Shown here: positions 1-40,000 of the stretch, in pieces
How positions within the stretch are numbered: position 1 is the first letter of the stretch
How the letters are laid out: each line of letters starts with the position of its first letter
Origin: an uncultured Clostridiaceae bacterium
GTDB taxonomy: Bacteria; Bacillota; Clostridia; Clostridiales; Clostridiaceae
DNA: 40,000 bases
Reading direction: 5' to 3'
Assembly (NCBI GenBank): GCA_942490885.1
Contig: CALNYT010000002.1
Span: 5,165,024 to 5,205,023, forward strand
Notes under the pieces: model-generated
What the model saw: the letters and a program-made list of their open reading frames with translations, nothing else
What the model was told of the DNA's origin: nothing
The model's database searches: none
Translations under genes and position numbers: made by a program

Positions 1-1
1 G

Positions 2-376
2 ATACATACTTATACTGTGGCAAAGAGAATAAGTGATAAGCTTATAAAGGAAAAATATAATGACAATATTGATACGGAAAGAGTAATAAAAGCAGCATTA
101 TTACACGATATAGGTAAGATAGAATGTCCTATGAATATTATAGAAAAAAGTATAATAGTTATATTAGATAAATTTTTTAGCAATAAGTTAAAGCAGAGTA
201 AGAATAAAAAGATATATATATACTATAATCATGCAGAAGTTGGATACAATATTTTATTAAATAAAGAATATTCAGAAGAATTTCTCAATATAATAAGATT
301 TCATCATTCTGATAACATTCACTCAGTAAATAAAGAAGAGATTGAATTACTTAAAGAGATTGATTCACAAACATAA
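2..376 (+). CDS. HD-domain (HDIG-type) metal-dependent phosphohydrolase, 5' end outside window
   Basis: The frame is open from base 2. The translation has LLHDIGK and RFHH motifs. An IHTYTVA segment resembling the first His motif lies before any possible start codon, so the gene begins upstream of the window. Confidence 0.7.
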   Translation: MHTYTVAKRISDKLIKEKYNDNIDTERVIKAALLHDIGKIECPMNIIEKSIIVILDKFFSNKLKQSKNKKIYIYYNHAEVGYNILLNKEYSEEFLNIIRFHHSDNIHSVNKEEIELLKEIDSQT

Positions 377-385
377 AGGAGGAAA

Positions 386-916
386 TTGAGAGTGATATCT
401 AATGACAGAAGGGAAAAAATATTAAATAAACTTTTGGAAAGTGACAAACCTATAAAGGGTCAGCATTTAGCAGAAATCTATGGTGTTACAAGACAGGTAA
501 TTGTAAAGGATATAGCTATATTAAGAGCTGTTGGGAATAGTATAATTCCTACACCAAATGGATATACAATCCCATTTGAAGAAGATAATGAAGGTATTTC
601 AAAAATTATTGCTGTTAACCATCCTAGAGATAAGATATATGATGAGCTTAAAACTATAATCAAATATGGAGGAAAAATTAAAGATGTTACTGTAGAACAT
701 CCTGTGTATGGTGAAATCACAGCAGTGTTAATGTTAAAGAATTTGTATGATATTGAAATGTTTATTGAAAAATTACAAAATGAGGAGGCACGACCTTTAC
801 TATCGTTAACTAAGGGAATACATCTACATACTATTATTGCAGATAGCCATGAAATAATGGATATGATATTAGATGAATTGAAAGTGAAAGGATATTTATT
901 GAATGAAAGTGAGTAG
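386..916 (+). CDS. niaR: NiaR/YrxA-type transcriptional repressor of NAD biosynthesis (HTH_11 plus 3H domain)
   Basis: N-terminal HTH (GVTRQVIVKDIAILRAVG) and three conserved His segments (VNHPRD, VEHPVYGE, GIHLHT). RBS AAGGAGG at 376-382. The true start may be GTG at 392. Confidence 0.85.
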   Translation: MRVISNDRREKILNKLLESDKPIKGQHLAEIYGVTRQVIVKDIAILRAVGNSIIPTPNGYTIPFEEDNEGISKIIAVNHPRDKIYDELKTIIKYGGKIKDVTVEHPVYGEITAVLMLKNLYDIEMFIEKLQNEEARPLLSLTKGIHLHTIIADSHEIMDMILDELKVKGYLLNESE

Positions 917-924
917 ATGATAAT

Positions 925-2091
925 ATGAATAGAGTAGCACTTTTAAAATGCGATAGCTATGATACAAATAAAGTAGAAAGAAAAATACGAGAAGGATTTG
1001 AACTTTTAGGTGGAGAAGAATATATAAGAACAATAATACCTCAAAATAGTAATATATTATTAAAGCCAAATTTATTAAGTATTGAAAGAGTTGGGTCTCC
1101 AGTAGTAACCAATGATATTTTTTTTGAAGGGGTCATTAGAGTATTAAAAGATTATAGTAGCAATATAAAGTTTGGTGATTCACCTGGATTTGGAGACACT
1201 AGAAAAGCTGCTGAAAAGTGTGGATTAATTAAAGTTGCAAATAAATATGGAGTAGAATTTGTTCCGTTTAAAGAAGAAGTACATGTCACCCTAGAGAATG
1301 CTATTAGATGTAGTTCGTGGAATGTATCTAAAGAAGCATATGAGGCAGATGTTTTGATTACATTACCTAAAATGAAAACTCATGCTATGGCGTATTTTAC
1401 AGGAGCAATTAAAAATCAATTTGGGTGTATTGTAGGCACGAAAAAAGCTAGTTGGCATACTAGGATGCCAGAAGCCAATAATTTTGCTAAGATGCTTTTG
1501 GATTTAAATTCAGTGCTTGAAACTGATTATGCAATCATGGATGGGATTGTTGCAATGCAAGGTAATGGACCTAAAAATGGAGAGCCATATGATATGAAAT
1601 CAATTATCATGGGAAAAAGTTTAAGCGCTGTAGATTCAATTGCAGCATATCTTATGGGATACAAAGATCCACTAGAAACGCCAATACTTAAAGAAGTATA
1701 TGATTCTAAATGGGGGCCTGTACTTATTAAGGATATTAAAATATTGGGGGAAACCTTAGAATCAATGAGCGTGAATGATTTTGAACTATGCAGAAAAGGA
1801 GGAAATTTTTACTTCATAAACCCAACGGTAACAAATTTTTTGAGAGGTATGATAGCACCCTATCCTAGTTTAATAAAAGATAAATGTATTAAGTGCAATA
1901 GATGCGTTGAGGTATGTCCTGAAACACCAAAAGCAGTATTGATGAAAAAGGATAAAAATAAAGACGTGTGGCCAGTATGGGATATGAAACAATGCATAAG
2001 ATGTTTCTGTTGCCAAGAATTATGTCCAGTGGGAGCAATAGAAATAAGAAAAAAAGCTTTAGGTAAATTACTTAATGGGGGAGATAAATAA
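925..2091 (+). CDS. DUF362 domain protein with C-terminal 2x[4Fe-4S] ferredoxin motifs
   Basis: DUF362-like N-terminus (VALLKCDSYD...LLKPNLL). Two Cys clusters: CIKCNRCVEVCPE and CIRCFCCQELCPVGAI. Confidence 0.8.
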   Translation: MNRVALLKCDSYDTNKVERKIREGFELLGGEEYIRTIIPQNSNILLKPNLLSIERVGSPVVTNDIFFEGVIRVLKDYSSNIKFGDSPGFGDTRKAAEKCGLIKVANKYGVEFVPFKEEVHVTLENAIRCSSWNVSKEAYEADVLITLPKMKTHAMAYFTGAIKNQFGCIVGTKKASWHTRMPEANNFAKMLLDLNSVLETDYAIMDGIVAMQGNGPKNGEPYDMKSIIMGKSLSAVDSIAAYLMGYKDPLETPILKEVYDSKWGPVLIKDIKILGETLESMSVNDFELCRKGGNFYFINPTVTNFLRGMIAPYPSLIKDKCIKCNRCVEVCPETPKAVLMKKDKNKDVWPVWDMKQCIRCFCCQELCPVGAIEIRKKALGKLLNGGDK

Positions 2092-2105
2092 TTAGGAGGG
2101 ATATA

Positions 2106-4850
2106 ATGAAAAAGAAGGTTGGATTAAGTGTTTTTATAGGAGCTATTGTACTTATAATATTGTTTATGAGTGGATTTACTAATATTGCTATAGATATAAT
2201 ATGGTTTGATAATATTGGATATTTATCAGTGTTTTTTAAAAAGTTTTTCTCAATACTAAAGATTATGGCTCCAATGTTTGTTGTTTTTTATATTATAATT
2301 TGGCTTTATTATAAGAGTATAAAGAACAGTATGAACAGAGTAAAATTTATTAGAGAAGTAGATGTAAAAAAGAATAAGATTGAGAAAAGAATATTTATTG
2401 CTGCAAATGCAGCATTGTCGTTGTTATTCTCGTATTCTTTTGCACATAAGTACTGGTATAAAATATTAGAATTTATAAATGCTTCAGATTTTAATGTTAA
2501 AGATCCTCTATATAATAAGGATATATCTTTCTTTGTGTTTAAATTACCTTTGATTGAATCACTACATAATACATTGACAGGAATTATAATATTTATGATA
2601 GTGGTAACTTTAGTTGTTTTCTTTATTTCTAATGCAAGTGAGTGGGCAAGTAAGAAGTCCACTGATATTAAAACGATTAAAAATGAGTTTACTAAATTCG
2701 CAGGTATTCAATTAGCAGTTGTTGCAATGATATTCATATTGAATATGACCCTGGGTTTCCTAATTAAATCATGGAATTTAGTATATTCAGCTAGAGGAGT
2801 TGTTTTTGGAGCAAGTTATACAGATGTAAAAGTAACACAAAAGTTCTACTTAATAATAGCTATAGTTGGTGTTATTGTAGGTATTATAGTGTTTATAAGT
2901 ATAGTGAAGAAAAAATATAAACTAGGAGTTATTTCTGTTGTAATTTTATTTGCATTAATTCCTCTTGAGGGAATAACGGCGGGCATAGTTCAAAAATTAG
3001 TAGTTGACTCTAATGCAATAAAACTTGAAAAACCATATATAGAACACAATATTGATTACACTAGAAAAGCTTATAACTTAGATAGTATAGATACGGTTAA
3101 TTTTGAAATAGAGAATACACTAACTTATGCTGATATTGAGAAAAATAGGGATATAATCGATAATATTAAGATTACATCTTTTCAACCTACTCTTGAATTT
3201 TATAGAGAGGTTCAGTATATAAAAAAATATTACACATTTAATGGTGTTGATGTAGATAGATATATGATTAATGGAGAGTATAATCAGGTTTTCTTAGCGC
3301 CAAGAGAGATTGATGTAAATGTGCAAGATGAAAGCAGTAATAAGTGGCAGAATAATCATCTAGTATACACTCATGGTTATGGTGTGGTAATGAACAAAGT
3401 TAATGAATTAACTGAGGATAGAGAGCTAGTATTTGTAATGGATGAAATTCCTCAAAAAAATGAAAGTGATATAAACCTTGAAAACCCTCGAATATATTTT
3501 GGAGAGAAAACAAATCAATATGTAATAGTTAATACAGATGTAAATGAATTAGATTATCCAAAAGGAGATCAAAATGTTTCAGCTAATTATGAAGGTGATG
3601 CTGGAATAGAAATGACAGCATTAAATAAGCTTATTTTTGCATTAAAAGAAAAGGAACCAAAATTCTTATTATCAAAAGATATTAAAAATAATAGTAAAAT
3701 TATAATTAATAGAAATATTATGGATAGAGTAACTAAAATAGCTCCATTCCTAAGCTACGATAAAGATCCTTATTTATTTATTGATAATGGACAGCTATAT
3801 TGGATGATTGATGCATATACAAAATCAAGTAGATATCCTTTTTCAGAAAAAACAAATGGAATAAACTATTCTAGAAATTCTATTAAAGTAGTTATAGATG
3901 CATATAGAGGGGATGTTAAATTCTATATAGTAGATGAAAATGATCCAATTGCAATGACTTACTCTAAAATATTTCCAGAAATGTTTGAAACAACCGTGCC
4001 ACAAGGGATAAGAAGTCACTTTAGATATCCAAGTGAGTTATTCCAGTTACAGAGTAATATTTTAGGTAAGTATCATGTAACAGATCCAGAGATATTCATA
4101 AAGAATGAAGATCCGTGGGAAATTGCAAAGGACAATAAAAAAGTTGAAGATCAAGATAATTTAACTGATCCAGTTTATATGGTATTAAAGATACCTGGGG
4201 AAGAAAATGTTGAGATGTCACTCGTTAACTACTTTAATGTTAAAGACCGTGCTAATATGGTAGCTATGCTAGCAGGGCGTATGGATGGGGAGAACTATGG
4301 TAAGATGAATCTTATAAAATTCCCAGTAAGAGAAACTGTGTATAGTCCAACATTATTCAATCAGAAAGTTAATCAGGATGTTACCATTTCTAAAGAACTT
4401 ACACTTTTGGATGCAAAGGGTTCGGAAGTTATATATGGGGATACTTTAATATTACCAATCAAAGATTCTTTATTATATGTAGAACCAGTATATTTAAGAG
4501 CTATGGGTGGAAAGAGCATACCACAGGTTAAGTTTATTATACTTTCATATAAAGATAAGATTGTAAAGGGTGAATCATTAGAAGAAGCATTGAAGAATCT
4601 CTTTAACTTTAAAGAAGAAATTATTGTTCCTGATAAGGAAGATAAAGAAGATAAAGAAGAAATAACTGATAAAGATAATGCGGAAAAAAGTGATGAATTT
4701 AAAGACCTTAGTGAGGATAAGCAAATACTTATAAAAGAAGCTAATAAGATTTATGACCAATCAAAAGAGGCAATGAAAAATGGTGAATGGGCTAAATATG
4801 GTGAATTAATAGAACAATTAGGTAAGATAATTGAAAAATTGAATAAGTAG
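2106..4850 (+). CDS. UPF0182 family large membrane protein
   Basis: 914 aa with about seven N-terminal TM helices, a large extracytoplasmic domain and an acidic KE-rich tail. Size and layout are typical of UPF0182. RBS GGAGGG. Confidence 0.8.
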   Translation: MKKKVGLSVFIGAIVLIILFMSGFTNIAIDIIWFDNIGYLSVFFKKFFSILKIMAPMFVVFYIIIWLYYKSIKNSMNRVKFIREVDVKKNKIEKRIFIAANAALSLLFSYSFAHKYWYKILEFINASDFNVKDPLYNKDISFFVFKLPLIESLHNTLTGIIIFMIVVTLVVFFISNASEWASKKSTDIKTIKNEFTKFAGIQLAVVAMIFILNMTLGFLIKSWNLVYSARGVVFGASYTDVKVTQKFYLIIAIVGVIVGIIVFISIVKKKYKLGVISVVILFALIPLEGITAGIVQKLVVDSNAIKLEKPYIEHNIDYTRKAYNLDSIDTVNFEIENTLTYADIEKNRDIIDNIKITSFQPTLEFYREVQYIKKYYTFNGVDVDRYMINGEYNQVFLAPREIDVNVQDESSNKWQNNHLVYTHGYGVVMNKVNELTEDRELVFVMDEIPQKNESDINLENPRIYFGEKTNQYVIVNTDVNELDYPKGDQNVSANYEGDAGIEMTALNKLIFALKEKEPKFLLSKDIKNNSKIIINRNIMDRVTKIAPFLSYDKDPYLFIDNGQLYWMIDAYTKSSRYPFSEKTNGINYSRNSIKVVIDAYRGDVKFYIVDENDPIAMTYSKIFPEMFETTVPQGIRSHFRYPSELFQLQSNILGKYHVTDPEIFIKNEDPWEIAKDNKKVEDQDNLTDPVYMVLKIPGEENVEMSLVNYFNVKDRANMVAMLAGRMDGENYGKMNLIKFPVRETVYSPTLFNQKVNQDVTISKELTLLDAKGSEVIYGDTLILPIKDSLLYVEPVYLRAMGGKSIPQVKFIILSYKDKIVKGESLEEALKNLFNFKEEIIVPDKEDKEDKEEITDKDNAEKSDEFKDLSEDKQILIKEANKIYDQSKEAMKNGEWAKYGELIEQLGKIIEKLNK

Positions 4851-4861
4851 TTATTGTTAAT

Positions 4862-4890
4862 AAAAAAATGCGTAATAAACGCATTTTTTT
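4862..4890 (+). terminator. Rho-independent terminator
   Basis: aaaaaaatgcgt-aataa-acgcattttttt: stem, loop and T-run, with an A-run on the other side (potentially bidirectional). Confidence 0.7.
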
Positions 4891-5006
4891 ATTAGTATGA
4901 TTATGATGGTTACAAATGACTTAATACAAATTTTAATTATATCTATTAAAGGGTATACTTATGATATAATTAAAATTGGAATAAATTTAAATATCGGAGG
5001 ATATCT

Positions 5007-6398
5007 ATGGATTATGATGTAGTTATATTAGGTGGAGGACTTATAGGGTGTTCTATAGCATATGAATTGTCAAAGTATAATTTAAATATTGCACTTATTG
5101 AAAAAAACTATGATATAGCACATGATATATCTCATATCAATACATCTATTGTATATAGTGGAGCGGAAAGTAATAATAGCTTAGCAAGTGAATTGGAAAG
5201 TATAGGAAATGATATGCTTGACGTGCTAGTTTCAAAATTTAATGTTCCATTTAAGAGGACTGGTACATTATATGTGGCTAGAAATGACGAAGAAGAAAAG
5301 CGAATAGAAGATATATATAATAGAGCTATAGATAGAGGAATAAAGGATGTAAAACTTTTAAATAAAGAATATGTATATGCTATGGAACCTAACTTCAAGA
5401 AAGATATAAACAAAGCTCTATACATTAAAAAGACAGGAGTTATATGTCCATTTGATCTTGCACTGGCATATGCAGAAATTGCTTTTGTTAATGATGTTAA
5501 CTTTAAACTTGAAGAAGAGGTAATAGACATACAAAAAAGTTCTCAAGGATTTAAGGTTATAACAAGTAAGAATAAATTTAAATGTAAATTAGTAATAAAT
5601 ACATTGAATAACTTTAGTTATACAATTGATAAATGTGAGAATACTAAGCCTAATAAAGAAGAACTTAAATTCTTTTTATTTGATAGTAAGTTTGATAATA
5701 AGTTTTCAAATATTATATTCAGTATCGATGAAAATAATGATAAAGCATTTATTGTTCCTGCAAACAAAAATAAGACAATAGGTGCCATAAAAACAAAAAA
5801 TAATATATATAACTTTGAGCTTCTAAAAGAATTTTCTAAACTGATGGAAGGGATTAAGTTTAAGGATGTTAAATCATTTTATGAATCAATGTATTATGAA
5901 GAAGATATATTAATTGATGATAGTTCTATAGATAATGGATATATAAAAATAAGAGGCAAACATTACGGATTAGTAACTATGACTCCTGCTATTTCTAAAA
6001 TAGTATGTGAAACAGTTACAAGTAATTTGAACTGTAAGTTAAAAAAAGAATTCATTGATAAGAGAAGAGAATATTTTAAATTCAGTGATTTGACAGATGA
6101 AGAGAGAGGAACAATAATTGAGGCTGATAAGAGATATGGAAAGATGATATGTTTGTGTAATTATATAACTGAAGGAGAAATCATTGATTCCATAAGAAGA
6201 CCACTAGGAGCAAGGACCGTTGAAGGTGTAAAGAGAAGAACTGGAGCATCCTTTGGAAATTGTTATGGAGCTCAATGTTTAAATAAAATAGTAAATATAT
6301 TAGCAAGAGAAACTAATAAAAACATAACTGAGATAGTTAAAGATTCTAAAAACTCTAGAATAATATTAAGCAGGATAAAAGAATTTGATGAAATGTAA
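5007..6398 (+). CDS. FAD-dependent oxidoreductase (GlpA/DAO-like) with C-terminal BFD-like [2Fe-2S]-binding domain
   Basis: N-terminal dinucleotide fold DVVILGGGLIGCSIAYELSK. C-terminal CLCNYITEGEI...GASFGNCYGAQC Cys pattern of the BFD-like domain. Confidence 0.8.
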   Translation: MDYDVVILGGGLIGCSIAYELSKYNLNIALIEKNYDIAHDISHINTSIVYSGAESNNSLASELESIGNDMLDVLVSKFNVPFKRTGTLYVARNDEEEKRIEDIYNRAIDRGIKDVKLLNKEYVYAMEPNFKKDINKALYIKKTGVICPFDLALAYAEIAFVNDVNFKLEEEVIDIQKSSQGFKVITSKNKFKCKLVINTLNNFSYTIDKCENTKPNKEELKFFLFDSKFDNKFSNIIFSIDENNDKAFIVPANKNKTIGAIKTKNNIYNFELLKEFSKLMEGIKFKDVKSFYESMYYEEDILIDDSSIDNGYIKIRGKHYGLVTMTPAISKIVCETVTSNLNCKLKKEFIDKRREYFKFSDLTDEERGTIIEADKRYGKMICLCNYITEGEIIDSIRRPLGARTVEGVKRRTGASFGNCYGAQCLNKIVNILARETNKNITEIVKDSKNSRIILSRIKEFDEM

Positions 6399-6415
6399 TG
6401 TGATGGAGGATTAAC

Positions 6416-6646
6416 ATGAATGGAATAGAGTATTTTACTTCAGTTGTAAGAGTAAAAGGTTCAAAGGTGGCAACTGTAGTTCCTGTAAAAAGTAGCAAGC
6501 CACTAGATAAAGATTTATGGTTAAGTTGTTCAAAAGCTTTAAGTATATTAAGGATTGGTCCCCCAGTAGAAGTTGGCGATATTTTGTGCAAAAATATATT
6601 AAATACTGGACTTGATATTGTGAGTACAAAAAATATATTAGAATAA
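6416..6646 (+). CDS. DUF1667-like small protein (partner of the GlpA-like oxidoreductase)
   Basis: The C-terminal PVEVGDILCKNILNTGLDIVSTKNI resembles the DUF1667 C-terminus. Good RBS GGAGG. It sits directly downstream of the FAD oxidoreductase, as in clostridial operons. It is shorter than usual and lacks the N-terminal Cys motif. Confidence 0.55.
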   Translation: MNGIEYFTSVVRVKGSKVATVVPVKSSKPLDKDLWLSCSKALSILRIGPPVEVGDILCKNILNTGLDIVSTKNILE

Positions 6647-6714
6647 TTATTGACTATAAAAAAATTAAGATGTAAAATAATAGCTAAAGAAACATTAGAA
6701 AAATTGAAATTTTT

Positions 6715-6937
6715 AAAACCTGTGAAGAGGCAAGTATTTTTATTTAAGGCTTAAGAGAGTCAGTGGATGGTGAGAACTGATGCGTTAGATAAGAAGAATC
6801 CACCTCTGAGGGACTGTGATGAGCAGTACGGCACAATGTCGTTATTTATAGAGTGGATTAGTAAAATAATCAATTAGGGTGGTAACGCGGAGTCTTTCGT
6901 CCCTTTATAAGGGGGACGTAGGACTTTTTTTGTTGCC
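6715..6937 (+). promoter_or_regulatory. T-box riboswitch leader (Ser specifier) controlling serS
   Basis: Stem I AGAGAG and GGTGAGA elements. Candidate specifier TCC at 6799-6801 (GAA-TCC-A context). Canonical T-box sequence AATTAGGGTGGTAACGCGG at 6872-6890. Terminator hairpin with a T7 run at 6891-6937, 40 nt before the serS start. Confidence 0.85.
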
Positions 6938-6978
6938 CTAAAAAATTTTAATCATAATAAAAATCTAGGAGGATAAAT

Positions 6979-8259
6979 ATGTTAGATTTAAAAAGGATAA
7001 GAAATGAAGCACAAGAAATAAAGAATTCAATGGCTGGTAGAGGCGAGAGTTTTGACGTATCAGTTATAGATGAAATTATTGAACTTGACAAAAAAAGAAG
7101 AGAAATGCTTGTTACAGTAGAAGAAATGAAGCAAGAAAGAAATGAAAAATCAAAGATGGTACCTAAGATGAAAAAGGCTGGGGAAGATATTCAAGAATTA
7201 ATGATTTCTATGAAGGATTTATCTGATAAAATAAAAGATTTTGATGTTGAGTTAGGAGAAATTAATCAAAAGATTGAATACCTTATGTTAAGGATACCTA
7301 ATGTTCCTAACGAAAATGTACCAAATGGAGATACTGATGACGATAATGTAGAGATAAGAGTTTGGGGAGAACCTAAAAAGTTTGATTTTGATATTAAAGC
7401 ACACTGGGATATTGGAGTAGATTTAGATATACTGGATTTTGAAAGAGGTGGAAAGGTTACAGGATCAAGATTTACAGTATATAAGGGACTAGGAGCAAGA
7501 CTTGAGAGATCAGTAATAAACTATTTCTTAAACACGCATACAGAGGAAAATGGATATAAAGAAGTATTACCACCATATATGGTTAATAGAACTAGTATGA
7601 CAGGAACAGGGCAACTACCTAAATTTGAAGAAGATGCATTCAAGATAAAAGAAGATGATTATTTCTTAATTCCTACAGCAGAGGTACCTGTTACGAACAT
7701 GCATAGAGATGAAATCATTGAGGGTGAGGAGCTTCCAATTAAGTACGCAGCATATAGCGCATGCTTTAGATCAGAAGCTGGTTCAGCAGGAAGAGACACT
7801 AGAGGATTAATAAGACAACATCAGTTTAATAAAGTAGAGTTAGTTAAATTTGTTAAACCAGAAGAGTCTTATAATGAACTTGAAAAGCTTGTACAAGACG
7901 CAGAATCGGTTTTACAAGGATTAGGGTTACCTTATAGGGTAGTTAAGATATGCAAAGGCGATTTAGGGTTTACAGCTGCATTTAAATACGATATTGAGGT
8001 ATGGATGCCTAGTTATAATAAATACGTTGAGATTTCAAGCTGTAGTAATTTTGAAGACTTCCAAGCAAGAAGAGCTAATATTAGATATAGGGATGATATG
8101 AAATCTAAACCAAAGTTTGTTCATACATTAAATGGATCTGGTTTAGCAATAGGTAGAACTGTTGCAGCAATACTTGAAAATTATCAAAGAAAAGATGGGA
8201 CTGTAGCAATTCCTGATGAATTAATTATGTATATGGGTGGAAGAGAATATATAAAATAA
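6979..8259 (+). CDS. serS: Seryl-tRNA synthetase
   Basis: 426 aa with an N-terminal coiled-coil arm and class II motifs ([43 protein letters not shown]). Confidence 0.97.
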
Positions 8260-8342
8260 TCTATGTTAAAAATATTATACAAAAACAATTAGTATAAATA
8301 GGTTAATAAAAAAGTTAAATATAAGTTTTAAGGTTATTTTAG

Positions 8343-8449
8343 TTATAGAGATTCCAGTACAAAAATTTATTTATACTTGTTCCAAAATCTCAGCGTATCA
8401 ATGAGTTATGGACACGTATAAATAAAGATTTGAGTTGGAATCTCTATAA
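8343..8449. repeat. Long imperfect inverted repeat / extended hairpin downstream of serS
   Basis: ttatagagattcca (8343-8356) pairs perfectly with tggaatctctataa (8436-8449). An inner segment, tttatttatac with gtataaataaa, also pairs. Confidence 0.6.
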
Positions 8450-8565
8450 TCGATTACTCGGGTATGATATAAATTAAAATAGCCTTACTTCTTCACTTTG
8501 GAACGTTTTAACCTGATAAATTCAAAGCAAATGACAAAAAATAATAAAAAGTGATAAAATATATG

Positions 8566-8594
8566 TTGACACAAAACATATTCACTGCTATAAT
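8566..8594 (+). promoter_or_regulatory. Sigma-A type promoter of tRNA-Ser unit 1
   Basis: TTGACA (8566-8571), 17-nt spacer, TATAAT (8589-8594). The same TATAAT-aaatcttgt context precedes units 2 and 3. Confidence 0.7.
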
Positions 8595-8615
8595 TAATCT
8601 TGTCGCAGGAAATGT

Positions 8616-8707
8616 GGAGAGATGGTCGAGCTGGCTTAAGGCACCGGTCTTGAAAACCGGCGTGCGTGATGAGCGCACCGTGGGTTCAAATCCCACTCTC
8701 TCTGCCA
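8616..8707 (+). tRNA. tRNA-Ser (anticodon UGA), copy 1
   Basis: Cloverleaf with long variable arm. Anticodon loop CT-TGA-AA between CCGGT/ACCGG. T-arm GTGGGTTCAAATCCCAC. Encoded CCA. Confidence 0.95.
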
Positions 8708-8719
8708 TTTTTTTTATAT

Positions 8720-8810
8720 GGAGAAGTACTCAAGTGGCTGAAGAGGCTCCCCTGCTAAGGGAGTAGGGCGCGGAAGTGTCGCGAGGGTTCAAATCCCTCT
8801 TTCTCCGCCA
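8720..8810 (+). tRNA. tRNA-Ser (anticodon GCU), copy 1
   Basis: Anticodon loop CT-GCT-AA between CTCCC/GGGAG, long variable arm, T-arm GAGGGTTCAAATCCCTC, encoded CCA. Confidence 0.95.
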
Positions 8811-8812
8811 AA

Positions 8813-8842
8813 AACATCCAATCTATATTGGGTGTTTTTTTA
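8813..8842 (+). terminator. Rho-independent terminator after tRNA-Ser unit 1
   Basis: catccaat-ctat-attgggtg followed by a T7 run. Confidence 0.6.
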
Positions 8843-8899
8843 TTATTAAGGAAATTGAAAAATTTCATAAAAAAATATAAAAAAATTTATAAAAAGGTA

Positions 8900-8927
8900 T
8901 TGATTTAATTCAATAAGTTGATATAAT
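8900..8927 (+). promoter_or_regulatory. Promoter of tRNA-Ser unit 2
   Basis: TTGATT (8900-8905), 16-nt spacer, TATAAT (8922-8927). Confidence 0.6.
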
Positions 8928-8948
8928 AAATCTTGTTGTAGGAAATAT

Positions 8949-9040
8949 GGAGAGATGGTCGAGCTGGCTTAAGGCACCGGTCTTGAAAACCGGCGTGCGT
9001 GATGAGCGCACCGTGGGTTCAAATCCCACTCTCTCTGCCA
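8949..9040 (+). tRNA. tRNA-Ser (anticodon UGA), copy 2
   Basis: Sequence identical to copy 1. Confidence 0.95.
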
Positions 9041-9226
9041 TTTTTTTATTTATATTTTATCTAGTAACATTCATTAGTGTAATATATAAATCTACTAATA
9101 ATTTATTAAATACTAAGAAATAACGATTATATTTTATCAATAAAGTTTAATGGATCAAAAGTGTATATTATTATTTTTTTTAAAATGAATCATTAAGAAA
9201 AATGATAAAAAAATAAAAAAAAAGTA

Positions 9227-9255
9227 TTGACTTTATTTTGATAGATTGATATAAT
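9227..9255 (+). promoter_or_regulatory. Promoter of tRNA-Ser unit 3
   Basis: TTGACT (9227-9232), 17-nt spacer, TATAAT (9250-9255). Confidence 0.65.
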
Positions 9256-9275
9256 AAATCTTGTCGTTAGGACGT

Positions 9276-9367
9276 GGAGAGATGGTCGAGCTGGCTTAAG
9301 GCACCGGTCTTGAAAACCGGCGTGCGTGATGAGCGCACCGTGGGTTCAAATCCCACTCTCTCTGCCA
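9276..9367 (+). tRNA. tRNA-Ser (anticodon UGA), copy 3
   Basis: Sequence identical to copies 1 and 2. Confidence 0.95.
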
Positions 9368-9376
9368 ATTTTATAT

Positions 9377-9467
9377 GGAGAAGTACTCAAGTGGCTGAAG
9401 AGGCTCCCCTGCTAAGGGAGTAGGGCGCGGAAGCGTCGCGAGGGTTCAAATCCCTCCTTCTCCGCCA
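9377..9467 (+). tRNA. tRNA-Ser (anticodon GCU), copy 2
   Basis: Same as 8720-8810 except for two substitutions, one in the variable arm (gtgtc to gcgtc) and one at acceptor position 66 (T to C, changing a G-U pair to G-C). Confidence 0.95.
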
Positions 9468-9747
9468 AAAACACTCAATAGTATATTGGGTGTTTTTTAT
9501 TTTTACACTTATTTATATGGATATTAGAAGTGATAATAAAAACTTGAATTTATATAAAGATAACACAAGTGAATTTTCATACTGTTTATAATAGACATTA
9601 TTAACAATATAAGATATAAATAATATTGTTGTAAAACATTACAAACCGTAAAATTATGAAGAGATTTTAATATATCATTGAAAAAATATGTAGAATTTTA
9701 TATAATTATTTGTAATAGGGTATTATTAATTATATTAGGGGGGTTTT

Positions 9748-10170
9748 ATGGATATAGGCGGTGCATTTTTAAAAGCTAGTGAAGAAGTGTTAAATATGTT
9801 TGGAATGAGATATGAATATATTAATAGACACAAAGATAATATATTGTGTGAAAATATAGTTATTTCAATAGATTTAAAAAAAGATATTGAGGGAAAAATA
9901 GATCTTCTCATAACAGAAACGCTTGCGCTTAAAATCATATCTATGATGATGGGTGGAATGGATGTATCATCAGTAGATGAAATGGGTAAGAGTGCTTTGG
10001 GGGAGCTTTTAAATATGACAGCAGGGAATGCATTGATGAAATTATCTGGCGGAAATGATATTGATATTTCACCTCCGCAAATAACTTTTGAGAAAGATTT
10101 TTCAATTAATGATGAATGTCATACATTTTTCGTTGATAATGAAAAGATGTATTTAAATATTGCTATTTAG
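9748..10170 (+). CDS. CheX/CheC-like chemotaxis phosphatase-family protein
   Basis: 140 aa. The GELLNMTAGNA segment resembles the CheC/CheX E-x2-N active-site helix. RBS GGGGGG. Confidence 0.5.
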   Translation: MDIGGAFLKASEEVLNMFGMRYEYINRHKDNILCENIVISIDLKKDIEGKIDLLITETLALKIISMMMGGMDVSSVDEMGKSALGELLNMTAGNALMKLSGGNDIDISPPQITFEKDFSINDECHTFFVDNEKMYLNIAI

Positions 10171-10180
10171 TAGTATAAAA

Positions 10181-10240
10181 TTAATATAAATCAATATAAA
10201 TCAATATAAATCAATATAAATCAATATAAATCAATATAAA
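10181..10240. repeat. 10-bp tandem repeat (tcaatataaa), 5 exact copies plus 1 degenerate
   Basis: Read directly: ttaatataaa, then tcaatataaa five times. The array ends 14 bp before a TTGATT -35-like box upstream of tRNA-Arg. Confidence 0.95.
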
Positions 10241-10297
10241 AAACATATTACTATTGATTTATAAACGTATTTGTGATAACATAATAAATGCGTTCAT

Positions 10298-10374
10298 GCA
10301 CTGGTAGCTCAGTTGGATAGAGTAGCTGGCTACGAACCAGTTGGTCGGGGGTTCGAATCCCTTCCAGTGTACCA
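10298..10374 (+). tRNA. tRNA-Arg (anticodon ACG), with its 3' half forming attL of an integrated island
   Basis: GCACTGGTAGCTCAGTTGGATAGAG..., anticodon loop CT-ACG-AA, T-arm GGGGGTTCGAATCCCTT, encoded CCA. Confidence 0.93.
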
Positions 10375-10381
10375 TATAAAA

Positions 10382-10413
10382 GGCTTTTCGGGTTTCCGAA
10401 AGGTCATTTTTTA
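10382..10413 (+). terminator. Island-borne terminator replacing the native tRNA-Arg terminator
   Basis: A 10-bp stem (10382-10391 pairing with 10396-10405) with loop gttt, followed by a T-run. Confidence 0.65.
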
Positions 10414-10420
10414 TGCAAAA

Positions 10421-10481
10421 TAACACAACCGTAACACAACCCAGAAAAAAACATATAAAATAACACAACAAATAACACAAT
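10421..10481 (+). repeat. TAACACAAC direct repeats (candidate integrase arm-type sites), attL side
   Basis: taacacaac at 10421, 10432 and 10461, and taacacaat at 10473. The same pair with 11-bp spacing recurs at 21648 and 21659 near attR. Confidence 0.6.
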
Positions 10482-10514
10482 TAATAGTGATAAAAAAGAA
10501 AATAGCCCGTAAGG

Positions 10515-10694
10515 CTATAAGGCAAATAAACTATTAATTTTTTCAACTGCTTTTATTTTTTCCTCTGGCATTACATGAGTATAAATATCAGCGGTTATTT
10601 TTATGTTGCTGTGACCCATTAATATTTGAGCTGTTTTTAAAGGCACATCATTCTCAAACAATCTAGTTGCATAAGTATGTCTTTTATGGTGAGC
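10515..10694 (-). pseudogene. C-terminal remnant (59 codons) of the island tyrosine integrase
   Basis: The minus-strand translation is AHHKRHTYATRLFENDVPLKTAQILMGHSNIKITADIYTHVMPEEKIKAVEKINSLFAL*. It carries the HxxR, GH and catalytic Y boxes but no N-terminal part, and an in-frame TGA lies immediately upstream. A hairpin and T-run follow at 10486-10518. Confidence 0.8.
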
Positions 10695-10800
10695 TCACCA
10701 TAAATAGGCATTATGTGGAGTGTTATATTATGGTGAGTGATCAGTTAAATCCTTATAGTATAAAGACTCAGCATTAAAACACTCACCATAATATATAGGA

Positions 10801-11832
10801 TTATTTACAAAGTTTTTTCAACCAATTCATCAAATCTCCGTCATTTTCCCATTTAGGCAAATCTTCAGTTGTCAACTCAATATATGATTCTTCTAGTGCT
10901 TTTCGTTTCATTTCACTGTCAGCTCTGGCATAGATTTCTGTTGTGCTAATGCTTGTGTGTCCAAGAAAATCACGTATATAAATAAGATTTACTCCTGCTT
11001 GGAGGAGGTGCATTGCTTTGCTATGGCGAAGCACATGTGGTGTTACTGCAAAATCGATACAGAAATCTTTATTATATTTTGACACCTTATCATATTTGCT
11101 TATAATATATGATACGCCCCATCTAGATAGTTTCTTGTGCTGTTGATTATAAAATAGTGCAATATCTGTTTCAGCAGTTCCAAAGTACTTTTTTTGTTCT
11201 GACTGGTAAGATTGTAACAACTTTTGAGTGTTGCCCATAATAGGAACTTGCCTTGTTTTATCACCTTTTCCATGAAGCTTTATGACTGCTGGGGATGTCA
11301 ATCTAACATCCTTCCATCTTAAATCGATTAATTCCTGTACTCTTGCACCAGTATCATAAAGTAAGACTAACAACATTAAATCTCTTCTTCCTTTTATTGT
11401 GTTGATATCTGGCTGCTGAAGAAGGATCTTTATCTCATTAGCTGTGAGATATGGTATCATTGGCTTTGATTTCTTTTTCATCGATATATCTAAAATCTTT
11501 TTCAATTCAAAAAGATTTTCTGGACTTTCCTTTTGTACATATCGAAAAAATGAATGGAGTGCCGCAAGGCGCTGATTTCTTGTGGCAATCGAACATTGCC
11601 TTTTTTCTTCAAGCCAATTGAGAAACTCTATAACCACAGCTTTGGTTATAAGTGAAAGAGTTATATTTTCAATAAGCACTTTTTTATCGGATTCAAAGAA
11701 GATTAGAAATAGTTTGAAAGCATCCCGATAGGAAGCTATCGTATTAACACTGACATTTTTTTGCCCTGGTAGGTACTGTGAAAGAAATTCTGACAGATAT
11801 TTTGGAAAATCATTTTTCTTCATTGTCCGCAT
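10801..11832 (-). CDS. Tyrosine recombinase (third gene of trio)
   Basis: N-terminal SAM-like core-binding region (SYRDAFKLFLIFF, RLAALHSFFRY). Catalytic TGARVQEL, HVLRHSKAMHLL, LGHTSISTTEIYA. The start may be the ATG at 11823 (MKKNDF). Confidence 0.85.
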   Translation of the reverse strand: MRTMKKNDFPKYLSEFLSQYLPGQKNVSVNTIASYRDAFKLFLIFFESDKKVLIENITLSLITKAVVIEFLNWLEEKRQCSIATRNQRLAALHSFFRYVQKESPENLFELKKILDISMKKKSKPMIPYLTANEIKILLQQPDINTIKGRRDLMLLVLLYDTGARVQELIDLRWKDVRLTSPAVIKLHGKGDKTRQVPIMGNTQKLLQSYQSEQKKYFGTAETDIALFYNQQHKKLSRWGVSYIISKYDKVSKYNKDFCIDFAVTPHVLRHSKAMHLLQAGVNLIYIRDFLGHTSISTTEIYARADSEMKRKALEESYIELTTEDLPKWENDGDLMNWLKKLCK

Positions 11833-12808
11833 TCCTTTCCGAAATTAAATATCCAAAAGTAGCTTCAGTTCGTTGTATGATATCAGGGTACAAATCAGCT
11901 GTCAACCGTAAGTAATACTCTGTTGCCCTAAAATCCGAATGTCCTAAATAGGTTGACAAGTAAGGCATAAGATTTGTCAATTCCTTACCTGATAAAACCC
12001 ATTTCTTTAGGCAATGAATAGAATATGTGTGTCTAAAATCATGAACTCTAGGTCCTTTACCTGAATGGGAAATACCTGCTTTCCATAAATAGTCTCGGAA
12101 TCGTCGGTAGATAGTACTTTTATCAATACGTGCACCACTCCATGAACTCTTGAAATAATAAGTATCGTTATCGCTTAATGTATGCAATATTTCTTCGAAT
12201 TTTTTACATCTGTTAATAAGGCTTGTTGCAATGGGAATTATTCTATCTTTGTTATTTTTTGCTTGCAGAATTGTAATAGTTCCTGATTCAATATCTACAT
12301 CTTTACACTTTAGATTTAACGCTTCAGAAAGGCGAAGCCCACTGCCATAAAGTAAACGGAATAATAATGGGTCAATTAAATGTCGGTTACTGTTGTAAGT
12401 AGATGGATATGTATCTATTTCGGTAAATATACGTTTTAGCTCTTCTTCTGAAAAAATATATGGTACAAATGAAGAACGTTTACTTGTTGCAGATTTTTTT
12501 AAGCAAATATATGCAACTAAGCCATTCTTCTGTAAAAACTCAGCAAAACTACACATAATTCTTTCTTTAGCATAATGAGTGGAATCTTTTTCGTAATCTA
12601 TTCCATAGCAAAATGTTTCAACCATTTCTTTACTCAAGTGAGCTCCTATGTATCCATTACTATAACAATAATCATCAAATCTCTCTAACAATCTTTCCTG
12701 GGATTTATACTTAAATCCCACCATATGCATTTCGTTTAAAAATTCTTTTATATATTTAGCAAAGTCACTTTCCCATTTATATTTATTCTTCATATTTGAA
12801 TACCTCAT
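11810..12808 (-). CDS. Tyrosine recombinase (second gene of trio)
   Basis: Catalytic GSGLRLSEAL, HDFRHTYSIHCL, LGHSDFRATEYYL. It overlaps both neighbours. An alternative start lies at 12793. Confidence 0.85.
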   Translation of the reverse strand: MRYSNMKNKYKWESDFAKYIKEFLNEMHMVGFKYKSQERLLERFDDYCYSNGYIGAHLSKEMVETFCYGIDYEKDSTHYAKERIMCSFAEFLQKNGLVAYICLKKSATSKRSSFVPYIFSEEELKRIFTEIDTYPSTYNSNRHLIDPLLFRLLYGSGLRLSEALNLKCKDVDIESGTITILQAKNNKDRIIPIATSLINRCKKFEEILHTLSDNDTYYFKSSWSGARIDKSTIYRRFRDYLWKAGISHSGKGPRVHDFRHTYSIHCLKKWVLSGKELTNLMPYLSTYLGHSDFRATEYYLRLTADLYPDIIQRTEATFGYLISERNADNEEK

Positions 12809-13070
12809 CAGGATCTATTACACATTTACGGAGACCCTCCATATCAATCTTTAGATAGATACTAGTTGTCTGTATATTTTGATGCCCCAATACTTTTGAA
12901 ATAACAGGAAGTGGCGCATTATTGTCAAGCATAGTACGTGCGAGGGAACTTCTTAAAGAATGAAGGCCGCATGCGCTGTCTCGTGGTATTTCTATACCTG
13001 TTAAGGTTATTATTAGTTCTAGGATTAATTTTAAAGGGTTCAAGAAATTCTCATTAGATTTTTTAAGCAT
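12783..13070 (-). pseudogene. Tyrosine recombinase (first gene of trio), C-terminal fragment only
   Basis: The 95 aa contain only the HSLRSSLA...LGHQNIQTTSIYL catalytic C-terminus. A stop lies 27 nt upstream of the opportunistic ATG at 13070. Confidence 0.75.
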
Positions 13071-14919
13071 GGATAGTTGTAAAAAAATATTTTATTCACA
13101 CTATAATGTAGAGAAAGATGATGAAAGACTGGAGAAAATAATTAATCTTGCAGGAAAACATACATTAACAGTGGACTTACTAGCTCATACAGCAGAAGAG
13201 GCTACATTATCAATAAGTTCACTGTATCAAAAGCTTAAAGAAAAAGGATTTAATTTAGATGGAATAATTAATGAGGAAATTAGCACTTTTTGGGACAATG
13301 AAAAAGAAAGCTTAACACTTTTTGAATATCTTTTAAAAGTATTTGATATAGCAAAAGTTTCTAATGAAGAAAAGGAAGTTCTAATGAATCTATCTATTTT
13401 ACCGTCCATAGATTTTCAGATTAATGAGATAAAAGAATGGTTGAAATTAGAAACTAACAAAAGCATAAATTCTTTAGTCAAAAAAGGATGTCTTAATAAA
13501 TCTGGATTTAATATAAAAATTCATCCATTAATTCAAGAAACAATAAGATATAAGTTGAATCCTAATACAGAAAAATGTAATAAACTAATTGAAGAGATTT
13601 CTTTTAGATTAAGAAATAAAGTAGATGAAGGGGGATTAAGTAAAAAACGCTATATAACACTTGGAGAAAGTATTTTAAATTATTTAAATGAAGATAATCT
13701 TAGTATTGCTTTATTAGTAAACAATTTAGCAATTACACTTGATGAAATAGGACAATCCAAAGAAGCATTAAAATATCAATTAAGAGACCTTGCAATTAGG
13801 GAAAAAGTGTTAGGTAAGAGTCATCCACAAGTAGCTATTTCATATAATAACTTGTCTTTGATTTATAGGTCTCTATGGCAACTTGAAGATGCGTTAAAGA
13901 TGCAATTAGCAGGAATTGAAATTTTAGAAAATTCGGTGGATGGAATTTATTCAGAATTGGGAATTTTTTATAATAATATAGCATCAATATATCATGATTT
14001 AGAAGAGTTGGAAATAGCTTTTGATTATCAATTACAAGCTATTGAAATAAGAACGCTTGTATTTAAAGAAACGGGAGCAGTCAAAGATGAAGCAGAATTA
14101 GCTAATTCATACAATAATTTATCACTAATTTTGAGTGATTTAGGACAAATTGAAGAAGCATTACATTATCAATTGAAAGCTGCTGAAATATTTGAAAAAG
14201 TTTTAGGTAAAAAACATCCAGATCTAGCTATTTTATATGATAATTTAGCAAGTAGCTATAAGTATCTAGGCGAGTTTGAGAATGCGTTAGAGTTTTCAAA
14301 AAGAGCAGTTGATATATTTGAAGAAGTGTTGGATAAAAAACATCCAGAGTTAGCTTCTTCATATAATAATTTAGCAACGATATATAATGATTTAAATGAA
14401 ATTGAGAAGGCATTGGAATTTCACTTAAAAGCAAGTTCAATTAGAGAGAAAGTATTGGGGATGAATCATCCAGATTTAGCATCTTCATATTGCAACTTAT
14501 CTATGATTTATAAAGATTTAGGACAGCTTCATAAGGCACTTGAAGTTCAATTGAAGTCTATAGCAATTTATGAAAAGGTATTAGATGAAAAGCATCCTGA
14601 ATTGGCAACGCCATATAATAATTTATCTATGATTTATATTGAATTTGGAGAATTAGAAAAATCATTGAAATTTCAATTAAAGGCAATAGCTTTGTTTGAA
14701 GGAATAATGGGTCAATGCCATCCAGGATTAATTATTTATTACCATAATTTATCATTAATATACGTAGAAATGGGAAAATATGAATTAGCACATGAATATT
14801 CTGTTAAGGCTGTAGAGATTTTAATGAATACTTATCCTAAAGGAAATTCAACTTTAAATCATATAATTAAAAATCTTGAACATATAGAAGAAATATATAC
14901 TAACATAAATATACATTAA
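13069..14919 (+). CDS. TPR-repeat protein with ARC/winged-helix remnant (N-terminally truncated STAND NTPase)
   Basis: About 10 TPR_10/12-type repeats (recurring A.SYNNL..IY..LG....AL.....A..I.EKVLG..HP). The first ~170 aa resemble the ARC region (LAGKHTLTVDLLA, IHPLIQETIRYKL, an MHD-like motif). There is no P-loop. The ATG shares 2 nt with the opposite-strand ATG of the truncated recombinase. Confidence 0.7.
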   Translation: MDSCKKIFYSHYNVEKDDERLEKIINLAGKHTLTVDLLAHTAEEATLSISSLYQKLKEKGFNLDGIINEEISTFWDNEKESLTLFEYLLKVFDIAKVSNEEKEVLMNLSILPSIDFQINEIKEWLKLETNKSINSLVKKGCLNKSGFNIKIHPLIQETIRYKLNPNTEKCNKLIEEISFRLRNKVDEGGLSKKRYITLGESILNYLNEDNLSIALLVNNLAITLDEIGQSKEALKYQLRDLAIREKVLGKSHPQVAISYNNLSLIYRSLWQLEDALKMQLAGIEILENSVDGIYSELGIFYNNIASIYHDLEELEIAFDYQLQAIEIRTLVFKETGAVKDEAELANSYNNLSLILSDLGQIEEALHYQLKAAEIFEKVLGKKHPDLAILYDNLASSYKYLGEFENALEFSKRAVDIFEEVLDKKHPELASSYNNLATIYNDLNEIEKALEFHLKASSIREKVLGMNHPDLASSYCNLSMIYKDLGQLHKALEVQLKSIAIYEKVLDEKHPELATPYNNLSMIYIEFGELEKSLKFQLKAIALFEGIMGQCHPGLIIYYHNLSLIYVEMGKYELAHEYSVKAVEILMNTYPKGNSTLNHIIKNLEHIEEIYTNINIH

Positions 14920-15021
14920 TATTTAGAGTGATATTTTTTTAAGTAATTTAATAGATATTATCTTAGTTAGTGATAAAATTGAAAATTATTGAGTTATGTA
15001 AAGAGTGACCCTTAAGGAGAG

Positions 15022-15243
15022 ATGATTTTGAATTTGACATTAATGGATAATGCAATAGTCTCATTAGACATAGCACTTGAGCATTTCTTTTGGATTTGTA
15101 ATAACGATCCTTATTATTGCAAAGAAAATAGCACTAGACATTTAAAACAAGGAATATTATCTATTAGTACTTCTACAGAATTACTGATTAAAATTATTTT
15201 AAGTGTAGAGAGAGGAAGTAATAAAGAACTACTCCTCTCATAA
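15022..15243 (+). CDS. Hypothetical 73-aa ORF, possibly an N-terminal fragment of a larger gene
   Basis: RBS AAGGAGAG. No recognisable domain. It ends abruptly and is followed by non-coding sequence. Confidence 0.3.
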   Translation: MILNLTLMDNAIVSLDIALEHFFWICNNDPYYCKENSTRHLKQGILSISTSTELLIKIILSVERGSNKELLLS

Positions 15244-15693
15244 AGGCTAAAAAATAATTAAGCATATTTGTTACTCGTGTAACAAGGGCTTGATAATCCT
15301 AATAAGATGAATATGAGTTAAGCTTTATTAATTTTTATAGTAAAGCTAATGGAAAAAGTAGATAAAACATTGATTGTTAAGGAAACCGCCAATTTCTTTA
15401 TTGATGTTTTATCTTTCATATTAACCCTCCTGAATAGTGTTTAATCTAATTTATGGAATCTCATATAAAATTGTTCTGTCGATATTCAACGTTAACGATA
15501 TATAGTACATGTTTCATTACACCTTATATTACAAGTAACTTTGAGAATTAAAATCCCTAAAATACTAAGGTTGCAAAAAATGTAAAACGAATTTTTCTTT
15601 AATTTTTAGTTAAACGATATATAGTATAAAGTATAAAGAGAATATAGAATATAATTAACACTTTCCTAATATGATTTAGTGGAGGTGATATTA

Positions 15694-16185
15694 ATGGAGG
15701 AATATAATTTTAAAGTTGAAGATGTTTTAAAAATTATTAAGAAAAAGAAGATTAAATGTTTGATGTGTAGTAAATCAGAATTTTTTATATTAGTTAATGA
15801 TGATATTTATTACAATGTTTTAAAGGAGAATTATAATTGGAATACATTATGGAAAGTAATAAATACAATTAAATTAGAATGTCAGGATTGTGGTTTTGTA
15901 ATGGAGTATAATCCATATTTATTAATGATGAGATTTATATACCAGAACTCAAAAGTACATGGAGATGAAAATGCGCCATTAAAAAAAAGGCAAAAAGACT
16001 TTGTAAAATACTTAGTTGAGTTTGGAAATATTGAGAAGGCAGCAATAATGGCAGGATATCCAAGTCAAACTGCACATGCAACTGGTACTAAATTAATGAG
16101 TTCCTGTAAAATAATAAATGCAATTAATAAAGAACTTAAAATACAGAATGACAAGAAAAATGATATGGACTTAGATAAGCAATAG
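15694..16185 (+). CDS. Zn-ribbon protein with C-terminal terminase-small-subunit-like HTH
   Basis: CLMC...CQDC pairs lie in the N-terminal half. The C-terminal KKRQKDFVKYLVEFGNIEKAAIMAGYPSQTAHATGTKLM resembles the Terminase_2/TerS HTH. RBS GGAGGTG lies 6 nt before the ATG at 15694 (the ORF track starts at GTG 15679). Confidence 0.6.
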   Translation: MEEYNFKVEDVLKIIKKKKIKCLMCSKSEFFILVNDDIYYNVLKENYNWNTLWKVINTIKLECQDCGFVMEYNPYLLMMRFIYQNSKVHGDENAPLKKRQKDFVKYLVEFGNIEKAAIMAGYPSQTAHATGTKLMSSCKIINAINKELKIQNDKKNDMDLDKQ

Positions 16186-16410
16186 AATAAAAGTATAAGA
16201 GGAATGGATAATGCCCACATAGTCAGATTTTTATTTAAAAGGATTACGTTACACCACGTAGCCTATTTTTTTACACAAAATTCTCTTAAGAAAAATTTTA
16301 TAAAGTGAAAATTGAGTGGTTAACGATATGTTCATAAGAATATTAAACAATAATTTAAAGGATTAATTTTCCCTTTGTAGAATAAGTGTTTTTGACAGGA
16401 GGTTGAGTTA

Positions 16411-17490
16411 ATGAAAAAAGATAAAGAAAATTATGAACATGTCAATAGAGCATTAACAAGGAGGTATAGAAAGTATTTTAATGTTAAAAAGAAAGATTGT
16501 AAGAAACAGACTTATGAAAAATTAATTGAAGAAATTAAACTTCAATACAATAATAAAGATAGAAATAAACTATGTTATGAGAAAAAAACATTGAAATATA
16601 GAATTAATAGTCATACATTGTCAGAAGTTACGGCTTATGGAGTTTTGTTTATTTCGGGTTGTCTTACATGGTTTGGATTCAGTAAAATAGAATATTATTC
16701 ACAAGATATAATCAATACAATATTTATTGGGTTTATAATAAGTGTTACGATTCTTGGTGCTGCTAAAAGATATGATCAATATAAGTTTAAAAAAGATAAG
16801 GCTTTTTATTTGCTTTGTTTAGAAATACTAGAAGAAGTTGAAAATGAAAAAAGAAATAATGAGTTTGTAACGGAACAAACTAAATATAATATTTCTAGAA
16901 GCAAATCTAATTTTAAGAAGAAAAGAAAGCAAGAAGGCTTTTATGAAAAATATAAAGATGTATTTGAAGAGCATTTAAATGATACTGAGAGCTATAGTGA
17001 TTATGACAGGTTGTACAATGATATAAAAAATAAATATTTAGAAAAGTTAAAAGAGAATAATAATGAGAAATTTGATACAAAAGTAGAAAGAGAAAGATTA
17101 TATTCAAAATCAAAGAAGAATGCAAGTGTATCCAGAAACATTATTATTGGTTTAGGAACAGTGTTCATAACAATTATTGTAAACTTATTCATATCATTGT
17201 TTGTTGAATCTATGACACAATTAGGAAGTACTTTGAAAGCATTATTATTATATTGCTTAATCTTGATTGCATTTTTACGAATACTTAAAGAGCTAGAAAA
17301 TGATAAGAATCAGGAAGCATTATATAACATATGTTTAAGAGTATTAGAAGATATTGAAAAAGAAATGGAAGATAACAACAGAATAGATTCACAAAAGTCA
17401 GAAAATAGTAAGGTGCAAGAAATGATTGCAGCTACAATACAATCTAATGAAAAGGAAAGTTTCATAAGAAAAATGTTTCAAAAATTGTAA
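16411..17490 (+). CDS. Membrane protein built from two tandem (helical + 2TM + acidic helix) modules
   Basis: Two TM pairs (aa ~73-118 and ~245-290). The halves align (YEKLIEEIKLQY with YDRLYNDIKNKY; AFYLLCLEILEEVENEKRNN with ALYNICLRVLEDIEKEMEDNN). Strong RBS GGAGG. Confidence 0.65.
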   Translation: MKKDKENYEHVNRALTRRYRKYFNVKKKDCKKQTYEKLIEEIKLQYNNKDRNKLCYEKKTLKYRINSHTLSEVTAYGVLFISGCLTWFGFSKIEYYSQDIINTIFIGFIISVTILGAAKRYDQYKFKKDKAFYLLCLEILEEVENEKRNNEFVTEQTKYNISRSKSNFKKKRKQEGFYEKYKDVFEEHLNDTESYSDYDRLYNDIKNKYLEKLKENNNEKFDTKVERERLYSKSKKNASVSRNIIIGLGTVFITIIVNLFISLFVESMTQLGSTLKALLLYCLILIAFLRILKELENDKNQEALYNICLRVLEDIEKEMEDNNRIDSQKSENSKVQEMIAATIQSNEKESFIRKMFQKL

Positions 17491-18198
17491 ATGAATAATG
17501 TTAGATGTATAGATATTAGGTATCTTTTTAATACACTTCTTTAGATTAGATGTGTTATTAAGTTAATGAATGTAATTTTAAGTGAGGAGATTAATATTAA
17601 ATAATTATTTAGATATGGAAAGTTAATTAAATATGAAGTGTTAAAGGATTAAATAGGTGTATAGGGTATTTAAGATAAAAAAAGGTACTGTGAAAAGGTG
17701 TTTTCACTACTGGGGCTCCGCACCGAAAATTGTCTAGTTGCAATAAAATTTTTGACTATCCTCCGCTCACGTATAAATGATTGAAATAATTGTTAATTTA
17801 AAAGCTGTACAGTGGCTATATTTAAGCAATGAGACTATTTAAAGGTTATTGCAAAGAGTGCTTTATAAAGTGAAAAAAATTATTCTGTTACTATTTCCCC
17901 CTATCTAAATATATTTTGGCTCCTTTCATTTGGAGGAAATTTAAAATGTTTGTTGAAAAGTAAATAAATGATAATATAATCATATTATTCGATATACTGC
18001 TTCTCGATGTGGAATTATTTTACAAAAGAATATAAATCATCTATAAGAATCTTAATCACAATACGGGTTACATCCATATGTGGGAGTTAACTCGCAATAC
18101 GAAGTGATAGTAGTTATGCGAAAGTCAAAATTGCTAACAAGATTACAAACTACAATTAAAAACTTACTAGTTATGAAAATAACTGAAGGGGGCAAATT

Positions 18199-18621
18199 AT
18201 GAATAATACTGTGTATCAAGTTATTGGAGAAAAAAATCAACATAATCTTGCATGTAATATTAATACAATTAAGCAGATTAATGATGAGATTGAAAGATTC
18301 ATTGCAGTAGATAAGTTGGATATTCTATCGTTAGTTTCATTTACTCCAGGGAGGTTAAAGGGTACTACGAACATACTTAAATCAATATTTAATTCTTGTC
18401 TAGATAGCTGTAAAAATAAAGAATCGAGCTTAAATACAAACAATTGTGAAAGTGAAATTGTTTATTTCATGGAGCAGTTCAGAACATTTATAGAAATTGT
18501 AGAAAAGCTAGAACAGAGTGTTTTGTCATCGGAAAACAATGATATTAAGAAGTATTCTAGTAATCTCAATAATTTTTTTGTAATTACTAAATTTCATGTA
18601 GAAGATGTGAATCCTAATTAA
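18199..18621 (+). CDS. Hypothetical 140-aa protein flanked by ~20-bp inverted repeats
   Basis: RBS GAAGGGGG. No recognisable motif. Inverted repeats at 18113-18132 and 18631-18651. Confidence 0.5.
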   Translation: MNNTVYQVIGEKNQHNLACNINTIKQINDEIERFIAVDKLDILSLVSFTPGRLKGTTNILKSIFNSCLDSCKNKESSLNTNNCESEIVYFMEQFRTFIEIVEKLEQSVLSSENNDIKKYSSNLNNFFVITKFHVEDVNPN

Positions 18622-19261
18622 TAATCAGTTAATTTTTGACTTTCGCAGAACAATATGATTGTTCCGATAACGGCTACTTCACAAACTCTATTCTCTTTAT
18701 ATGATATTTAAAATCTAAGTAGATTTAAATGGTGTTATAAAATATTAATAACTATTTAGAACAATTGTTACGTAATATAAGAGACTAGTGTATAGTGGAA
18801 ATACTTAATGTTGCACAAAACAACTCAATGTTGATTTGGACAAACAAAGGAATTGAATTAAATTATAATAAATGATTGGTGAATATGTGGTGATCTGTAT
18901 TCCTATAATGGGGAGATAGATTGCCACATTTCTATTTGGGGAATATGAATCCCCCCTTATCTTAATAAATTTAAGATTCATTTCATTTGATCATGTGTCC
19001 TCTTTATTTTTGGAGACTTGTCAGAAATAAAATGGTTAGTAGTCTATAAAGAATATAAAGGAAATTAGAACAAGGGGTGGATTGCTTAATTTAATTCCTA
19101 ATTATAAGTAGATATTTCCACACCATATGAAGTGGAAATATTGATAATTTTTAACAAAAAACATAGAAAAACATTTATAATATCACTAAGGAGGTAGCAC
19201 GATAAATACTAATAAGATTGGAACATACAATAAATTATTATAAAAGGAGTGTATAATTAAT

Positions 19262-19942
19262 TTGACAGAAAAAGAACTGATTGAGGTAATAGAAATAGTA
19301 GAAAGATTAAACGATGGTGAAAAAATAGGAGTACTTGCTAAAGAGAAAGCTATGAGTAAGAGTTCAATTTATAAAAAGCTAAACTCTGTGGGATTTACTT
19401 ATGATAAAAAACAGCAACTTTGGTATGAAGAATGTAATAATGAATTAAAGGAAATGATTAGATTCATGTCATCAATAGATGTTGAGGCAGAAGTAGAAGG
19501 ACTATCTGAAAAAAGATATTATTATAGAAATGGGTTTTATTATGATGAAAAAGAACTAACTGAAATATCAATTGATCAAAATATATATGATGAATTGCAA
19601 ATAGTTGCAGATGAATGGGGAGCTGATAACGTTGAAGAGGTAACGCAGTTAATCATTCTAAGATTTTTAGAGAATATTAGACCAAGAGACTTTAGAGAAG
19701 AATTTCGATTTAGACGATTAGAAGAAGAGGGATATGATAGTAGAGAAATAGAGATAATACTAAAATATGACGAGGAATCAGATGAATTATGGGACTTTTA
19801 TAAAAATGTGTTGTTGAATGAGATAGGGTACACAGAAACTCAAATTAATAGTATTGAAGACGGGGACTTTCCAAGCCATTATAATTTGTCTAAAAAGTGT
19901 AAGGATTTTGAGAAAAATCAAAAACATATATCAAATTATTAA
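19262..19942 (+). CDS. Hypothetical protein with N-terminal HTH-like segment and acidic C-terminal region
   Basis: TTG start 12 nt after AAGGAG. KIGVLAKEKAMSKSSIYKKLNSVG resembles a resolvase/terminase-type HTH. The rest is D/E-rich. Confidence 0.5.
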   Translation: MTEKELIEVIEIVERLNDGEKIGVLAKEKAMSKSSIYKKLNSVGFTYDKKQQLWYEECNNELKEMIRFMSSIDVEAEVEGLSEKRYYYRNGFYYDEKELTEISIDQNIYDELQIVADEWGADNVEEVTQLIILRFLENIRPRDFREEFRFRRLEEEGYDSREIEIILKYDEESDELWDFYKNVLLNEIGYTETQINSIEDGDFPSHYNLSKKCKDFEKNQKHISNY

Positions 19943-20169
19943 TGTTTTTTATATGGTGTTTATATTGTTTCATTTTGACTTTAATATTAAAATGAGATAA
20001 TACACTTTCAACAGAGTAAATTTAATTATAAAAATATACTTATAATTATTAATAAAAATGTTAGAATGATTAGAAACATGATTTGTTAAAGAAATTTTGA
20101 GTAGTAGTAATATTTTAATGAACAGTAATAAGGACAATGTAGTATAATTTATAGTTAGGAGGTGGTAAC

Positions 20170-20859
20170 TTGATTAATGTATATTGTGATGAAAGCTGTC
20201 ATTTAGAAAATGATAATAGTAATATAATGGTTATAGGTGGAGTTTGGTGTGATAAAAATAAAGTAAAGGTGATATCCCAAGAAATAAAAAATTTAAAAAT
20301 TAAGCATAATATAAAGCCTAATTTTGAGATCAAATGGGTAAAAGTGTCTAACAATAAAATTCAGTTCTACTCAGAATTGTTAAAACTTTTTTTCGATAAT
20401 GAGAATTTACATTTTAGGTGTTTAATAGTATCAGACAAATCAAAATTAAGACATAAAGAATTTGGACAAGACCATAACACTTTTTATGATAAGATGTATT
20501 ATCAAATGCTATGTAGTATATTGGATTCTAATGAAAGTTATAACATATATATAGATATAAAGGATACTCATACACACGAAAAATGTAATGTTCTTAAAAT
20601 GTATTTATGTAATAAATATAGAGATTATGAGGCAAAAATAATTAAAAAAATTCAGCCAGTAGATTCGTCAGAGATACAATTAATGCAATTAGTAGATATT
20701 TTAATTGGAGCAGTATCGTATTTAAATAGGGGATTAAATACAAGTGATGCTAAATTAAGATTAGTGAATGAAATGAAAGAATATTCAGGGTTGAGTTTAA
20801 ATCATTCTACTAGTTTATTTTCGAAAAAAGTGAACATTTTTTTATGGGATCCATCTTAG
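20170..20859 (+). CDS. DUF3800 domain protein
   Basis: N-terminal VYCDES (the Y.DESG-type motif) and C-terminal QLMQLVDILIGAV (the Q.aD motif), both typical of DUF3800. RBS AGGAGGTG, TTG start. Confidence 0.7.
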   Translation: MINVYCDESCHLENDNSNIMVIGGVWCDKNKVKVISQEIKNLKIKHNIKPNFEIKWVKVSNNKIQFYSELLKLFFDNENLHFRCLIVSDKSKLRHKEFGQDHNTFYDKMYYQMLCSILDSNESYNIYIDIKDTHTHEKCNVLKMYLCNKYRDYEAKIIKKIQPVDSSEIQLMQLVDILIGAVSYLNRGLNTSDAKLRLVNEMKEYSGLSLNHSTSLFSKKVNIFLWDPS

Positions 20860-20877
20860 GAAAAACGAGGTGATTTA

Positions 20878-21408
20878 ATGAGTGATAATGAAATTTCATG
20901 TAGATGGTTATCTCCTTTGGTTTTAATGGATGACTTTGGTGTAAATTGGTATAAATATGATAATTATCTTTACCAAATATTTAAAAAAGATTTTATAGAT
21001 AGTAAGCCATACTATAAAGAAAAGCCAGTAAATATAAGAAAACATCCTACAGTTGCAGATAAAGAGCAAGCATATTTTCATGTAACTTCTGTAGATTCAT
21101 CAAAAACACCAGAGGATGCAAATGATAGAATTCCGGATTTAAGAAGATGTGAAAGAGTAGCGTGGATAAGACAGATTATTGAAAATCATTTGTGTAGTGA
21201 TAATTGTAATGGATGTAATAAAATAAAATATTGGCCTGAATTGTATAAAGGGAAAAGAAGATGGCATTTACTATTTGAGGATTATAAATTTTTGGTAATT
21301 ATAGAAGAAAGACAAGATTATAATTTATTAATATCTTCATTTTATATTGAAAGAGATCACCAATTAAAAAAGAAGCTTAAGAAATATGAGAAATATAAGA
21401 TATTATAA
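20878..21408 (+). CDS. Hypothetical 176-aa protein, probably co-transcribed with the DUF3800 gene
   Basis: Starts 18 nt after the DUF3800 stop, with RBS GAGGTG. Contains a CSDNCNGC cluster and a basic C-terminal tail. A hairpin follows at 21420-21448. Confidence 0.6.
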   Translation: MSDNEISCRWLSPLVLMDDFGVNWYKYDNYLYQIFKKDFIDSKPYYKEKPVNIRKHPTVADKEQAYFHVTSVDSSKTPEDANDRIPDLRRCERVAWIRQIIENHLCSDNCNGCNKIKYWPELYKGKRRWHLLFEDYKFLVIIEERQDYNLLISSFYIERDHQLKKKLKKYEKYKIL

Positions 21409-21647
21409 ATATAAAACAAAAGACGCCTAATGAAAATTAGACGTCTTCAGGAACTCCTTTTACTACTAGGTAAATGAGCTACTTATAATGTAACACAAAT
21501 TGTAATACATGTCAACATACAGGTAACGTATTTGTAATACATTATATAAATAGGTACCTAATAATATATATGCAATTGCAGTAATATTATTGACTAATTT
21601 TAATGTATATATACATATTCTAATTAAATAAAAGAATAAATTTTTGA

Positions 21648-21667
21648 TAACACAACCATAACACAAC
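21648..21667 (+). repeat. TAACACAAC x2 (candidate arm-type sites), attR side
   Basis: gataacacaaccataacacaactc matches aataacacaaccgtaacacaaccc at 10419-10442. Confidence 0.55.
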
Positions 21668-21778
21668 TCAAGGGAAAAAGAGAAGTATAACAAATGATAA
21701 TATAAAATATAATGTAGCATAAACCTTGATAAATAAAGAATTATAAAAACACATAATAAGATAAAAATACAATAATTT

Positions 21779-21822
21779 CGAACCAGTTGGTCGGGGGTTC
21801 GAATCCCTTCCAGTGTACCATA
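21779..21822 (+). repeat. attR: duplicated 3' half of tRNA-Arg(ACG)
   Basis: Exact 44-bp copy of 10333-10376. The 5' half of the tRNA is absent here. Confidence 0.9.
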
Positions 21823-21832
21823 AAGAATTGAT

Positions 21833-21876
21833 ATAAGCCGGTTCTCACTTTTGTGAGAATCGGCTTATTTTCGTTT
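21833..21876 (+). terminator. Native tRNA-Arg terminator displaced by island insertion
   Basis: A 16-bp stem, ataagccggttctcac-tttt-gtgagaatcggcttat, followed by tttcgttttt. Confidence 0.75.
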
Positions 21877-22106
21877 TTCCCACACTAGATGTATATTGAA
21901 GATAAAAATTAGTCATCCAGTCTCAAATATTGCTTGGGAAATTATTACAGATGGAAGTGTGAAGAATATTTGCACCATGCAATGAAATGTCCTTTATGCA
22001 GTTTTAAAAGATTCTGAAAGAAGGTCAAGAAGTTCATCTATATCAACTAACACAATTTGATAACGCATTATACCAAATTGAGGAATGTTCTTCTGTTTTT
22101 TTATAC

Positions 22107-22583
22107 TTAAACTACTGTAATCACTTTATCATCAATACAATCATACTCATAAAGCATATTCTCCTCAATAATACTAATTAACTTGGAAGCATATTCAGGA
22201 TCTGTGCAGTAACCACATTTGTAAAGTTGAATACAAGCAGCTTTATATGTAACAGCATTAACAAATGGTATATATTTTTTTGTGGTAGTTATTATTGAAG
22301 CATAATCACAAAAGCTTTCTTTATAGCTTTGGTATTTTTTTAAGCGACATACTGTTGGAACCTGCAATCCTTTAAACCATTCGTGAGATATAGCTATTTC
22401 GTAATCAAAATTACTTCCCTTATGCCATACTAAATTAAATACATTATTTCCAGTTTTGTGACGGAGCCAATTAGTTTCAAGTATAGCTTGAGATATGGTT
22501 ACTGAAGGAAGTAGATTATATTCTTTATGGAGCATTTCAGCATAAGGTACTATCAAAGATATTATTTCGGATTTTTTAAACAT
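22107..22583 (-). CDS. Glucosaminidase-domain (FlgJ/LytD-type) peptidoglycan hydrolase
   Basis: ISQAILETNW...NNVFNL...YQSYKESFCDYASII...GYCTDPEYASKLISIIE matches the mannosyl-glycoprotein endo-beta-N-acetylglucosaminidase pattern. Confidence 0.7.
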   Translation of the reverse strand: MFKKSEIISLIVPYAEMLHKEYNLLPSVTISQAILETNWLRHKTGNNVFNLVWHKGSNFDYEIAISHEWFKGLQVPTVCRLKKYQSYKESFCDYASIITTTKKYIPFVNAVTYKAACIQLYKCGYCTDPEYASKLISIIEENMLYEYDCIDDKVITVV

Positions 22584-22971
22584 AATATTCGCCTGCCTTT
22601 CTAAAAGGATATATGCAGAACAACATTAAAAATCAGTAATAAAATAAATAAATATTTAATAGGACAAGTAGAATATACATACTGTTCCTATTTTTTTAGC
22701 TCAAATTTCAAGATAAGTATTCTTATTAATAAGTTCACTAGAAAAAAATGGAACAGTGAATTATAGTAAATTTAAAGAAAAATTGAGAAAATACAAGTAA
22801 ATAAGAACAAAACAAGTACGTATGTTTGTTTAAAATGAATTATATTGGTATATAAGCATTGATAAAATTTCACAAAAGGTATAAAATAAAAACAAATGTT
22901 CGATAAAATATTTTTAGTGAAACAAATTTATATATATAAAATATTTATGTAATTTAAAAGGGAGGAATAAA

Positions 22972-23373
22972 ATGAAGGTAATAGATAAAATAAAGGATTA
23001 TAGGAATTTAAGAGCTGAGATTGATAGACTTATAATTGAATTGGAAGAGGTTGAGGACGTTAGCTTAAAAGCTATTCAATATAGAGAAAAATTATCGCCG
23101 ACAAATAAGATTACTTCATGCGTTGAAGATCAAGTGATTAATACTGAGAAGAAAATCACTGATATTAAATCTACAATTAGATGTAAGGAGAGAGAGTTAA
23201 GAAAGATTGATAATGCCCTTACAGTATTAGATGAGAGAGAAGTAGATGTTTTAAAGTTGAAATATATAGAAGGAAAGTCATGGGAAACGGTATGTTATAA
23301 ACTTGATAGATCATATTCAAGAGCAAAACAGATAGAACAGAAGGCATTAGATAAGATATGTCACTTAATATAA
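22972..23373 (+). CDS. Sigma-70 region-4-type late-gene activator (RinA/ArpU/Xpf-like)
   Basis: 133 aa. The C-terminal LDEREVDVLKLKYIEGKSWETVCYKLDRSYSRAKQIEQKALDKI is a sigma region 4 HTH. It is the first gene of the tail cluster. Confidence 0.7.
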   Translation: MKVIDKIKDYRNLRAEIDRLIIELEEVEDVSLKAIQYREKLSPTNKITSCVEDQVINTEKKITDIKSTIRCKERELRKIDNALTVLDEREVDVLKLKYIEGKSWETVCYKLDRSYSRAKQIEQKALDKICHLI

Positions 23374-23418
23374 ATAACTTAATATAAATAACTTAATATA
23401 AATAACTTAAAATAAATA
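23363..23418. repeat. 14-bp tandem repeat (acttaatataaata) x4
   Basis: Three exact copies and one with a single mismatch. The first copy contains the stop codon of the regulator gene. Confidence 0.9.
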
Positions 23419-23423
23419 ATAAA

Positions 23424-23466
23424 CACGATATGTTGCTTAAAAGTAATGCATCGTGCTTATTTTTTT
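23424..23466 (+). terminator. Probable terminator after the regulator gene
   Basis: cacgat...atcgtg stem followed by ttattttttt. Confidence 0.5.
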
Positions 23467-23500
23467 ATTCTTTAGGAAATTGAAAAATTTCCTAAAGAAT
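23467..23500. promoter_or_regulatory. Perfect 15-bp-arm palindrome (candidate operator or hairpin)
   Basis: attctttaggaaatt-gaaa-aatttcctaaagaat. A third half-site, aaatttctaaagaat, lies at 23562-23576. Confidence 0.6.
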
Positions 23501-23589
23501 TTATCACATGTAATATTGCTTATATCAACGGGGTGCATGTTTGTGTAAAATTGTACCAGTTAAATTTCTAAAGAATAAAAAAATGAAGA

Positions 23590-23702
23590 GGTTGTAGGGG
23601 AAGTATTTCCCCTGCCGGTTTAAGAAGGGTGCTCAGCAACGATAGTTGTGTCGAAGGGAAACATAGGTTTCCCTAGCGAAGCGCGTGCAACGCGCCTTTT
23701 TG
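23590..23702 (+). ncRNA. GC-rich multi-hairpin leader ending in an intrinsic terminator (candidate attenuator or antitermination target)
   Basis: Hairpins at 23596-23613 (AGGGGAA/TTCCCCT), 23637-23648, 23655-23674 (AGGGAAAC/GTTTCCCT) and GCGCG-tgcaa-CGCGC plus T5 at 23681-23702. It lies ~100 nt upstream of the first structural-operon gene. Confidence 0.55.
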
Positions 23703-23798
23703 AAATAAATCTATAACTTTTTAATGCTCCTGCATATATCCTTATGAAAGCATAAAACAGTAAAGCTTTCAAAACAAATATAGAGGAGGAATTATATT

Positions 23799-24023
23799 AT
23801 GTCAGTAACAAACACAAGAGTGGACAGTGATTTAATCGTAGGAGTTAAGACTGGAACAAAAAAAACAGGAGGAGATGAGATTAAAAATTTCAGATTCTCA
23901 AAAATTAAGATTGATGCAGCTGATGAAGCTATATATGCAGTAGGTTCAAAAATAGCATCATTGATACCTTATCCAGTAAAGTACATCCAGAGAGTTAATG
24001 ACAATCTTTTGATTAGTGAATAA
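23799..24023 (+). CDS. DUF1659-like small protein
   Basis: 74 aa with a strong RBS GAGGAGG. The pattern (F.FSKIK.DA.DEAIY.V...I..L) and the pairing with a DUF2922-like neighbour support the call. Confidence 0.6.
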   Translation: MSVTNTRVDSDLIVGVKTGTKKTGGDEIKNFRFSKIKIDAADEAIYAVGSKIASLIPYPVKYIQRVNDNLLISE

Positions 24024-24099
24024 TATTAGCAAATCAAAATGGACGGGCTATTTCTAAGAAATCAATAAAAAAAACTATCAAAATAAAAGGAGAGAGATT

Positions 24100-24315
24100 A
24101 TGAAAAAATTAAGCATGAAATTTGTAACTACTAATGATGATATTACAACACTAACTATCAATGAAGTTAGAGAGGACATAAGTGATGAGCAAGTAAATTC
24201 TTTGATGGATGAGATAATTACACAAAATGTATTCTATTCATCAGGTGGATCACTTGTTAAGAAAAAGAGTGCAAAAATTATTGATGTAACAGAAGCTGAT
24301 GTTGAAATTGCATAG
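24100..24315 (+). CDS. DUF2922-like small protein
   Basis: 71 aa. KKLSMKFVT...T.TI.EVREDISDEQVNSLMDEIITQNVF matches the DUF2922 pattern. RBS AAGGAGAG. Confidence 0.6.
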   Translation: MKKLSMKFVTTNDDITTLTINEVREDISDEQVNSLMDEIITQNVFYSSGGSLVKKKSAKIIDVTEADVEIA

Positions 24316-24730
24316 ATAGTAAATAAAAGGCTGGAATTTTTTCCAGCCTTTTTTTACTAACTGATGAGTATATATATTCTGGCATTATACCTAAATCTAT
24401 AATAATTGGTTTATCATCGGGAAGTTTTAATAAGTCAATTATGAAGAATTGCATCATTTCCGCTGGTAAGTCAAGTAACCATTGACAATGAATATCTACT
24501 GGTCTATTAAACCACTTTTCCCAATCTAAATTAGGATTAGGATATTGAAGAGTGTTGTATTCAATAGGACAAGAATATGGCCTGTATTTTAAAATATCAT
24601 CATCTAGGGTTTGGCAACCTAAATCCTCAATGAATTTTTTTGTCATGGTGCTTTTGCCCGCACATGGACCTCCATTTAACCAATAAACATGTTTTAAGTG
24701 TTCTTTAAGATAATTATCGTTTAGTTTCAT
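24278..24730 (-). CDS. P-loop NTPase/kinase-like protein (antisense to the tail operon, 3' end suspect)
   Basis: Walker A GGPCAGKST. RBS GGAGG lies before the ATG at 24730 (MKLNDNY). The last ~26 codons read through the terminator hairpin and into the antisense of the DUF2922 gene. Confidence 0.55.
   Translation of the reverse strand: MKLNDNYLKEHLKHVYWLNGGPCAGKSTMTKKFIEDLGCQTLDDDILKYRPYSCPIEYNTLQYPNPNLDWEKWFNRPVDIHCQWLLDLPAEMMQFFIIDLLKLPDDKPIIIDLGIMPEYIYSSVSKKRLEKIPAFYLLSMQFQHQLLLHQ
24325..24356. terminator. Bidirectional rho-independent terminator
   Basis: aaaaggctggaa-tttt-ttccagcctttttt, with an A-run and a T-run on the two sides. Confidence 0.75.
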
Positions 24731-25128
24731 ACTAACCTCCATCAATCTAGTAATTTCTACACTGCAGTCATTATAGCATTTAACAGTAAATAAATGGGAA
24801 TATAAAACAGTTATAGTTGTTTTATACCTGTATAAAATGGACGATATAATTAAGTATGGCGAGATAATAATAAATATTATAGAAAAATTAGAGATTAATT
24901 ATATATTTATTCAAAGATAATTGAAATTATTTGGTCTATACTTATATCATGGACAAAATAAAGAAACACATAAGTACTTCACTTATTCAGAGTAATTATT
25001 AAGTCCATTAAGGCGATAATCTTATAAAGTTTTCCAGTTGAAACTAAAGTTATACGTACAGGTCTGAGGTGTCTATGATTTTGATATATGTATAAATCTA
25101 GTTTTTATTTGAAATCTCTATAAAGGAG

Positions 25129-25548
25129 GTGAATGTAAATAAATTGATAGTCAAAGATATTACCATAAACAACATAATAAATAAATTTAAAGAATTAAAT
25201 GATGTTGAAGCATATTTCGGAAAACTTCCAGATGGAGTTGAAGAGCCGAATATGCTTTTTTTAATACCTAAAATAGTTGTTCAGAGTGGGAAAAGTTCAA
25301 ACAAATTGTTCTCATATGATATGAAGATTAGGTTATCAGAATCAGATTTAGCAGCTGCATATGAGAAAGGTGTGGGAATCTTAGACAAAATTGATGTTAA
25401 AAGCTTTCCAGTAAGAATAACAACATTGGAACTAGGGGAAGAAGAATCACAGATAATGATTAATATGAGTTTCTTAGAGGAGAGAGTTAGTCAGCAGCAA
25501 GAGGGAACTAAGATAGGGAAAATAAGTTTTGATACAAAAATAAAATAA
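25129..25548 (+). CDS. Tail-associated hypothetical protein (XkdJ position, upstream of sheath)
   Basis: Assigned by position only. The start is uncertain because GTG 25129 overlaps RBS AAGGAGGTG; an in-frame TTG at 25144 is the alternative. Confidence 0.5.
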   Translation: MNVNKLIVKDITINNIINKFKELNDVEAYFGKLPDGVEEPNMLFLIPKIVVQSGKSSNKLFSYDMKIRLSESDLAAAYEKGVGILDKIDVKSFPVRITTLELGEEESQIMINMSFLEERVSQQQEGTKIGKISFDTKIK

Positions 25549-25570
25549 TTAGAAAGGAAGTGCGATATTT

Positions 25571-26893
25571 ATGGCAGGAGGAACATTTGAAAAAGGAGTT
25601 AGTAAAAGAAGACCAGGTTTATATGTGAATTTTGAGTCAGCTGCATTGTCTAGAATTGAATCAGGTGAAAGAGGAACAGTTGTAATCCCAATAATATGTA
25701 GTTGGGGAGAGAGTAAATCTTTTAAGGTAATAGAAAAAGAGAAAGACGTCTTTGAAAACTTTGGGCATAAAGTTATAGAACCAGAGGTTATTTATATTAG
25801 AGAGGCAATGAAACGAGCAAATAAGGTTATTGCCTATAGATTAAATGATGGAGTTAAAGCAACAGCAACTTGGGGTACACCAGAAACAATTGTAACAGCA
25901 GTACATGGCGGTGTAAAAGGAAATAATATTACAATAAAATGCACTGATATAAGTGCTTCAACTAAAAAAACAGTTGAGACATACTTCAATATGAAACTTG
26001 TAGATGAACAGGTTGTTGAAAATATTGAAGAGTTTAAAGAGAATGGATATGTAACTTTTAGTGGAACTGGAGCAATCAGTGCTACTGCAGGAACTACATT
26101 ATCAGGAGGAACTGATACAAAGGCATCTGATAATGATTATTTAGATTTCATGGATCACAGTGAGGTACAAGAATTTGATACTATTGCATTACCTACTGAT
26201 GAGAGTTCATTAAAAACAATATTTACTAACTTTATTAGAAGATTAAGAGATGATGAAGGCAAGAAGGTTGTTGGGGTATTAAGTAGATTTGATTCTGATT
26301 ATGAAGGAATTATAAATGTTACTAACGGTATAATTCTTGAAGATGGAACTGAGTTAAGCGCAGTTGATAGTACTGTATGGGTTGCAGCTGCTGCAGCTGG
26401 TGCAGATATAACTGAATCTTTAACATATTCAAAGTATACAGGTGCAGTTGATGTTAATCCTAGAAAAACACATAGTGAATATAAAGAAGCATTAAAGAAT
26501 GGAGAATTTGTTTTTCAATTTGATGGGGCTGGGGTTAAGGTAGAGCAAGATATAAACTCACTAAAAAGCTTTACCCCTAATAAAGGGAAAATGTTCTCTA
26601 AGAATAGAATAATGAGAACATTAGATGCTATCAATAATGATCTTACAAGAGTATTTAGAGATAGTTATATTGGAAAGTTAGATAATAATGAAGATGGACA
26701 CGCAGTTTTATCATCAGCAGTAGATAATTATTTCTTAAATCTACAGAATGGTGGCGCAATAAAGAACTTTGTTCCTGGTAAGGATTTTGTGATTGATGTA
26801 AATAAATCAGTTGGTGATGAGGTATATGCAGTGGCAAATATACAGCCAGTAGATAGTATGGAAAAAATCTATTTTGAAGTGAAGATTAATTAA
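25571..26893 (+). CDS. Contractile tail sheath protein (XkdK-like)
   Basis: 440 aa. The N-terminal GGTFEKGVSKRRPGLYVNF is typical of PBSX/clostridial sheath proteins. It is followed by a tube gene. Confidence 0.85.
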   Translation: MAGGTFEKGVSKRRPGLYVNFESAALSRIESGERGTVVIPIICSWGESKSFKVIEKEKDVFENFGHKVIEPEVIYIREAMKRANKVIAYRLNDGVKATATWGTPETIVTAVHGGVKGNNITIKCTDISASTKKTVETYFNMKLVDEQVVENIEEFKENGYVTFSGTGAISATAGTTLSGGTDTKASDNDYLDFMDHSEVQEFDTIALPTDESSLKTIFTNFIRRLRDDEGKKVVGVLSRFDSDYEGIINVTNGIILEDGTELSAVDSTVWVAAAAAGADITESLTYSKYTGAVDVNPRKTHSEYKEALKNGEFVFQFDGAGVKVEQDINSLKSFTPNKGKMFSKNRIMRTLDAINNDLTRVFRDSYIGKLDNNEDGHAVLSSAVDNYFLNLQNGGAIKNFVPGKDFVIDVNKSVGDEVYAVANIQPVDSMEKIYFEVKIN

Positions 26894-26904
26894 TATAGGG
26901 AGGA

Positions 26905-27357
26905 ATGGACATGGCATATAGTACAATGAATACAATTTCAGCAAAAGAGGGTAGATATTTCATTGATGGAGAAGAGGTTTTAAATGGTATTAAACTTGAA
27001 TTGACTGTAGAAAAGCAAAAGGTTGAAGTTAAAAGATTAGGGAAGAGAATGATAGGTCATAGAAGTATAGGACTTAAAGCTACAGGAACAATGACAGAAT
27101 ATCATGCTACTTCAAAATTTGCAGAGATGCTTCAAAGATATAAAGATACTGGTGAAGATGTATATTTAAACGGTGTTGCAATATTAGATGATAAGGCATC
27201 AGGAAGAGGAAAAGAGAAGATTGCTCTTGTAGGAATTAATATTGATTCTGCTAAATTAATCAGTTTGGACGCAGAAGGAGAGCTTATTAAAGATGAACTT
27301 GCATTTACAGTGGAAGATTTCTATATTCAAGGAGATGGACTTAAGGAGCAAGTGTAA
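26905..27357 (+). CDS. Tail tube protein (XkdM-like)
   Basis: ~150 aa, immediately after the sheath gene. The likely start is ATG 26911, 8 nt after GGGAGGA. Confidence 0.8.
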   Translation: MDMAYSTMNTISAKEGRYFIDGEEVLNGIKLELTVEKQKVEVKRLGKRMIGHRSIGLKATGTMTEYHATSKFAEMLQRYKDTGEDVYLNGVAILDDKASGRGKEKIALVGINIDSAKLISLDAEGELIKDELAFTVEDFYIQGDGLKEQV

Positions 27358-27396
27358 AGCGCAGAGTAGTTGCATCTATAAATTATAAATAATAGT

Positions 27397-27428
27397 AAGC
27401 TAGCTTATATAAAATAGGCTAGCTTTTT
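27397..27428 (+). terminator. Intra-operon hairpin plus T-run after sheath/tube genes
   Basis: aagctagc-13 nt loop-gctagctt followed by ttt. Confidence 0.5.
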
Positions 27429-27460
27429 AAATTAAGTGAAAGAAGAAAGGAGCTAATAAC

Positions 27461-27880
27461 ATGGATATAAATTTATTTTTAAAAGGCAAAGAGGAGAATC
27501 TACCAGAGATTGAAAGAGTAGTGACTAAGAGGTATATGAATGAAGAAGGGGAGTACATTCCATTCAAATTTAGAGCAATCGCTTCAAAACGTCTAAATGA
27601 AATAAAAAAGGAATGTACATCTGTAATACACACAAAAGGACAGAAGATTGAGAAGTTCAATAATCAGAGATTTATTAATATGGTTGGTATTGAATCCACG
27701 ATATTTCCTAATTTCAAAGATAGTACATTGTTAGAATCTTATGAATGTATAGATCCAAATGATCTTGTACAAGAAATCCTTAAGATGCCAGGTGAATACT
27801 CAGAATGGGTTGAGACTGCATTTAAGATAAATGGATTTGATGATACATTTGAGGAACTGGTGGAAAAGGGAAAAAACTAA
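27461..27880 (+). CDS. Tail assembly chaperone (XkdN-like), zero-frame product
   Basis: 139 aa between the tube and tape measure genes. It ends ...GGA AAA AAC TAA, which contains the slippery heptamer. Confidence 0.75.
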   Translation: MDINLFLKGKEENLPEIERVVTKRYMNEEGEYIPFKFRAIASKRLNEIKKECTSVIHTKGQKIEKFNNQRFINMVGIESTIFPNFKDSTLLESYECIDPNDLVQEILKMPGEYSEWVETAFKINGFDDTFEELVEKGKN

Positions 27881-28050
27881 TAAAGAGCGGTGATTTTTTT
27901 GCAGTCTTTTTTCACCGCTTATTTCAAAAACATCATATATTACCGCAAACTTTCTATGAGATGGATGAATACCATAGAGCGTTGATAATTGCCAGTGAAA
28001 AGATTGCAATCGAGGAAGAGGATAAGGAGATGGCAAGAATGAGGAGGTGA
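27461..28050 (+). CDS. Tail assembly chaperone, predicted -1 frameshift fusion (join 27461..27877, 27877..28050; ~196 aa)
   Basis: Slippery A_AAA_AAC at 27871-27877. The -1 frame is open from the slip site to TGA 28048-28050. A 9-bp stem lies at 27885-27893 pairing with 27912-27920. The extension ends 4 nt before the tape measure start. Confidence 0.6.
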
Positions 28051-28054
28051 AATT

Positions 28055-29647
28055 ATGGCTAAACTAACAAATCTAGTGAACATTTGGAACGATGTAGGCA
28101 CAGCTATTGATTCTGCATCTAAGAGGATACAGGAGTTTGATAATAGGGTTAATGGAATAATGTCAACGGCAAACAATGTCACCATTGCAGTTGATGTGGC
28201 AGGAGAAAGTGCAATTATTAGTGAAATAACATCAGCCTATTCTGAAATAGGGGCGGCAACAGCTTCATTAATAGGGGATGTTGCAGCAAGTGCTAATAAG
28301 ATGTATAAAGCTTTTGAACCAAAGTTAAATAAGATTAAGCATAAGTTCTCAACCACATTTGAACCTTTGGTTACAAAAGTAGAAGATATTACAAGTAAAA
28401 TTGCAGATGCCTTTGAGCCATTGGTATCAAAGGTTGGATCAGTTACAAGTAAAATAGGTACTAAGGTAGCTGAAGCATTAGAGCCACTAAAAACAAAAGC
28501 TGAATCTGTAGTAGAAAGTGTAAATAAGAAACTCAATAGTTTGAAAGAAAAGATAAAGGTGAAATTTGCAGTAGATCAGAATGTGGACTATGCTTCCATG
28601 GATCAGGTTGCAGCCGCAGCAGAGAATATGGGAACATCAGCTGTAGGGGTTATAAAGTCGACTGCTGATGTCAATAAGAATGCATTGGCAACCAGAGGTA
28701 ATTATCTGGCAACAGTTGAGAATGCTGAAGGACTTAGGCAATCTATCGGAGCTACATGGGAAGCCATAACAGCAAATGATGCTTCAGAGGAAGCAATTAT
28801 GAATGCTGTTATAGCAACTAAAGAATCAATAATAGCAACTAAAGAGAGTATAGTGAAAACAATTACTTCAGCTCAAGAAACATGGAACTCAGTTGGGGCA
28901 ATGAAGCAATCAATAGGAACAGCATGGGAATCAGTAAAAGCATTTAAGAATGTGGCAGCATCAACAAAAGCTGCAGCTATAGCTCAGAAAATATTCAATT
29001 TCATTATGAACTTAAATCCAATAATTCTTATAGTTACAGCGGTTATGCTCTTGGTAGGTGCTCTTATTTATCTATATACTCATAGTGAGACTGCTAGAAA
29101 GATTATGGATAAACTGTGGAGTGGAATGAAAAAAGGGGCTGAGGTCGCAATAAACGGAGTTATAAAGGTCATTAATTTCTTTATAAGGGCTTTAAATAAA
29201 ATAAAGTTACCTGATTGGCTTGGAGGTGGAGGATTTGACATCAAGGAGATAAACGAGGTCAAATTTACAGATCCAGAAAAGGAAAAGAAGATGATAGATA
29301 AGGCATCAGGAGCAAAGGAAGAGGAATATGTATCAAAGATTAAGGAACCACCTTCAATAGGAATTCAAGAAGAGACACCTAATATTAATAACAGTTTGGA
29401 AATGAGTAATTTGGATATGACATCTGCTAGTAACCTATCACCAACAGAAACAGATAATATGATGCAATCAACTTCATCAGTAAAAAATTACGACAACAGC
29501 AGTAGTAATAATTATGAAATCCAAAGTCTAATTGGACAAGTAAATGTTACTAAAGAAGCTGATGAGGATAGATTAATTACTAAGTTAGAAGATATGCTTA
29601 AGAGTGAACTGGATACAGGAGGTGCTTATGCTTATGCAGGAGTATAA
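28055..29647 (+). CDS. Tail tape measure protein (XkdO-like)
   Basis: 530 aa, alpha-helical and Ala-rich with internal repeats. One TM-like segment (PIILIVTAVMLLVGALIYLY). Position follows the chaperone. Confidence 0.8.
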   Translation: MAKLTNLVNIWNDVGTAIDSASKRIQEFDNRVNGIMSTANNVTIAVDVAGESAIISEITSAYSEIGAATASLIGDVAASANKMYKAFEPKLNKIKHKFSTTFEPLVTKVEDITSKIADAFEPLVSKVGSVTSKIGTKVAEALEPLKTKAESVVESVNKKLNSLKEKIKVKFAVDQNVDYASMDQVAAAAENMGTSAVGVIKSTADVNKNALATRGNYLATVENAEGLRQSIGATWEAITANDASEEAIMNAVIATKESIIATKESIVKTITSAQETWNSVGAMKQSIGTAWESVKAFKNVAASTKAAAIAQKIFNFIMNLNPIILIVTAVMLLVGALIYLYTHSETARKIMDKLWSGMKKGAEVAINGVIKVINFFIRALNKIKLPDWLGGGGFDIKEINEVKFTDPEKEKKMIDKASGAKEEEYVSKIKEPPSIGIQEETPNINNSLEMSNLDMTSASNLSPTETDNMMQSTSSVKNYDNSSSNNYEIQSLIGQVNVTKEADEDRLITKLEDMLKSELDTGGAYAYAGV

Positions 29648-30263
29648 TGAGAAATTTAATTATGAAATATGGATAAAGTCCTTGGATAGAAGAAGGAAGT
29701 ATAGGTTACCGGTAAATCCAGAAAAAATTGATATTACATCCAAGTCAAGGAATAAGAAAATAGACTTGATGTCTGTTGGAGAAGCAACACTTTTAAATAA
29801 GAAAGGTCTTATAGAAATAAAACTATCATCAATATTACCTAAAAGGTATGGCCCTTATTGTGAGTATACTGATATACCTAATCCATGGGAGGTTGTTGAG
29901 TTTATTGAAGAGAACAGAGGGGTATTACCTTTATGGTTTGTGATAACAAATACATCAATAAATATGTTGGTCACTGTGGAGAATTTATCTTTCAAAGAGA
30001 AAAGTGGAGATGTTGGAACATTACATTATGATATGACAGTTAAAGAGTTTAGGAATCTTTCTCTTCCAGGAAGTAAAGGGATTGTATTGAATGGTCCAAT
30101 GAGTAAGAACAATAAAGAAAGAGAATACAAAATTAAAGCAGGGGATTACCTAAAAAAGATTGCTAGGGATTTAGGGATTGATGATTGGACAAAAATTGCT
30201 GAGATCAATAATATTAAAGCACCATACACCATATATACAGGGGAGGTTTTAAGATTACCATGA
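29628..30263 (+). CDS. LysM-domain tail protein (XkdP-like)
   Basis: C-terminal LysM YKIKAGDYLKKIARDLGIDDWTKIAEINNIKAPYTIYTGEVLRLP. The ORF track start is 29604; ATG 29628 or 29634 follows GGAGGTG. Confidence 0.75.
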   Translation: MLMQEYNEKFNYEIWIKSLDRRRKYRLPVNPEKIDITSKSRNKKIDLMSVGEATLLNKKGLIEIKLSSILPKRYGPYCEYTDIPNPWEVVEFIEENRGVLPLWFVITNTSINMLVTVENLSFKEKSGDVGTLHYDMTVKEFRNLSLPGSKGIVLNGPMSKNNKEREYKIKAGDYLKKIARDLGIDDWTKIAEINNIKAPYTIYTGEVLRLP

Positions 30264-31228
30264 TAAGTGTATTTTGTGGTAGGGGAGAGAAAACCTATGA
30301 TATTAGCAATGTAATAAAAAATGTATCCGTAAAAGGAGAGATATCAAAGGCGTGCAGAGAGCTGACTTTAGATATCTCTGGTGAAATTACAGGGTTGCCA
30401 TATTTAAAAGAAGGAGCTTGCATTCTATTTAAAGTTGAAGATAAAGAAGTTTTTCAGGGATTTGTCTTTTCAGTTGGAAACAGTAAAGGAGAAGACCTAA
30501 AGGTAAAATGTTATGACATGGGAATATATCTAAAAAAGAATAAACAGACTTACAAATTCAATAACAAAAAAGCATCAGATATTATCAAAATCATATGCAC
30601 AGATTTCAGTATTCCTATGGGAGAGGTTGATGATAGTGGGTTTAATATAAAAACCTTAATACTAGAGAATAAAACTTTGTTTGATAGTATTAAGAGTGCC
30701 ATTGAGATGACCTTTAAGCAGACTGGTAAGAAATATAGACTATTCTCTAGAATGGGAAAAATATTTTTTAAAGAGATTGATACTCCTAAGCAAGCAATAA
30801 TAATTGAAGAAGGAGCAAACCTTATAAGTATTGATTACACAACTTCAATTGATGATTTAAAGAATAGAGTGAAGTTAGTGAAAGAAGTTTCTAAGGATAA
30901 TGATGATGATGTGAAATCAGATAATAAGGAATTACAAGAGCAGTTTGGGGTTCTTCAGTACTTTGAAAAGGTTAAGGAGAATGTTAATAAAGCGCAGATG
31001 AATGAGCGAGCAGATAAACTATTGAAGGAAAAAAGCAAGAAGAAAGAAGAAGTGAGGTTAAAAGCATTAGGTAATATAGAGGTATCCAGTGGGGAGATTA
31101 TATTTATATCCTCTCCAGCTATAGATACAGAAGGATATTTTAAGGTAGTACAAGATGACCATACATTTAATAATGGAGAGCATATGATGTCACTTAAGGT
31201 TGAGAGGAGTGATATTAATGATGATTGA
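30260..31228 (+). CDS. Baseplate hub / tail protein (XkdQ-like)
   Basis: 322 aa with an ATGA overlap to the LysM gene. Assigned by position and size in the PBSX-type order. Confidence 0.65.
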   Translation: MISVFCGRGEKTYDISNVIKNVSVKGEISKACRELTLDISGEITGLPYLKEGACILFKVEDKEVFQGFVFSVGNSKGEDLKVKCYDMGIYLKKNKQTYKFNNKKASDIIKIICTDFSIPMGEVDDSGFNIKTLILENKTLFDSIKSAIEMTFKQTGKKYRLFSRMGKIFFKEIDTPKQAIIIEEGANLISIDYTTSIDDLKNRVKLVKEVSKDNDDDVKSDNKELQEQFGVLQYFEKVKENVNKAQMNERADKLLKEKSKKKEEVRLKALGNIEVSSGEIIFISSPAIDTEGYFKVVQDDHTFNNGEHMMSLKVERSDINDD

Positions 31229-31529
31229 TATTATAAAAGAAGCAGCCATTGAAGCTGTAGAAGGTATGAATCCTATGAAATTATATATTGGAACAGTTAC
31301 TAGCTGTTTACCAGATATAAGAATAGCTTTAAATAATAACAATAAAATTGTTTTAGATAGAGAAGATCTTTTTATACCTAAGAGGATTACAGAATTAAAA
31401 GGCAAAGTAAGGATTAACGATACAGATAAAAGTGTGGAAGTTCAGGTAGCACCTAAAGTTGGAGATAAGGTAGCGGTTATGCGAATACAAGGAGGTCAGC
31501 AATATTTTCTTATGGATATTGTTGAGTAA
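31218..31529 (+). CDS. Baseplate spike/plug protein (XkdR-like, DUF2577-type)
   Basis: ~103 aa, with the ATG 8 nt after GAGAGGAG. Assigned by position. Confidence 0.6.
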   Translation: MMIDIIKEAAIEAVEGMNPMKLYIGTVTSCLPDIRIALNNNNKIVLDREDLFIPKRITELKGKVRINDTDKSVEVQVAPKVGDKVAVMRIQGGQQYFLMDIVE

Positions 31530-31554
31530 AGATAAGAGCAATTGGAGGGGTGAG

Positions 31555-31962
31555 ATGAATATAATACCCAACATGAATATTAAAAGTGATACTGAATATG
31601 AAAGTATCTATAGAAAGACATATGGAATAGACTTTGAAAAGGGAAGAATAAGTGGGGTTGTTCAGGGAAAAGAAGCTGTAAAACAGTATATTCATAAGGT
31701 TATTAAGACAAATAAAGGTGCTTATGATATATATACTGACTACGGAAGTGACCTTGAGGAATTGATAGGTGATTCACCCACTGAAAATTTATTGATCAGT
31801 GATGTTAAGAGAGAGATAAAAGATACTTTAATAAAAAATAAAGATATTAATAAGGTGTATGATTTTAAATTCTTCTTTCTAGAGGATAATAGAGAATCTT
31901 TGATGGTAAAATTCAAGGTTGATACTGTATTTGGAGAGATTAATGTAAAGGAGGTGTTGTAA
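31555..31962 (+). CDS. Baseplate wedge protein (XkdS-like, gp25/W-type)
   Basis: ~135 aa, with an ATG after GGAGGGG. Assigned by position before the baseplate J gene. Confidence 0.6.
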   Translation: MNIIPNMNIKSDTEYESIYRKTYGIDFEKGRISGVVQGKEAVKQYIHKVIKTNKGAYDIYTDYGSDLEELIGDSPTENLLISDVKREIKDTLIKNKDINKVYDFKFFFLEDNRESLMVKFKVDTVFGEINVKEVL

Positions 31963-32984
31963 TGTTCAGCAAATCATTTGATGATATTATGGATGAAATG
32001 AAATTAAATGTGCCAACAGGAATGGATGGAAGAGAAGGATCTATATTGTATGATGCCCTAGCACCAATAGCTTTAGCTCTTGAAAAGGCATATATGGATA
32101 TGGATAGCATTATAGAATTAGCTTTTGCTGAAACTAGTAATGGTGAATATTTAGGTATGAGGGCAGAGGAATTTGGTGTATCAAGAAAGGAAGCTCAACG
32201 ATCAATAATTCAGGGACAGTTTAATTTGGAAGTACCAATAGACAGTAAGTTTTATGTAGAGGGATTATCTTTTACAGTATTTGAAAGTGGAAAACTTATA
32301 TGTGATACTTCAGGGAAGATTTCAAATATTGAAGGGAAGGAGCTTATCCCTGTAAACAATATTGAAGGTTTAACTACTGCATCTGTAACAAAAATAATAT
32401 TCTCAGGAGAGGATGAAGAAAGTGATGAAGAGCTATTAAAGCGGCTGCATCATAAAGTAAGAAACCCTGTAACGAGCGGGAATATTGGTCACTATAAGTT
32501 ATGGGCTAATTCTGTTAATGGTGTGGGTGATTGTAGGATAATTCCCAAATATGATGGTGTTGGAACAGTGAAGGTTATAGTGATAGATAATAATAAGCAA
32601 CCTCCAGCAGACTGTGTTGTTAAGAATGTGAATGATTATATTGATAAAGTTAGACCAATTGGTGTTGATGTTGCAGTTGTGAAAGCAAAAGGGGTTAGTA
32701 TTGATGTTCAATGTACTTTGAAGGTTAGTGAAGGAGCAAATGTAGAGGATATTAAATCAAGAATTATTGATAATATTGAAGAGTATTTAAGGAGTATAGC
32801 TTTTAAGGTGAATGAGGTTAGATATTCTAGAATATTGAATAATATATTTCAAGTTGAAGATGTGGAAGACTGCATCAATCTTGTAATAAGCAGTGATGAT
32901 ACTACACAGAAAGATAATAATAATATTATATTAAATACTGATGAAGTTGCAGTTATTGGGCAGGTGATATTCCATGAATCTTAA
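31962..32984 (+). CDS. Baseplate J-like protein (XkdT-like)
   Basis: 340 aa with a Baseplate_J-like N-terminus (REGSILYDALAPIALAL...). Translationally coupled to its neighbours. Confidence 0.75.
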   Translation: MFSKSFDDIMDEMKLNVPTGMDGREGSILYDALAPIALALEKAYMDMDSIIELAFAETSNGEYLGMRAEEFGVSRKEAQRSIIQGQFNLEVPIDSKFYVEGLSFTVFESGKLICDTSGKISNIEGKELIPVNNIEGLTTASVTKIIFSGEDEESDEELLKRLHHKVRNPVTSGNIGHYKLWANSVNGVGDCRIIPKYDGVGTVKVIVIDNNKQPPADCVVKNVNDYIDKVRPIGVDVAVVKAKGVSIDVQCTLKVSEGANVEDIKSRIIDNIEEYLRSIAFKVNEVRYSRILNNIFQVEDVEDCINLVISSDDTTQKDNNNIILNTDEVAVIGQVIFHES

Positions 32985-33495
32985 GGATATGGCACCTCCT
33001 TTTTTATACGAAATTTCTGAGATAAAAGAGATATATGATAAATCTCAGTTTGCTTATAACAACTTGACTAATGCTATTGAAGATTTAAATAATCAATGTT
33101 TCGTTAAAAAGAGTACTAAAGGAAAAGGTCTTGATGAATGGGAAAAGTTCTTGGATATTTATGAGAATAAAAAAGAAGGTGAACAGTTCAGACGAGAGGC
33201 TATAGTTGCAAAAATACAGGGGAATGGAGCGATAACTAAAGCAAAGCTCAAGGAGATAGCAGGTAACTTCTCAGGTGGAACTATAGATATAATTGAGGTG
33301 CCTAGGGAAGGTAAATTCATAATTAAATTCATTGATAAGGATGGAATACCAGAAAATATAAATGGATTTAAAAGTCTGATTGATAGCTTAATCCCAGCCC
33401 ATCTTGATTATGAAATACAGTATAAGTATCTTATATGGGGTATAGTAGAGGACAAAACATGGCAAGATGTAGAGAATGTTCTTTGGGGAACTTAA
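32974..33495 (+). CDS. Baseplate/tail-fibre adaptor (XkdU-like, DUF2313-type)
   Basis: 173 aa overlapping the J-like gene. Assigned by position before the fibre gene. Confidence 0.6.
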   Translation: MNLKDMAPPFLYEISEIKEIYDKSQFAYNNLTNAIEDLNNQCFVKKSTKGKGLDEWEKFLDIYENKKEGEQFRREAIVAKIQGNGAITKAKLKEIAGNFSGGTIDIIEVPREGKFIIKFIDKDGIPENINGFKSLIDSLIPAHLDYEIQYKYLIWGIVEDKTWQDVENVLWGT

Positions 33496-33551
33496 AGGAT
33501 GAGATTTAAAATAGAAGAAATTGAACAAAAAAGTAATAATGGAGGTGTTTT

Positions 33552-35603
33552 ATGAAAAATACAACACATTACAATTTAAAAAAGCCTGATAGAACTGATG
33601 TTATAAAGATAGATGATCTAAATTATAACGTAGATGTTATTGATGGTGAGTTAAATAAAAGAGCTCTTAAAACTGACATTCCATCCGAATTACCTGCGGA
33701 TGGAGGTAATGCAGATACAATTGGAGGAAAAAGTCCATCTGATTTTGCAACAATTCAGCAAGGCATGAAGGCAGATACAGCACTTCAATCCGATAAGCTA
33801 GGAAAATCAGGGGGAGCAGCTAAACATGATCAGCTTATCTCAGATTATTATAAGAAGAATGAAGTAGATGGGAAAATATCTGCTGAGGTGAATAGGGTTG
33901 ATGCACAAATGGCTGAAATTATGTCGCAACAGTTTGATACTAAAACTTACAAAGAGAGTTTTAATAAACTTGAAAATTGTGAGGGTGGGAGTTTAGCTGT
34001 TGAGAAGATTAAAGGTAGAACTTTAGCACCATTAGTAATCTTAAATAATGCAACGGACTGGTGGGGATGGTTCAGTTCTACTCTTATAGAAGATAGTACA
34101 GACATGTTTATGGGACTTCCTAGTATAAAATCTACTATAGCAAATGGTGGTTGTGCTGTGGGTGCATATCAAAATATAAAGAATTACATTACTGTGGGTA
34201 AAAGTTATTTCTCTAGTATCTATGTAAAGAAGAGTAACTTAGATTTCACTGTCCAACTTCGTGTTAGAATTATATATAATGATGGCACAACAGAAGATTG
34301 GAATTATTCTGAAACGCACAGTTTAACTGATAATTTCTATAGGCTAGGCGTTAAGTTTAAAGCAACAAAGACAGTTCAGGATATTTACATTTATGTTCAA
34401 AATAGTTCTACGGCCGTTGCTGATATGTCATTTAAACTTGTTGCTTACTCATTATATGAAATCCCTATTGAAGATTATATTTTATCTGAACAAGAACTCT
34501 TAGAAAAATATCCTTATGTTAGCGATATCCAGGGGAGCTTGATACGCAATATAAAGACATTGGGTAAAAACTTATTTAATAAAAATTCAAATTATAAACA
34601 GTATAATAATACATCACTTGATATTACAAGTACAGGATTTATATTAAAAACAACCTCTAAGAATATTGGTGCAGGTATAATTGATATGCAAATAAAAGTT
34701 AGGAAAAACACGCAGTACTCTCTCAGCTCTACTTCAATATTTATAAGTGGTCAAGAAGATTCTTATACTGGTAGAATTGAAATCTCTGATTATCCTATAA
34801 AAAAAATTATTGGTTATATTCCTAAAGAAAATAATCATACATATTTTAACAGTGGCAATAATAGCATAATCAATATTAGATTCTTAACAAGAGGAAACAA
34901 TTCCAATCTAAATAAAGTTGAATTTAAAAATATTCAATTTATAGAAGGTTCTATAGCACCAACAGGATACACACCATATGAAGAACACTCAGAAGATATT
35001 GGAGTAGAACTACATGGAATTAACGGAATTCATGACGAGATAGTGAACAATACAGTTATATTCCGTAATAAGGAAACTCTGCTAAATGGCTCTGAGACAT
35101 GGGAAATGACTGGCTATACAACTACAAATACAAATGCATTTAGAATTAACAAAGATGATATCGCAAACATTAATATTTTATGTGATAAATTTATTGTTGA
35201 GCCCAATTGGACTGATTTTAAAAATCAAGATAAAGAATGTATTTTATTTGCAAATTCTAACAATAAACTATACATTAGGATTAATAAAAATAAAGCAACA
35301 GATTTAGCAACATTTAAAACGTGGTTATCTACAAATAATACTAAGGTTGTTTATAACACAAAAGAAGAATTTTATACAGTTGAAGTCCTTGAGGATTTTA
35401 ATAATAACTTGAAAGCCTTTAAAGATGGACATATGATAGTTGAATATGAAGGTATGTGTCCTGAAATAACTGCAACATACGCTATTAATATAGCCGCAGT
35501 TAGAGAAAGTATGGCAGATATGACTAAGACTAATGCTGACCAGATTAATAATATTTGGGATGCATTATTTTTAATTACAAAAGAAATACAAGCATTAAAA
35601 TAA
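33552..35603 (+). CDS. Tail fibre / receptor-binding protein
   Basis: 683 aa. The N-terminus has the conserved fibre anchor THYNLKKPDRTDVIKIDDLNYNVDVID. The N/S/T-rich beta-type body is typical of receptor-binding proteins. Confidence 0.8.
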   Translation: MKNTTHYNLKKPDRTDVIKIDDLNYNVDVIDGELNKRALKTDIPSELPADGGNADTIGGKSPSDFATIQQGMKADTALQSDKLGKSGGAAKHDQLISDYYKKNEVDGKISAEVNRVDAQMAEIMSQQFDTKTYKESFNKLENCEGGSLAVEKIKGRTLAPLVILNNATDWWGWFSSTLIEDSTDMFMGLPSIKSTIANGGCAVGAYQNIKNYITVGKSYFSSIYVKKSNLDFTVQLRVRIIYNDGTTEDWNYSETHSLTDNFYRLGVKFKATKTVQDIYIYVQNSSTAVADMSFKLVAYSLYEIPIEDYILSEQELLEKYPYVSDIQGSLIRNIKTLGKNLFNKNSNYKQYNNTSLDITSTGFILKTTSKNIGAGIIDMQIKVRKNTQYSLSSTSIFISGQEDSYTGRIEISDYPIKKIIGYIPKENNHTYFNSGNNSIINIRFLTRGNNSNLNKVEFKNIQFIEGSIAPTGYTPYEEHSEDIGVELHGINGIHDEIVNNTVIFRNKETLLNGSETWEMTGYTTTNTNAFRINKDDIANINILCDKFIVEPNWTDFKNQDKECILFANSNNKLYIRINKNKATDLATFKTWLSTNNTKVVYNTKEEFYTVEVLEDFNNNLKAFKDGHMIVEYEGMCPEITATYAINIAAVRESMADMTKTNADQINNIWDALFLITKEIQALK

Positions 35604-35621
35604 TTAAAGAGGTGATTATAT

Positions 35622-35726
35622 ATGAATAGAAAATTTGAAACACTTGAAGATCTTGAAGCTTTTTTATTAGAGAAGGGAGTCGGTGGAATCACAGAAGTAC
35701 TGACAAAAGAAGTAAGGCAAACATAA
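35622..35726 (+). pseudogene. Disrupted copy of the small coiled-coil gene that follows the fibre gene
   Basis: MNRKFETLEDLEAFLLEKGVGGITEVL... matches the first ~27 aa of ORF 36969..37169 and stops at 35724. A coiled-coil continuation (KEENKKLTEENLSLKLALAEQAE...) lies in the +1 frame. Confidence 0.6.
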
Positions 35727-35862
35727 AGAAGAGAATAAAAAACTTACAGAAGAAAATTTAAGTTTGAAATTAGCACTTGCAGAGCAGGCAGAGAGTGAAA
35801 TGAATGATAAATTAGAACTACAACTAGTAATAGCAGAATTAAGTCAAGGAGGGAATGTATGT

Positions 35863-36003
35863 ATGATGATTAAGTTGTATGCTGATTTATTAGAAGGAGA
35901 TTTAAGAAGTTTAGAAAAAATTGAGGGTAAAATACAAGTACCTTTAAAGTACAGAGACAGTGTAAAACAAGAATTAATTAATCGTGGATTTATTGTACAA
36001 TAG
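35863..36003 (+). CDS. Small 46-aa protein (XkdX position), copy 1
   Basis: ATG 9 nt after AAGGAGGG. MMIKLYADLLEG... is paralogous to MLKTYLVDMLVR... at 37169. The ORF track merges it with the upstream frame (35764..36003). Confidence 0.5.
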   Translation: MMIKLYADLLEGDLRSLEKIEGKIQVPLKYRDSVKQELINRGFIVQ

Positions 36004-36120
36004 GAAAATGTATAGTTAATTTGTCAAAACAGAATATTACAAAGTGCAAAAAAATTGACATATCAAACCTAATAAGTTATTATATACATTAACAGACAAT
36101 AATTTCAAGGAGGGGTATTT

Positions 36121-36630
36121 ATGTTAAAAAGAAAAATAGCTTCAAAAATTTTATTACCTAGTATGATGGCACTATTATTTATATTTTTAACTTTCACTTC
36201 AGCGTTTGCTTATGCAGGTTATGTGCCAATAACTGACCAAAAATATGAAGTAGAAAGTAATGATACAGAAACAACGGCTAATATTATACCTTTTAATGGG
36301 CAGTATACTATAGTTAAAGCGGCATATAGTCATTATGGGGATGAAGATTATTTTATTTTTGCATGTGGAGAAGATAGACATATGATATTAAGGTTTTATC
36401 CTTTAACTGGTAATACGCCTATAAGTAAAACTGCACCATTCTATATTATGATAGAAGATAGATTAACAGGCGAGATGATACATGCTAATGGGATGAAACA
36501 AGTTGGTAAAACAGAAACAATAGAATTTTCTGGTAAGGCAGGACATACTTATTCAATTTTCATAGGTAAAGAGGGAGTAGCGGGAGAGCATATAGGCGCT
36601 AGATATTCTATAGGTATATGGGGTAGATAA
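36121..36630 (+). CDS. Secreted PPC (pre-peptidase C-terminal)-like domain protein
   Basis: Signal peptide (KILLPSMMALLFIFLTFTSAFA-YA). EVESNDTETTAN...GDEDYFIF matches the PPC-domain signature. It has its own TTGACA/TATTAT promoter-like boxes (36055-36083) and a strong terminator. Confidence 0.65.
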   Translation: MLKRKIASKILLPSMMALLFIFLTFTSAFAYAGYVPITDQKYEVESNDTETTANIIPFNGQYTIVKAAYSHYGDEDYFIFACGEDRHMILRFYPLTGNTPISKTAPFYIMIEDRLTGEMIHANGMKQVGKTETIEFSGKAGHTYSIFIGKEGVAGEHIGARYSIGIWGR

Positions 36631-36647
36631 ACACAATAACATAATTT

Positions 36648-36695
36648 AAAACAAAGAGTAGGAACTATATAGTTTTCTACTCTTTTGTTTTAAAT
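36648..36695 (+). terminator. Rho-independent terminator
   Basis: A ~18-bp stem, aaaacaaagagtaggaact...agttttctactcttttgtttt. Confidence 0.8.
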
Positions 36696-36701
36696 ATATA
36701 T

Positions 36702-36950
36702 GCCACAATAGAAGATTTTTATGAAACCAAAGTAATTAAAGATTTCTACAATAAAATACCTTGCTTTAAAGATGGACATATAATAGTTGAATATGAAGGT
36801 ATGTGTCCTGAAATAACTGCAACATACGCTATTAATATAGCCGCAGTTAGAGAAAGTATGGCAGATATAACCAAGACTAATGCTGACCAGATTAATAATA
36901 TTTGGGATGCATTATTTTTAATTACAAAAGAAATACAAGCATTAAAATAA
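36702..36950 (+). pseudogene. 3' remnant (83 codons) of a second tail-fibre allele
   Basis: ATIEDFYETKVIKDFYNKIPCFKDGHIIVEYEGMCPEITATYAINIAAVRESMADITKTNADQINNIWDALFLITKEIQALK* aligns with the C-terminus of the 683-aa fibre. The last ~187 bp are nearly identical at the nucleotide level. Confidence 0.85.
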
Positions 36951-36968
36951 TTAAAGAGGTGATTATAT

Positions 36969-37169
36969 ATGAATAGAAAATTTGAAACACTTGAAGATCT
37001 TGAAGCTTTTTTATTGGAAAAAGGGGCTGGAGGAGTTACAGAAGTATTAGTTTCGGAACTAAAAAAGAAAGATACTGAGATTGAAACTTTAAAAGAAGAT
37101 AAATCAGCAGATAGAATAAGAATTCAATCTTTGGAAGATGCGATGCTCGAACAGGAGGGGTTGATCTAA
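36969..37169 (+). CDS. Small coiled-coil protein following the fibre module (intact copy)
   Basis: 66 aa with RBS AAGAGGTG. The N-terminus is duplicated at 35622. Confidence 0.6.
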   Translation: MNRKFETLEDLEAFLLEKGAGGVTEVLVSELKKKDTEIETLKEDKSADRIRIQSLEDAMLEQEGLI

Positions 37170-37348
37170 TGTTAAAAACATATTTAGTTGATATGCTAGT
37201 AAGAAAGATAACTAAGAAAGAAATTAATAGTAAAACTAAGGAAGCATACAAAGTTACGGATATTAAAATTCAGGAATATAGAGTAGTTGTACAATCAAAA
37301 CTGGATGAAATGATAGCAACAGAGATTGCAGAGAAAATTATAACATAA
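37169..37348 (+). CDS. Small 59-aa protein (XkdX position), copy 2
   Basis: Below the size range of the ORF track. A TAATG overlap with the upstream stop suggests translational coupling. Translation: MLKTYLVDMLVRKITKKEINSKTKEAYKVTDIKIQEYRVVVQSKLDEMIATEIAEKIIT*. Confidence 0.5.
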   Translation: MLKTYLVDMLVRKITKKEINSKTKEAYKVTDIKIQEYRVVVQSKLDEMIATEIAEKIIT

Positions 37349-37482
37349 TTAAGAATATTTTAAAAAGAAGTACTCTTTTCACTTAAGAAAAAATATTTGA
37401 TTATCTTAGCTTGAATCAAAATAAAGTTAGGTTAATGATAGAAGCGGTTTTAAATGATTATCAACACTCAAAGGAGGTAATA

Positions 37483-37704
37483 ATGGAAAAATTAATAGTA
37501 ATGGCTTTACAACAAGGGCTCGGATACGGGCTCTTTGTTTTTTTACTTATTTATATATTAAAGAAACAGGAAGATAGAGATAAGTTTTCTGATATGCGAG
37601 AAGAGAGATATCAGGAAATAATAGGAGAGCTTACTGCAAGTTTGAATATTGTAGAGGATGTTAAGAAGGATGTTGAAGATATTAAAGATTATCTGGGGAG
37701 GTGA
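37483..37704 (+). CDS. BhlA/UviB-family holin-like protein
   Basis: MEKLIVMALQQGLGYGLFVFLLIYILKKQEDRD... has a single N-terminal TM and a charged coiled tail, as in BhlA/UviB. ATG follows AAGGAGG (the ORF track starts earlier, at 37411). Confidence 0.7.
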   Translation: MEKLIVMALQQGLGYGLFVFLLIYILKKQEDRDKFSDMREERYQEIIGELTASLNIVEDVKKDVEDIKDYLGR

Positions 37705-37708
37705 TAGG

Positions 37709-38314
37709 GTGAAGATTATAGAAAGTGGTCTGAAGTTTAATAGTAAGCTTGATAAGAGAGCAAAAACATCATTGATTGTTATACACCATGCAGAGGCAAC
37801 AGAATGTACTATAGAGGATATTCATAGATGGCATTTAGACTACAGATGGAGTGGATGTGGGTATCATTATTTTATAAAAAAAGACGGTAGTGTATATAGG
37901 GGGAGACCAGAAGCTTCAATTGGTGCACACTGCCTAGGAAATAATAACCAATCAATAGGGATATGTCTTGAAGGAAATTTTAATAAAGAAGAGATAAAGA
38001 ATAAACAAAGTAATGTGCTTGTTAAGCTATGTAAAAACATTATGACCAGATATGATATTGAAGAAATTAGAGGGCATAAAGAACTATTCCAAACTGATTG
38101 TCCTGGGAAGAATTTTCCACTTGAAGAGATAAAGAAAAAAATACACACAAAAAACCATATAGATATATTAGGTTTACAGAAATACATGAATAGAAATGGA
38201 GTCACTGATTATGAAAATAAAAGACTCAATGAGGATGGAATTTTAGGAAATAGAACTCAAAGTGCTTTTGAAAAACTATGTAGATATATAAAAGAAGAAA
38301 ATATTAAAAGATAA
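37709..38314 (+). CDS. N-acetylmuramoyl-L-alanine amidase (Amidase_2/PGRP fold) with C-terminal PG-binding repeat
   Basis: LIVIHHAEA, GYHYFI, GAHCLGNN...CPG motifs. C-terminal DGILGNRTQSAFEKL resembles PG_binding_1. GTG follows GGGGAGGTG. Confidence 0.85.
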   Translation: MKIIESGLKFNSKLDKRAKTSLIVIHHAEATECTIEDIHRWHLDYRWSGCGYHYFIKKDGSVYRGRPEASIGAHCLGNNNQSIGICLEGNFNKEEIKNKQSNVLVKLCKNIMTRYDIEEIRGHKELFQTDCPGKNFPLEEIKKKIHTKNHIDILGLQKYMNRNGVTDYENKRLNEDGILGNRTQSAFEKLCRYIKEENIKR

Positions 38315-38326
38315 GGAGAGATTGAT

Positions 38327-38650
38327 ATGAGTGATTTATTTAATTTTGTATGGGAATGTAGATTTATTATAGTTCTTTTAATAAATATATTGATATATGC
38401 TTTTCTTGAGTGGGAAAAATTCAAGAGAGAAGCATATAAATATATGCTTGCAGCAAAAAAGTTAGCAAAAGATGCTATATTAAATTCAGGAGAAGAACAA
38501 CAAGAATGGGTTATAGAAAAGATTTTAAAAGTATCACCTAAGGGTATAACTATTTTTTTAGGTGAGGAAAGATTGAAAAGTATTATAAAAGGCCTATATG
38601 ATAATATGAAAGATTTACTGGATGATGGAGAATTGAATGAAAGTTTCTAG
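38327..38650 (+). CDS. Small membrane protein of the lysis module (function unknown)
   Basis: 107 aa with one N-terminal TM (FIIVLLINILIYAFL). RBS AAGGAGAG. It is the last gene of the tail cluster. Confidence 0.5.
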   Translation: MSDLFNFVWECRFIIVLLINILIYAFLEWEKFKREAYKYMLAAKKLAKDAILNSGEEQQEWVIEKILKVSPKGITIFLGEERLKSIIKGLYDNMKDLLDDGELNESF

Positions 38651-38776
38651 ATGTTTTTCTATTACACTTTAAAGTAATAGCAAAACATTATTAAGTAAAT
38701 AATTAATCACTCTATGAAATAAACTATCAATGGTGTTATAATTTAAATTGGAAAGAATTAAAAAGAGGTGATTAAT

Positions 38777-40000
38777 TTGGCAAAAAACAGAAGTGAAATA
38801 AACCCTATGTATAAGTGGGATATTGAAAAAGTCTATGTTGATATTGAGGCATGGAACAAGGATTTTGAAGAAATAAAAATTTTAGCGCCAAAGCTTAAAG
38901 AGTATGAAGGGAAACTTAACACTGCAGATGCATTGTATGAATTCATACAGTTAGACGAGAAGATTAGTAGAAAATTTGATTTGCTATTAATCTATGCATT
39001 CCTTAAGAGTGATGAGGACACAACTCAAAATCAATATCAAGCACTTAAAAGTAAAGTTCAAGCTTTTGGAGCTCAGATTAGTAGTTATAGTTCATTCATG
39101 AAGCCAGAACTTTTATCACTACCACAAGAAACAATTGAAAAGTTTATGGAAGAGAAAGAAGAATTAAAGCTTTATAAGTTTATGCTTGAAGATATTTTAA
39201 GAAGTAAACCACATGTTCTTTCTCAGAAAGAAGAAGCGTTATTAGCTTCAGCAAGTGATATTTTTGGAGCTCCACAAAATATATATAACATATTTACAAA
39301 TGCGGACCTTAAATTCCCTCAAATCACTAATGAAGAAGGGGAAAAAGTTGATTTCACTGAGAGTAGCTACTTTAAATATATAATATCTAAAAATAGAGAT
39401 GTTAGAAAAGAAGCTTTTGAAGCATTATTTGGTACATATGATTCATTTAAAAATACAATAGCAACATCATTAACGTCATCTTCAAAGAAATTTTCATTCA
39501 TGGCTAAAACTAAGAATTTCGATAGCTCTATTGAATATGCGTTAAGTCCACTGAATATACCAGTAAGTGTGTATGATAATCTTATAGCGACAATTAATAA
39601 TAATATTAATCTTCTTCATAGATATGTTGATGTTAAGAAAAAATTATTAGGTGTAGATGAGTTGCATATGTATGACTTATATGTACCTGTAATAGATGTG
39701 CCAAAAATGCATATCGAATTCGAAGAAGGGGTTGAGATGGTTAAAGAAGGTCTTAAGCCACTTGGAGAAGAATATCTTAATATATTCCAAGAAGGAATAG
39801 AGAATAGATGGATAGATGTTTATGAGAATAAGGGTAAGAGAAATGGAGCGTATTCATGGGGAAGTCATGATACAATGCCATATGTATTATTAAATTATAA
39901 CTTTGAATATAATAATGTATCTACTTTAGCTCATGAGATGGGACACTCAATACACTCATATTACTCAAGACAAGAACAACCATATGTGTATTCAAATTAT
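38777..40000 (+). CDS. pepF: Oligoendopeptidase F (M3B), 3' end outside window
   Basis: TTG start after AAGAGGTG. The frame is open to the window edge. It has a PepF-like N-terminus and the HEMGH zinc motif at ~39935-39949. Confidence 0.85.
   Translation, partial: MAKNRSEINPMYKWDIEKVYVDIEAWNKDFEEIKILAPKLKEYEGKLNTADALYEFIQLDEKISRKFDLLLIYAFLKSDEDTTQNQYQALKSKVQAFGAQISSYSSFMKPELLSLPQETIEKFMEEKEELKLYKFMLEDILRSKPHVLSQKEEALLASASDIFGAPQNIYNIFTNADLKFPQITNEEGEKVDFTESSYFKYIISKNRDVRKEAFEALFGTYDSFKNTIATSLTSSSKKFSFMAKTKNFDSSIEYALSPLNIPVSVYDNLIATINNNINLLHRYVDVKKKLLGVDELHMYDLYVPVIDVPKMHIEFEEGVEMVKEGLKPLGEEYLNIFQEGIENRWIDVYENKGKRNGAYSWGSHDTMPYVLLNYNFEYNNVSTLAHEMGHSIHSYYSRQEQPYVYSNY

Follow-up and report, generated by a model that had tools for sequence, protein, structure and literature searches.

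How does a genomic island come to hold three tyrosine recombinase genes, a truncated STAND gene and only the tail of an integrase? The 11.4-kb island in question lies in the window, that is, the whole 40,000-nt stretch of DNA from an uncultured Clostridiaceae bacterium analysed here, and is integrated in a tRNA-Arg(ACG) gene (10298..10374, plus strand; detected with ARAGORN). The 3' part of this tRNA gene forms the attL of the island, and the repeat of the tRNA 3' end at the far border (plus strand) is attR, such that the island is bounded on both sides by a 49-nt direct repeat with 96% identity between the copies (10333-10381 and 21779-21827). At the same tRNA, a genome of the same genus (G002) carries an intact 389-aa integrase; in the window, its counterpart beside the tRNA is a remnant of only 55 codons, and the island apparently now lacks an integrase of its own.

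The initial annotation assigned three overlapping minus-strand ORFs within the island to a recombinase-in-trio (RIT) element, and this identification holds. The ORFs are found at 10801-11832, 11810-12808 and 12783-13070, with overlaps of 23 and 26 nt that hinge on the start codon chosen (RitB has 327 aa in the public annotation), and all three match the Pfam Phage_integrase profile, the 95-aa ORF at 12783-13070 covering only positions 120-170 of 172. Intact relatives show ritA, ritB and ritC with the same overlaps and flanking inverted repeats (IRs), and their RitA proteins have 408-436 aa, such that intact trios do not naturally start with a ~95-aa ORF. One intact relative, 3.45 kb long and equipped with both IRs and the palindrome, is found in Clostridium lacusfryxellense DSM 14205 (contig NZ_JAHLEB010000114.1). 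The best matches are collinear with the trio genes of S. meliloti pSymA, in the order RitA-RitB-RitC and with each protein in a distinct subfamily: RitA, with an intact relative as the query, matches the pSymA trio at 3.5e-29, whereas RitB and RitC have as their best matches the second (3.1e-26) and the third (35% identity, 3.6e-63) genes of that trio, respectively. RIT elements have been described in Cupriavidus metallidurans CH34 (ritA-ritB-ritC), C. necator pHG1 and rhizobial plasmids (Van Houdt 2009; PMC3414803). Like these elements, the lineage represented in the window has tyrosine recombinase genes that lie side by side as a trio, overlap, point in one direction and follow the order A-B-C, and it shares with them the IRs, the length of about 3.5 kb and the lack of cargo. 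In contrast to the known elements, this lineage belongs to Bacillota and Bacteroidota, with proteins only 25-37% identical to the alphaproteobacterial ones, and has gene overlaps of 20-26 nt rather than 4-8 nt; furthermore, the copy in the window is without its left end and the greater part of ritA.

The two downstream genes are intact. The ritC gene (10801..11832, minus strand) encodes a 343-aa protein with a SAM-like N-terminal domain and a catalytic domain (Phage_integrase, 6.6e-31; Phage_int_SAM_1, 4.1e-10), and ritB (11810..12808, minus strand) encodes a 332-aa protein (Pfam, 2.9e-23) with 76-84% full-length identity to RitB of intact elements. Read from the translations, both proteins keep the catalytic R...H-x-x-R...Y residues (GLRLSE, HDFRH and EYY in RitB; GARVQE, HVLRH and EIY in RitC). 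According to PMC8138268, RitA proteins of RIT elements possess two core-binding domains, and RitC proteins have an additional helix at the C-terminus; RitC of the window extends ~35 residues beyond the catalytic Tyr, which is compatible with such a helix. For ritA, comparison with L007, L008 and L009 (blastn and mafft) identified only the last 71 codons (residues 345-415 of 415; 12783..13000, minus strand), with box II and the catalytic Tyr kept, and the N-terminal domains and box I gone. Thus, the 95-aa ORF previously described as the catalytic C-terminus of the first trio gene is indeed a C-terminal remnant, but 24 of its codons are antisense STAND DNA. The RitA remnant retains only HSLR and the Tyr, without box I, and therefore the copy in the window cannot be a functional element. 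We detected no second copy of the trio in this genome at the DNA or protein level and, therefore, defined the ends from relatives in other genomes. So defined, positions 10684-13000 hold 2.3 kb of a minus-strand RIT transposon of about 3.47 kb, namely, its right-hand two thirds, with a junction palindrome, the right IR, ritC, ritB and the ritA remnant.

On its right-hand side, the RIT element abuts the island integrase exactly at the box II Arg-His codons. The open frame of 59 codons at 10515-10694 encodes the C-terminus of an integrase (Pfam profile positions 130-170), as initially proposed, but only 55 codons followed by a stop (RHTYATRLFEN...SLFAL; 10515..10682, minus strand; Phage_integrase profile positions 133-170, E 4.7e-10) belong to the integrase, whereas the four codons at the start of the frame (AHHK) come from the RIT palindrome. 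The remnant aligns with the C-terminus of the intact G002 integrase, which reads FHDLRHTFATRLFE, and begins exactly at Arg-His. In all 12 of the 12 aligned stubs, the junction is at this same position and the stub starts at RH; as judged by Pfam profile limits, position 132-133 marks the start of five C-terminal stubs and position 133 the end of two N-terminal parts. The stub junctions, together with spacers from metagenomes and from L008, point to a 6-bp crossover spacer at 10678..10683, which reads AAGACA on the minus strand: a single base precedes the Arg codon, and CA of the His codon follows it. The stub itself was ruled out as a part of the RIT element: stubs beside different copies are only ~30% identical, and their base composition is that of the host. 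The earlier statement that the trio inserted into or replaced the integrase can accordingly be sharpened: the trio did cut the island integrase, not in a loose event but site-specifically, at the Arg-His codons.

The integrase remnant is joined to the RIT end by a 20-bp perfect palindrome (10684..10703), with TTATGGTGAG and CTCACCATAA on the two sides of its centre, that consists of two back-to-back copies of a recombinase arm. The palindrome belongs to the RIT end and changes in step with the arm motif from one RIT lineage to the next; the genome of the window contains a second exact copy, and a reversed control pattern gave 0 matches. The palindrome is followed by an internal spacer (10704-10710) and the right IR (together, 10704..10793), with arms at 10711-10720, 10728-10737 and 10782-10791, and the stretch 10706-10793 matches, in inverted orientation, the left IR of the intact element L008. 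The motif TTATGKKGAG has 5 matches in the window, all within 10684-10791, compared to the expectation of 0.47 per 40 kb, and 5 or more matches occurred in 0 of 100 shuffles. In relatives, the IRs are 28-118 bp long; the left IR of the window copy is deleted. The internal spacer in the window, ATAGGCA, differs from the current target spacer, AAGACA.

An unbiased metagenome scan for the palindrome yielded 32 sites beside a window-type arm. In 24 of the 32, the RIT end adjoins an integrase tail at Arg-His (22 tails start with RH, and 2 carry a mutated Arg codon), and therefore this RIT lineage can be read as one that homes into rival integrase genes; 6 of the 32 ends have other spacers and lie in other targets. 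The scan also returned 6 solo palindromes located between two tails, and 38 distinct tails; the spacers beside stubs have the form N, then AGG, AGA, CGC or CGT, then CA. Comparison of the loci shows relatives of this lineage at this codon pair in dozens of unrelated genes for tyrosine recombinases, with the palindrome always on the C-terminal side of the target and the trio in either orientation. In L008, CAGGCA is present on both sides of the element, and the reconstructed empty site reads continuously ...VHGLRHTYVTLL...; this locus and L058 are simple insertions with both target halves, whereas in L059, the RIT element has a palindrome and an integrase tail on both sides. RIT elements without a palindrome, located between two integrase heads, were observed as well, and solo palindromes are present in the window's own genome and in G020. 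The latter genome, from another genus, contains a near-identical stub (91% aa) beside a solo palindrome, with a different integrase tail on the other side, along with an inverted tRNA fragment; the palindrome arms show a compensated difference, GGTGAG in the window and GGGGAG in G020. Across more than 40 loci, all RIT-made junctions are at the 6-bp spacer beside a binding arm. A close relative, L012, sits in an M23 peptidase gene (between GFR and VHP). Among other RIT lineages, the Walker A motif of IstB and the DDE motif of IstA were noted as targets.

On the opposite side, the ritA remnant is fused to a 5'-truncated NB-ARC/TPR (STAND) gene (13000..14919, plus strand; TPR_12, 5e-80), in which the annotated 616-aa ORF starts at an internal ATG at 13069. 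Both DNA and protein homology to intact RIT elements begins at 12998-13000 (GIEIP..., RitA residue 345 of 415) and STAND homology begins at 13000 (VKVIISSR), which places the deletion junction at 12997-13003, with CCTG/CAGG assignable to either parent, about 70 nt from the ATGs of both ORFs. These ATGs, at 13069 (plus) and 13070 (minus), do share 2 nt in CATG, as initially noted, but both are inside STAND-derived DNA and do not mark the breakpoint. The loss of the N-terminus of the TPR protein was correctly recognized: its closest full-length homologs carry an N-terminal NB-ARC NTPase domain (residues 26-185 of P0123 and 15-127 of P0128) rather than naturally lacking one. The alignment with P0123, an NB-ARC domain protein of Clostridium cellulovorans, starts at residue 132 and covers 650 residues with 46% identity, reaching from the sensor-1 region across the TPR array; that with P0128 starts at residue 117. 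Compared to such STAND NTPases, the window copy is missing the first ~116-131 residues, including the P-loop and Walker B. No NB-ARC or AAA domain, and hence no N-terminal P-loop NTPase, was detected in the first 339 residues of the STAND open frame, and the break has no plausible start codon or ribosome-binding site. When intact and more closely related forms of the island or the STAND gene were sought, the best STAND homologs reached only 46-53% identity, too little to reconstruct how the sequence read before the deletion or which exact microhomology was involved.

The missing parts were sought throughout the assembly as a test for translocation or inversion. The N-terminal part of the integrase, RitA residues 1-338 and STAND residues 1-131 are all absent, with the RitA search of the genome returning only residues 339-414; being nowhere else in the genome, these parts were lost. 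This fits a deletion; that a single event removed all three, as the initial annotation proposed, is the most economical reading. After the RIT insertion, an illegitimate deletion of at least 2.5 kb would have taken ritA codons 1-344 along with the left IR (about 1.15 kb), the first ~116-131 STAND codons and whatever lay to the left of the RIT element, most likely, the ~330-codon N-terminal part of the integrase, formerly at the now-lost left flank. The deletion may have used the 4-nt CAGG microhomology. With its left end and RitA missing, the RIT element is now immobile.

Overall, the locus is quite likely explained by site-specific insertion of the RIT element at the integrase Arg-His codons via a symmetrical joint, followed by this deletion. 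The excised element would contain a joint of two inverted core sites, each made up of an IR arm, a 6-bp spacer and a palindrome half, with the two palindrome halves meeting in the middle. Either of these cores could recombine with the target, where the Arg codon and CA provide the spacer, and this would split the rival integrase between the catalytic Arg and His and, thus, kill it. A full core would be kept at the inserted end and could attack a second integrase gene, and such a second attack would produce the solo palindromes between two tails and the palindrome-less RIT elements between two heads, both of which are observed forms. Because no RIT movement has been shown in the laboratory, this mechanism rests on comparative anatomy; and because up to 3 of the 6 positions vary among the target spacers (Arg codons AGG, AGA, CGC, CGT), the recombinase would have to tolerate spacer heterology.

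In a different history of the right-hand junction, the integrase would have been disrupted beforehand, and a solo palindrome at it would have served as an empty docking site for the later re-entry of a RIT element, in which case the lost left flank need not have been the N-terminal part of the integrase. The arrangement in G020, where the 91%-identical stub adjoins a solo palindrome with a different tail beyond it, would fit such re-entry, as would the second solo palindrome in the window's own genome and the two tails of L059. However, the compensated arm difference between the window and G020 fits separate insertions by two RIT variants, and simple insertions with both target halves do exist (L008 and L058); we consider re-entry unlikely. 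It is also rather improbable that several independent events took the place of one deletion, for instance if the RIT element, the integrase and the STAND gene had each decayed on their own or if an inversion had been followed by loss: although a single genome cannot count events and G020 shows inversions at such sites, the two truncated genes meet without any scar between them, the reading frames of ritB and ritC remain unbroken, and all three missing parts are absent from the assembly.

The initial annotation also raised the possibility of a RIT-associated adjacent deletion. On this reading, the RIT element itself would have made the truncation, by site-specific recombination of one of its own sites with a pseudo-site inside the STAND gene. 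RIT rearrangements at their own sites occur, as indicated by the solo palindromes and the inverted tRNA fragment of G020, and the junction CAGG resembles the L008 spacer CAGGCA. The break, however, is within the ritA coding sequence, 1.15 kb inside the element as counted from its left end, with no spacer motif or arm-like 10-mer there (all 5 arm matches of the window are at the right-hand end), unlike the RIT-made junctions elsewhere; moreover, the event destroyed ritA. No other RIT copy in the loci examined breaks off at this ritA codon and continues into unrelated DNA. Given a breakpoint inside ritA and at no recombination site, RIT-mediated deletion is unsupported, and we consider it very improbable.

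RIT elements, for which Ricker 2013 is reportedly a source, are widespread, and their movement and target choice have never been demonstrated. We found no published description of Arg-His insertion or of the junction palindrome, both of which are absent from PMC10214605, where RIT target specificity and movement are given as 'not tested' (Table 1), although Ricker 2013 may mention a target preference. Tn554 and SEs are likewise multi-tyrosine-recombinase transposons with site-specific insertion, and they carry 6 bp of flank from the donor site to the new site (PMC10214605), which resembles the difference between the RIT internal spacer and its target spacer. They differ from RIT elements in the recombinase subfamilies and the accessory proteins (TnpC, Srap/Tfp); they insert into single chromosomal sites rather than into coding sequence for a protein motif common to many genes, and no back-to-back arm palindrome has been reported for them. 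Homing introns and inteins offer an analogy: they insert at codons of conserved catalytic motifs, a coding target that is short and highly conserved and therefore recurs in many genomes. Unlike these, RIT elements would destroy the host gene and would rely on tyrosine recombination instead of a homing endonuclease combined with splicing.

The window alone tells a more modest story, that of a decayed transposon in a decayed island, with the breakpoints corrected. Together with its relatives, the locus yields a base-precise target (the integrase Arg-His codons), a defined site architecture and predicted recombination products. It appears fairly probable that RITs are homing transposons that employ a symmetrical double-core site, visible once inserted as an IR arm, a spacer and the palindrome of back-to-back arms, to enter lineage-specific catalytic-motif codons in genes of rival mobile elements (tyrosine recombinase Arg-His in the lineage of the window; IstB Walker A and IstA DDE in others), spread by disabling mobility genes and leave islands fixed, with at least three integrase genes apparently killed in the window's genome. 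If so, RITs would be parasites of other mobile elements that inactivate their integrases, which would account for some of the 'fixed' genomic islands and orphan integrase tails seen by annotators.

The minus strand of the window carries three head-to-tail tyrosine recombinase frames of 95 aa (12783-13070), 332 aa (11810-12808) and 343 aa (10801-11832), which overlap by 26 and 23 nt and all match the Pfam Phage_integrase profile, the first only over the last 50 profile positions. As proposed in the initial annotation, this is the architecture of RIT (recombinase in trio) elements: intact relatives, including L007 (a Logan contig), L008 (a Saccharofermentanales MAG) and L009 (Clostridium lacusfryxellense DSM 14205; RitB identity 78%), share these gene overlaps, encode RitA of 408-436 aa, RitB of 320-332 aa and RitC of 340-342 aa, and are bounded by inverted repeats (IRs) of 28-118 bp. 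The 95-aa frame is thus a C-terminal remnant, not a naturally short ritA. RitB has thousands of relatives, many on contigs of about 3.45 kb. In a comparison with the Sinorhizobium meliloti pSymA trio, for which the RitA query was an intact relative's protein instead of the window remnant, RitA, RitB and RitC matched genes 1, 2 and 3 in order. With the caveats due to a decayed copy, the window element belongs to the RIT family; intact trios were recovered in relatives, and no further copy was found in the window's genome. Its ritB and ritC have kept their full length and share 76-84% identity with the genes of active-looking relatives, and the G+C of the RIT segment is 0.33-0.35 vs 0.26 in the surrounding island, which fits a fairly recent arrival.

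The open-access accounts of RITs consulted here cover the trio and the IRs, and target specificity is given as untested (PMC3414803, PMC8138268, PMC10214605). In the window, the minus strand reads, outward from ritC, through the right IR with its 10-mer arms TTATGGTGAG and TTATGTGGAG (10711-10791), a 7-nt spacer, a perfect 20-bp palindrome, TTATGGTGAG followed by CTCACCATAA (10684-10703), one base, and the integrase codons AGA CAT ACT TAT GCA ACT (RHTYAT). The 40-kb window contains five arm matches (0.47 expected), all inside 108 bp. The same-genus genome G002 has, at the same tRNA-Arg, an intact 389-aa integrase reading ...FHDLRHTFATRLFE..., so that the window remnant begins exactly at the box II Arg; the 59-codon open frame originally reported (10515-10694) is indeed an integrase C-terminus, except for its first four codons (AHHK), which derive from the palindrome. 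A 49-nt repeat derived from the 3' end of the tRNA marks both borders of the island (10333-10381 and 21779-21827). Direct repeats of the TAACACAAC type (10419-10481), located between this tRNA and the stop codon of the integrase, are conserved in related islands of genomes G020 (another genus) and G004 and probably represent integrase arm-type binding sites. Directly upstream of the tRNA-Arg is a four-fold ATCAATATAA tandem repeat (10200-10239), and an array of five tRNA-Ser genes (anticodons TGA, GCT, TGA, TGA, GCT) occupies 8616-9467.

The same junction recurs in relatives. The intact element of L008 is flanked by ...VHGLRH and RHTYVTLL... and has CAGGCA at either end; when the two flanks are joined, an uninterrupted integrase can be read. 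In L010, L044/L045, L058 and L059, integrase tails starting with RH adjoin the palindrome; in L011, L046 and L061, both flanks of the element are integrase heads (N-terminal parts) ending in ...R. All 12 aligned tails start at RH; on the Pfam profile, five tails start at position 132-133 and two heads end at position 133. Scanning metagenome contigs for the palindrome alone yielded 80 loci with 84 sites. A window-type arm bordered the palindrome at 32 of these sites; opposite the arm was an integrase tail starting with RH in 22, such a tail with a mutated Arg codon in 2, a sub-lineage with another spacer and another target in 6, non-coding DNA in 1, and a flank too short to classify in 1; at six further sites, solo palindromes lie between two tails. 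The sample contains 38 distinct integrase tails, and the 6 bp beside the tails consist of one base, an Arg codon (AGG, AGA, CGC or CGT) and CA.

Outside the window, its genome holds a second exact copy of the palindrome with no RIT attached (G000:C2:3679889-3679908; L047 1890-1909), flanked by two diverging integrase tails, RHTHATIYYRQT... and RHTYATQLFEAN...; thus, the genome has at least three integrase genes that were cut at the Arg-His codons. At L048 (G020:C9), a solo palindrome variant, TTATGGGGAG followed by CTCCCCATAA (4686-4705), adjoins, on one side, an integrase tail 91% identical to that in the window and, on the other, a different integrase tail; an adjacent 3' fragment of tRNA-Arg has the opposite orientation to the full tRNA, located 1.6 kb from it, which indicates an inversion at that site.

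Other targets were also observed. In the close relative L012 (RitB 56%), the gene hit encodes an M23 peptidase, split between GFR and VHP. Among more distant lineages (RitB 31-49% identical), five loci (L014, L015, L017, L018, L019) interrupt IstB-like ATPase genes within the Walker A codons, between GxxGxG and K[TS]H, and L026 interrupts an IS21 IstA gene between ..LVPD and NLKTG... In L051 (Bacillus sp. S3 plasmid NZ_CP039728.1) and L059/L060, RITs adjoin truncated group II intron reverse transcriptase/maturase genes. The metagenome loci L076-L155 show the same 20-bp palindrome to be common to RIT lineages with other IR arms, for example, TTATGTGCAT and TTATGCTGAG, with spacers CGGCCA, TCTGAC and CCGCCG and non-integrase targets; the palindrome is therefore conserved more than target choice.

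From one RIT lineage to another, the palindrome changes in step with the arm motif and thus belongs to the element. Its position is invariably C-terminal with respect to the target, with the trio in either orientation (right-hand palindrome in the window, L008, L012, L014, L019 and L026; left-hand palindrome in L010, L015, L018, L021 and L058). In L008 and L014, the internal and flanking spacers are exact reverse complements of each other; often, the two are unequal, as in the window (ATAGGCA vs AAGACA), L015 and L058, which points to transfer of a spacer from the site previously occupied, a behaviour described for Tn554 and SEs (PMC10214605). No movement of RITs in the laboratory is recorded in that source (Table 1); from the anatomy of the sites, we infer that the joint of an excised RIT would be symmetrical and formed by two inverted core sites; either of these could recombine with the target spacer, which would explain both trio orientations. 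An inserted copy would retain one complete core, and if this core recombined with a second target, the products would be a solo palindrome between two integrase tails and a palindrome-less RIT between two integrase heads. Both predicted products are seen, the former in G020 and the window's own genome, the latter in L011, L046 and L061.

At the other end of the window element, nucleotide and protein homology to intact RITs starts at 12998-13000 (GIEIP..., RitA residue 345 of 415). The plus-strand frame is open from 12964, and its alignment with NB-ARC/TPR (STAND) proteins runs from VKVIISSR (13000) onward, starting at residue 132 of P0123 (801 aa; Clostridium cellulovorans) and 117 of P0128 (766 aa), so that the junction falls at 12997-13003. 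The break had been placed at the ATGs of the 616-aa TPR protein (13069) and the 95-aa frame; these do share 2 nt, but both lie inside STAND-derived DNA, the 95-aa ORF comprising 24 codons of antisense STAND DNA and 71 RitA codons. The suggested loss of the N-terminal NTPase part holds: both homologs carry NB-ARC domains (residues 26-185 in P0123 and 15-127 in P0128), and the window gene lacks the P-loop and Walker B region. A CAGG/CCTG tetranucleotide at the joint is assignable to either parent, a possible microhomology.

The intact element of this lineage spans about 3,472 bp (L008, arm to palindrome), and 2,317 bp remain in the window, leaving about 1.15 kb missing, along with about 116-131 STAND codons and an expected integrase N-part of about 330 codons; none of these pieces was found elsewhere in the 97.5%-complete assembly. 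The simplest history is that the RIT inserted into the island integrase and that a single illegitimate deletion, 2.5 kb or longer, then removed all three, much as initially envisaged, although several separate events are possible. Of the earlier alternatives of insertion into or replacement of the integrase, insertion stands, precise at the box II Arg; the deletion ended elsewhere, inside ritA. Entry of the RIT into a pre-existing solo palindrome is likewise possible. The suggestion that a RIT-catalysed adjacent deletion made the truncation is unlikely, given that the break lies within ritA, 1.15 kb from the left end of the element, with no arm motif nearby.

The island's broken STAND gene is accompanied by at least one candidate defence module that is still intact: at 20170-21408, a DUF3800 protein followed by a 176-aa protein matches the PADLOC candidate pair PDC-M04A and PDC-M04B (3.9e-88 and 2.2e-62). 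The C-terminal third of a 168-aa island ORF (15679-16185) matches Terminase_2, a small terminase subunit domain (2.2e-11), a hint that this could be a phage-satellite-like island. The window RIT is immobile, and the island has no integrase of its own and is plausibly fixed, as the nested decay had been taken to explain; however, intact related integrases are encoded at 3.73 and 4.23 Mb of the same genome, and such an enzyme could act on the island in trans.

Follow-up and report, generated by a model that had tools for sequence, protein, structure and literature searches.

A probable domesticated R-type tailocin of PBSX/XkdK type in an Oceanirhabdus-like Clostridiaceae bacterium

We propose that the ~16-kb gene cluster described here is a chromosomal, domesticated R-type tailocin (a contractile phage tail-like bacteriocin), and we put the probability of this reading at about 0.72. 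The host is an Oceanirhabdus-like member of the Clostridiaceae, a marine relative of Clostridium. The tail would derive from a myophage of XkdK/PBSX type that appears to have lost its modules for head, packaging, replication and integration before the present species diverged. Contractile-tail genes, from the collar through the fibre, occupy positions 25144-35603 of the window, by which we mean the whole 40,000-nucleotide stretch analysed (Table 1). The tailocin activity itself is a putative function, assigned from the genes.

Pfam and PHROGs scans of the cluster ORFs, together with PDB profile comparisons for the structural proteins, agree with the first-pass annotation in its claim of a full tail, baseplate, fibre and lysis set: every gene it named lies where it had been placed, on the + strand and closely packed, with family matches, those of the fibre being weak. 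The 12 structural genes and the two lysis genes are each intact and lie close together. Moreover, homologues were found for 10 of the 10 diffocin proteins resolved by cryoEM, and a fibre gene is present in addition. The genes present, the lack of head genes and the flanks favour a tailocin over a prophage, as had been suggested; however, the sheath and tube matches contradict the proposed diffocin lineage, and the PBSX likeness holds for the lineage of the tail only.

Table 1. Features of the cluster and its left neighbour, in window coordinates
Feature	Coordinates	Strand	Matches and remarks
Glucosaminidase-domain protein, 158 aa, left neighbour	22107-22583	-	Pfam Glucosaminidase 3e-24; PHROG endolysin families
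Promoter-like site TTGATA-17-TAAAAT, then directly LexA-box-like sequence	22859-22901	+
Sigma-70 region-4-like protein, 133 aa, phage-type late transcription activator	22972-23373	+	Pfam Sigma70_r4 5.6e-8
Clostridiales-2 small RNA motif	23580-23661	+	Rfam RF02937, 72 bits vs gathering score 58.6
DUF1659 protein, 74 aa, SroA-like	23799-24023	+	Pfam 1.3e-17
DUF2922 protein, 71 aa, SroB-like	24100-24315	+	Pfam 2.8e-23
P-loop-like ORF, 155 aa	24278-24745	-	3'-truncated form of 214-aa gene
Promoter-like site TTGAAA-18-TATCAT, upstream of tail operon	24921-24950	+
Collar / tail terminator, 134 aa	25144-25548	+	Mechanical ORF start 25129
Tail sheath, 440 aa, XkdK type	25571-26893	+	Four sheath domains; phrog_279 3e-120
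Tail tube, XkdM type	26905 or 26911-27357	+	Pfam DUF2001 1.3e-35
Tail assembly chaperone, XkdN type	27461-27880	+	Pfam Phage_TAC_5 6e-35; PDB YqbN 2e-30
Tape measure protein, 530 aa	28055-29647	+	Several PHROG tape-measure families
Tube-tail (tube initiator) domain + C-terminal LysM, XkdP type	29604 or 29634-30263	+	Pfam LysM
Baseplate hub, XkdQ/YqbQ type, 322 aa	30260-31228	+	Pfam YQBQ 1.4e-85
Central spike candidate, DUF2577 / XkdR type	31200 or 31218-31529	+	Pfam DUF2577 4e-18
Sheath initiator, gp25 / XkdS type	31519 or 31555-31962	+	Pfam Sheath_initiator 6e-23; CD1370 9e-12
Baseplate wedge Baseplate_J, XkdT; diffocin TRI-2 type	31962-32984	+	Pfam 1e-53; CD1371 4.9e-33
Baseplate wedge Mu Gp48-like, XkdU; diffocin TRI-1 type	32974-33495	+	Pfam 5e-24; CD1372 3e-6
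Putative tail fibre / receptor-binding protein, 683 aa	33552-35603	+	Weak phrog_6782 'tail fibre' match 8e-9
Frameshifted copy of orf66-like gene + 79-aa ORF (35764-36003)	35624-36003	+
Secreted 169-aa protein, moron-like insert	36121-36630	+	Own strong promoter-like site 36055-36083
Remnant of older fibre C-terminus, ~81 codons	36706-36950	+
Two small ORFs, 66 and 59 aa, between fibre remnant and holin	36969-37348	+
BhlA-family holin	37411-37704	+	Pfam Holin_BhlA 8.5e-22
N-acetylmuramoyl-L-alanine amidase endolysin	37709-38314	+	Mechanical ORF start 37658; Pfam Amidase_2 1.2e-21
107-aa ORF, hydrophobic N-terminus, last gene before pepF	38327-38650	+

The tail module and its affinities

The collar, the head-proximal gene that any tail needs, qualifies an earlier claim that the head-tail connector set was missing: the adaptors are indeed absent, with no DUF3199, DUF3599, gp10-like or YqzN gene beside the collar, but the collar itself is present. 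Its small family matches a ~147-aa family encoded 5' of the sheath in relatives (hhalign 97.7%, E 2.4e-12), which in turn matches the diffocin collar CD1362 (1.5e-8), and the collar HMM gives a match of 6e-7 in the six-frame translation of the window. In PDB comparisons the sheath matches DSY3957 (8.6e-111) and Lin1278 (1e-106), and diffocin CD1363 (3e-29) over its C-terminal part only, while the tube matches XkdM (2e-34) and CD1364 (5.6e-4). The claim of a frameshifting chaperone is well founded, as a slippery heptamer, A_AAA_AAC (27871-27877), lies just 5' of the stop codon and the -1 frame then stays open for 57 codons (extension 27877-28050), both being conserved in five relatives (L084, L085, L086, L088 and L089). 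The tape measure had been called short for its lineage, and the chaperone-to-LysM interval that contains it is the shortest among 78 loci, which supports the predicted short tail. In the baseplate, the N-terminal part of the LysM protein matches diffocin CD1367 (6e-15). The hub, which has no hydrolase domain, aligns with residues 12-317 of CD1368, the hub-hydrolase of diffocin with 581 aa (2e-16), and the DUF2577 family profile has its best PDB match, at a weak E of 1e-3, in the diffocin spike CD1369.

Diffocin, the SOS-inducible and lysis-released R-type bacteriocin of Clostridioides difficile (CD1359-CD1376; PMC6088184, PMC10996793), is an established example, so the kind of system is already known and the present cluster is most likely a separate instance of domestication. 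Both are head-less contractile loci in a clostridial chromosome (with the particle here a predicted one), and homologues of the diffocin collar, sheath, tube, tape measure, tube-tail, hub, spike, sheath initiator, TRI-2 and TRI-1 proteins are all found. In contrast, the sheath is longer than the 354-aa CD1363 and nearer DSY3957 and Lin1278 (~1e-110), the tube is nearer XkdM than CD1364, the CD1368 hub is fused to a peptidoglycan hydrolase that the hub here lacks, the tube-tail protein here bears a LysM domain, the diffocin tape measure has 817 aa instead of 530, and the fibres have no detectable similarity. We rejected membership of the diffocin lineage on the C-terminal-only match to CD1363, the weak match to CD1364 and the hub without hydrolase. 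The HMM comparison with diffocin and PBSX clusters that the first-pass annotation had recommended thus speaks for the PBSX/XkdK tail families and against the diffocin lineage; judged from its protein families, the tail is of the PBSX/XkdK lineage and was domesticated independently of diffocin.

With PBSX, PBSZ and PBP180 of Bacillus the cluster shares its tail gene order and the families XkdK, M, N, O, P, Q, R, S, T and U-like, with sheath identities of 43-44%, as well as release by holin and amidase, predicted for the cluster, and a proposed dependence on a sigma-like late activator. However, PBSX has terminase, portal, protease and capsid genes and packages DNA, whereas the cluster has none of these; the BhlA-type holin also sets it apart from this group, and tblastn of the activator against the PBSX loci found no similarity. 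A PBSX-like defective prophage with DNA-filled small heads was rejected, as the head and packaging genes present in the Bacillus loci are absent from the window. Similar head-less XkdK-type tail clusters occur in Paenibacillus and Brevibacillus (sheath identity 50-52%), where host metabolic genes likewise directly adjoin the 5' side of a ~149-aa collar gene, after which come the genes for sheath, tube, chaperone, tape measure, LysM protein and hub, in this order, and then the others. These differ in that a YqzN/YkzM-type gene separates the collar from the sheath gene, the tape measures have ~1000 aa, the fibres are other ones, the hosts belong to a different bacterial order and an activator-DUF1659-DUF2922 module is lacking. 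Among them is the phage tail-like bacteriocin of Brevibacillus laterosporus, with an XkdK-like sheath and a BhlA holin, whose particles have been purified (PMC9406221); together with diffocin (PMC10996793) it is a precedent for the head-less reading. The 'R-type tailocin' prophages of the Clostridium beijerinckii type are also derived from clostridial myophages and yield tail-like killing particles upon induction, but they are ~40 kb long and retain the integrase, regulatory, capsid and packaging genes (PMC10538166) that the cluster here lacks.

Head genes, history of the locus and rival explanations

Head genes were sought with profiles built from relatives for terminase, portal, MuF, scaffold, capsid and three connector families. 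Against the six-frame translation of the whole 40-kb window (of a 5.3-Mb genome) these gave no match and revealed no remnants, which bears out the claim that portal, capsid and terminase are missing. Taken with the family scans, this search found no capsid, portal, terminase, adaptor, replication or integration gene in the cluster. The flanks fit a tailocin, as had been argued, with the correction that a separate 11.4-kb island (10375-21824), outside the cluster and bounded by a 46-nt att repeat, lies between tRNA-Arg and the glucosaminidase gene. It contains tyrosine recombinases and a small-terminase-like HTH fragment, and no capsid, portal or large terminase. The glucosaminidase gene is kept in a sister species, W0125-5 (85% nucleotide identity), and on the right pepF starts at 38777.

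The closest sheath relatives (54-56% identity) reside in complete head-plus-tail prophages. A second lineage, L087, known from a 3.4-kb contig only, has a sheath 88% identical and the same head-less junction; between the two the sheath dN/dS is 0.115 at a dS of 0.57, and the sheath is under purifying selection. From W0125-5 a clean deletion has removed 12.7 kb, beginning immediately 3' of the tail promoter and extending to the last ~15 codons of the holin gene. It has spared the activator module and left pieces of the amidase gene, so the cluster was ancestral at the site; since this sister discarded it, it is also dispensable. The L087 junction with its sheath constraint and the derivative W0125-5 deletion thus indicate that the head-less cluster is ancestral and maintained, and a fresh remnant was rejected on these grounds. 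Across the three lineages (window, L087 and W0125-5) this is a fixed, vertically inherited and selected locus. The tailocin reading is strengthened by the prophage-borne sheath relatives, the second head-less lineage and the clean deletion together.

It could be argued that a PBSX-type prophage lost its head half by deletion and that the tail half is a non-functional remnant, decaying without a selected role. The loss from W0125-5 without obvious consequence would agree with this, as would the debris (the fibre remnant, the frameshifted small gene and the truncated P-loop gene) and the fast-evolving collar gene (65% identity, dN/dS 0.39). We consider decay unlikely, however, given the intact, tightly packed structural and lysis genes, the preserved frameshift signal and a sheath constrained throughout its divergence from an already head-less lineage.

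Tails that partner with heads encoded elsewhere, in a split PBSX-like, gene-transfer-agent-like or capsid-forming satellite arrangement, seem very improbable. The adjacent tRNA-Arg site of W0125-5 does harbour an integrase/prim-pol/capsid/TerS/TerL element, the island in the window has its TerS-like fragment, and our search spans the window rather than the whole genome; but the adaptors are missing beside the collar, the island lacks capsid, portal and large terminase, and the satellite-like element sits in a genome without tails. Hardly credible, in our view, is an Afp/PVC-type extracellular contractile injection system delivering a protein toxin instead of a pore-forming bacteriocin. The sheath-tube-baseplate architecture is common to both and the secreted 169-aa protein is unexplained, but Pfam and PHROGs scans of all cluster ORFs turned up neither an AAA+ ATPase nor a cap nor a toxin-like payload gene, the sheath, tube and chaperone belong to the phage types XkdK, XkdM and XkdN, and a phage holin-endolysin release module is present.

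Fibre cassette and lysis genes

The N-terminal ~45 aa of the putative fibre resemble the fibre starts of related loci, and no full-length homologue was found among 5.8 billion proteins; its identity is suggested mainly by position and weak matches. The older C-terminal remnant forms part of a 283-bp direct repeat (35417-35699 / 36764-37046, 96%) and is the trace of a fibre cassette replacement, as expected under diversifying specificity. Scans of Pfam, PHROGs, NCBIfam and PADLOC assigned the secreted 169-aa protein to no family, and those of Pfam and PHROGs found none for the 66-aa and 59-aa ORFs. The true start of the holin is likely near 37483, and the amidase, of which W0125-5 keeps the fragments, matches PDB 6srt (4.5e-36).

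Regulation and proposed mode of action

The activator gene, described earlier as sigma-like, is present and region-4-like, but its family (phrog_36, 5.5e-22; phrog_248, 'transcriptional activator') and its homologues, which in clostridial myophages follow RusA/Ant and immediately precede terS, led us to reject a full sigma factor in favour of a short phage late-regulator type. The LexA-box-like sequence beside its promoter (CGAACATTTGTTT, read on the - strand) is a candidate SOS operator for this gene, and W0125-5 conserves both half-sites with a different 4-nt spacer. Because the number of LexA-like boxes in the window does not exceed chance (9 found against 6.6 expected), the case for the operator is one of position and conservation. 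Control of the tail operon by the activator, and its SOS induction, are plausible.

In the proposed mechanism, DNA damage would free the LexA-like box, which overlaps the activator promoter, from LexA, and the activator would drive expression of the tail operon, through the promoter region around 24921-24950, and of the downstream lysis genes. The chaperone and its -1 frameshift product would hold the tape measure while it templates the polymerisation of the tube, which would start on a baseplate built from the tube-tail/LysM protein, the hub, the spike, the sheath initiator and the two wedge proteins; the sheath would then polymerise round the tube and the collar cap both. From the 530-aa tape measure we predict a tail of ~80 nm with ~20 sheath layers. 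Holin and amidase would lyse the producer and release the particles, whose fibre would bind a surface receptor of related cells; sheath contraction would drive the tube through the envelope and collapse the membrane potential.

The activator, DUF1659 and DUF2922 genes may form an independent module, since they are retained under strong constraint in the tail-less W0125-5 (activator dN/dS 0.06) and none lies within 10 kb of any of 80 related tail loci. DUF1659 is kept in both W0125-5 and L087, and DUF2922 has a dN/dS of 0.08-0.13 against relatives. The 214-aa P-loop gene is intact in the same two lineages, and the promoter-like site at the tail operon is the last sequence common to W0125-5 ahead of the deletion junction. 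The Clostridiales-2 RNA motif, not found at the W0125-5 locus, sits within the regulatory region and has its own terminator at 23681-23695.

The tail module and its head-less boundary

The tail, baseplate, fibre and lysis genes listed by the first-pass annotation were all confirmed by Pfam and PHROG scans, each at the position assigned to it, and a search of solved structures (PDB) compared the window proteins with diffocin and non-diffocin parts. For the DUF2577 profile, the top PDB match was the diffocin spike CD1369, weak at 1e-3.

Matches of the window proteins to solved structures
Protein	Non-diffocin	Diffocin
Sheath	DSY3957 8.6e-111, Lin1278 1e-106	CD1363 3e-29
Tube	XkdM 2e-34	CD1364 5.6e-4
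Chaperone	YqbN 2e-30	none
LysM protein, N-terminus	none	tube-tail CD1367 6e-15
Hub	none	CD1368 residues 12-317, 2e-16
Sheath initiator	none	CD1370 9e-12
Baseplate_J	none	TRI-2 CD1371 4.9e-33
Gp48-like	none	TRI-1 CD1372 3e-6

The gene directly upstream of the sheath is, by homology, a collar/terminator. An AlphaFold2 model from a 4-sequence alignment (pLDDT 56.5) was too poor for a fold search, and the call was made in its place by profile-profile comparison and a PDB profile search: the family of this gene matches the ~147-aa family that relatives have at this position (hhalign probability 97.7%, E 2.4e-12), and the latter gives a full-length match to the diffocin collar CD1362 (1.5e-8). At the end of the chaperone gene, the heptamer A_AAA_AAC is followed by TAA, and the -1 frame has no stop for 57 codons, as far as the start of the tape measure. 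Because the same heptamer and a clearly homologous -1 extension occur in five relatives, the programmed -1 frameshift is taken to be real and retained.

It had also been claimed that head and packaging genes are lacking, and this holds across the window. Profiles built from relatives for the large terminase, portal, MuF, scaffold/protease, capsid, DUF3199, DUF3599, gp10-like and YqzN proteins found no match in the six-frame translation of the whole window, where the collar profile was the sole one to match. The three closest sheath relatives on long contigs (54-56% identical) all lie inside complete head-plus-tail modules, in the order terminase, portal, MuF, scaffold, capsid, adaptors, collar, YqzN and sheath. 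The cut in the window cluster falls precisely on the head-tail boundary of this order, and the collar is kept. Compared by megablast with 50,697 phage records, the cluster gave zero matches; among species-representative genomes, which do not include the source genome, the best sheath is 52% identical. Clostridium phage Makh22, considered as a head-less record, was rejected as a partial genome with a major head protein.

The tape measure, described as short from the outset, proved to be so: the window interval from chaperone to LysM/hub (1754 bp) is the shortest of all, below those of 77 related loci (1952-6278 bp, median 3142 bp). The tape measure of diffocin is 817 aa long and its particle has 32 sheath layers (PMC10996793); by length scaling from these values, the particle of the window cluster would have about 20 layers and measure roughly 80 nm.

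A search of 5.8 billion proteins for a full-length relative of the fibre returned only the fibre itself. A 283-bp direct repeat (96% identity) encloses a 79-aa ORF and the gene of a secreted 169-aa protein, which has a promoter-like site of its own; the second copy of the repeat is part of a remnant, of ~81 codons, of another fibre C-terminus. The small gene next in line is frameshifted where it follows the intact fibre, and intact where it follows the fibre remnant. Together, the repeat, the remnant and the frameshifted gene look like the traces of a past replacement of the receptor-binding cassette.

Descent of the cluster and its probable place among tailocins

The sister genome, Oceanirhabdus sp. 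W0125-5, keeps the glucosaminidase, the sigma-like gene, DUF1659, DUF2922 and the minus-strand P-loop gene at 82-87% identity, and lacks window positions 24951-37644. Its left junction lies just past a promoter-like site and its right junction ~15 codons short of the end of the holin gene, with two amidase fragments left behind. These junctions and fragments indicate that W0125-5 deleted an ancestral cluster, rather than that the cluster was inserted into the window genome. Moreover, a metagenomic contig of a third lineage (L087; sheath 88% identical) has the order DUF1659, DUF2922, P-loop gene, collar and sheath, with the same head-less junction as the window, and sheath dN/dS between the two is 0.115 at dS 0.57. 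The shared junction indicates that the head-less state is older than the split of these lineages, and the dN/dS that the sheath has been under purifying selection since, which speaks for a function that has been maintained and against a remnant in decay. The P-loop-like gene is intact at 214 aa in L087 and W0125-5 vs 155 aa here, probably through loss of the 3' end in the window copy.

In its predicted working, the cluster resembles diffocin. The first-pass annotation had placed it in the diffocin/PBSX lineage, of which the PBSX part stands: the tail is PBSX-type, with a sheath 43-44% identical, although PBSX itself keeps its head genes and the cluster does not. The diffocin lineage is excluded because of the sheath and tube scores and a hub without hydrolase. 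Comparative gene evidence supports the original reading as an R-type tailocin, from which we infer the function, and we give this mechanism a probability of about 0.7.

Head-less clusters of the same sheath lineage are also present in Paenibacillus glycanilyticus and Brevibacillus fluminis (L088 and L089): in both, the collar gene directly follows host metabolic or regulatory genes, and no head gene lies less than 10 kb away. About nine further loci in the profile screen show the same head-less pattern (L003-L006, L008-L010, L012, L013). Head-less XkdK-type clusters seem to be common in Paenibacillaceae. Particles of the XkdK type are known in purified form from B. laterosporus (PMC9406221). 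A review of clostridial tailocins names diffocin as the only well-documented head-less R-type tailocin of Gram-positive bacteria, and reports that the C. beijerinckii elements retain capsid genes (PMC10538166). The Clostridium histolyticum tailocin described in a preprint was rejected as a close comparator, as its particle is F-type.

Here, a tail lineage other than that of diffocin has probably been domesticated independently, in a genus of marine Clostridiaceae. The cluster combines the shortest tape-measure interval of its lineage, an orphan receptor-binding protein and a sister species that serves as a natural deletion comparator. Together with the Paenibacillus and Brevibacillus clusters, it suggests that XkdK-type tailocins are commoner in Firmicutes than the literature reflects. 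It settles no open question; in practice, it could supply engineered bacteriocins with a new scaffold and receptor-binding protein.

The putative activator and the DUF1659/DUF2922 pair

The 133-aa activator has a sigma region-4-like HTH only, and its search gave just three close orthologues. It matches PHROG families of phage regulators and activators best, and in myophages of C. difficile and C. perfringens its homologues are encoded between RusA/Ant and the small terminase gene, directly before the latter, where late-operon activators usually lie. From these matches and this position, the protein was probably the late activator of the ancestral phage.

A promoter-like site upstream of the activator gene directly precedes CGAACATTTGTTT on the - strand. 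W0125-5 keeps the half-sites of this box and has a different 4-nt spacer, the pattern expected of a LexA box. LexA-like boxes are not enriched in the window, so CGAACATTTGTTT stays a lead as a candidate operator of the activator gene. A candidate repeated promoter motif, AATTATAGATT, was dropped, as it is not enriched (80 found vs 98 expected).

The activator and DUF1659/DUF2922 persist, strongly constrained, in the tail-less W0125-5. None of the three was found near the tail locus in 80 related tail loci, and tblastn of DUF2922 against phage records found nothing. S. aureus has a DUF1659/DUF2922 pair of its own, SroAB, which is the chief target of the sigma factor SigS and in turn exerts feedback on SigS (bioRxiv 10.1101/2022.10.19.512975). 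Given this precedent, the persistence and the absence from other tail loci, the module may have a role of its own. It is tempting to speculate, though we consider it unlikely, that the host took over the three genes as a regulatory module which responds to DNA damage and outlives the tailocin. This would explain why they remain intact and constrained in the tail-deleted sister species, and, if true, would link tailocin control to an SroAB-like feedback circuit, so far undescribed for any tailocin.

A Clostridiales-2 small RNA motif sits within a ~300-bp segment that is absent from the sister genome. Beside it, a 14-bp tandem repeat occurs in four copies, together with a perfect 15-nt palindrome (23352-23421, 23467-23500).

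Genomic setting

The window (G+C ~29%) shares 90%-identity protein clusters with W0125-5, which belongs to the Clostridiaceae, for serS and the sigma-like protein. Since the shared regions are only 81-87% identical in DNA, the host is a species related to, and distinct from, W0125-5. The T-box leader lies before an aminoacyl-tRNA synthetase gene, the usual arrangement in Firmicutes.

Features of the window
Feature	Position	Strand	Detail
Housekeeping segment	1-10.4 kb		housekeeping genes, T-box leader, serS, five tRNA-Ser genes, cheX, tRNA-Arg
T-box leader	6713-6907	+	Rfam, 127 bits; upstream of serS
tRNA-Arg island	10375-21824		11.4 kb, between tRNA-Arg and cluster; integrated in tRNA-Arg 3' end
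att repeat	10331-10376, 21779-21824		46 nt of tRNA 3' end
Tyrosine recombinase ORFs (island)		-	two full, one truncated
TPR protein (island)			616 aa
Small-terminase-like HTH fragment (island)	15679-16185
PDC-M04 candidate defence pair (island)	20170-20859, 20878-21408		PADLOC 3.9e-88, 2.2e-62
Promoter-like site, activator	22859-22887
Activator gene	22972-23373	+
Clostridiales-2 small RNA motif	23580-23661	+	RF02937 (Rfam), 72 bits; own terminator; between activator gene and DUF1659
P-loop-like gene	24278-24745	-	155 aa, overlaps DUF2922 end
Promoter-like site, left junction	24921-24950
Collar/terminator	25144-25548
283-bp direct repeat	35417-35699, 36764-37046
Fibre C-terminus remnant	36706-36950

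The tail cluster is situated outside the att-bounded tRNA-Arg island, in which family scans found no capsid, portal or large terminase. The att repeat has only two copies; a third near pepF, which would have marked an old prophage end, was not found.

In W0125-5, a different element occupies the same tRNA-Arg site and adjoins the deleted tail locus (L083 438-9168; CP115913.1). It encodes an integrase, a repressor-like HTH protein, a prim-pol, a capsid protein and the small and large terminases, has no tail genes, and resembles a phage satellite. To the right of the deleted locus is a lanthipeptide cluster (L083 12481-18110), with a RamC/LanC-like kinase-cyclase, a peptidase and four 50-aa precursor genes, at the position that pepF occupies in the window. 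The site right of the tail locus holds different antagonism genes in the two species.

Follow-up and report, generated by a model that had tools for sequence, protein, structure and literature searches.

A duplicated fibre-gene junction in a clostridial tailocin candidate as a probable scar of late-gene module recombination

In PBSX of Bacillus subtilis, the late genes follow the order xkdV-xkdW-xkdX-xepA-xhlA-xhlB-xlyA. Phages Mu and P1 carry invertible fibre segments (the G segment and the C segment, respectively) with inverted repeats and the invertases Gin and Cin. The specificity of tailocins and phages evolves by swaps of fibre modules, usually inferred from phylogenetic incongruence over many strains. 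Localised recombination of a receptor-binding protein together with its chaperone has been described for the R-type syringacins of Pseudomonas syringae (ISME J 2019, PMC6331570), and tail-fibre recombination is on record for carotovoricin (PMC13195805). The locus analysed here lies in a window (the whole stretch of DNA under study) of 40,000 nucleotides from an Oceanirhabdus-like genome, a marine relative of Clostridium.

Judged from its gene content, the locus is part of a head-less, PBSX-like tail cluster and thus of a tailocin candidate. Sheath, tube, chaperone, tape measure, baseplate and fibre make up a full contractile-tail set, with Pfam matches to Phage_sheath_1, DUF2001 (tube), Phage_TAC_5, LysM, Baseplate_J and Phage_Mu_Gp48 in the cluster and YQBQ, DUF2577 and Sheath_initiator carried by contig L026. 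No capsid, portal or terminase gene was found among the genes called from 23807 to 38650, where small ORFs were scanned in part, and no recombinase gene was found among the cluster genes. As in PBSX, a head-less contractile tail cluster has a fibre gene, followed by a pair of small genes and then by the genes for an exported protein, a holin and an amidase, along with XkdN-like TAC, LysM XkdP-like and baseplate J/Gp48-like genes. Unlike in PBSX, the holin is of the BhlA type, and the exported protein has a PPC/CBD fold and is set beside XepA by its gene position. The gene for an intact fibre A is followed by the frameshifted W(A), X(A), a 169-aa cassette, an intrinsic terminator, fibre remnant B, W(B), X(B), a BhlA holin and an amidase (Table 1). 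A previous reading of the window, made from the sequence only, had given the same layout, i.e., fibre A with its small genes, a PPC-like gene, a fibre stump and a second set of small genes. Synteny with Oceanirhabdus sp. W0125-5 returns at ~38540 to 38650; in that genome, the site upstream of pepF is without a tail cluster, and the best match to the tailocin in a sister species was a Gp48-like protein with 39% identity.

Table 1. Features of the fibre locus, in window coordinates
Feature	Position	Strand	Description	Basis
Fibre A	33552..35603	+	Intact tail fibre, 683 aa	ORF; phrog tail fiber match; alignment with P0002 and P0003
Junction module, copy A	35346..35704	+	Fibre C-terminal domain, RBS, 5' end of W	blastn limits 35326-35699 (L002) and 35347-35698 (L013); segment identities
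Putatively homogenised core, copy A	35417..35669	+	253 bp	4 mismatches to copy B
W(A)	35622..35865	+	First post-fibre small gene, disrupted	Three-frame translation; DNA alignment
X(A)	35866..36003	+	Second small gene, 45 aa	Weak phrog_1382 match
Promoter-like site	36055..36083	+	TTGACA-17-TATTAT, before the 169-aa gene	11/12 matches
169-aa gene	36121..36630	+	Predicted secreted protein: N-terminal hydrophobic helix and one collagenase collagen-binding-domain/PPC-like beta-sandwich
Terminator-like hairpin	36641..36697	+	Intrinsic type with U-tract; closes the 169-aa cassette	Inverted repeat I5; fold -21.7 kcal/mol, z -6.1
Fibre remnant B	36699/36702..36950	+	83 homologous codons, start-less	Aligns to fibre C-termini
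Putatively homogenised core, copy B	36764..37016	+
W(B)	36969..37169	+	Intact, 66 aa
X(B)	37169..37348	+	Intact, 59 aa	Start overlaps W(B) stop (TAATG)
Lysis cassette	37411..38650	+	BhlA-type holin, Amidase_2 endolysin, 107-aa gene

A repeat search revealed a single repeat family, 35417-35699 and 36764-37046 (283 nt, 96% identity, spacing 1347), in direct orientation. The near-identical 253 bp that the sequence-only reading had placed here, with about 4 mismatches, are real. At an offset of 1347, the two copies are 98.4% identical and differ, in ungapped register, at exactly four positions (copy A/copy B: 35435 G/A, 35522 G/A, 35525 T/C and 35669 A/G). The content of the repeat had also been read correctly: it comprises the last 61 codons and the stop of the gene for the 683-aa fibre (which ends at 35603), a spacer with the RBS AAAGAGGTGA, and the 16 first codons of the next small gene, whose ATG lies at 35622 and 36969, respectively. 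This similarity is far above chance expectation: in a maximum chi-square scan of the 359-nt alignable register, the best block (35417-35668; chi2 86.8) was reached by none of 300 shuffles. However, the claimed gradual decay beyond the ends of the repeat is in fact abrupt, with 59% identity over 71 nt on the left (S1, 35346-35416) and 66% over 35 nt on the right (S3, 35670-35704), followed by a background of ~30%.

The DNA-level homology of the copy A side to copy B and to two phage contigs, L002 and L013, is confined to the junction module. In S1, copy A is far closer to L002 (87%) and L013 (76%) than to copy B, and in S3, copy B is 83% identical to L002. Within the core, the picture is reversed, with 98.4% identity between A and B and only 79 to 81% for every other allele pair. 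Therefore, conservation between alleles, as which the repeat had been treated, is rejected as its sole cause, and a separate homogenising event is needed. The core is a sharp, near-identical block within older, diverged homology, as is typical of gene conversion. A simple tandem duplication is rejected as well, since the flanks of the two copies differ.

That the repeat was collapsed or mis-joined during assembly, or that two haplotypes were mixed, is extremely unlikely. The genome may be metagenome-derived (97.5% complete, 3.35% contamination), and sequencing run ERR9670067, which contains the same strain at 100% identity, may itself be the source of the data. However, the window sits on a 5.28-Mb contig, pointing to long reads, and the Logan contigs of ERR9670067 match the window at 100% in three pieces (23807-35465, 35639-36812 and 36986-40000+) whose ends lie exactly 30 nt past a copy-specific SNP. 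Such breaks are the k=31 signature of a true two-copy repeat and counter the assembly artefact that the sequence-only reading had considered. In the second assembly, SNP 35435 is thereby connected to fibre A and SNP 37016 to W(B), and the insert is joined to either copy of the repeat.

Fibre A has an anchor (residues ~1 to 98) that is common to fibres of the myovirus/PBSX type, and this N-terminus is present in 20 of 195 family genomes. Its distal part is homologous to BppU_N-type siphophage proteins. Fibre A thus combines an anchor of the myovirus type with a distal part of the siphophage type, and this mosaic gives module exchange in the fibre gene a precedent at the same locus. Remnant B, 1.3 kb behind the fibre A gene, has homology to the 3' end of fibre genes, lacks a start and the 5' part, and adjoins unrelated sequence, the terminator hairpin ending at 36697. 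In-frame ATG, GTG or TTG codons are absent before 36801, and lacking a start codon, remnant B is predicted not to be expressed as a fibre. It includes the segment EDFYETKVIKDFYNKIPC; its codons 1 to 22 are divergent and the remainder is near-identical to fibre A, except for two derived Met->Ile changes. At 35435 and 35522, the base of copy A is common to L002 and L013, and copy B has a derived G->A, as expected of a non-coding stump after homogenisation. The ascription of the stump to a different fibre allele stands: left of the repeat, it shares only 59% identity with A, compared to the 87% between A and another fibre encoded by this genome. Codon-position counts in S1 are evenly spread, also among functional alleles, and do not separate decay from a distinct allele.

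The C-terminal module of fibre A recurs in just two other fibres, and both belong to phages, not to the tailocin. L013 has the order fibre-W-X-BhlA holin-amidase and L002 the order fibre-W-XkdX-230-aa extra gene-XhlA-like. Both are canonical and stump-free. To judge from the extra gene of L002, it is normal in this group for X and the lysis genes to be separated by a gene slot. No further strain was found, and the proposed search of the locus for an intact fibre B or an insert-free variant was without a match in any collection searched. The C-terminal module was found only in the own genome in a six-frame search of 396 family genomes; DNA searches of 40 relatives, tblastn against 50,697 phage records, and a 4-sequence profile run on viral, genome and metagenome contigs gave no match. 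A search of 5.8 billion proteins with residues 590 to 683 returned only the two own fibres and P0003, and exact-sequence look-ups of the amidase, W(B) and fibre A returned no entry.

Frame 0 of W(A) ends after 34 codons with a stop at 35724-35726. The homologous C-terminal part is encoded in the +1 frame, which is entered inside 35716-35723 and reads stop-free into X(A). The frameshift and the fusion were found with the same sequence in an independently assembled Logan contig (L009). A programmed frameshift is rejected, as there is no slippery motif at 35716-35723. Because W(A) is frameshifted, the intact accessory set is that of B, a point that the sequence-only reading had left unweighed. 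W(B) is 82% identical over 44 aa to W of L013, the only member of its family in the protein collection, and BLASTP found no similarity between X(A) and X(B). None of W(B), X(B) and X(A) had a significant Pfam match, including to the XkdW and XkdX models; Phage_XkdX matched only X of L002, and the likeness of the window's W and X to XkdW and XkdX is positional only. The own genome yielded no paralogue and no donor for any of W(A)/X(A), X(B) and the 169-aa gene.

The 169-aa gene, with a promoter-like site before it and a terminator-like hairpin behind it, has the structure of an autonomous cassette. The protein had no match in Pfam, even at E = 10, and 22 remote homologues. A 7-sequence profile matched the tandem CBD of ColG (5iku) at an E value of 5.8e-9 and the CBD of ColH (3jqw) at 0.0024. 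Foldseek with an AF2 model (pLDDT 78, pTM 0.71) gave 3jqw, 1nqd, 4hpk, 5iku and 5sv5 as top matches (target TM 0.70 to 0.79), consistent with a PPC/CBD beta-sandwich and with the earlier naming of the gene. Directly at the 3' end of the terminator hairpin, which abuts remnant B, there is a non-homologous joint (36695-36699).

Taken together, the data probably reflect a recombination scar left by one illegitimate join of two related fibre-W-X modules and subsequent gene conversion of their common junction. Two late-gene modules of this type, with or without a moron before the lysis genes, would have been fused at 36695-36699, directly after the terminator of the 169-aa cassette and directly before the C-terminal domain of the second fibre allele. 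This joint would be illegitimate (non-homologous, possibly microhomology-guided), and the other end of the exchange may have been a traceless, ordinary homologous recombination in shared flanking genes. The join would have left two diverged copies of the junction module in direct orientation, 1.35 kb apart. Intrachromosomal gene conversion, or an equivalent homologous exchange, may then have overwritten one 253-bp core with the other to give the sharp 98.4% block. We infer that W(A) was frameshifted since the join, and that the particle is presumably built from fibre A and the intact W(B)/X(B). The sequence-only reading went further and held allele B to be the older, resident fibre, destroyed by a foreign fibre A. 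However, one non-homologous joint carries no polarity, and this is one of several equal readings. Within the one-join explanation, it is quite possible, if short of probable, that the fibre A side was incoming, and somewhat unlikely that the lysis-side half (stump-W(B)-X(B)-holin-amidase) was. A switch of the killing spectrum at the fibre locus may have been the consequence.

Several points weigh against the one-join explanation. The history rests on A, B, L002 and L013, with no intact fibre B, insert-free variant or donor found; gene conversion is inefficient between copies of ~80% identity; and the terminator now separates the structural genes from W(B)-X(B) and the lysis genes. The breakpoint lies ~5 nt from the domain boundary at which DNA homology between all alleles begins, which a random illegitimate joint would meet in ~1% of cases. 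Furthermore, the outer flanks (on the fibre A and W(B) sides) group with L002 and L013 and the inner flanks are outliers, exactly as predicted if the insert had entered as a unit. A 1347-bp unit from a more divergent relative, extending from the remainder of W(A) through X(A), the 169-aa cassette and the terminator to the first 22 codons of a C-terminal domain from another fibre and a single junction core, would then have entered a canonical fibre A-junction-W(B)-X(B)-lysis locus by homologous crossover inside the junction core. The fibre would never have been replaced; a moron-carrying fragment, circularised or from a tandemly duplicated donor, would simply have been plugged in. The near-identical core would be a suitable crossover substrate, the inner W(A) is the broken one and the outer set is intact, and the inner flanks are only 59 to 71% identical compared to 87% (S1, A-L002) and 83% (S3, B-L002) for the outer ones. 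Still, we consider such an entry unlikely. It requires an illegitimately circularised or duplicated donor, so that no event is saved, and a donor core ~98% identical to that of the resident with flanks that are 35 to 40% different. Moreover, protein, contig and own-genome searches found no donor.

The direct tandem order of two homologous sets might also point to an ancestral locus with two complete fibre-W-X sets, in which the second fibre lost its 5' 85 to 90% through a deletion or when the 169-aa cassette was inserted. Indeed, in other family genomes, a single contig holds two or three matches to the fibre anchor at distances of a few kb (e.g., G132:C3 and G097:C10). However, both relatives with the C-terminal module have a single fibre, the deletion must have stopped on either side at a functional boundary (the end of the terminator and the start of the domain), and the 98.4% core still requires conversion, which makes a dual-fibre ancestor very unlikely.

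It is imaginable that the junction and stump are maintained, either as a promoter or RNA element that acts in cis on W(B)-X(B) and the lysis genes behind the terminator or as an on/off switch in which the repeats mediate loss of the 1347-bp unit from a fraction of the population. The stump is exactly one complete conserved domain module and nothing more, the derived G->A at 36782 has created, upstream of W(B), a perfect TATAAT at 36779-36784 from TATGAT, and a repeat of 253 bp at 98.4% identity is an adequate RecA substrate. However, the TATAAT has a poor -35 region and is absent from the promoter scan list, the cluster has no recombinase gene, the two derived non-synonymous changes in the stump fit neutrality, and only a single genome is at hand. 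A maintained function is highly improbable. In a broader view, which we regard as doubtful, the ~350-bp junction module (fibre C-terminal domain, RBS and W codons 1 to 27-38) would be a portable docking cassette within a phage group of very small size. Siphophages and the contractile tailocin could then exchange receptor-binding heads to the left of it and accessory or lysis genes to the right, the module would be the recombining unit and the start of the stump at its boundary not chance, and the homogenised core would maintain the fit between a new fibre and the W protein in actual expression.

Returning to one join followed by conversion, the locus appears to keep the joint, the discarded 3' end and a conversion tract together, and the mechanics, an illegitimate joint at a domain boundary and then homogenisation, may thus be read directly from one place. 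Pairing fibre A with either accessory set, of which one is broken by nature, offers a simple experimental system for the role of the small post-fibre proteins. The value of the locus, seen in one strain, is illustrative rather than conceptual.

Homology-facilitated illegitimate recombination, reportedly described by de Vries and Wackernagel in 2002, is said to integrate foreign DNA by one homologous anchor and one illegitimate joint. The locus would be alike in anchor and joint, as read from the end product. In its promoter-ORF-terminator anatomy, the 169-aa gene resembles a phage moron, and it occupies the slot in which L002, too, has an extra gene. As in the G segment of Mu and the C segment of P1, the expressed fibre gene has beside it a second, start-less version of the fibre 3' end, together with an accessory gene of its own downstream. 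Unlike in these segments, the repeats are direct and the cluster has no recombinase gene; therefore, the stump cannot be swapped in by inversion, and an invertible fibre switch is rejected. The syringacins and carotovoricin come close: in these chromosomal tailocins, too, the fibre or receptor-binding protein and an adjacent accessory gene are exchanged locally, with one breakpoint inside the fibre gene, and the rest of the cluster is inherited. Theirs are clean allele replacements inferred from many strains, whereas here one genome bears a physical scar (the stump and the duplicated junction), in a Gram-positive host and a PBSX-like cluster; the term "duplicat" and a fibre "remnant" are absent from the texts of both studies (PMC6331570 and PMC13195805). 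In sum, the locus bears a clean scar, though an ordinary one, of the gene shuffling by which particle binding is altered, and is another instance of a known phenomenon.

A repeat search over 33000–40000 returned one long direct repeat, 35417–35699/36764–37046, of 283 nt with 96% identity and a spacing of 1347. In its first 253 nt (the core), the two copies, A and B, run in ungapped register with only four mismatches, at 35435 (G/A), 35522 (G/A), 35525 (T/C), and 35669 (A/G). The core takes in the 3' end of the tail-fibre gene (fibre A; 61 codons plus the stop), an 18-nt spacer carrying the RBS, and the opening 16 codons of the next small gene (W). On either side of the core, identity in the same register drops to 59% (left, over 71 nt) and 66% (right, over 35 nt), and further out it is ~30%, which is background. 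A maximum chi-square scan selected 35417–35668 (chi2 = 86.8, reached by 0 of 300 shuffles). The repeat is thus real, and its edges are abrupt. Thus, the near-identical 253-bp repeat of the sequence-only reading was recovered, but the gradual decay that it described beyond both ends was not.

The repeat was also checked as a possible assembly artefact against Logan contigs of run ERR9670067, which were built by another assembler and reached through exact-protein look-ups; the strain is the same, and the independence is therefore that of the assembler, not necessarily of the sample. Three contigs match the window at 100% (23807–35465, 35639–36812, and 36986 to beyond 40000), and they link fibre A with the copy A variant, the insert with both copies, and W(B), the W gene behind copy B, with the copy B variant. 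Every break lies exactly 30 nt beyond a copy-specific base (35435, 35669, 36782, and 37016). This is the behaviour of a k = 31 graph at a true two-copy repeat, and the repeat is therefore no artefact.

The C-terminal module of the fibre is very rare, with three carriers among 5.8 billion proteins: fibre A, a second fibre of the same genome (P0002, 830 aa, locus L002, G000:C2:4194140–4197517), and P0003 (872 aa) on the 27-kb phage contig L013. No further carrier was found in 396 family genomes or in viral, genome, and metagenome contig collections or phage records, and W is as rare as the module. The module of P0002 is 82% identical to that of fibre A at the DNA level.

Four copies of the junction could thus be compared. 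In the left flank (35346–35416), fibre A is 87% identical to L002 and 76% to L013 but only 59% to the fibre remnant in copy B, the stump (B-L002, 62%; B-L013, 66%). Hence, the stump stems from an allele other than fibre A, as had been claimed, and a simple tandem duplication is rejected. In the core (35417–35669), A and B are 98.4% identical, whereas the other pairs are at 79 to 81% (A-L002, 81%; A-L013, 80%; B-L002, 81%; B-L013, 79%; L002-L013, 80%); family conservation is therefore rejected as the cause of the core identity, and a recent homogenizing event is needed. In the right flank (35670–35704), the values are 66% (A-B), 69% (A-L002), 71% (A-L013), 83% (B-L002), and 77% (B-L013). At 35435 and 35522, copy A has the base common to L002 and L013, and the bases of the stump are derived (G to A, Met to Ile), which fits a non-coding stump drifting after homogenization.

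Features between fibre A and the lysis genes; (A) and (B) mark the small genes that follow fibre A and the stump
Feature	Coordinates	Description
Fibre A	33552–35603	683 aa; intact
W(A)	ATG at 35622	stop at 35724–35726 after 34 codons
X(A)	35866–36003	45 aa
Promoter-like site of the 169-aa cassette	36055–36083	strong, 11/12 matches
169-aa ORF	36121–36630	RBS in front; N-terminal hydrophobic helix
Hairpin with U-tract closing the cassette	36641–36697	−21.7 kcal/mol, z −6.1
Stump	36699 to stop at 36950	fibre frame resumes as YATIEDFYETKVIKDFYNKIPCFKDGH
W(B)		66 aa; intact
X(B)		59 aa; intact; usual TAATG overlap with W(B); lysis genes follow

The homologous C-terminal part of W(A) (...LQLVIAELSQGGNV; relatives have ...LTLQMLEGGLV) lies in the +1 frame, with the frameshift located within 35716–35723, and this frame is then stop-free into X(A). 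Where W(A) meets X(A) (35850–35870), GTATGTATGATG resembles a 4-nt tandem duplication (GTAT), which looks as if it had erased the customary stop/start overlap and joined the C-terminal frame of W(A) to X(A). With its promoter-like site, RBS, and hairpin with U-tract, the 169-aa ORF forms an autonomous cassette. The stump has no in-frame start codon before 36801.

A single non-homologous joint lies at 36695–36699, between the U-tract of the terminator and the first codon of the conserved C-terminal domain of the fibre. The terminator tail TTTTGTTTTA resembles GTTGTTTAT, which precedes this domain in fibre A, and the likeness is a possible microhomology at the joint. In the simplest history, one illegitimate joint would have connected the module fibre A-W(A)-X(A)-169-aa gene-terminator to the module fibre B-W(B)-X(B)-lysis; a crossover between homologous sequences would have taken place at another site, the core would then have been gene-converted between copies by then 1.35 kb apart, and W(A) would have decayed. 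However, the break falls right at the domain boundary where the DNA homology of all alleles begins (A-L013 from 35347, B-L013 from 36695), and both outer flanks group with L002 and L013 while both inner flanks are outliers. Both points fit the joining of two modules poorly, and therefore arrival of the inner 1347-bp unit as such keeps a small but real share of the probability. The newcomer could be the fibre A half, the lysis half, or, in this rival, that inner unit; the data hold no polarity, and thus the direction of replacement proposed in the sequence-only reading is only one of several readings. The interpretation given there is thus supported in part: its different-allele stump stands, and its PPC label for the 169-aa protein has support from profile and fold.

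The 169-aa protein has no Pfam match, even at E = 10, and no close homologue was found. A full HMMER scan of 1.84 billion representatives gave ~22 remote relatives, some of them small and secreted, some with two domains, and some large and repetitive; one of them has 1845 aa with 32 matched stretches. A seven-sequence profile matches the collagen-binding domains of the clostridial collagenases ColG and ColH (5iku, E = 5.8e-9), and the best structural matches of the AF2 model (pLDDT 78) are these domains and a PPC domain (target TM 0.70 to 0.79). By profile and predicted fold, the protein appears to be a member of a small, Pfam-undetected family with a collagenase collagen-binding-domain/PPC fold. 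Residues E43, E45, N47, D74, and D76 are invariant in the family and are similar to those with which ColG s3b binds Ca.

The locus belongs to a head-less contractile-tail cluster (22972–38650) in a genome of 5.36 Mb. The genes called encode a sigma-like regulator, sheath, tube, an XkdN-like chaperone, tape measure, LysM, YQBQ, DUF2577, sheath-initiator, baseplate J, and Gp48-like proteins, the fibre, a BhlA holin, and Amidase_2, with no head genes among them. The pepF gene is 87% identical to that of the sister species Oceanirhabdus sp. W0125-5, in which the cluster is absent upstream of pepF; the 6 kb upstream (L037) have nothing in common with the 40-kb window, so that at this site the cluster is specific to the lineage. 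Similarity of the window to this species starts only at ~38540 (38540–38650), just ahead of pepF. No close relative of the cluster was found in 30 related genomes (best Gp48-like match, 39%).

Of 195 family genomes, 20 have myovirus/PBSX-type fibres that share the N-terminal anchor of fibre A (residues ~1–98, 33552–33850). The only matches of the distal part of fibre A are BppU-type siphophage proteins, and fibre A is thus itself a cross-morphotype mosaic. P0002 and P0003 have BppU_N N termini, and the structural genes of L013 are of the siphovirus type. Both loci have a canonical, stump-free order: fibre-W-X-BhlA holin-amidase in L013 and fibre-W-XkdX-230-aa gene-XhlA-like in L002, and hence the 169-aa gene occupies a slot also used in L002. 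Within one cell, the tailocin could potentially recombine with this second fibre locus, L002.

No fibre could be made from the stump. The accessory genes that remain intact belong to the B set, so W(B) and X(B) are the probable partners of fibre A. The predicted terminator now stands between the structural genes and W(B)-X(B)-holin-amidase. Within the stump, the derived G to A change at 36782 turns TATGAT (copy A, 35432–35437) into a perfect TATAAT (36779–36784). This site is downstream of the terminator, 185 nt ahead of W(B), and its −35 region is weak, so it may be chance in AT-rich DNA. The sole terminator-like site listed by the scan (37514–37544, a GC-rich 9-bp stem with a T-run) lies within the holin coding region and is probably a by-product of transmembrane-segment codons. 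An invertible switch is rejected, since the repeats are direct and no invertase is present among the cluster genes. With 253 bp at 98.4% identity in direct orientation, RecA-dependent loss of the 1347-bp unit should be possible and, if true, would bring back the canonical fibre-W-X-lysis order.

Changes in tailocin spectrum are known to proceed by localized exchange of the fibre or receptor-binding protein together with its accessory gene (PMC6331570, PMC13195805). In those tailocins, clean replacements were inferred and remnants were not described, whereas the locus described here is a fresh instance of localized fibre exchange in which the scar is preserved.
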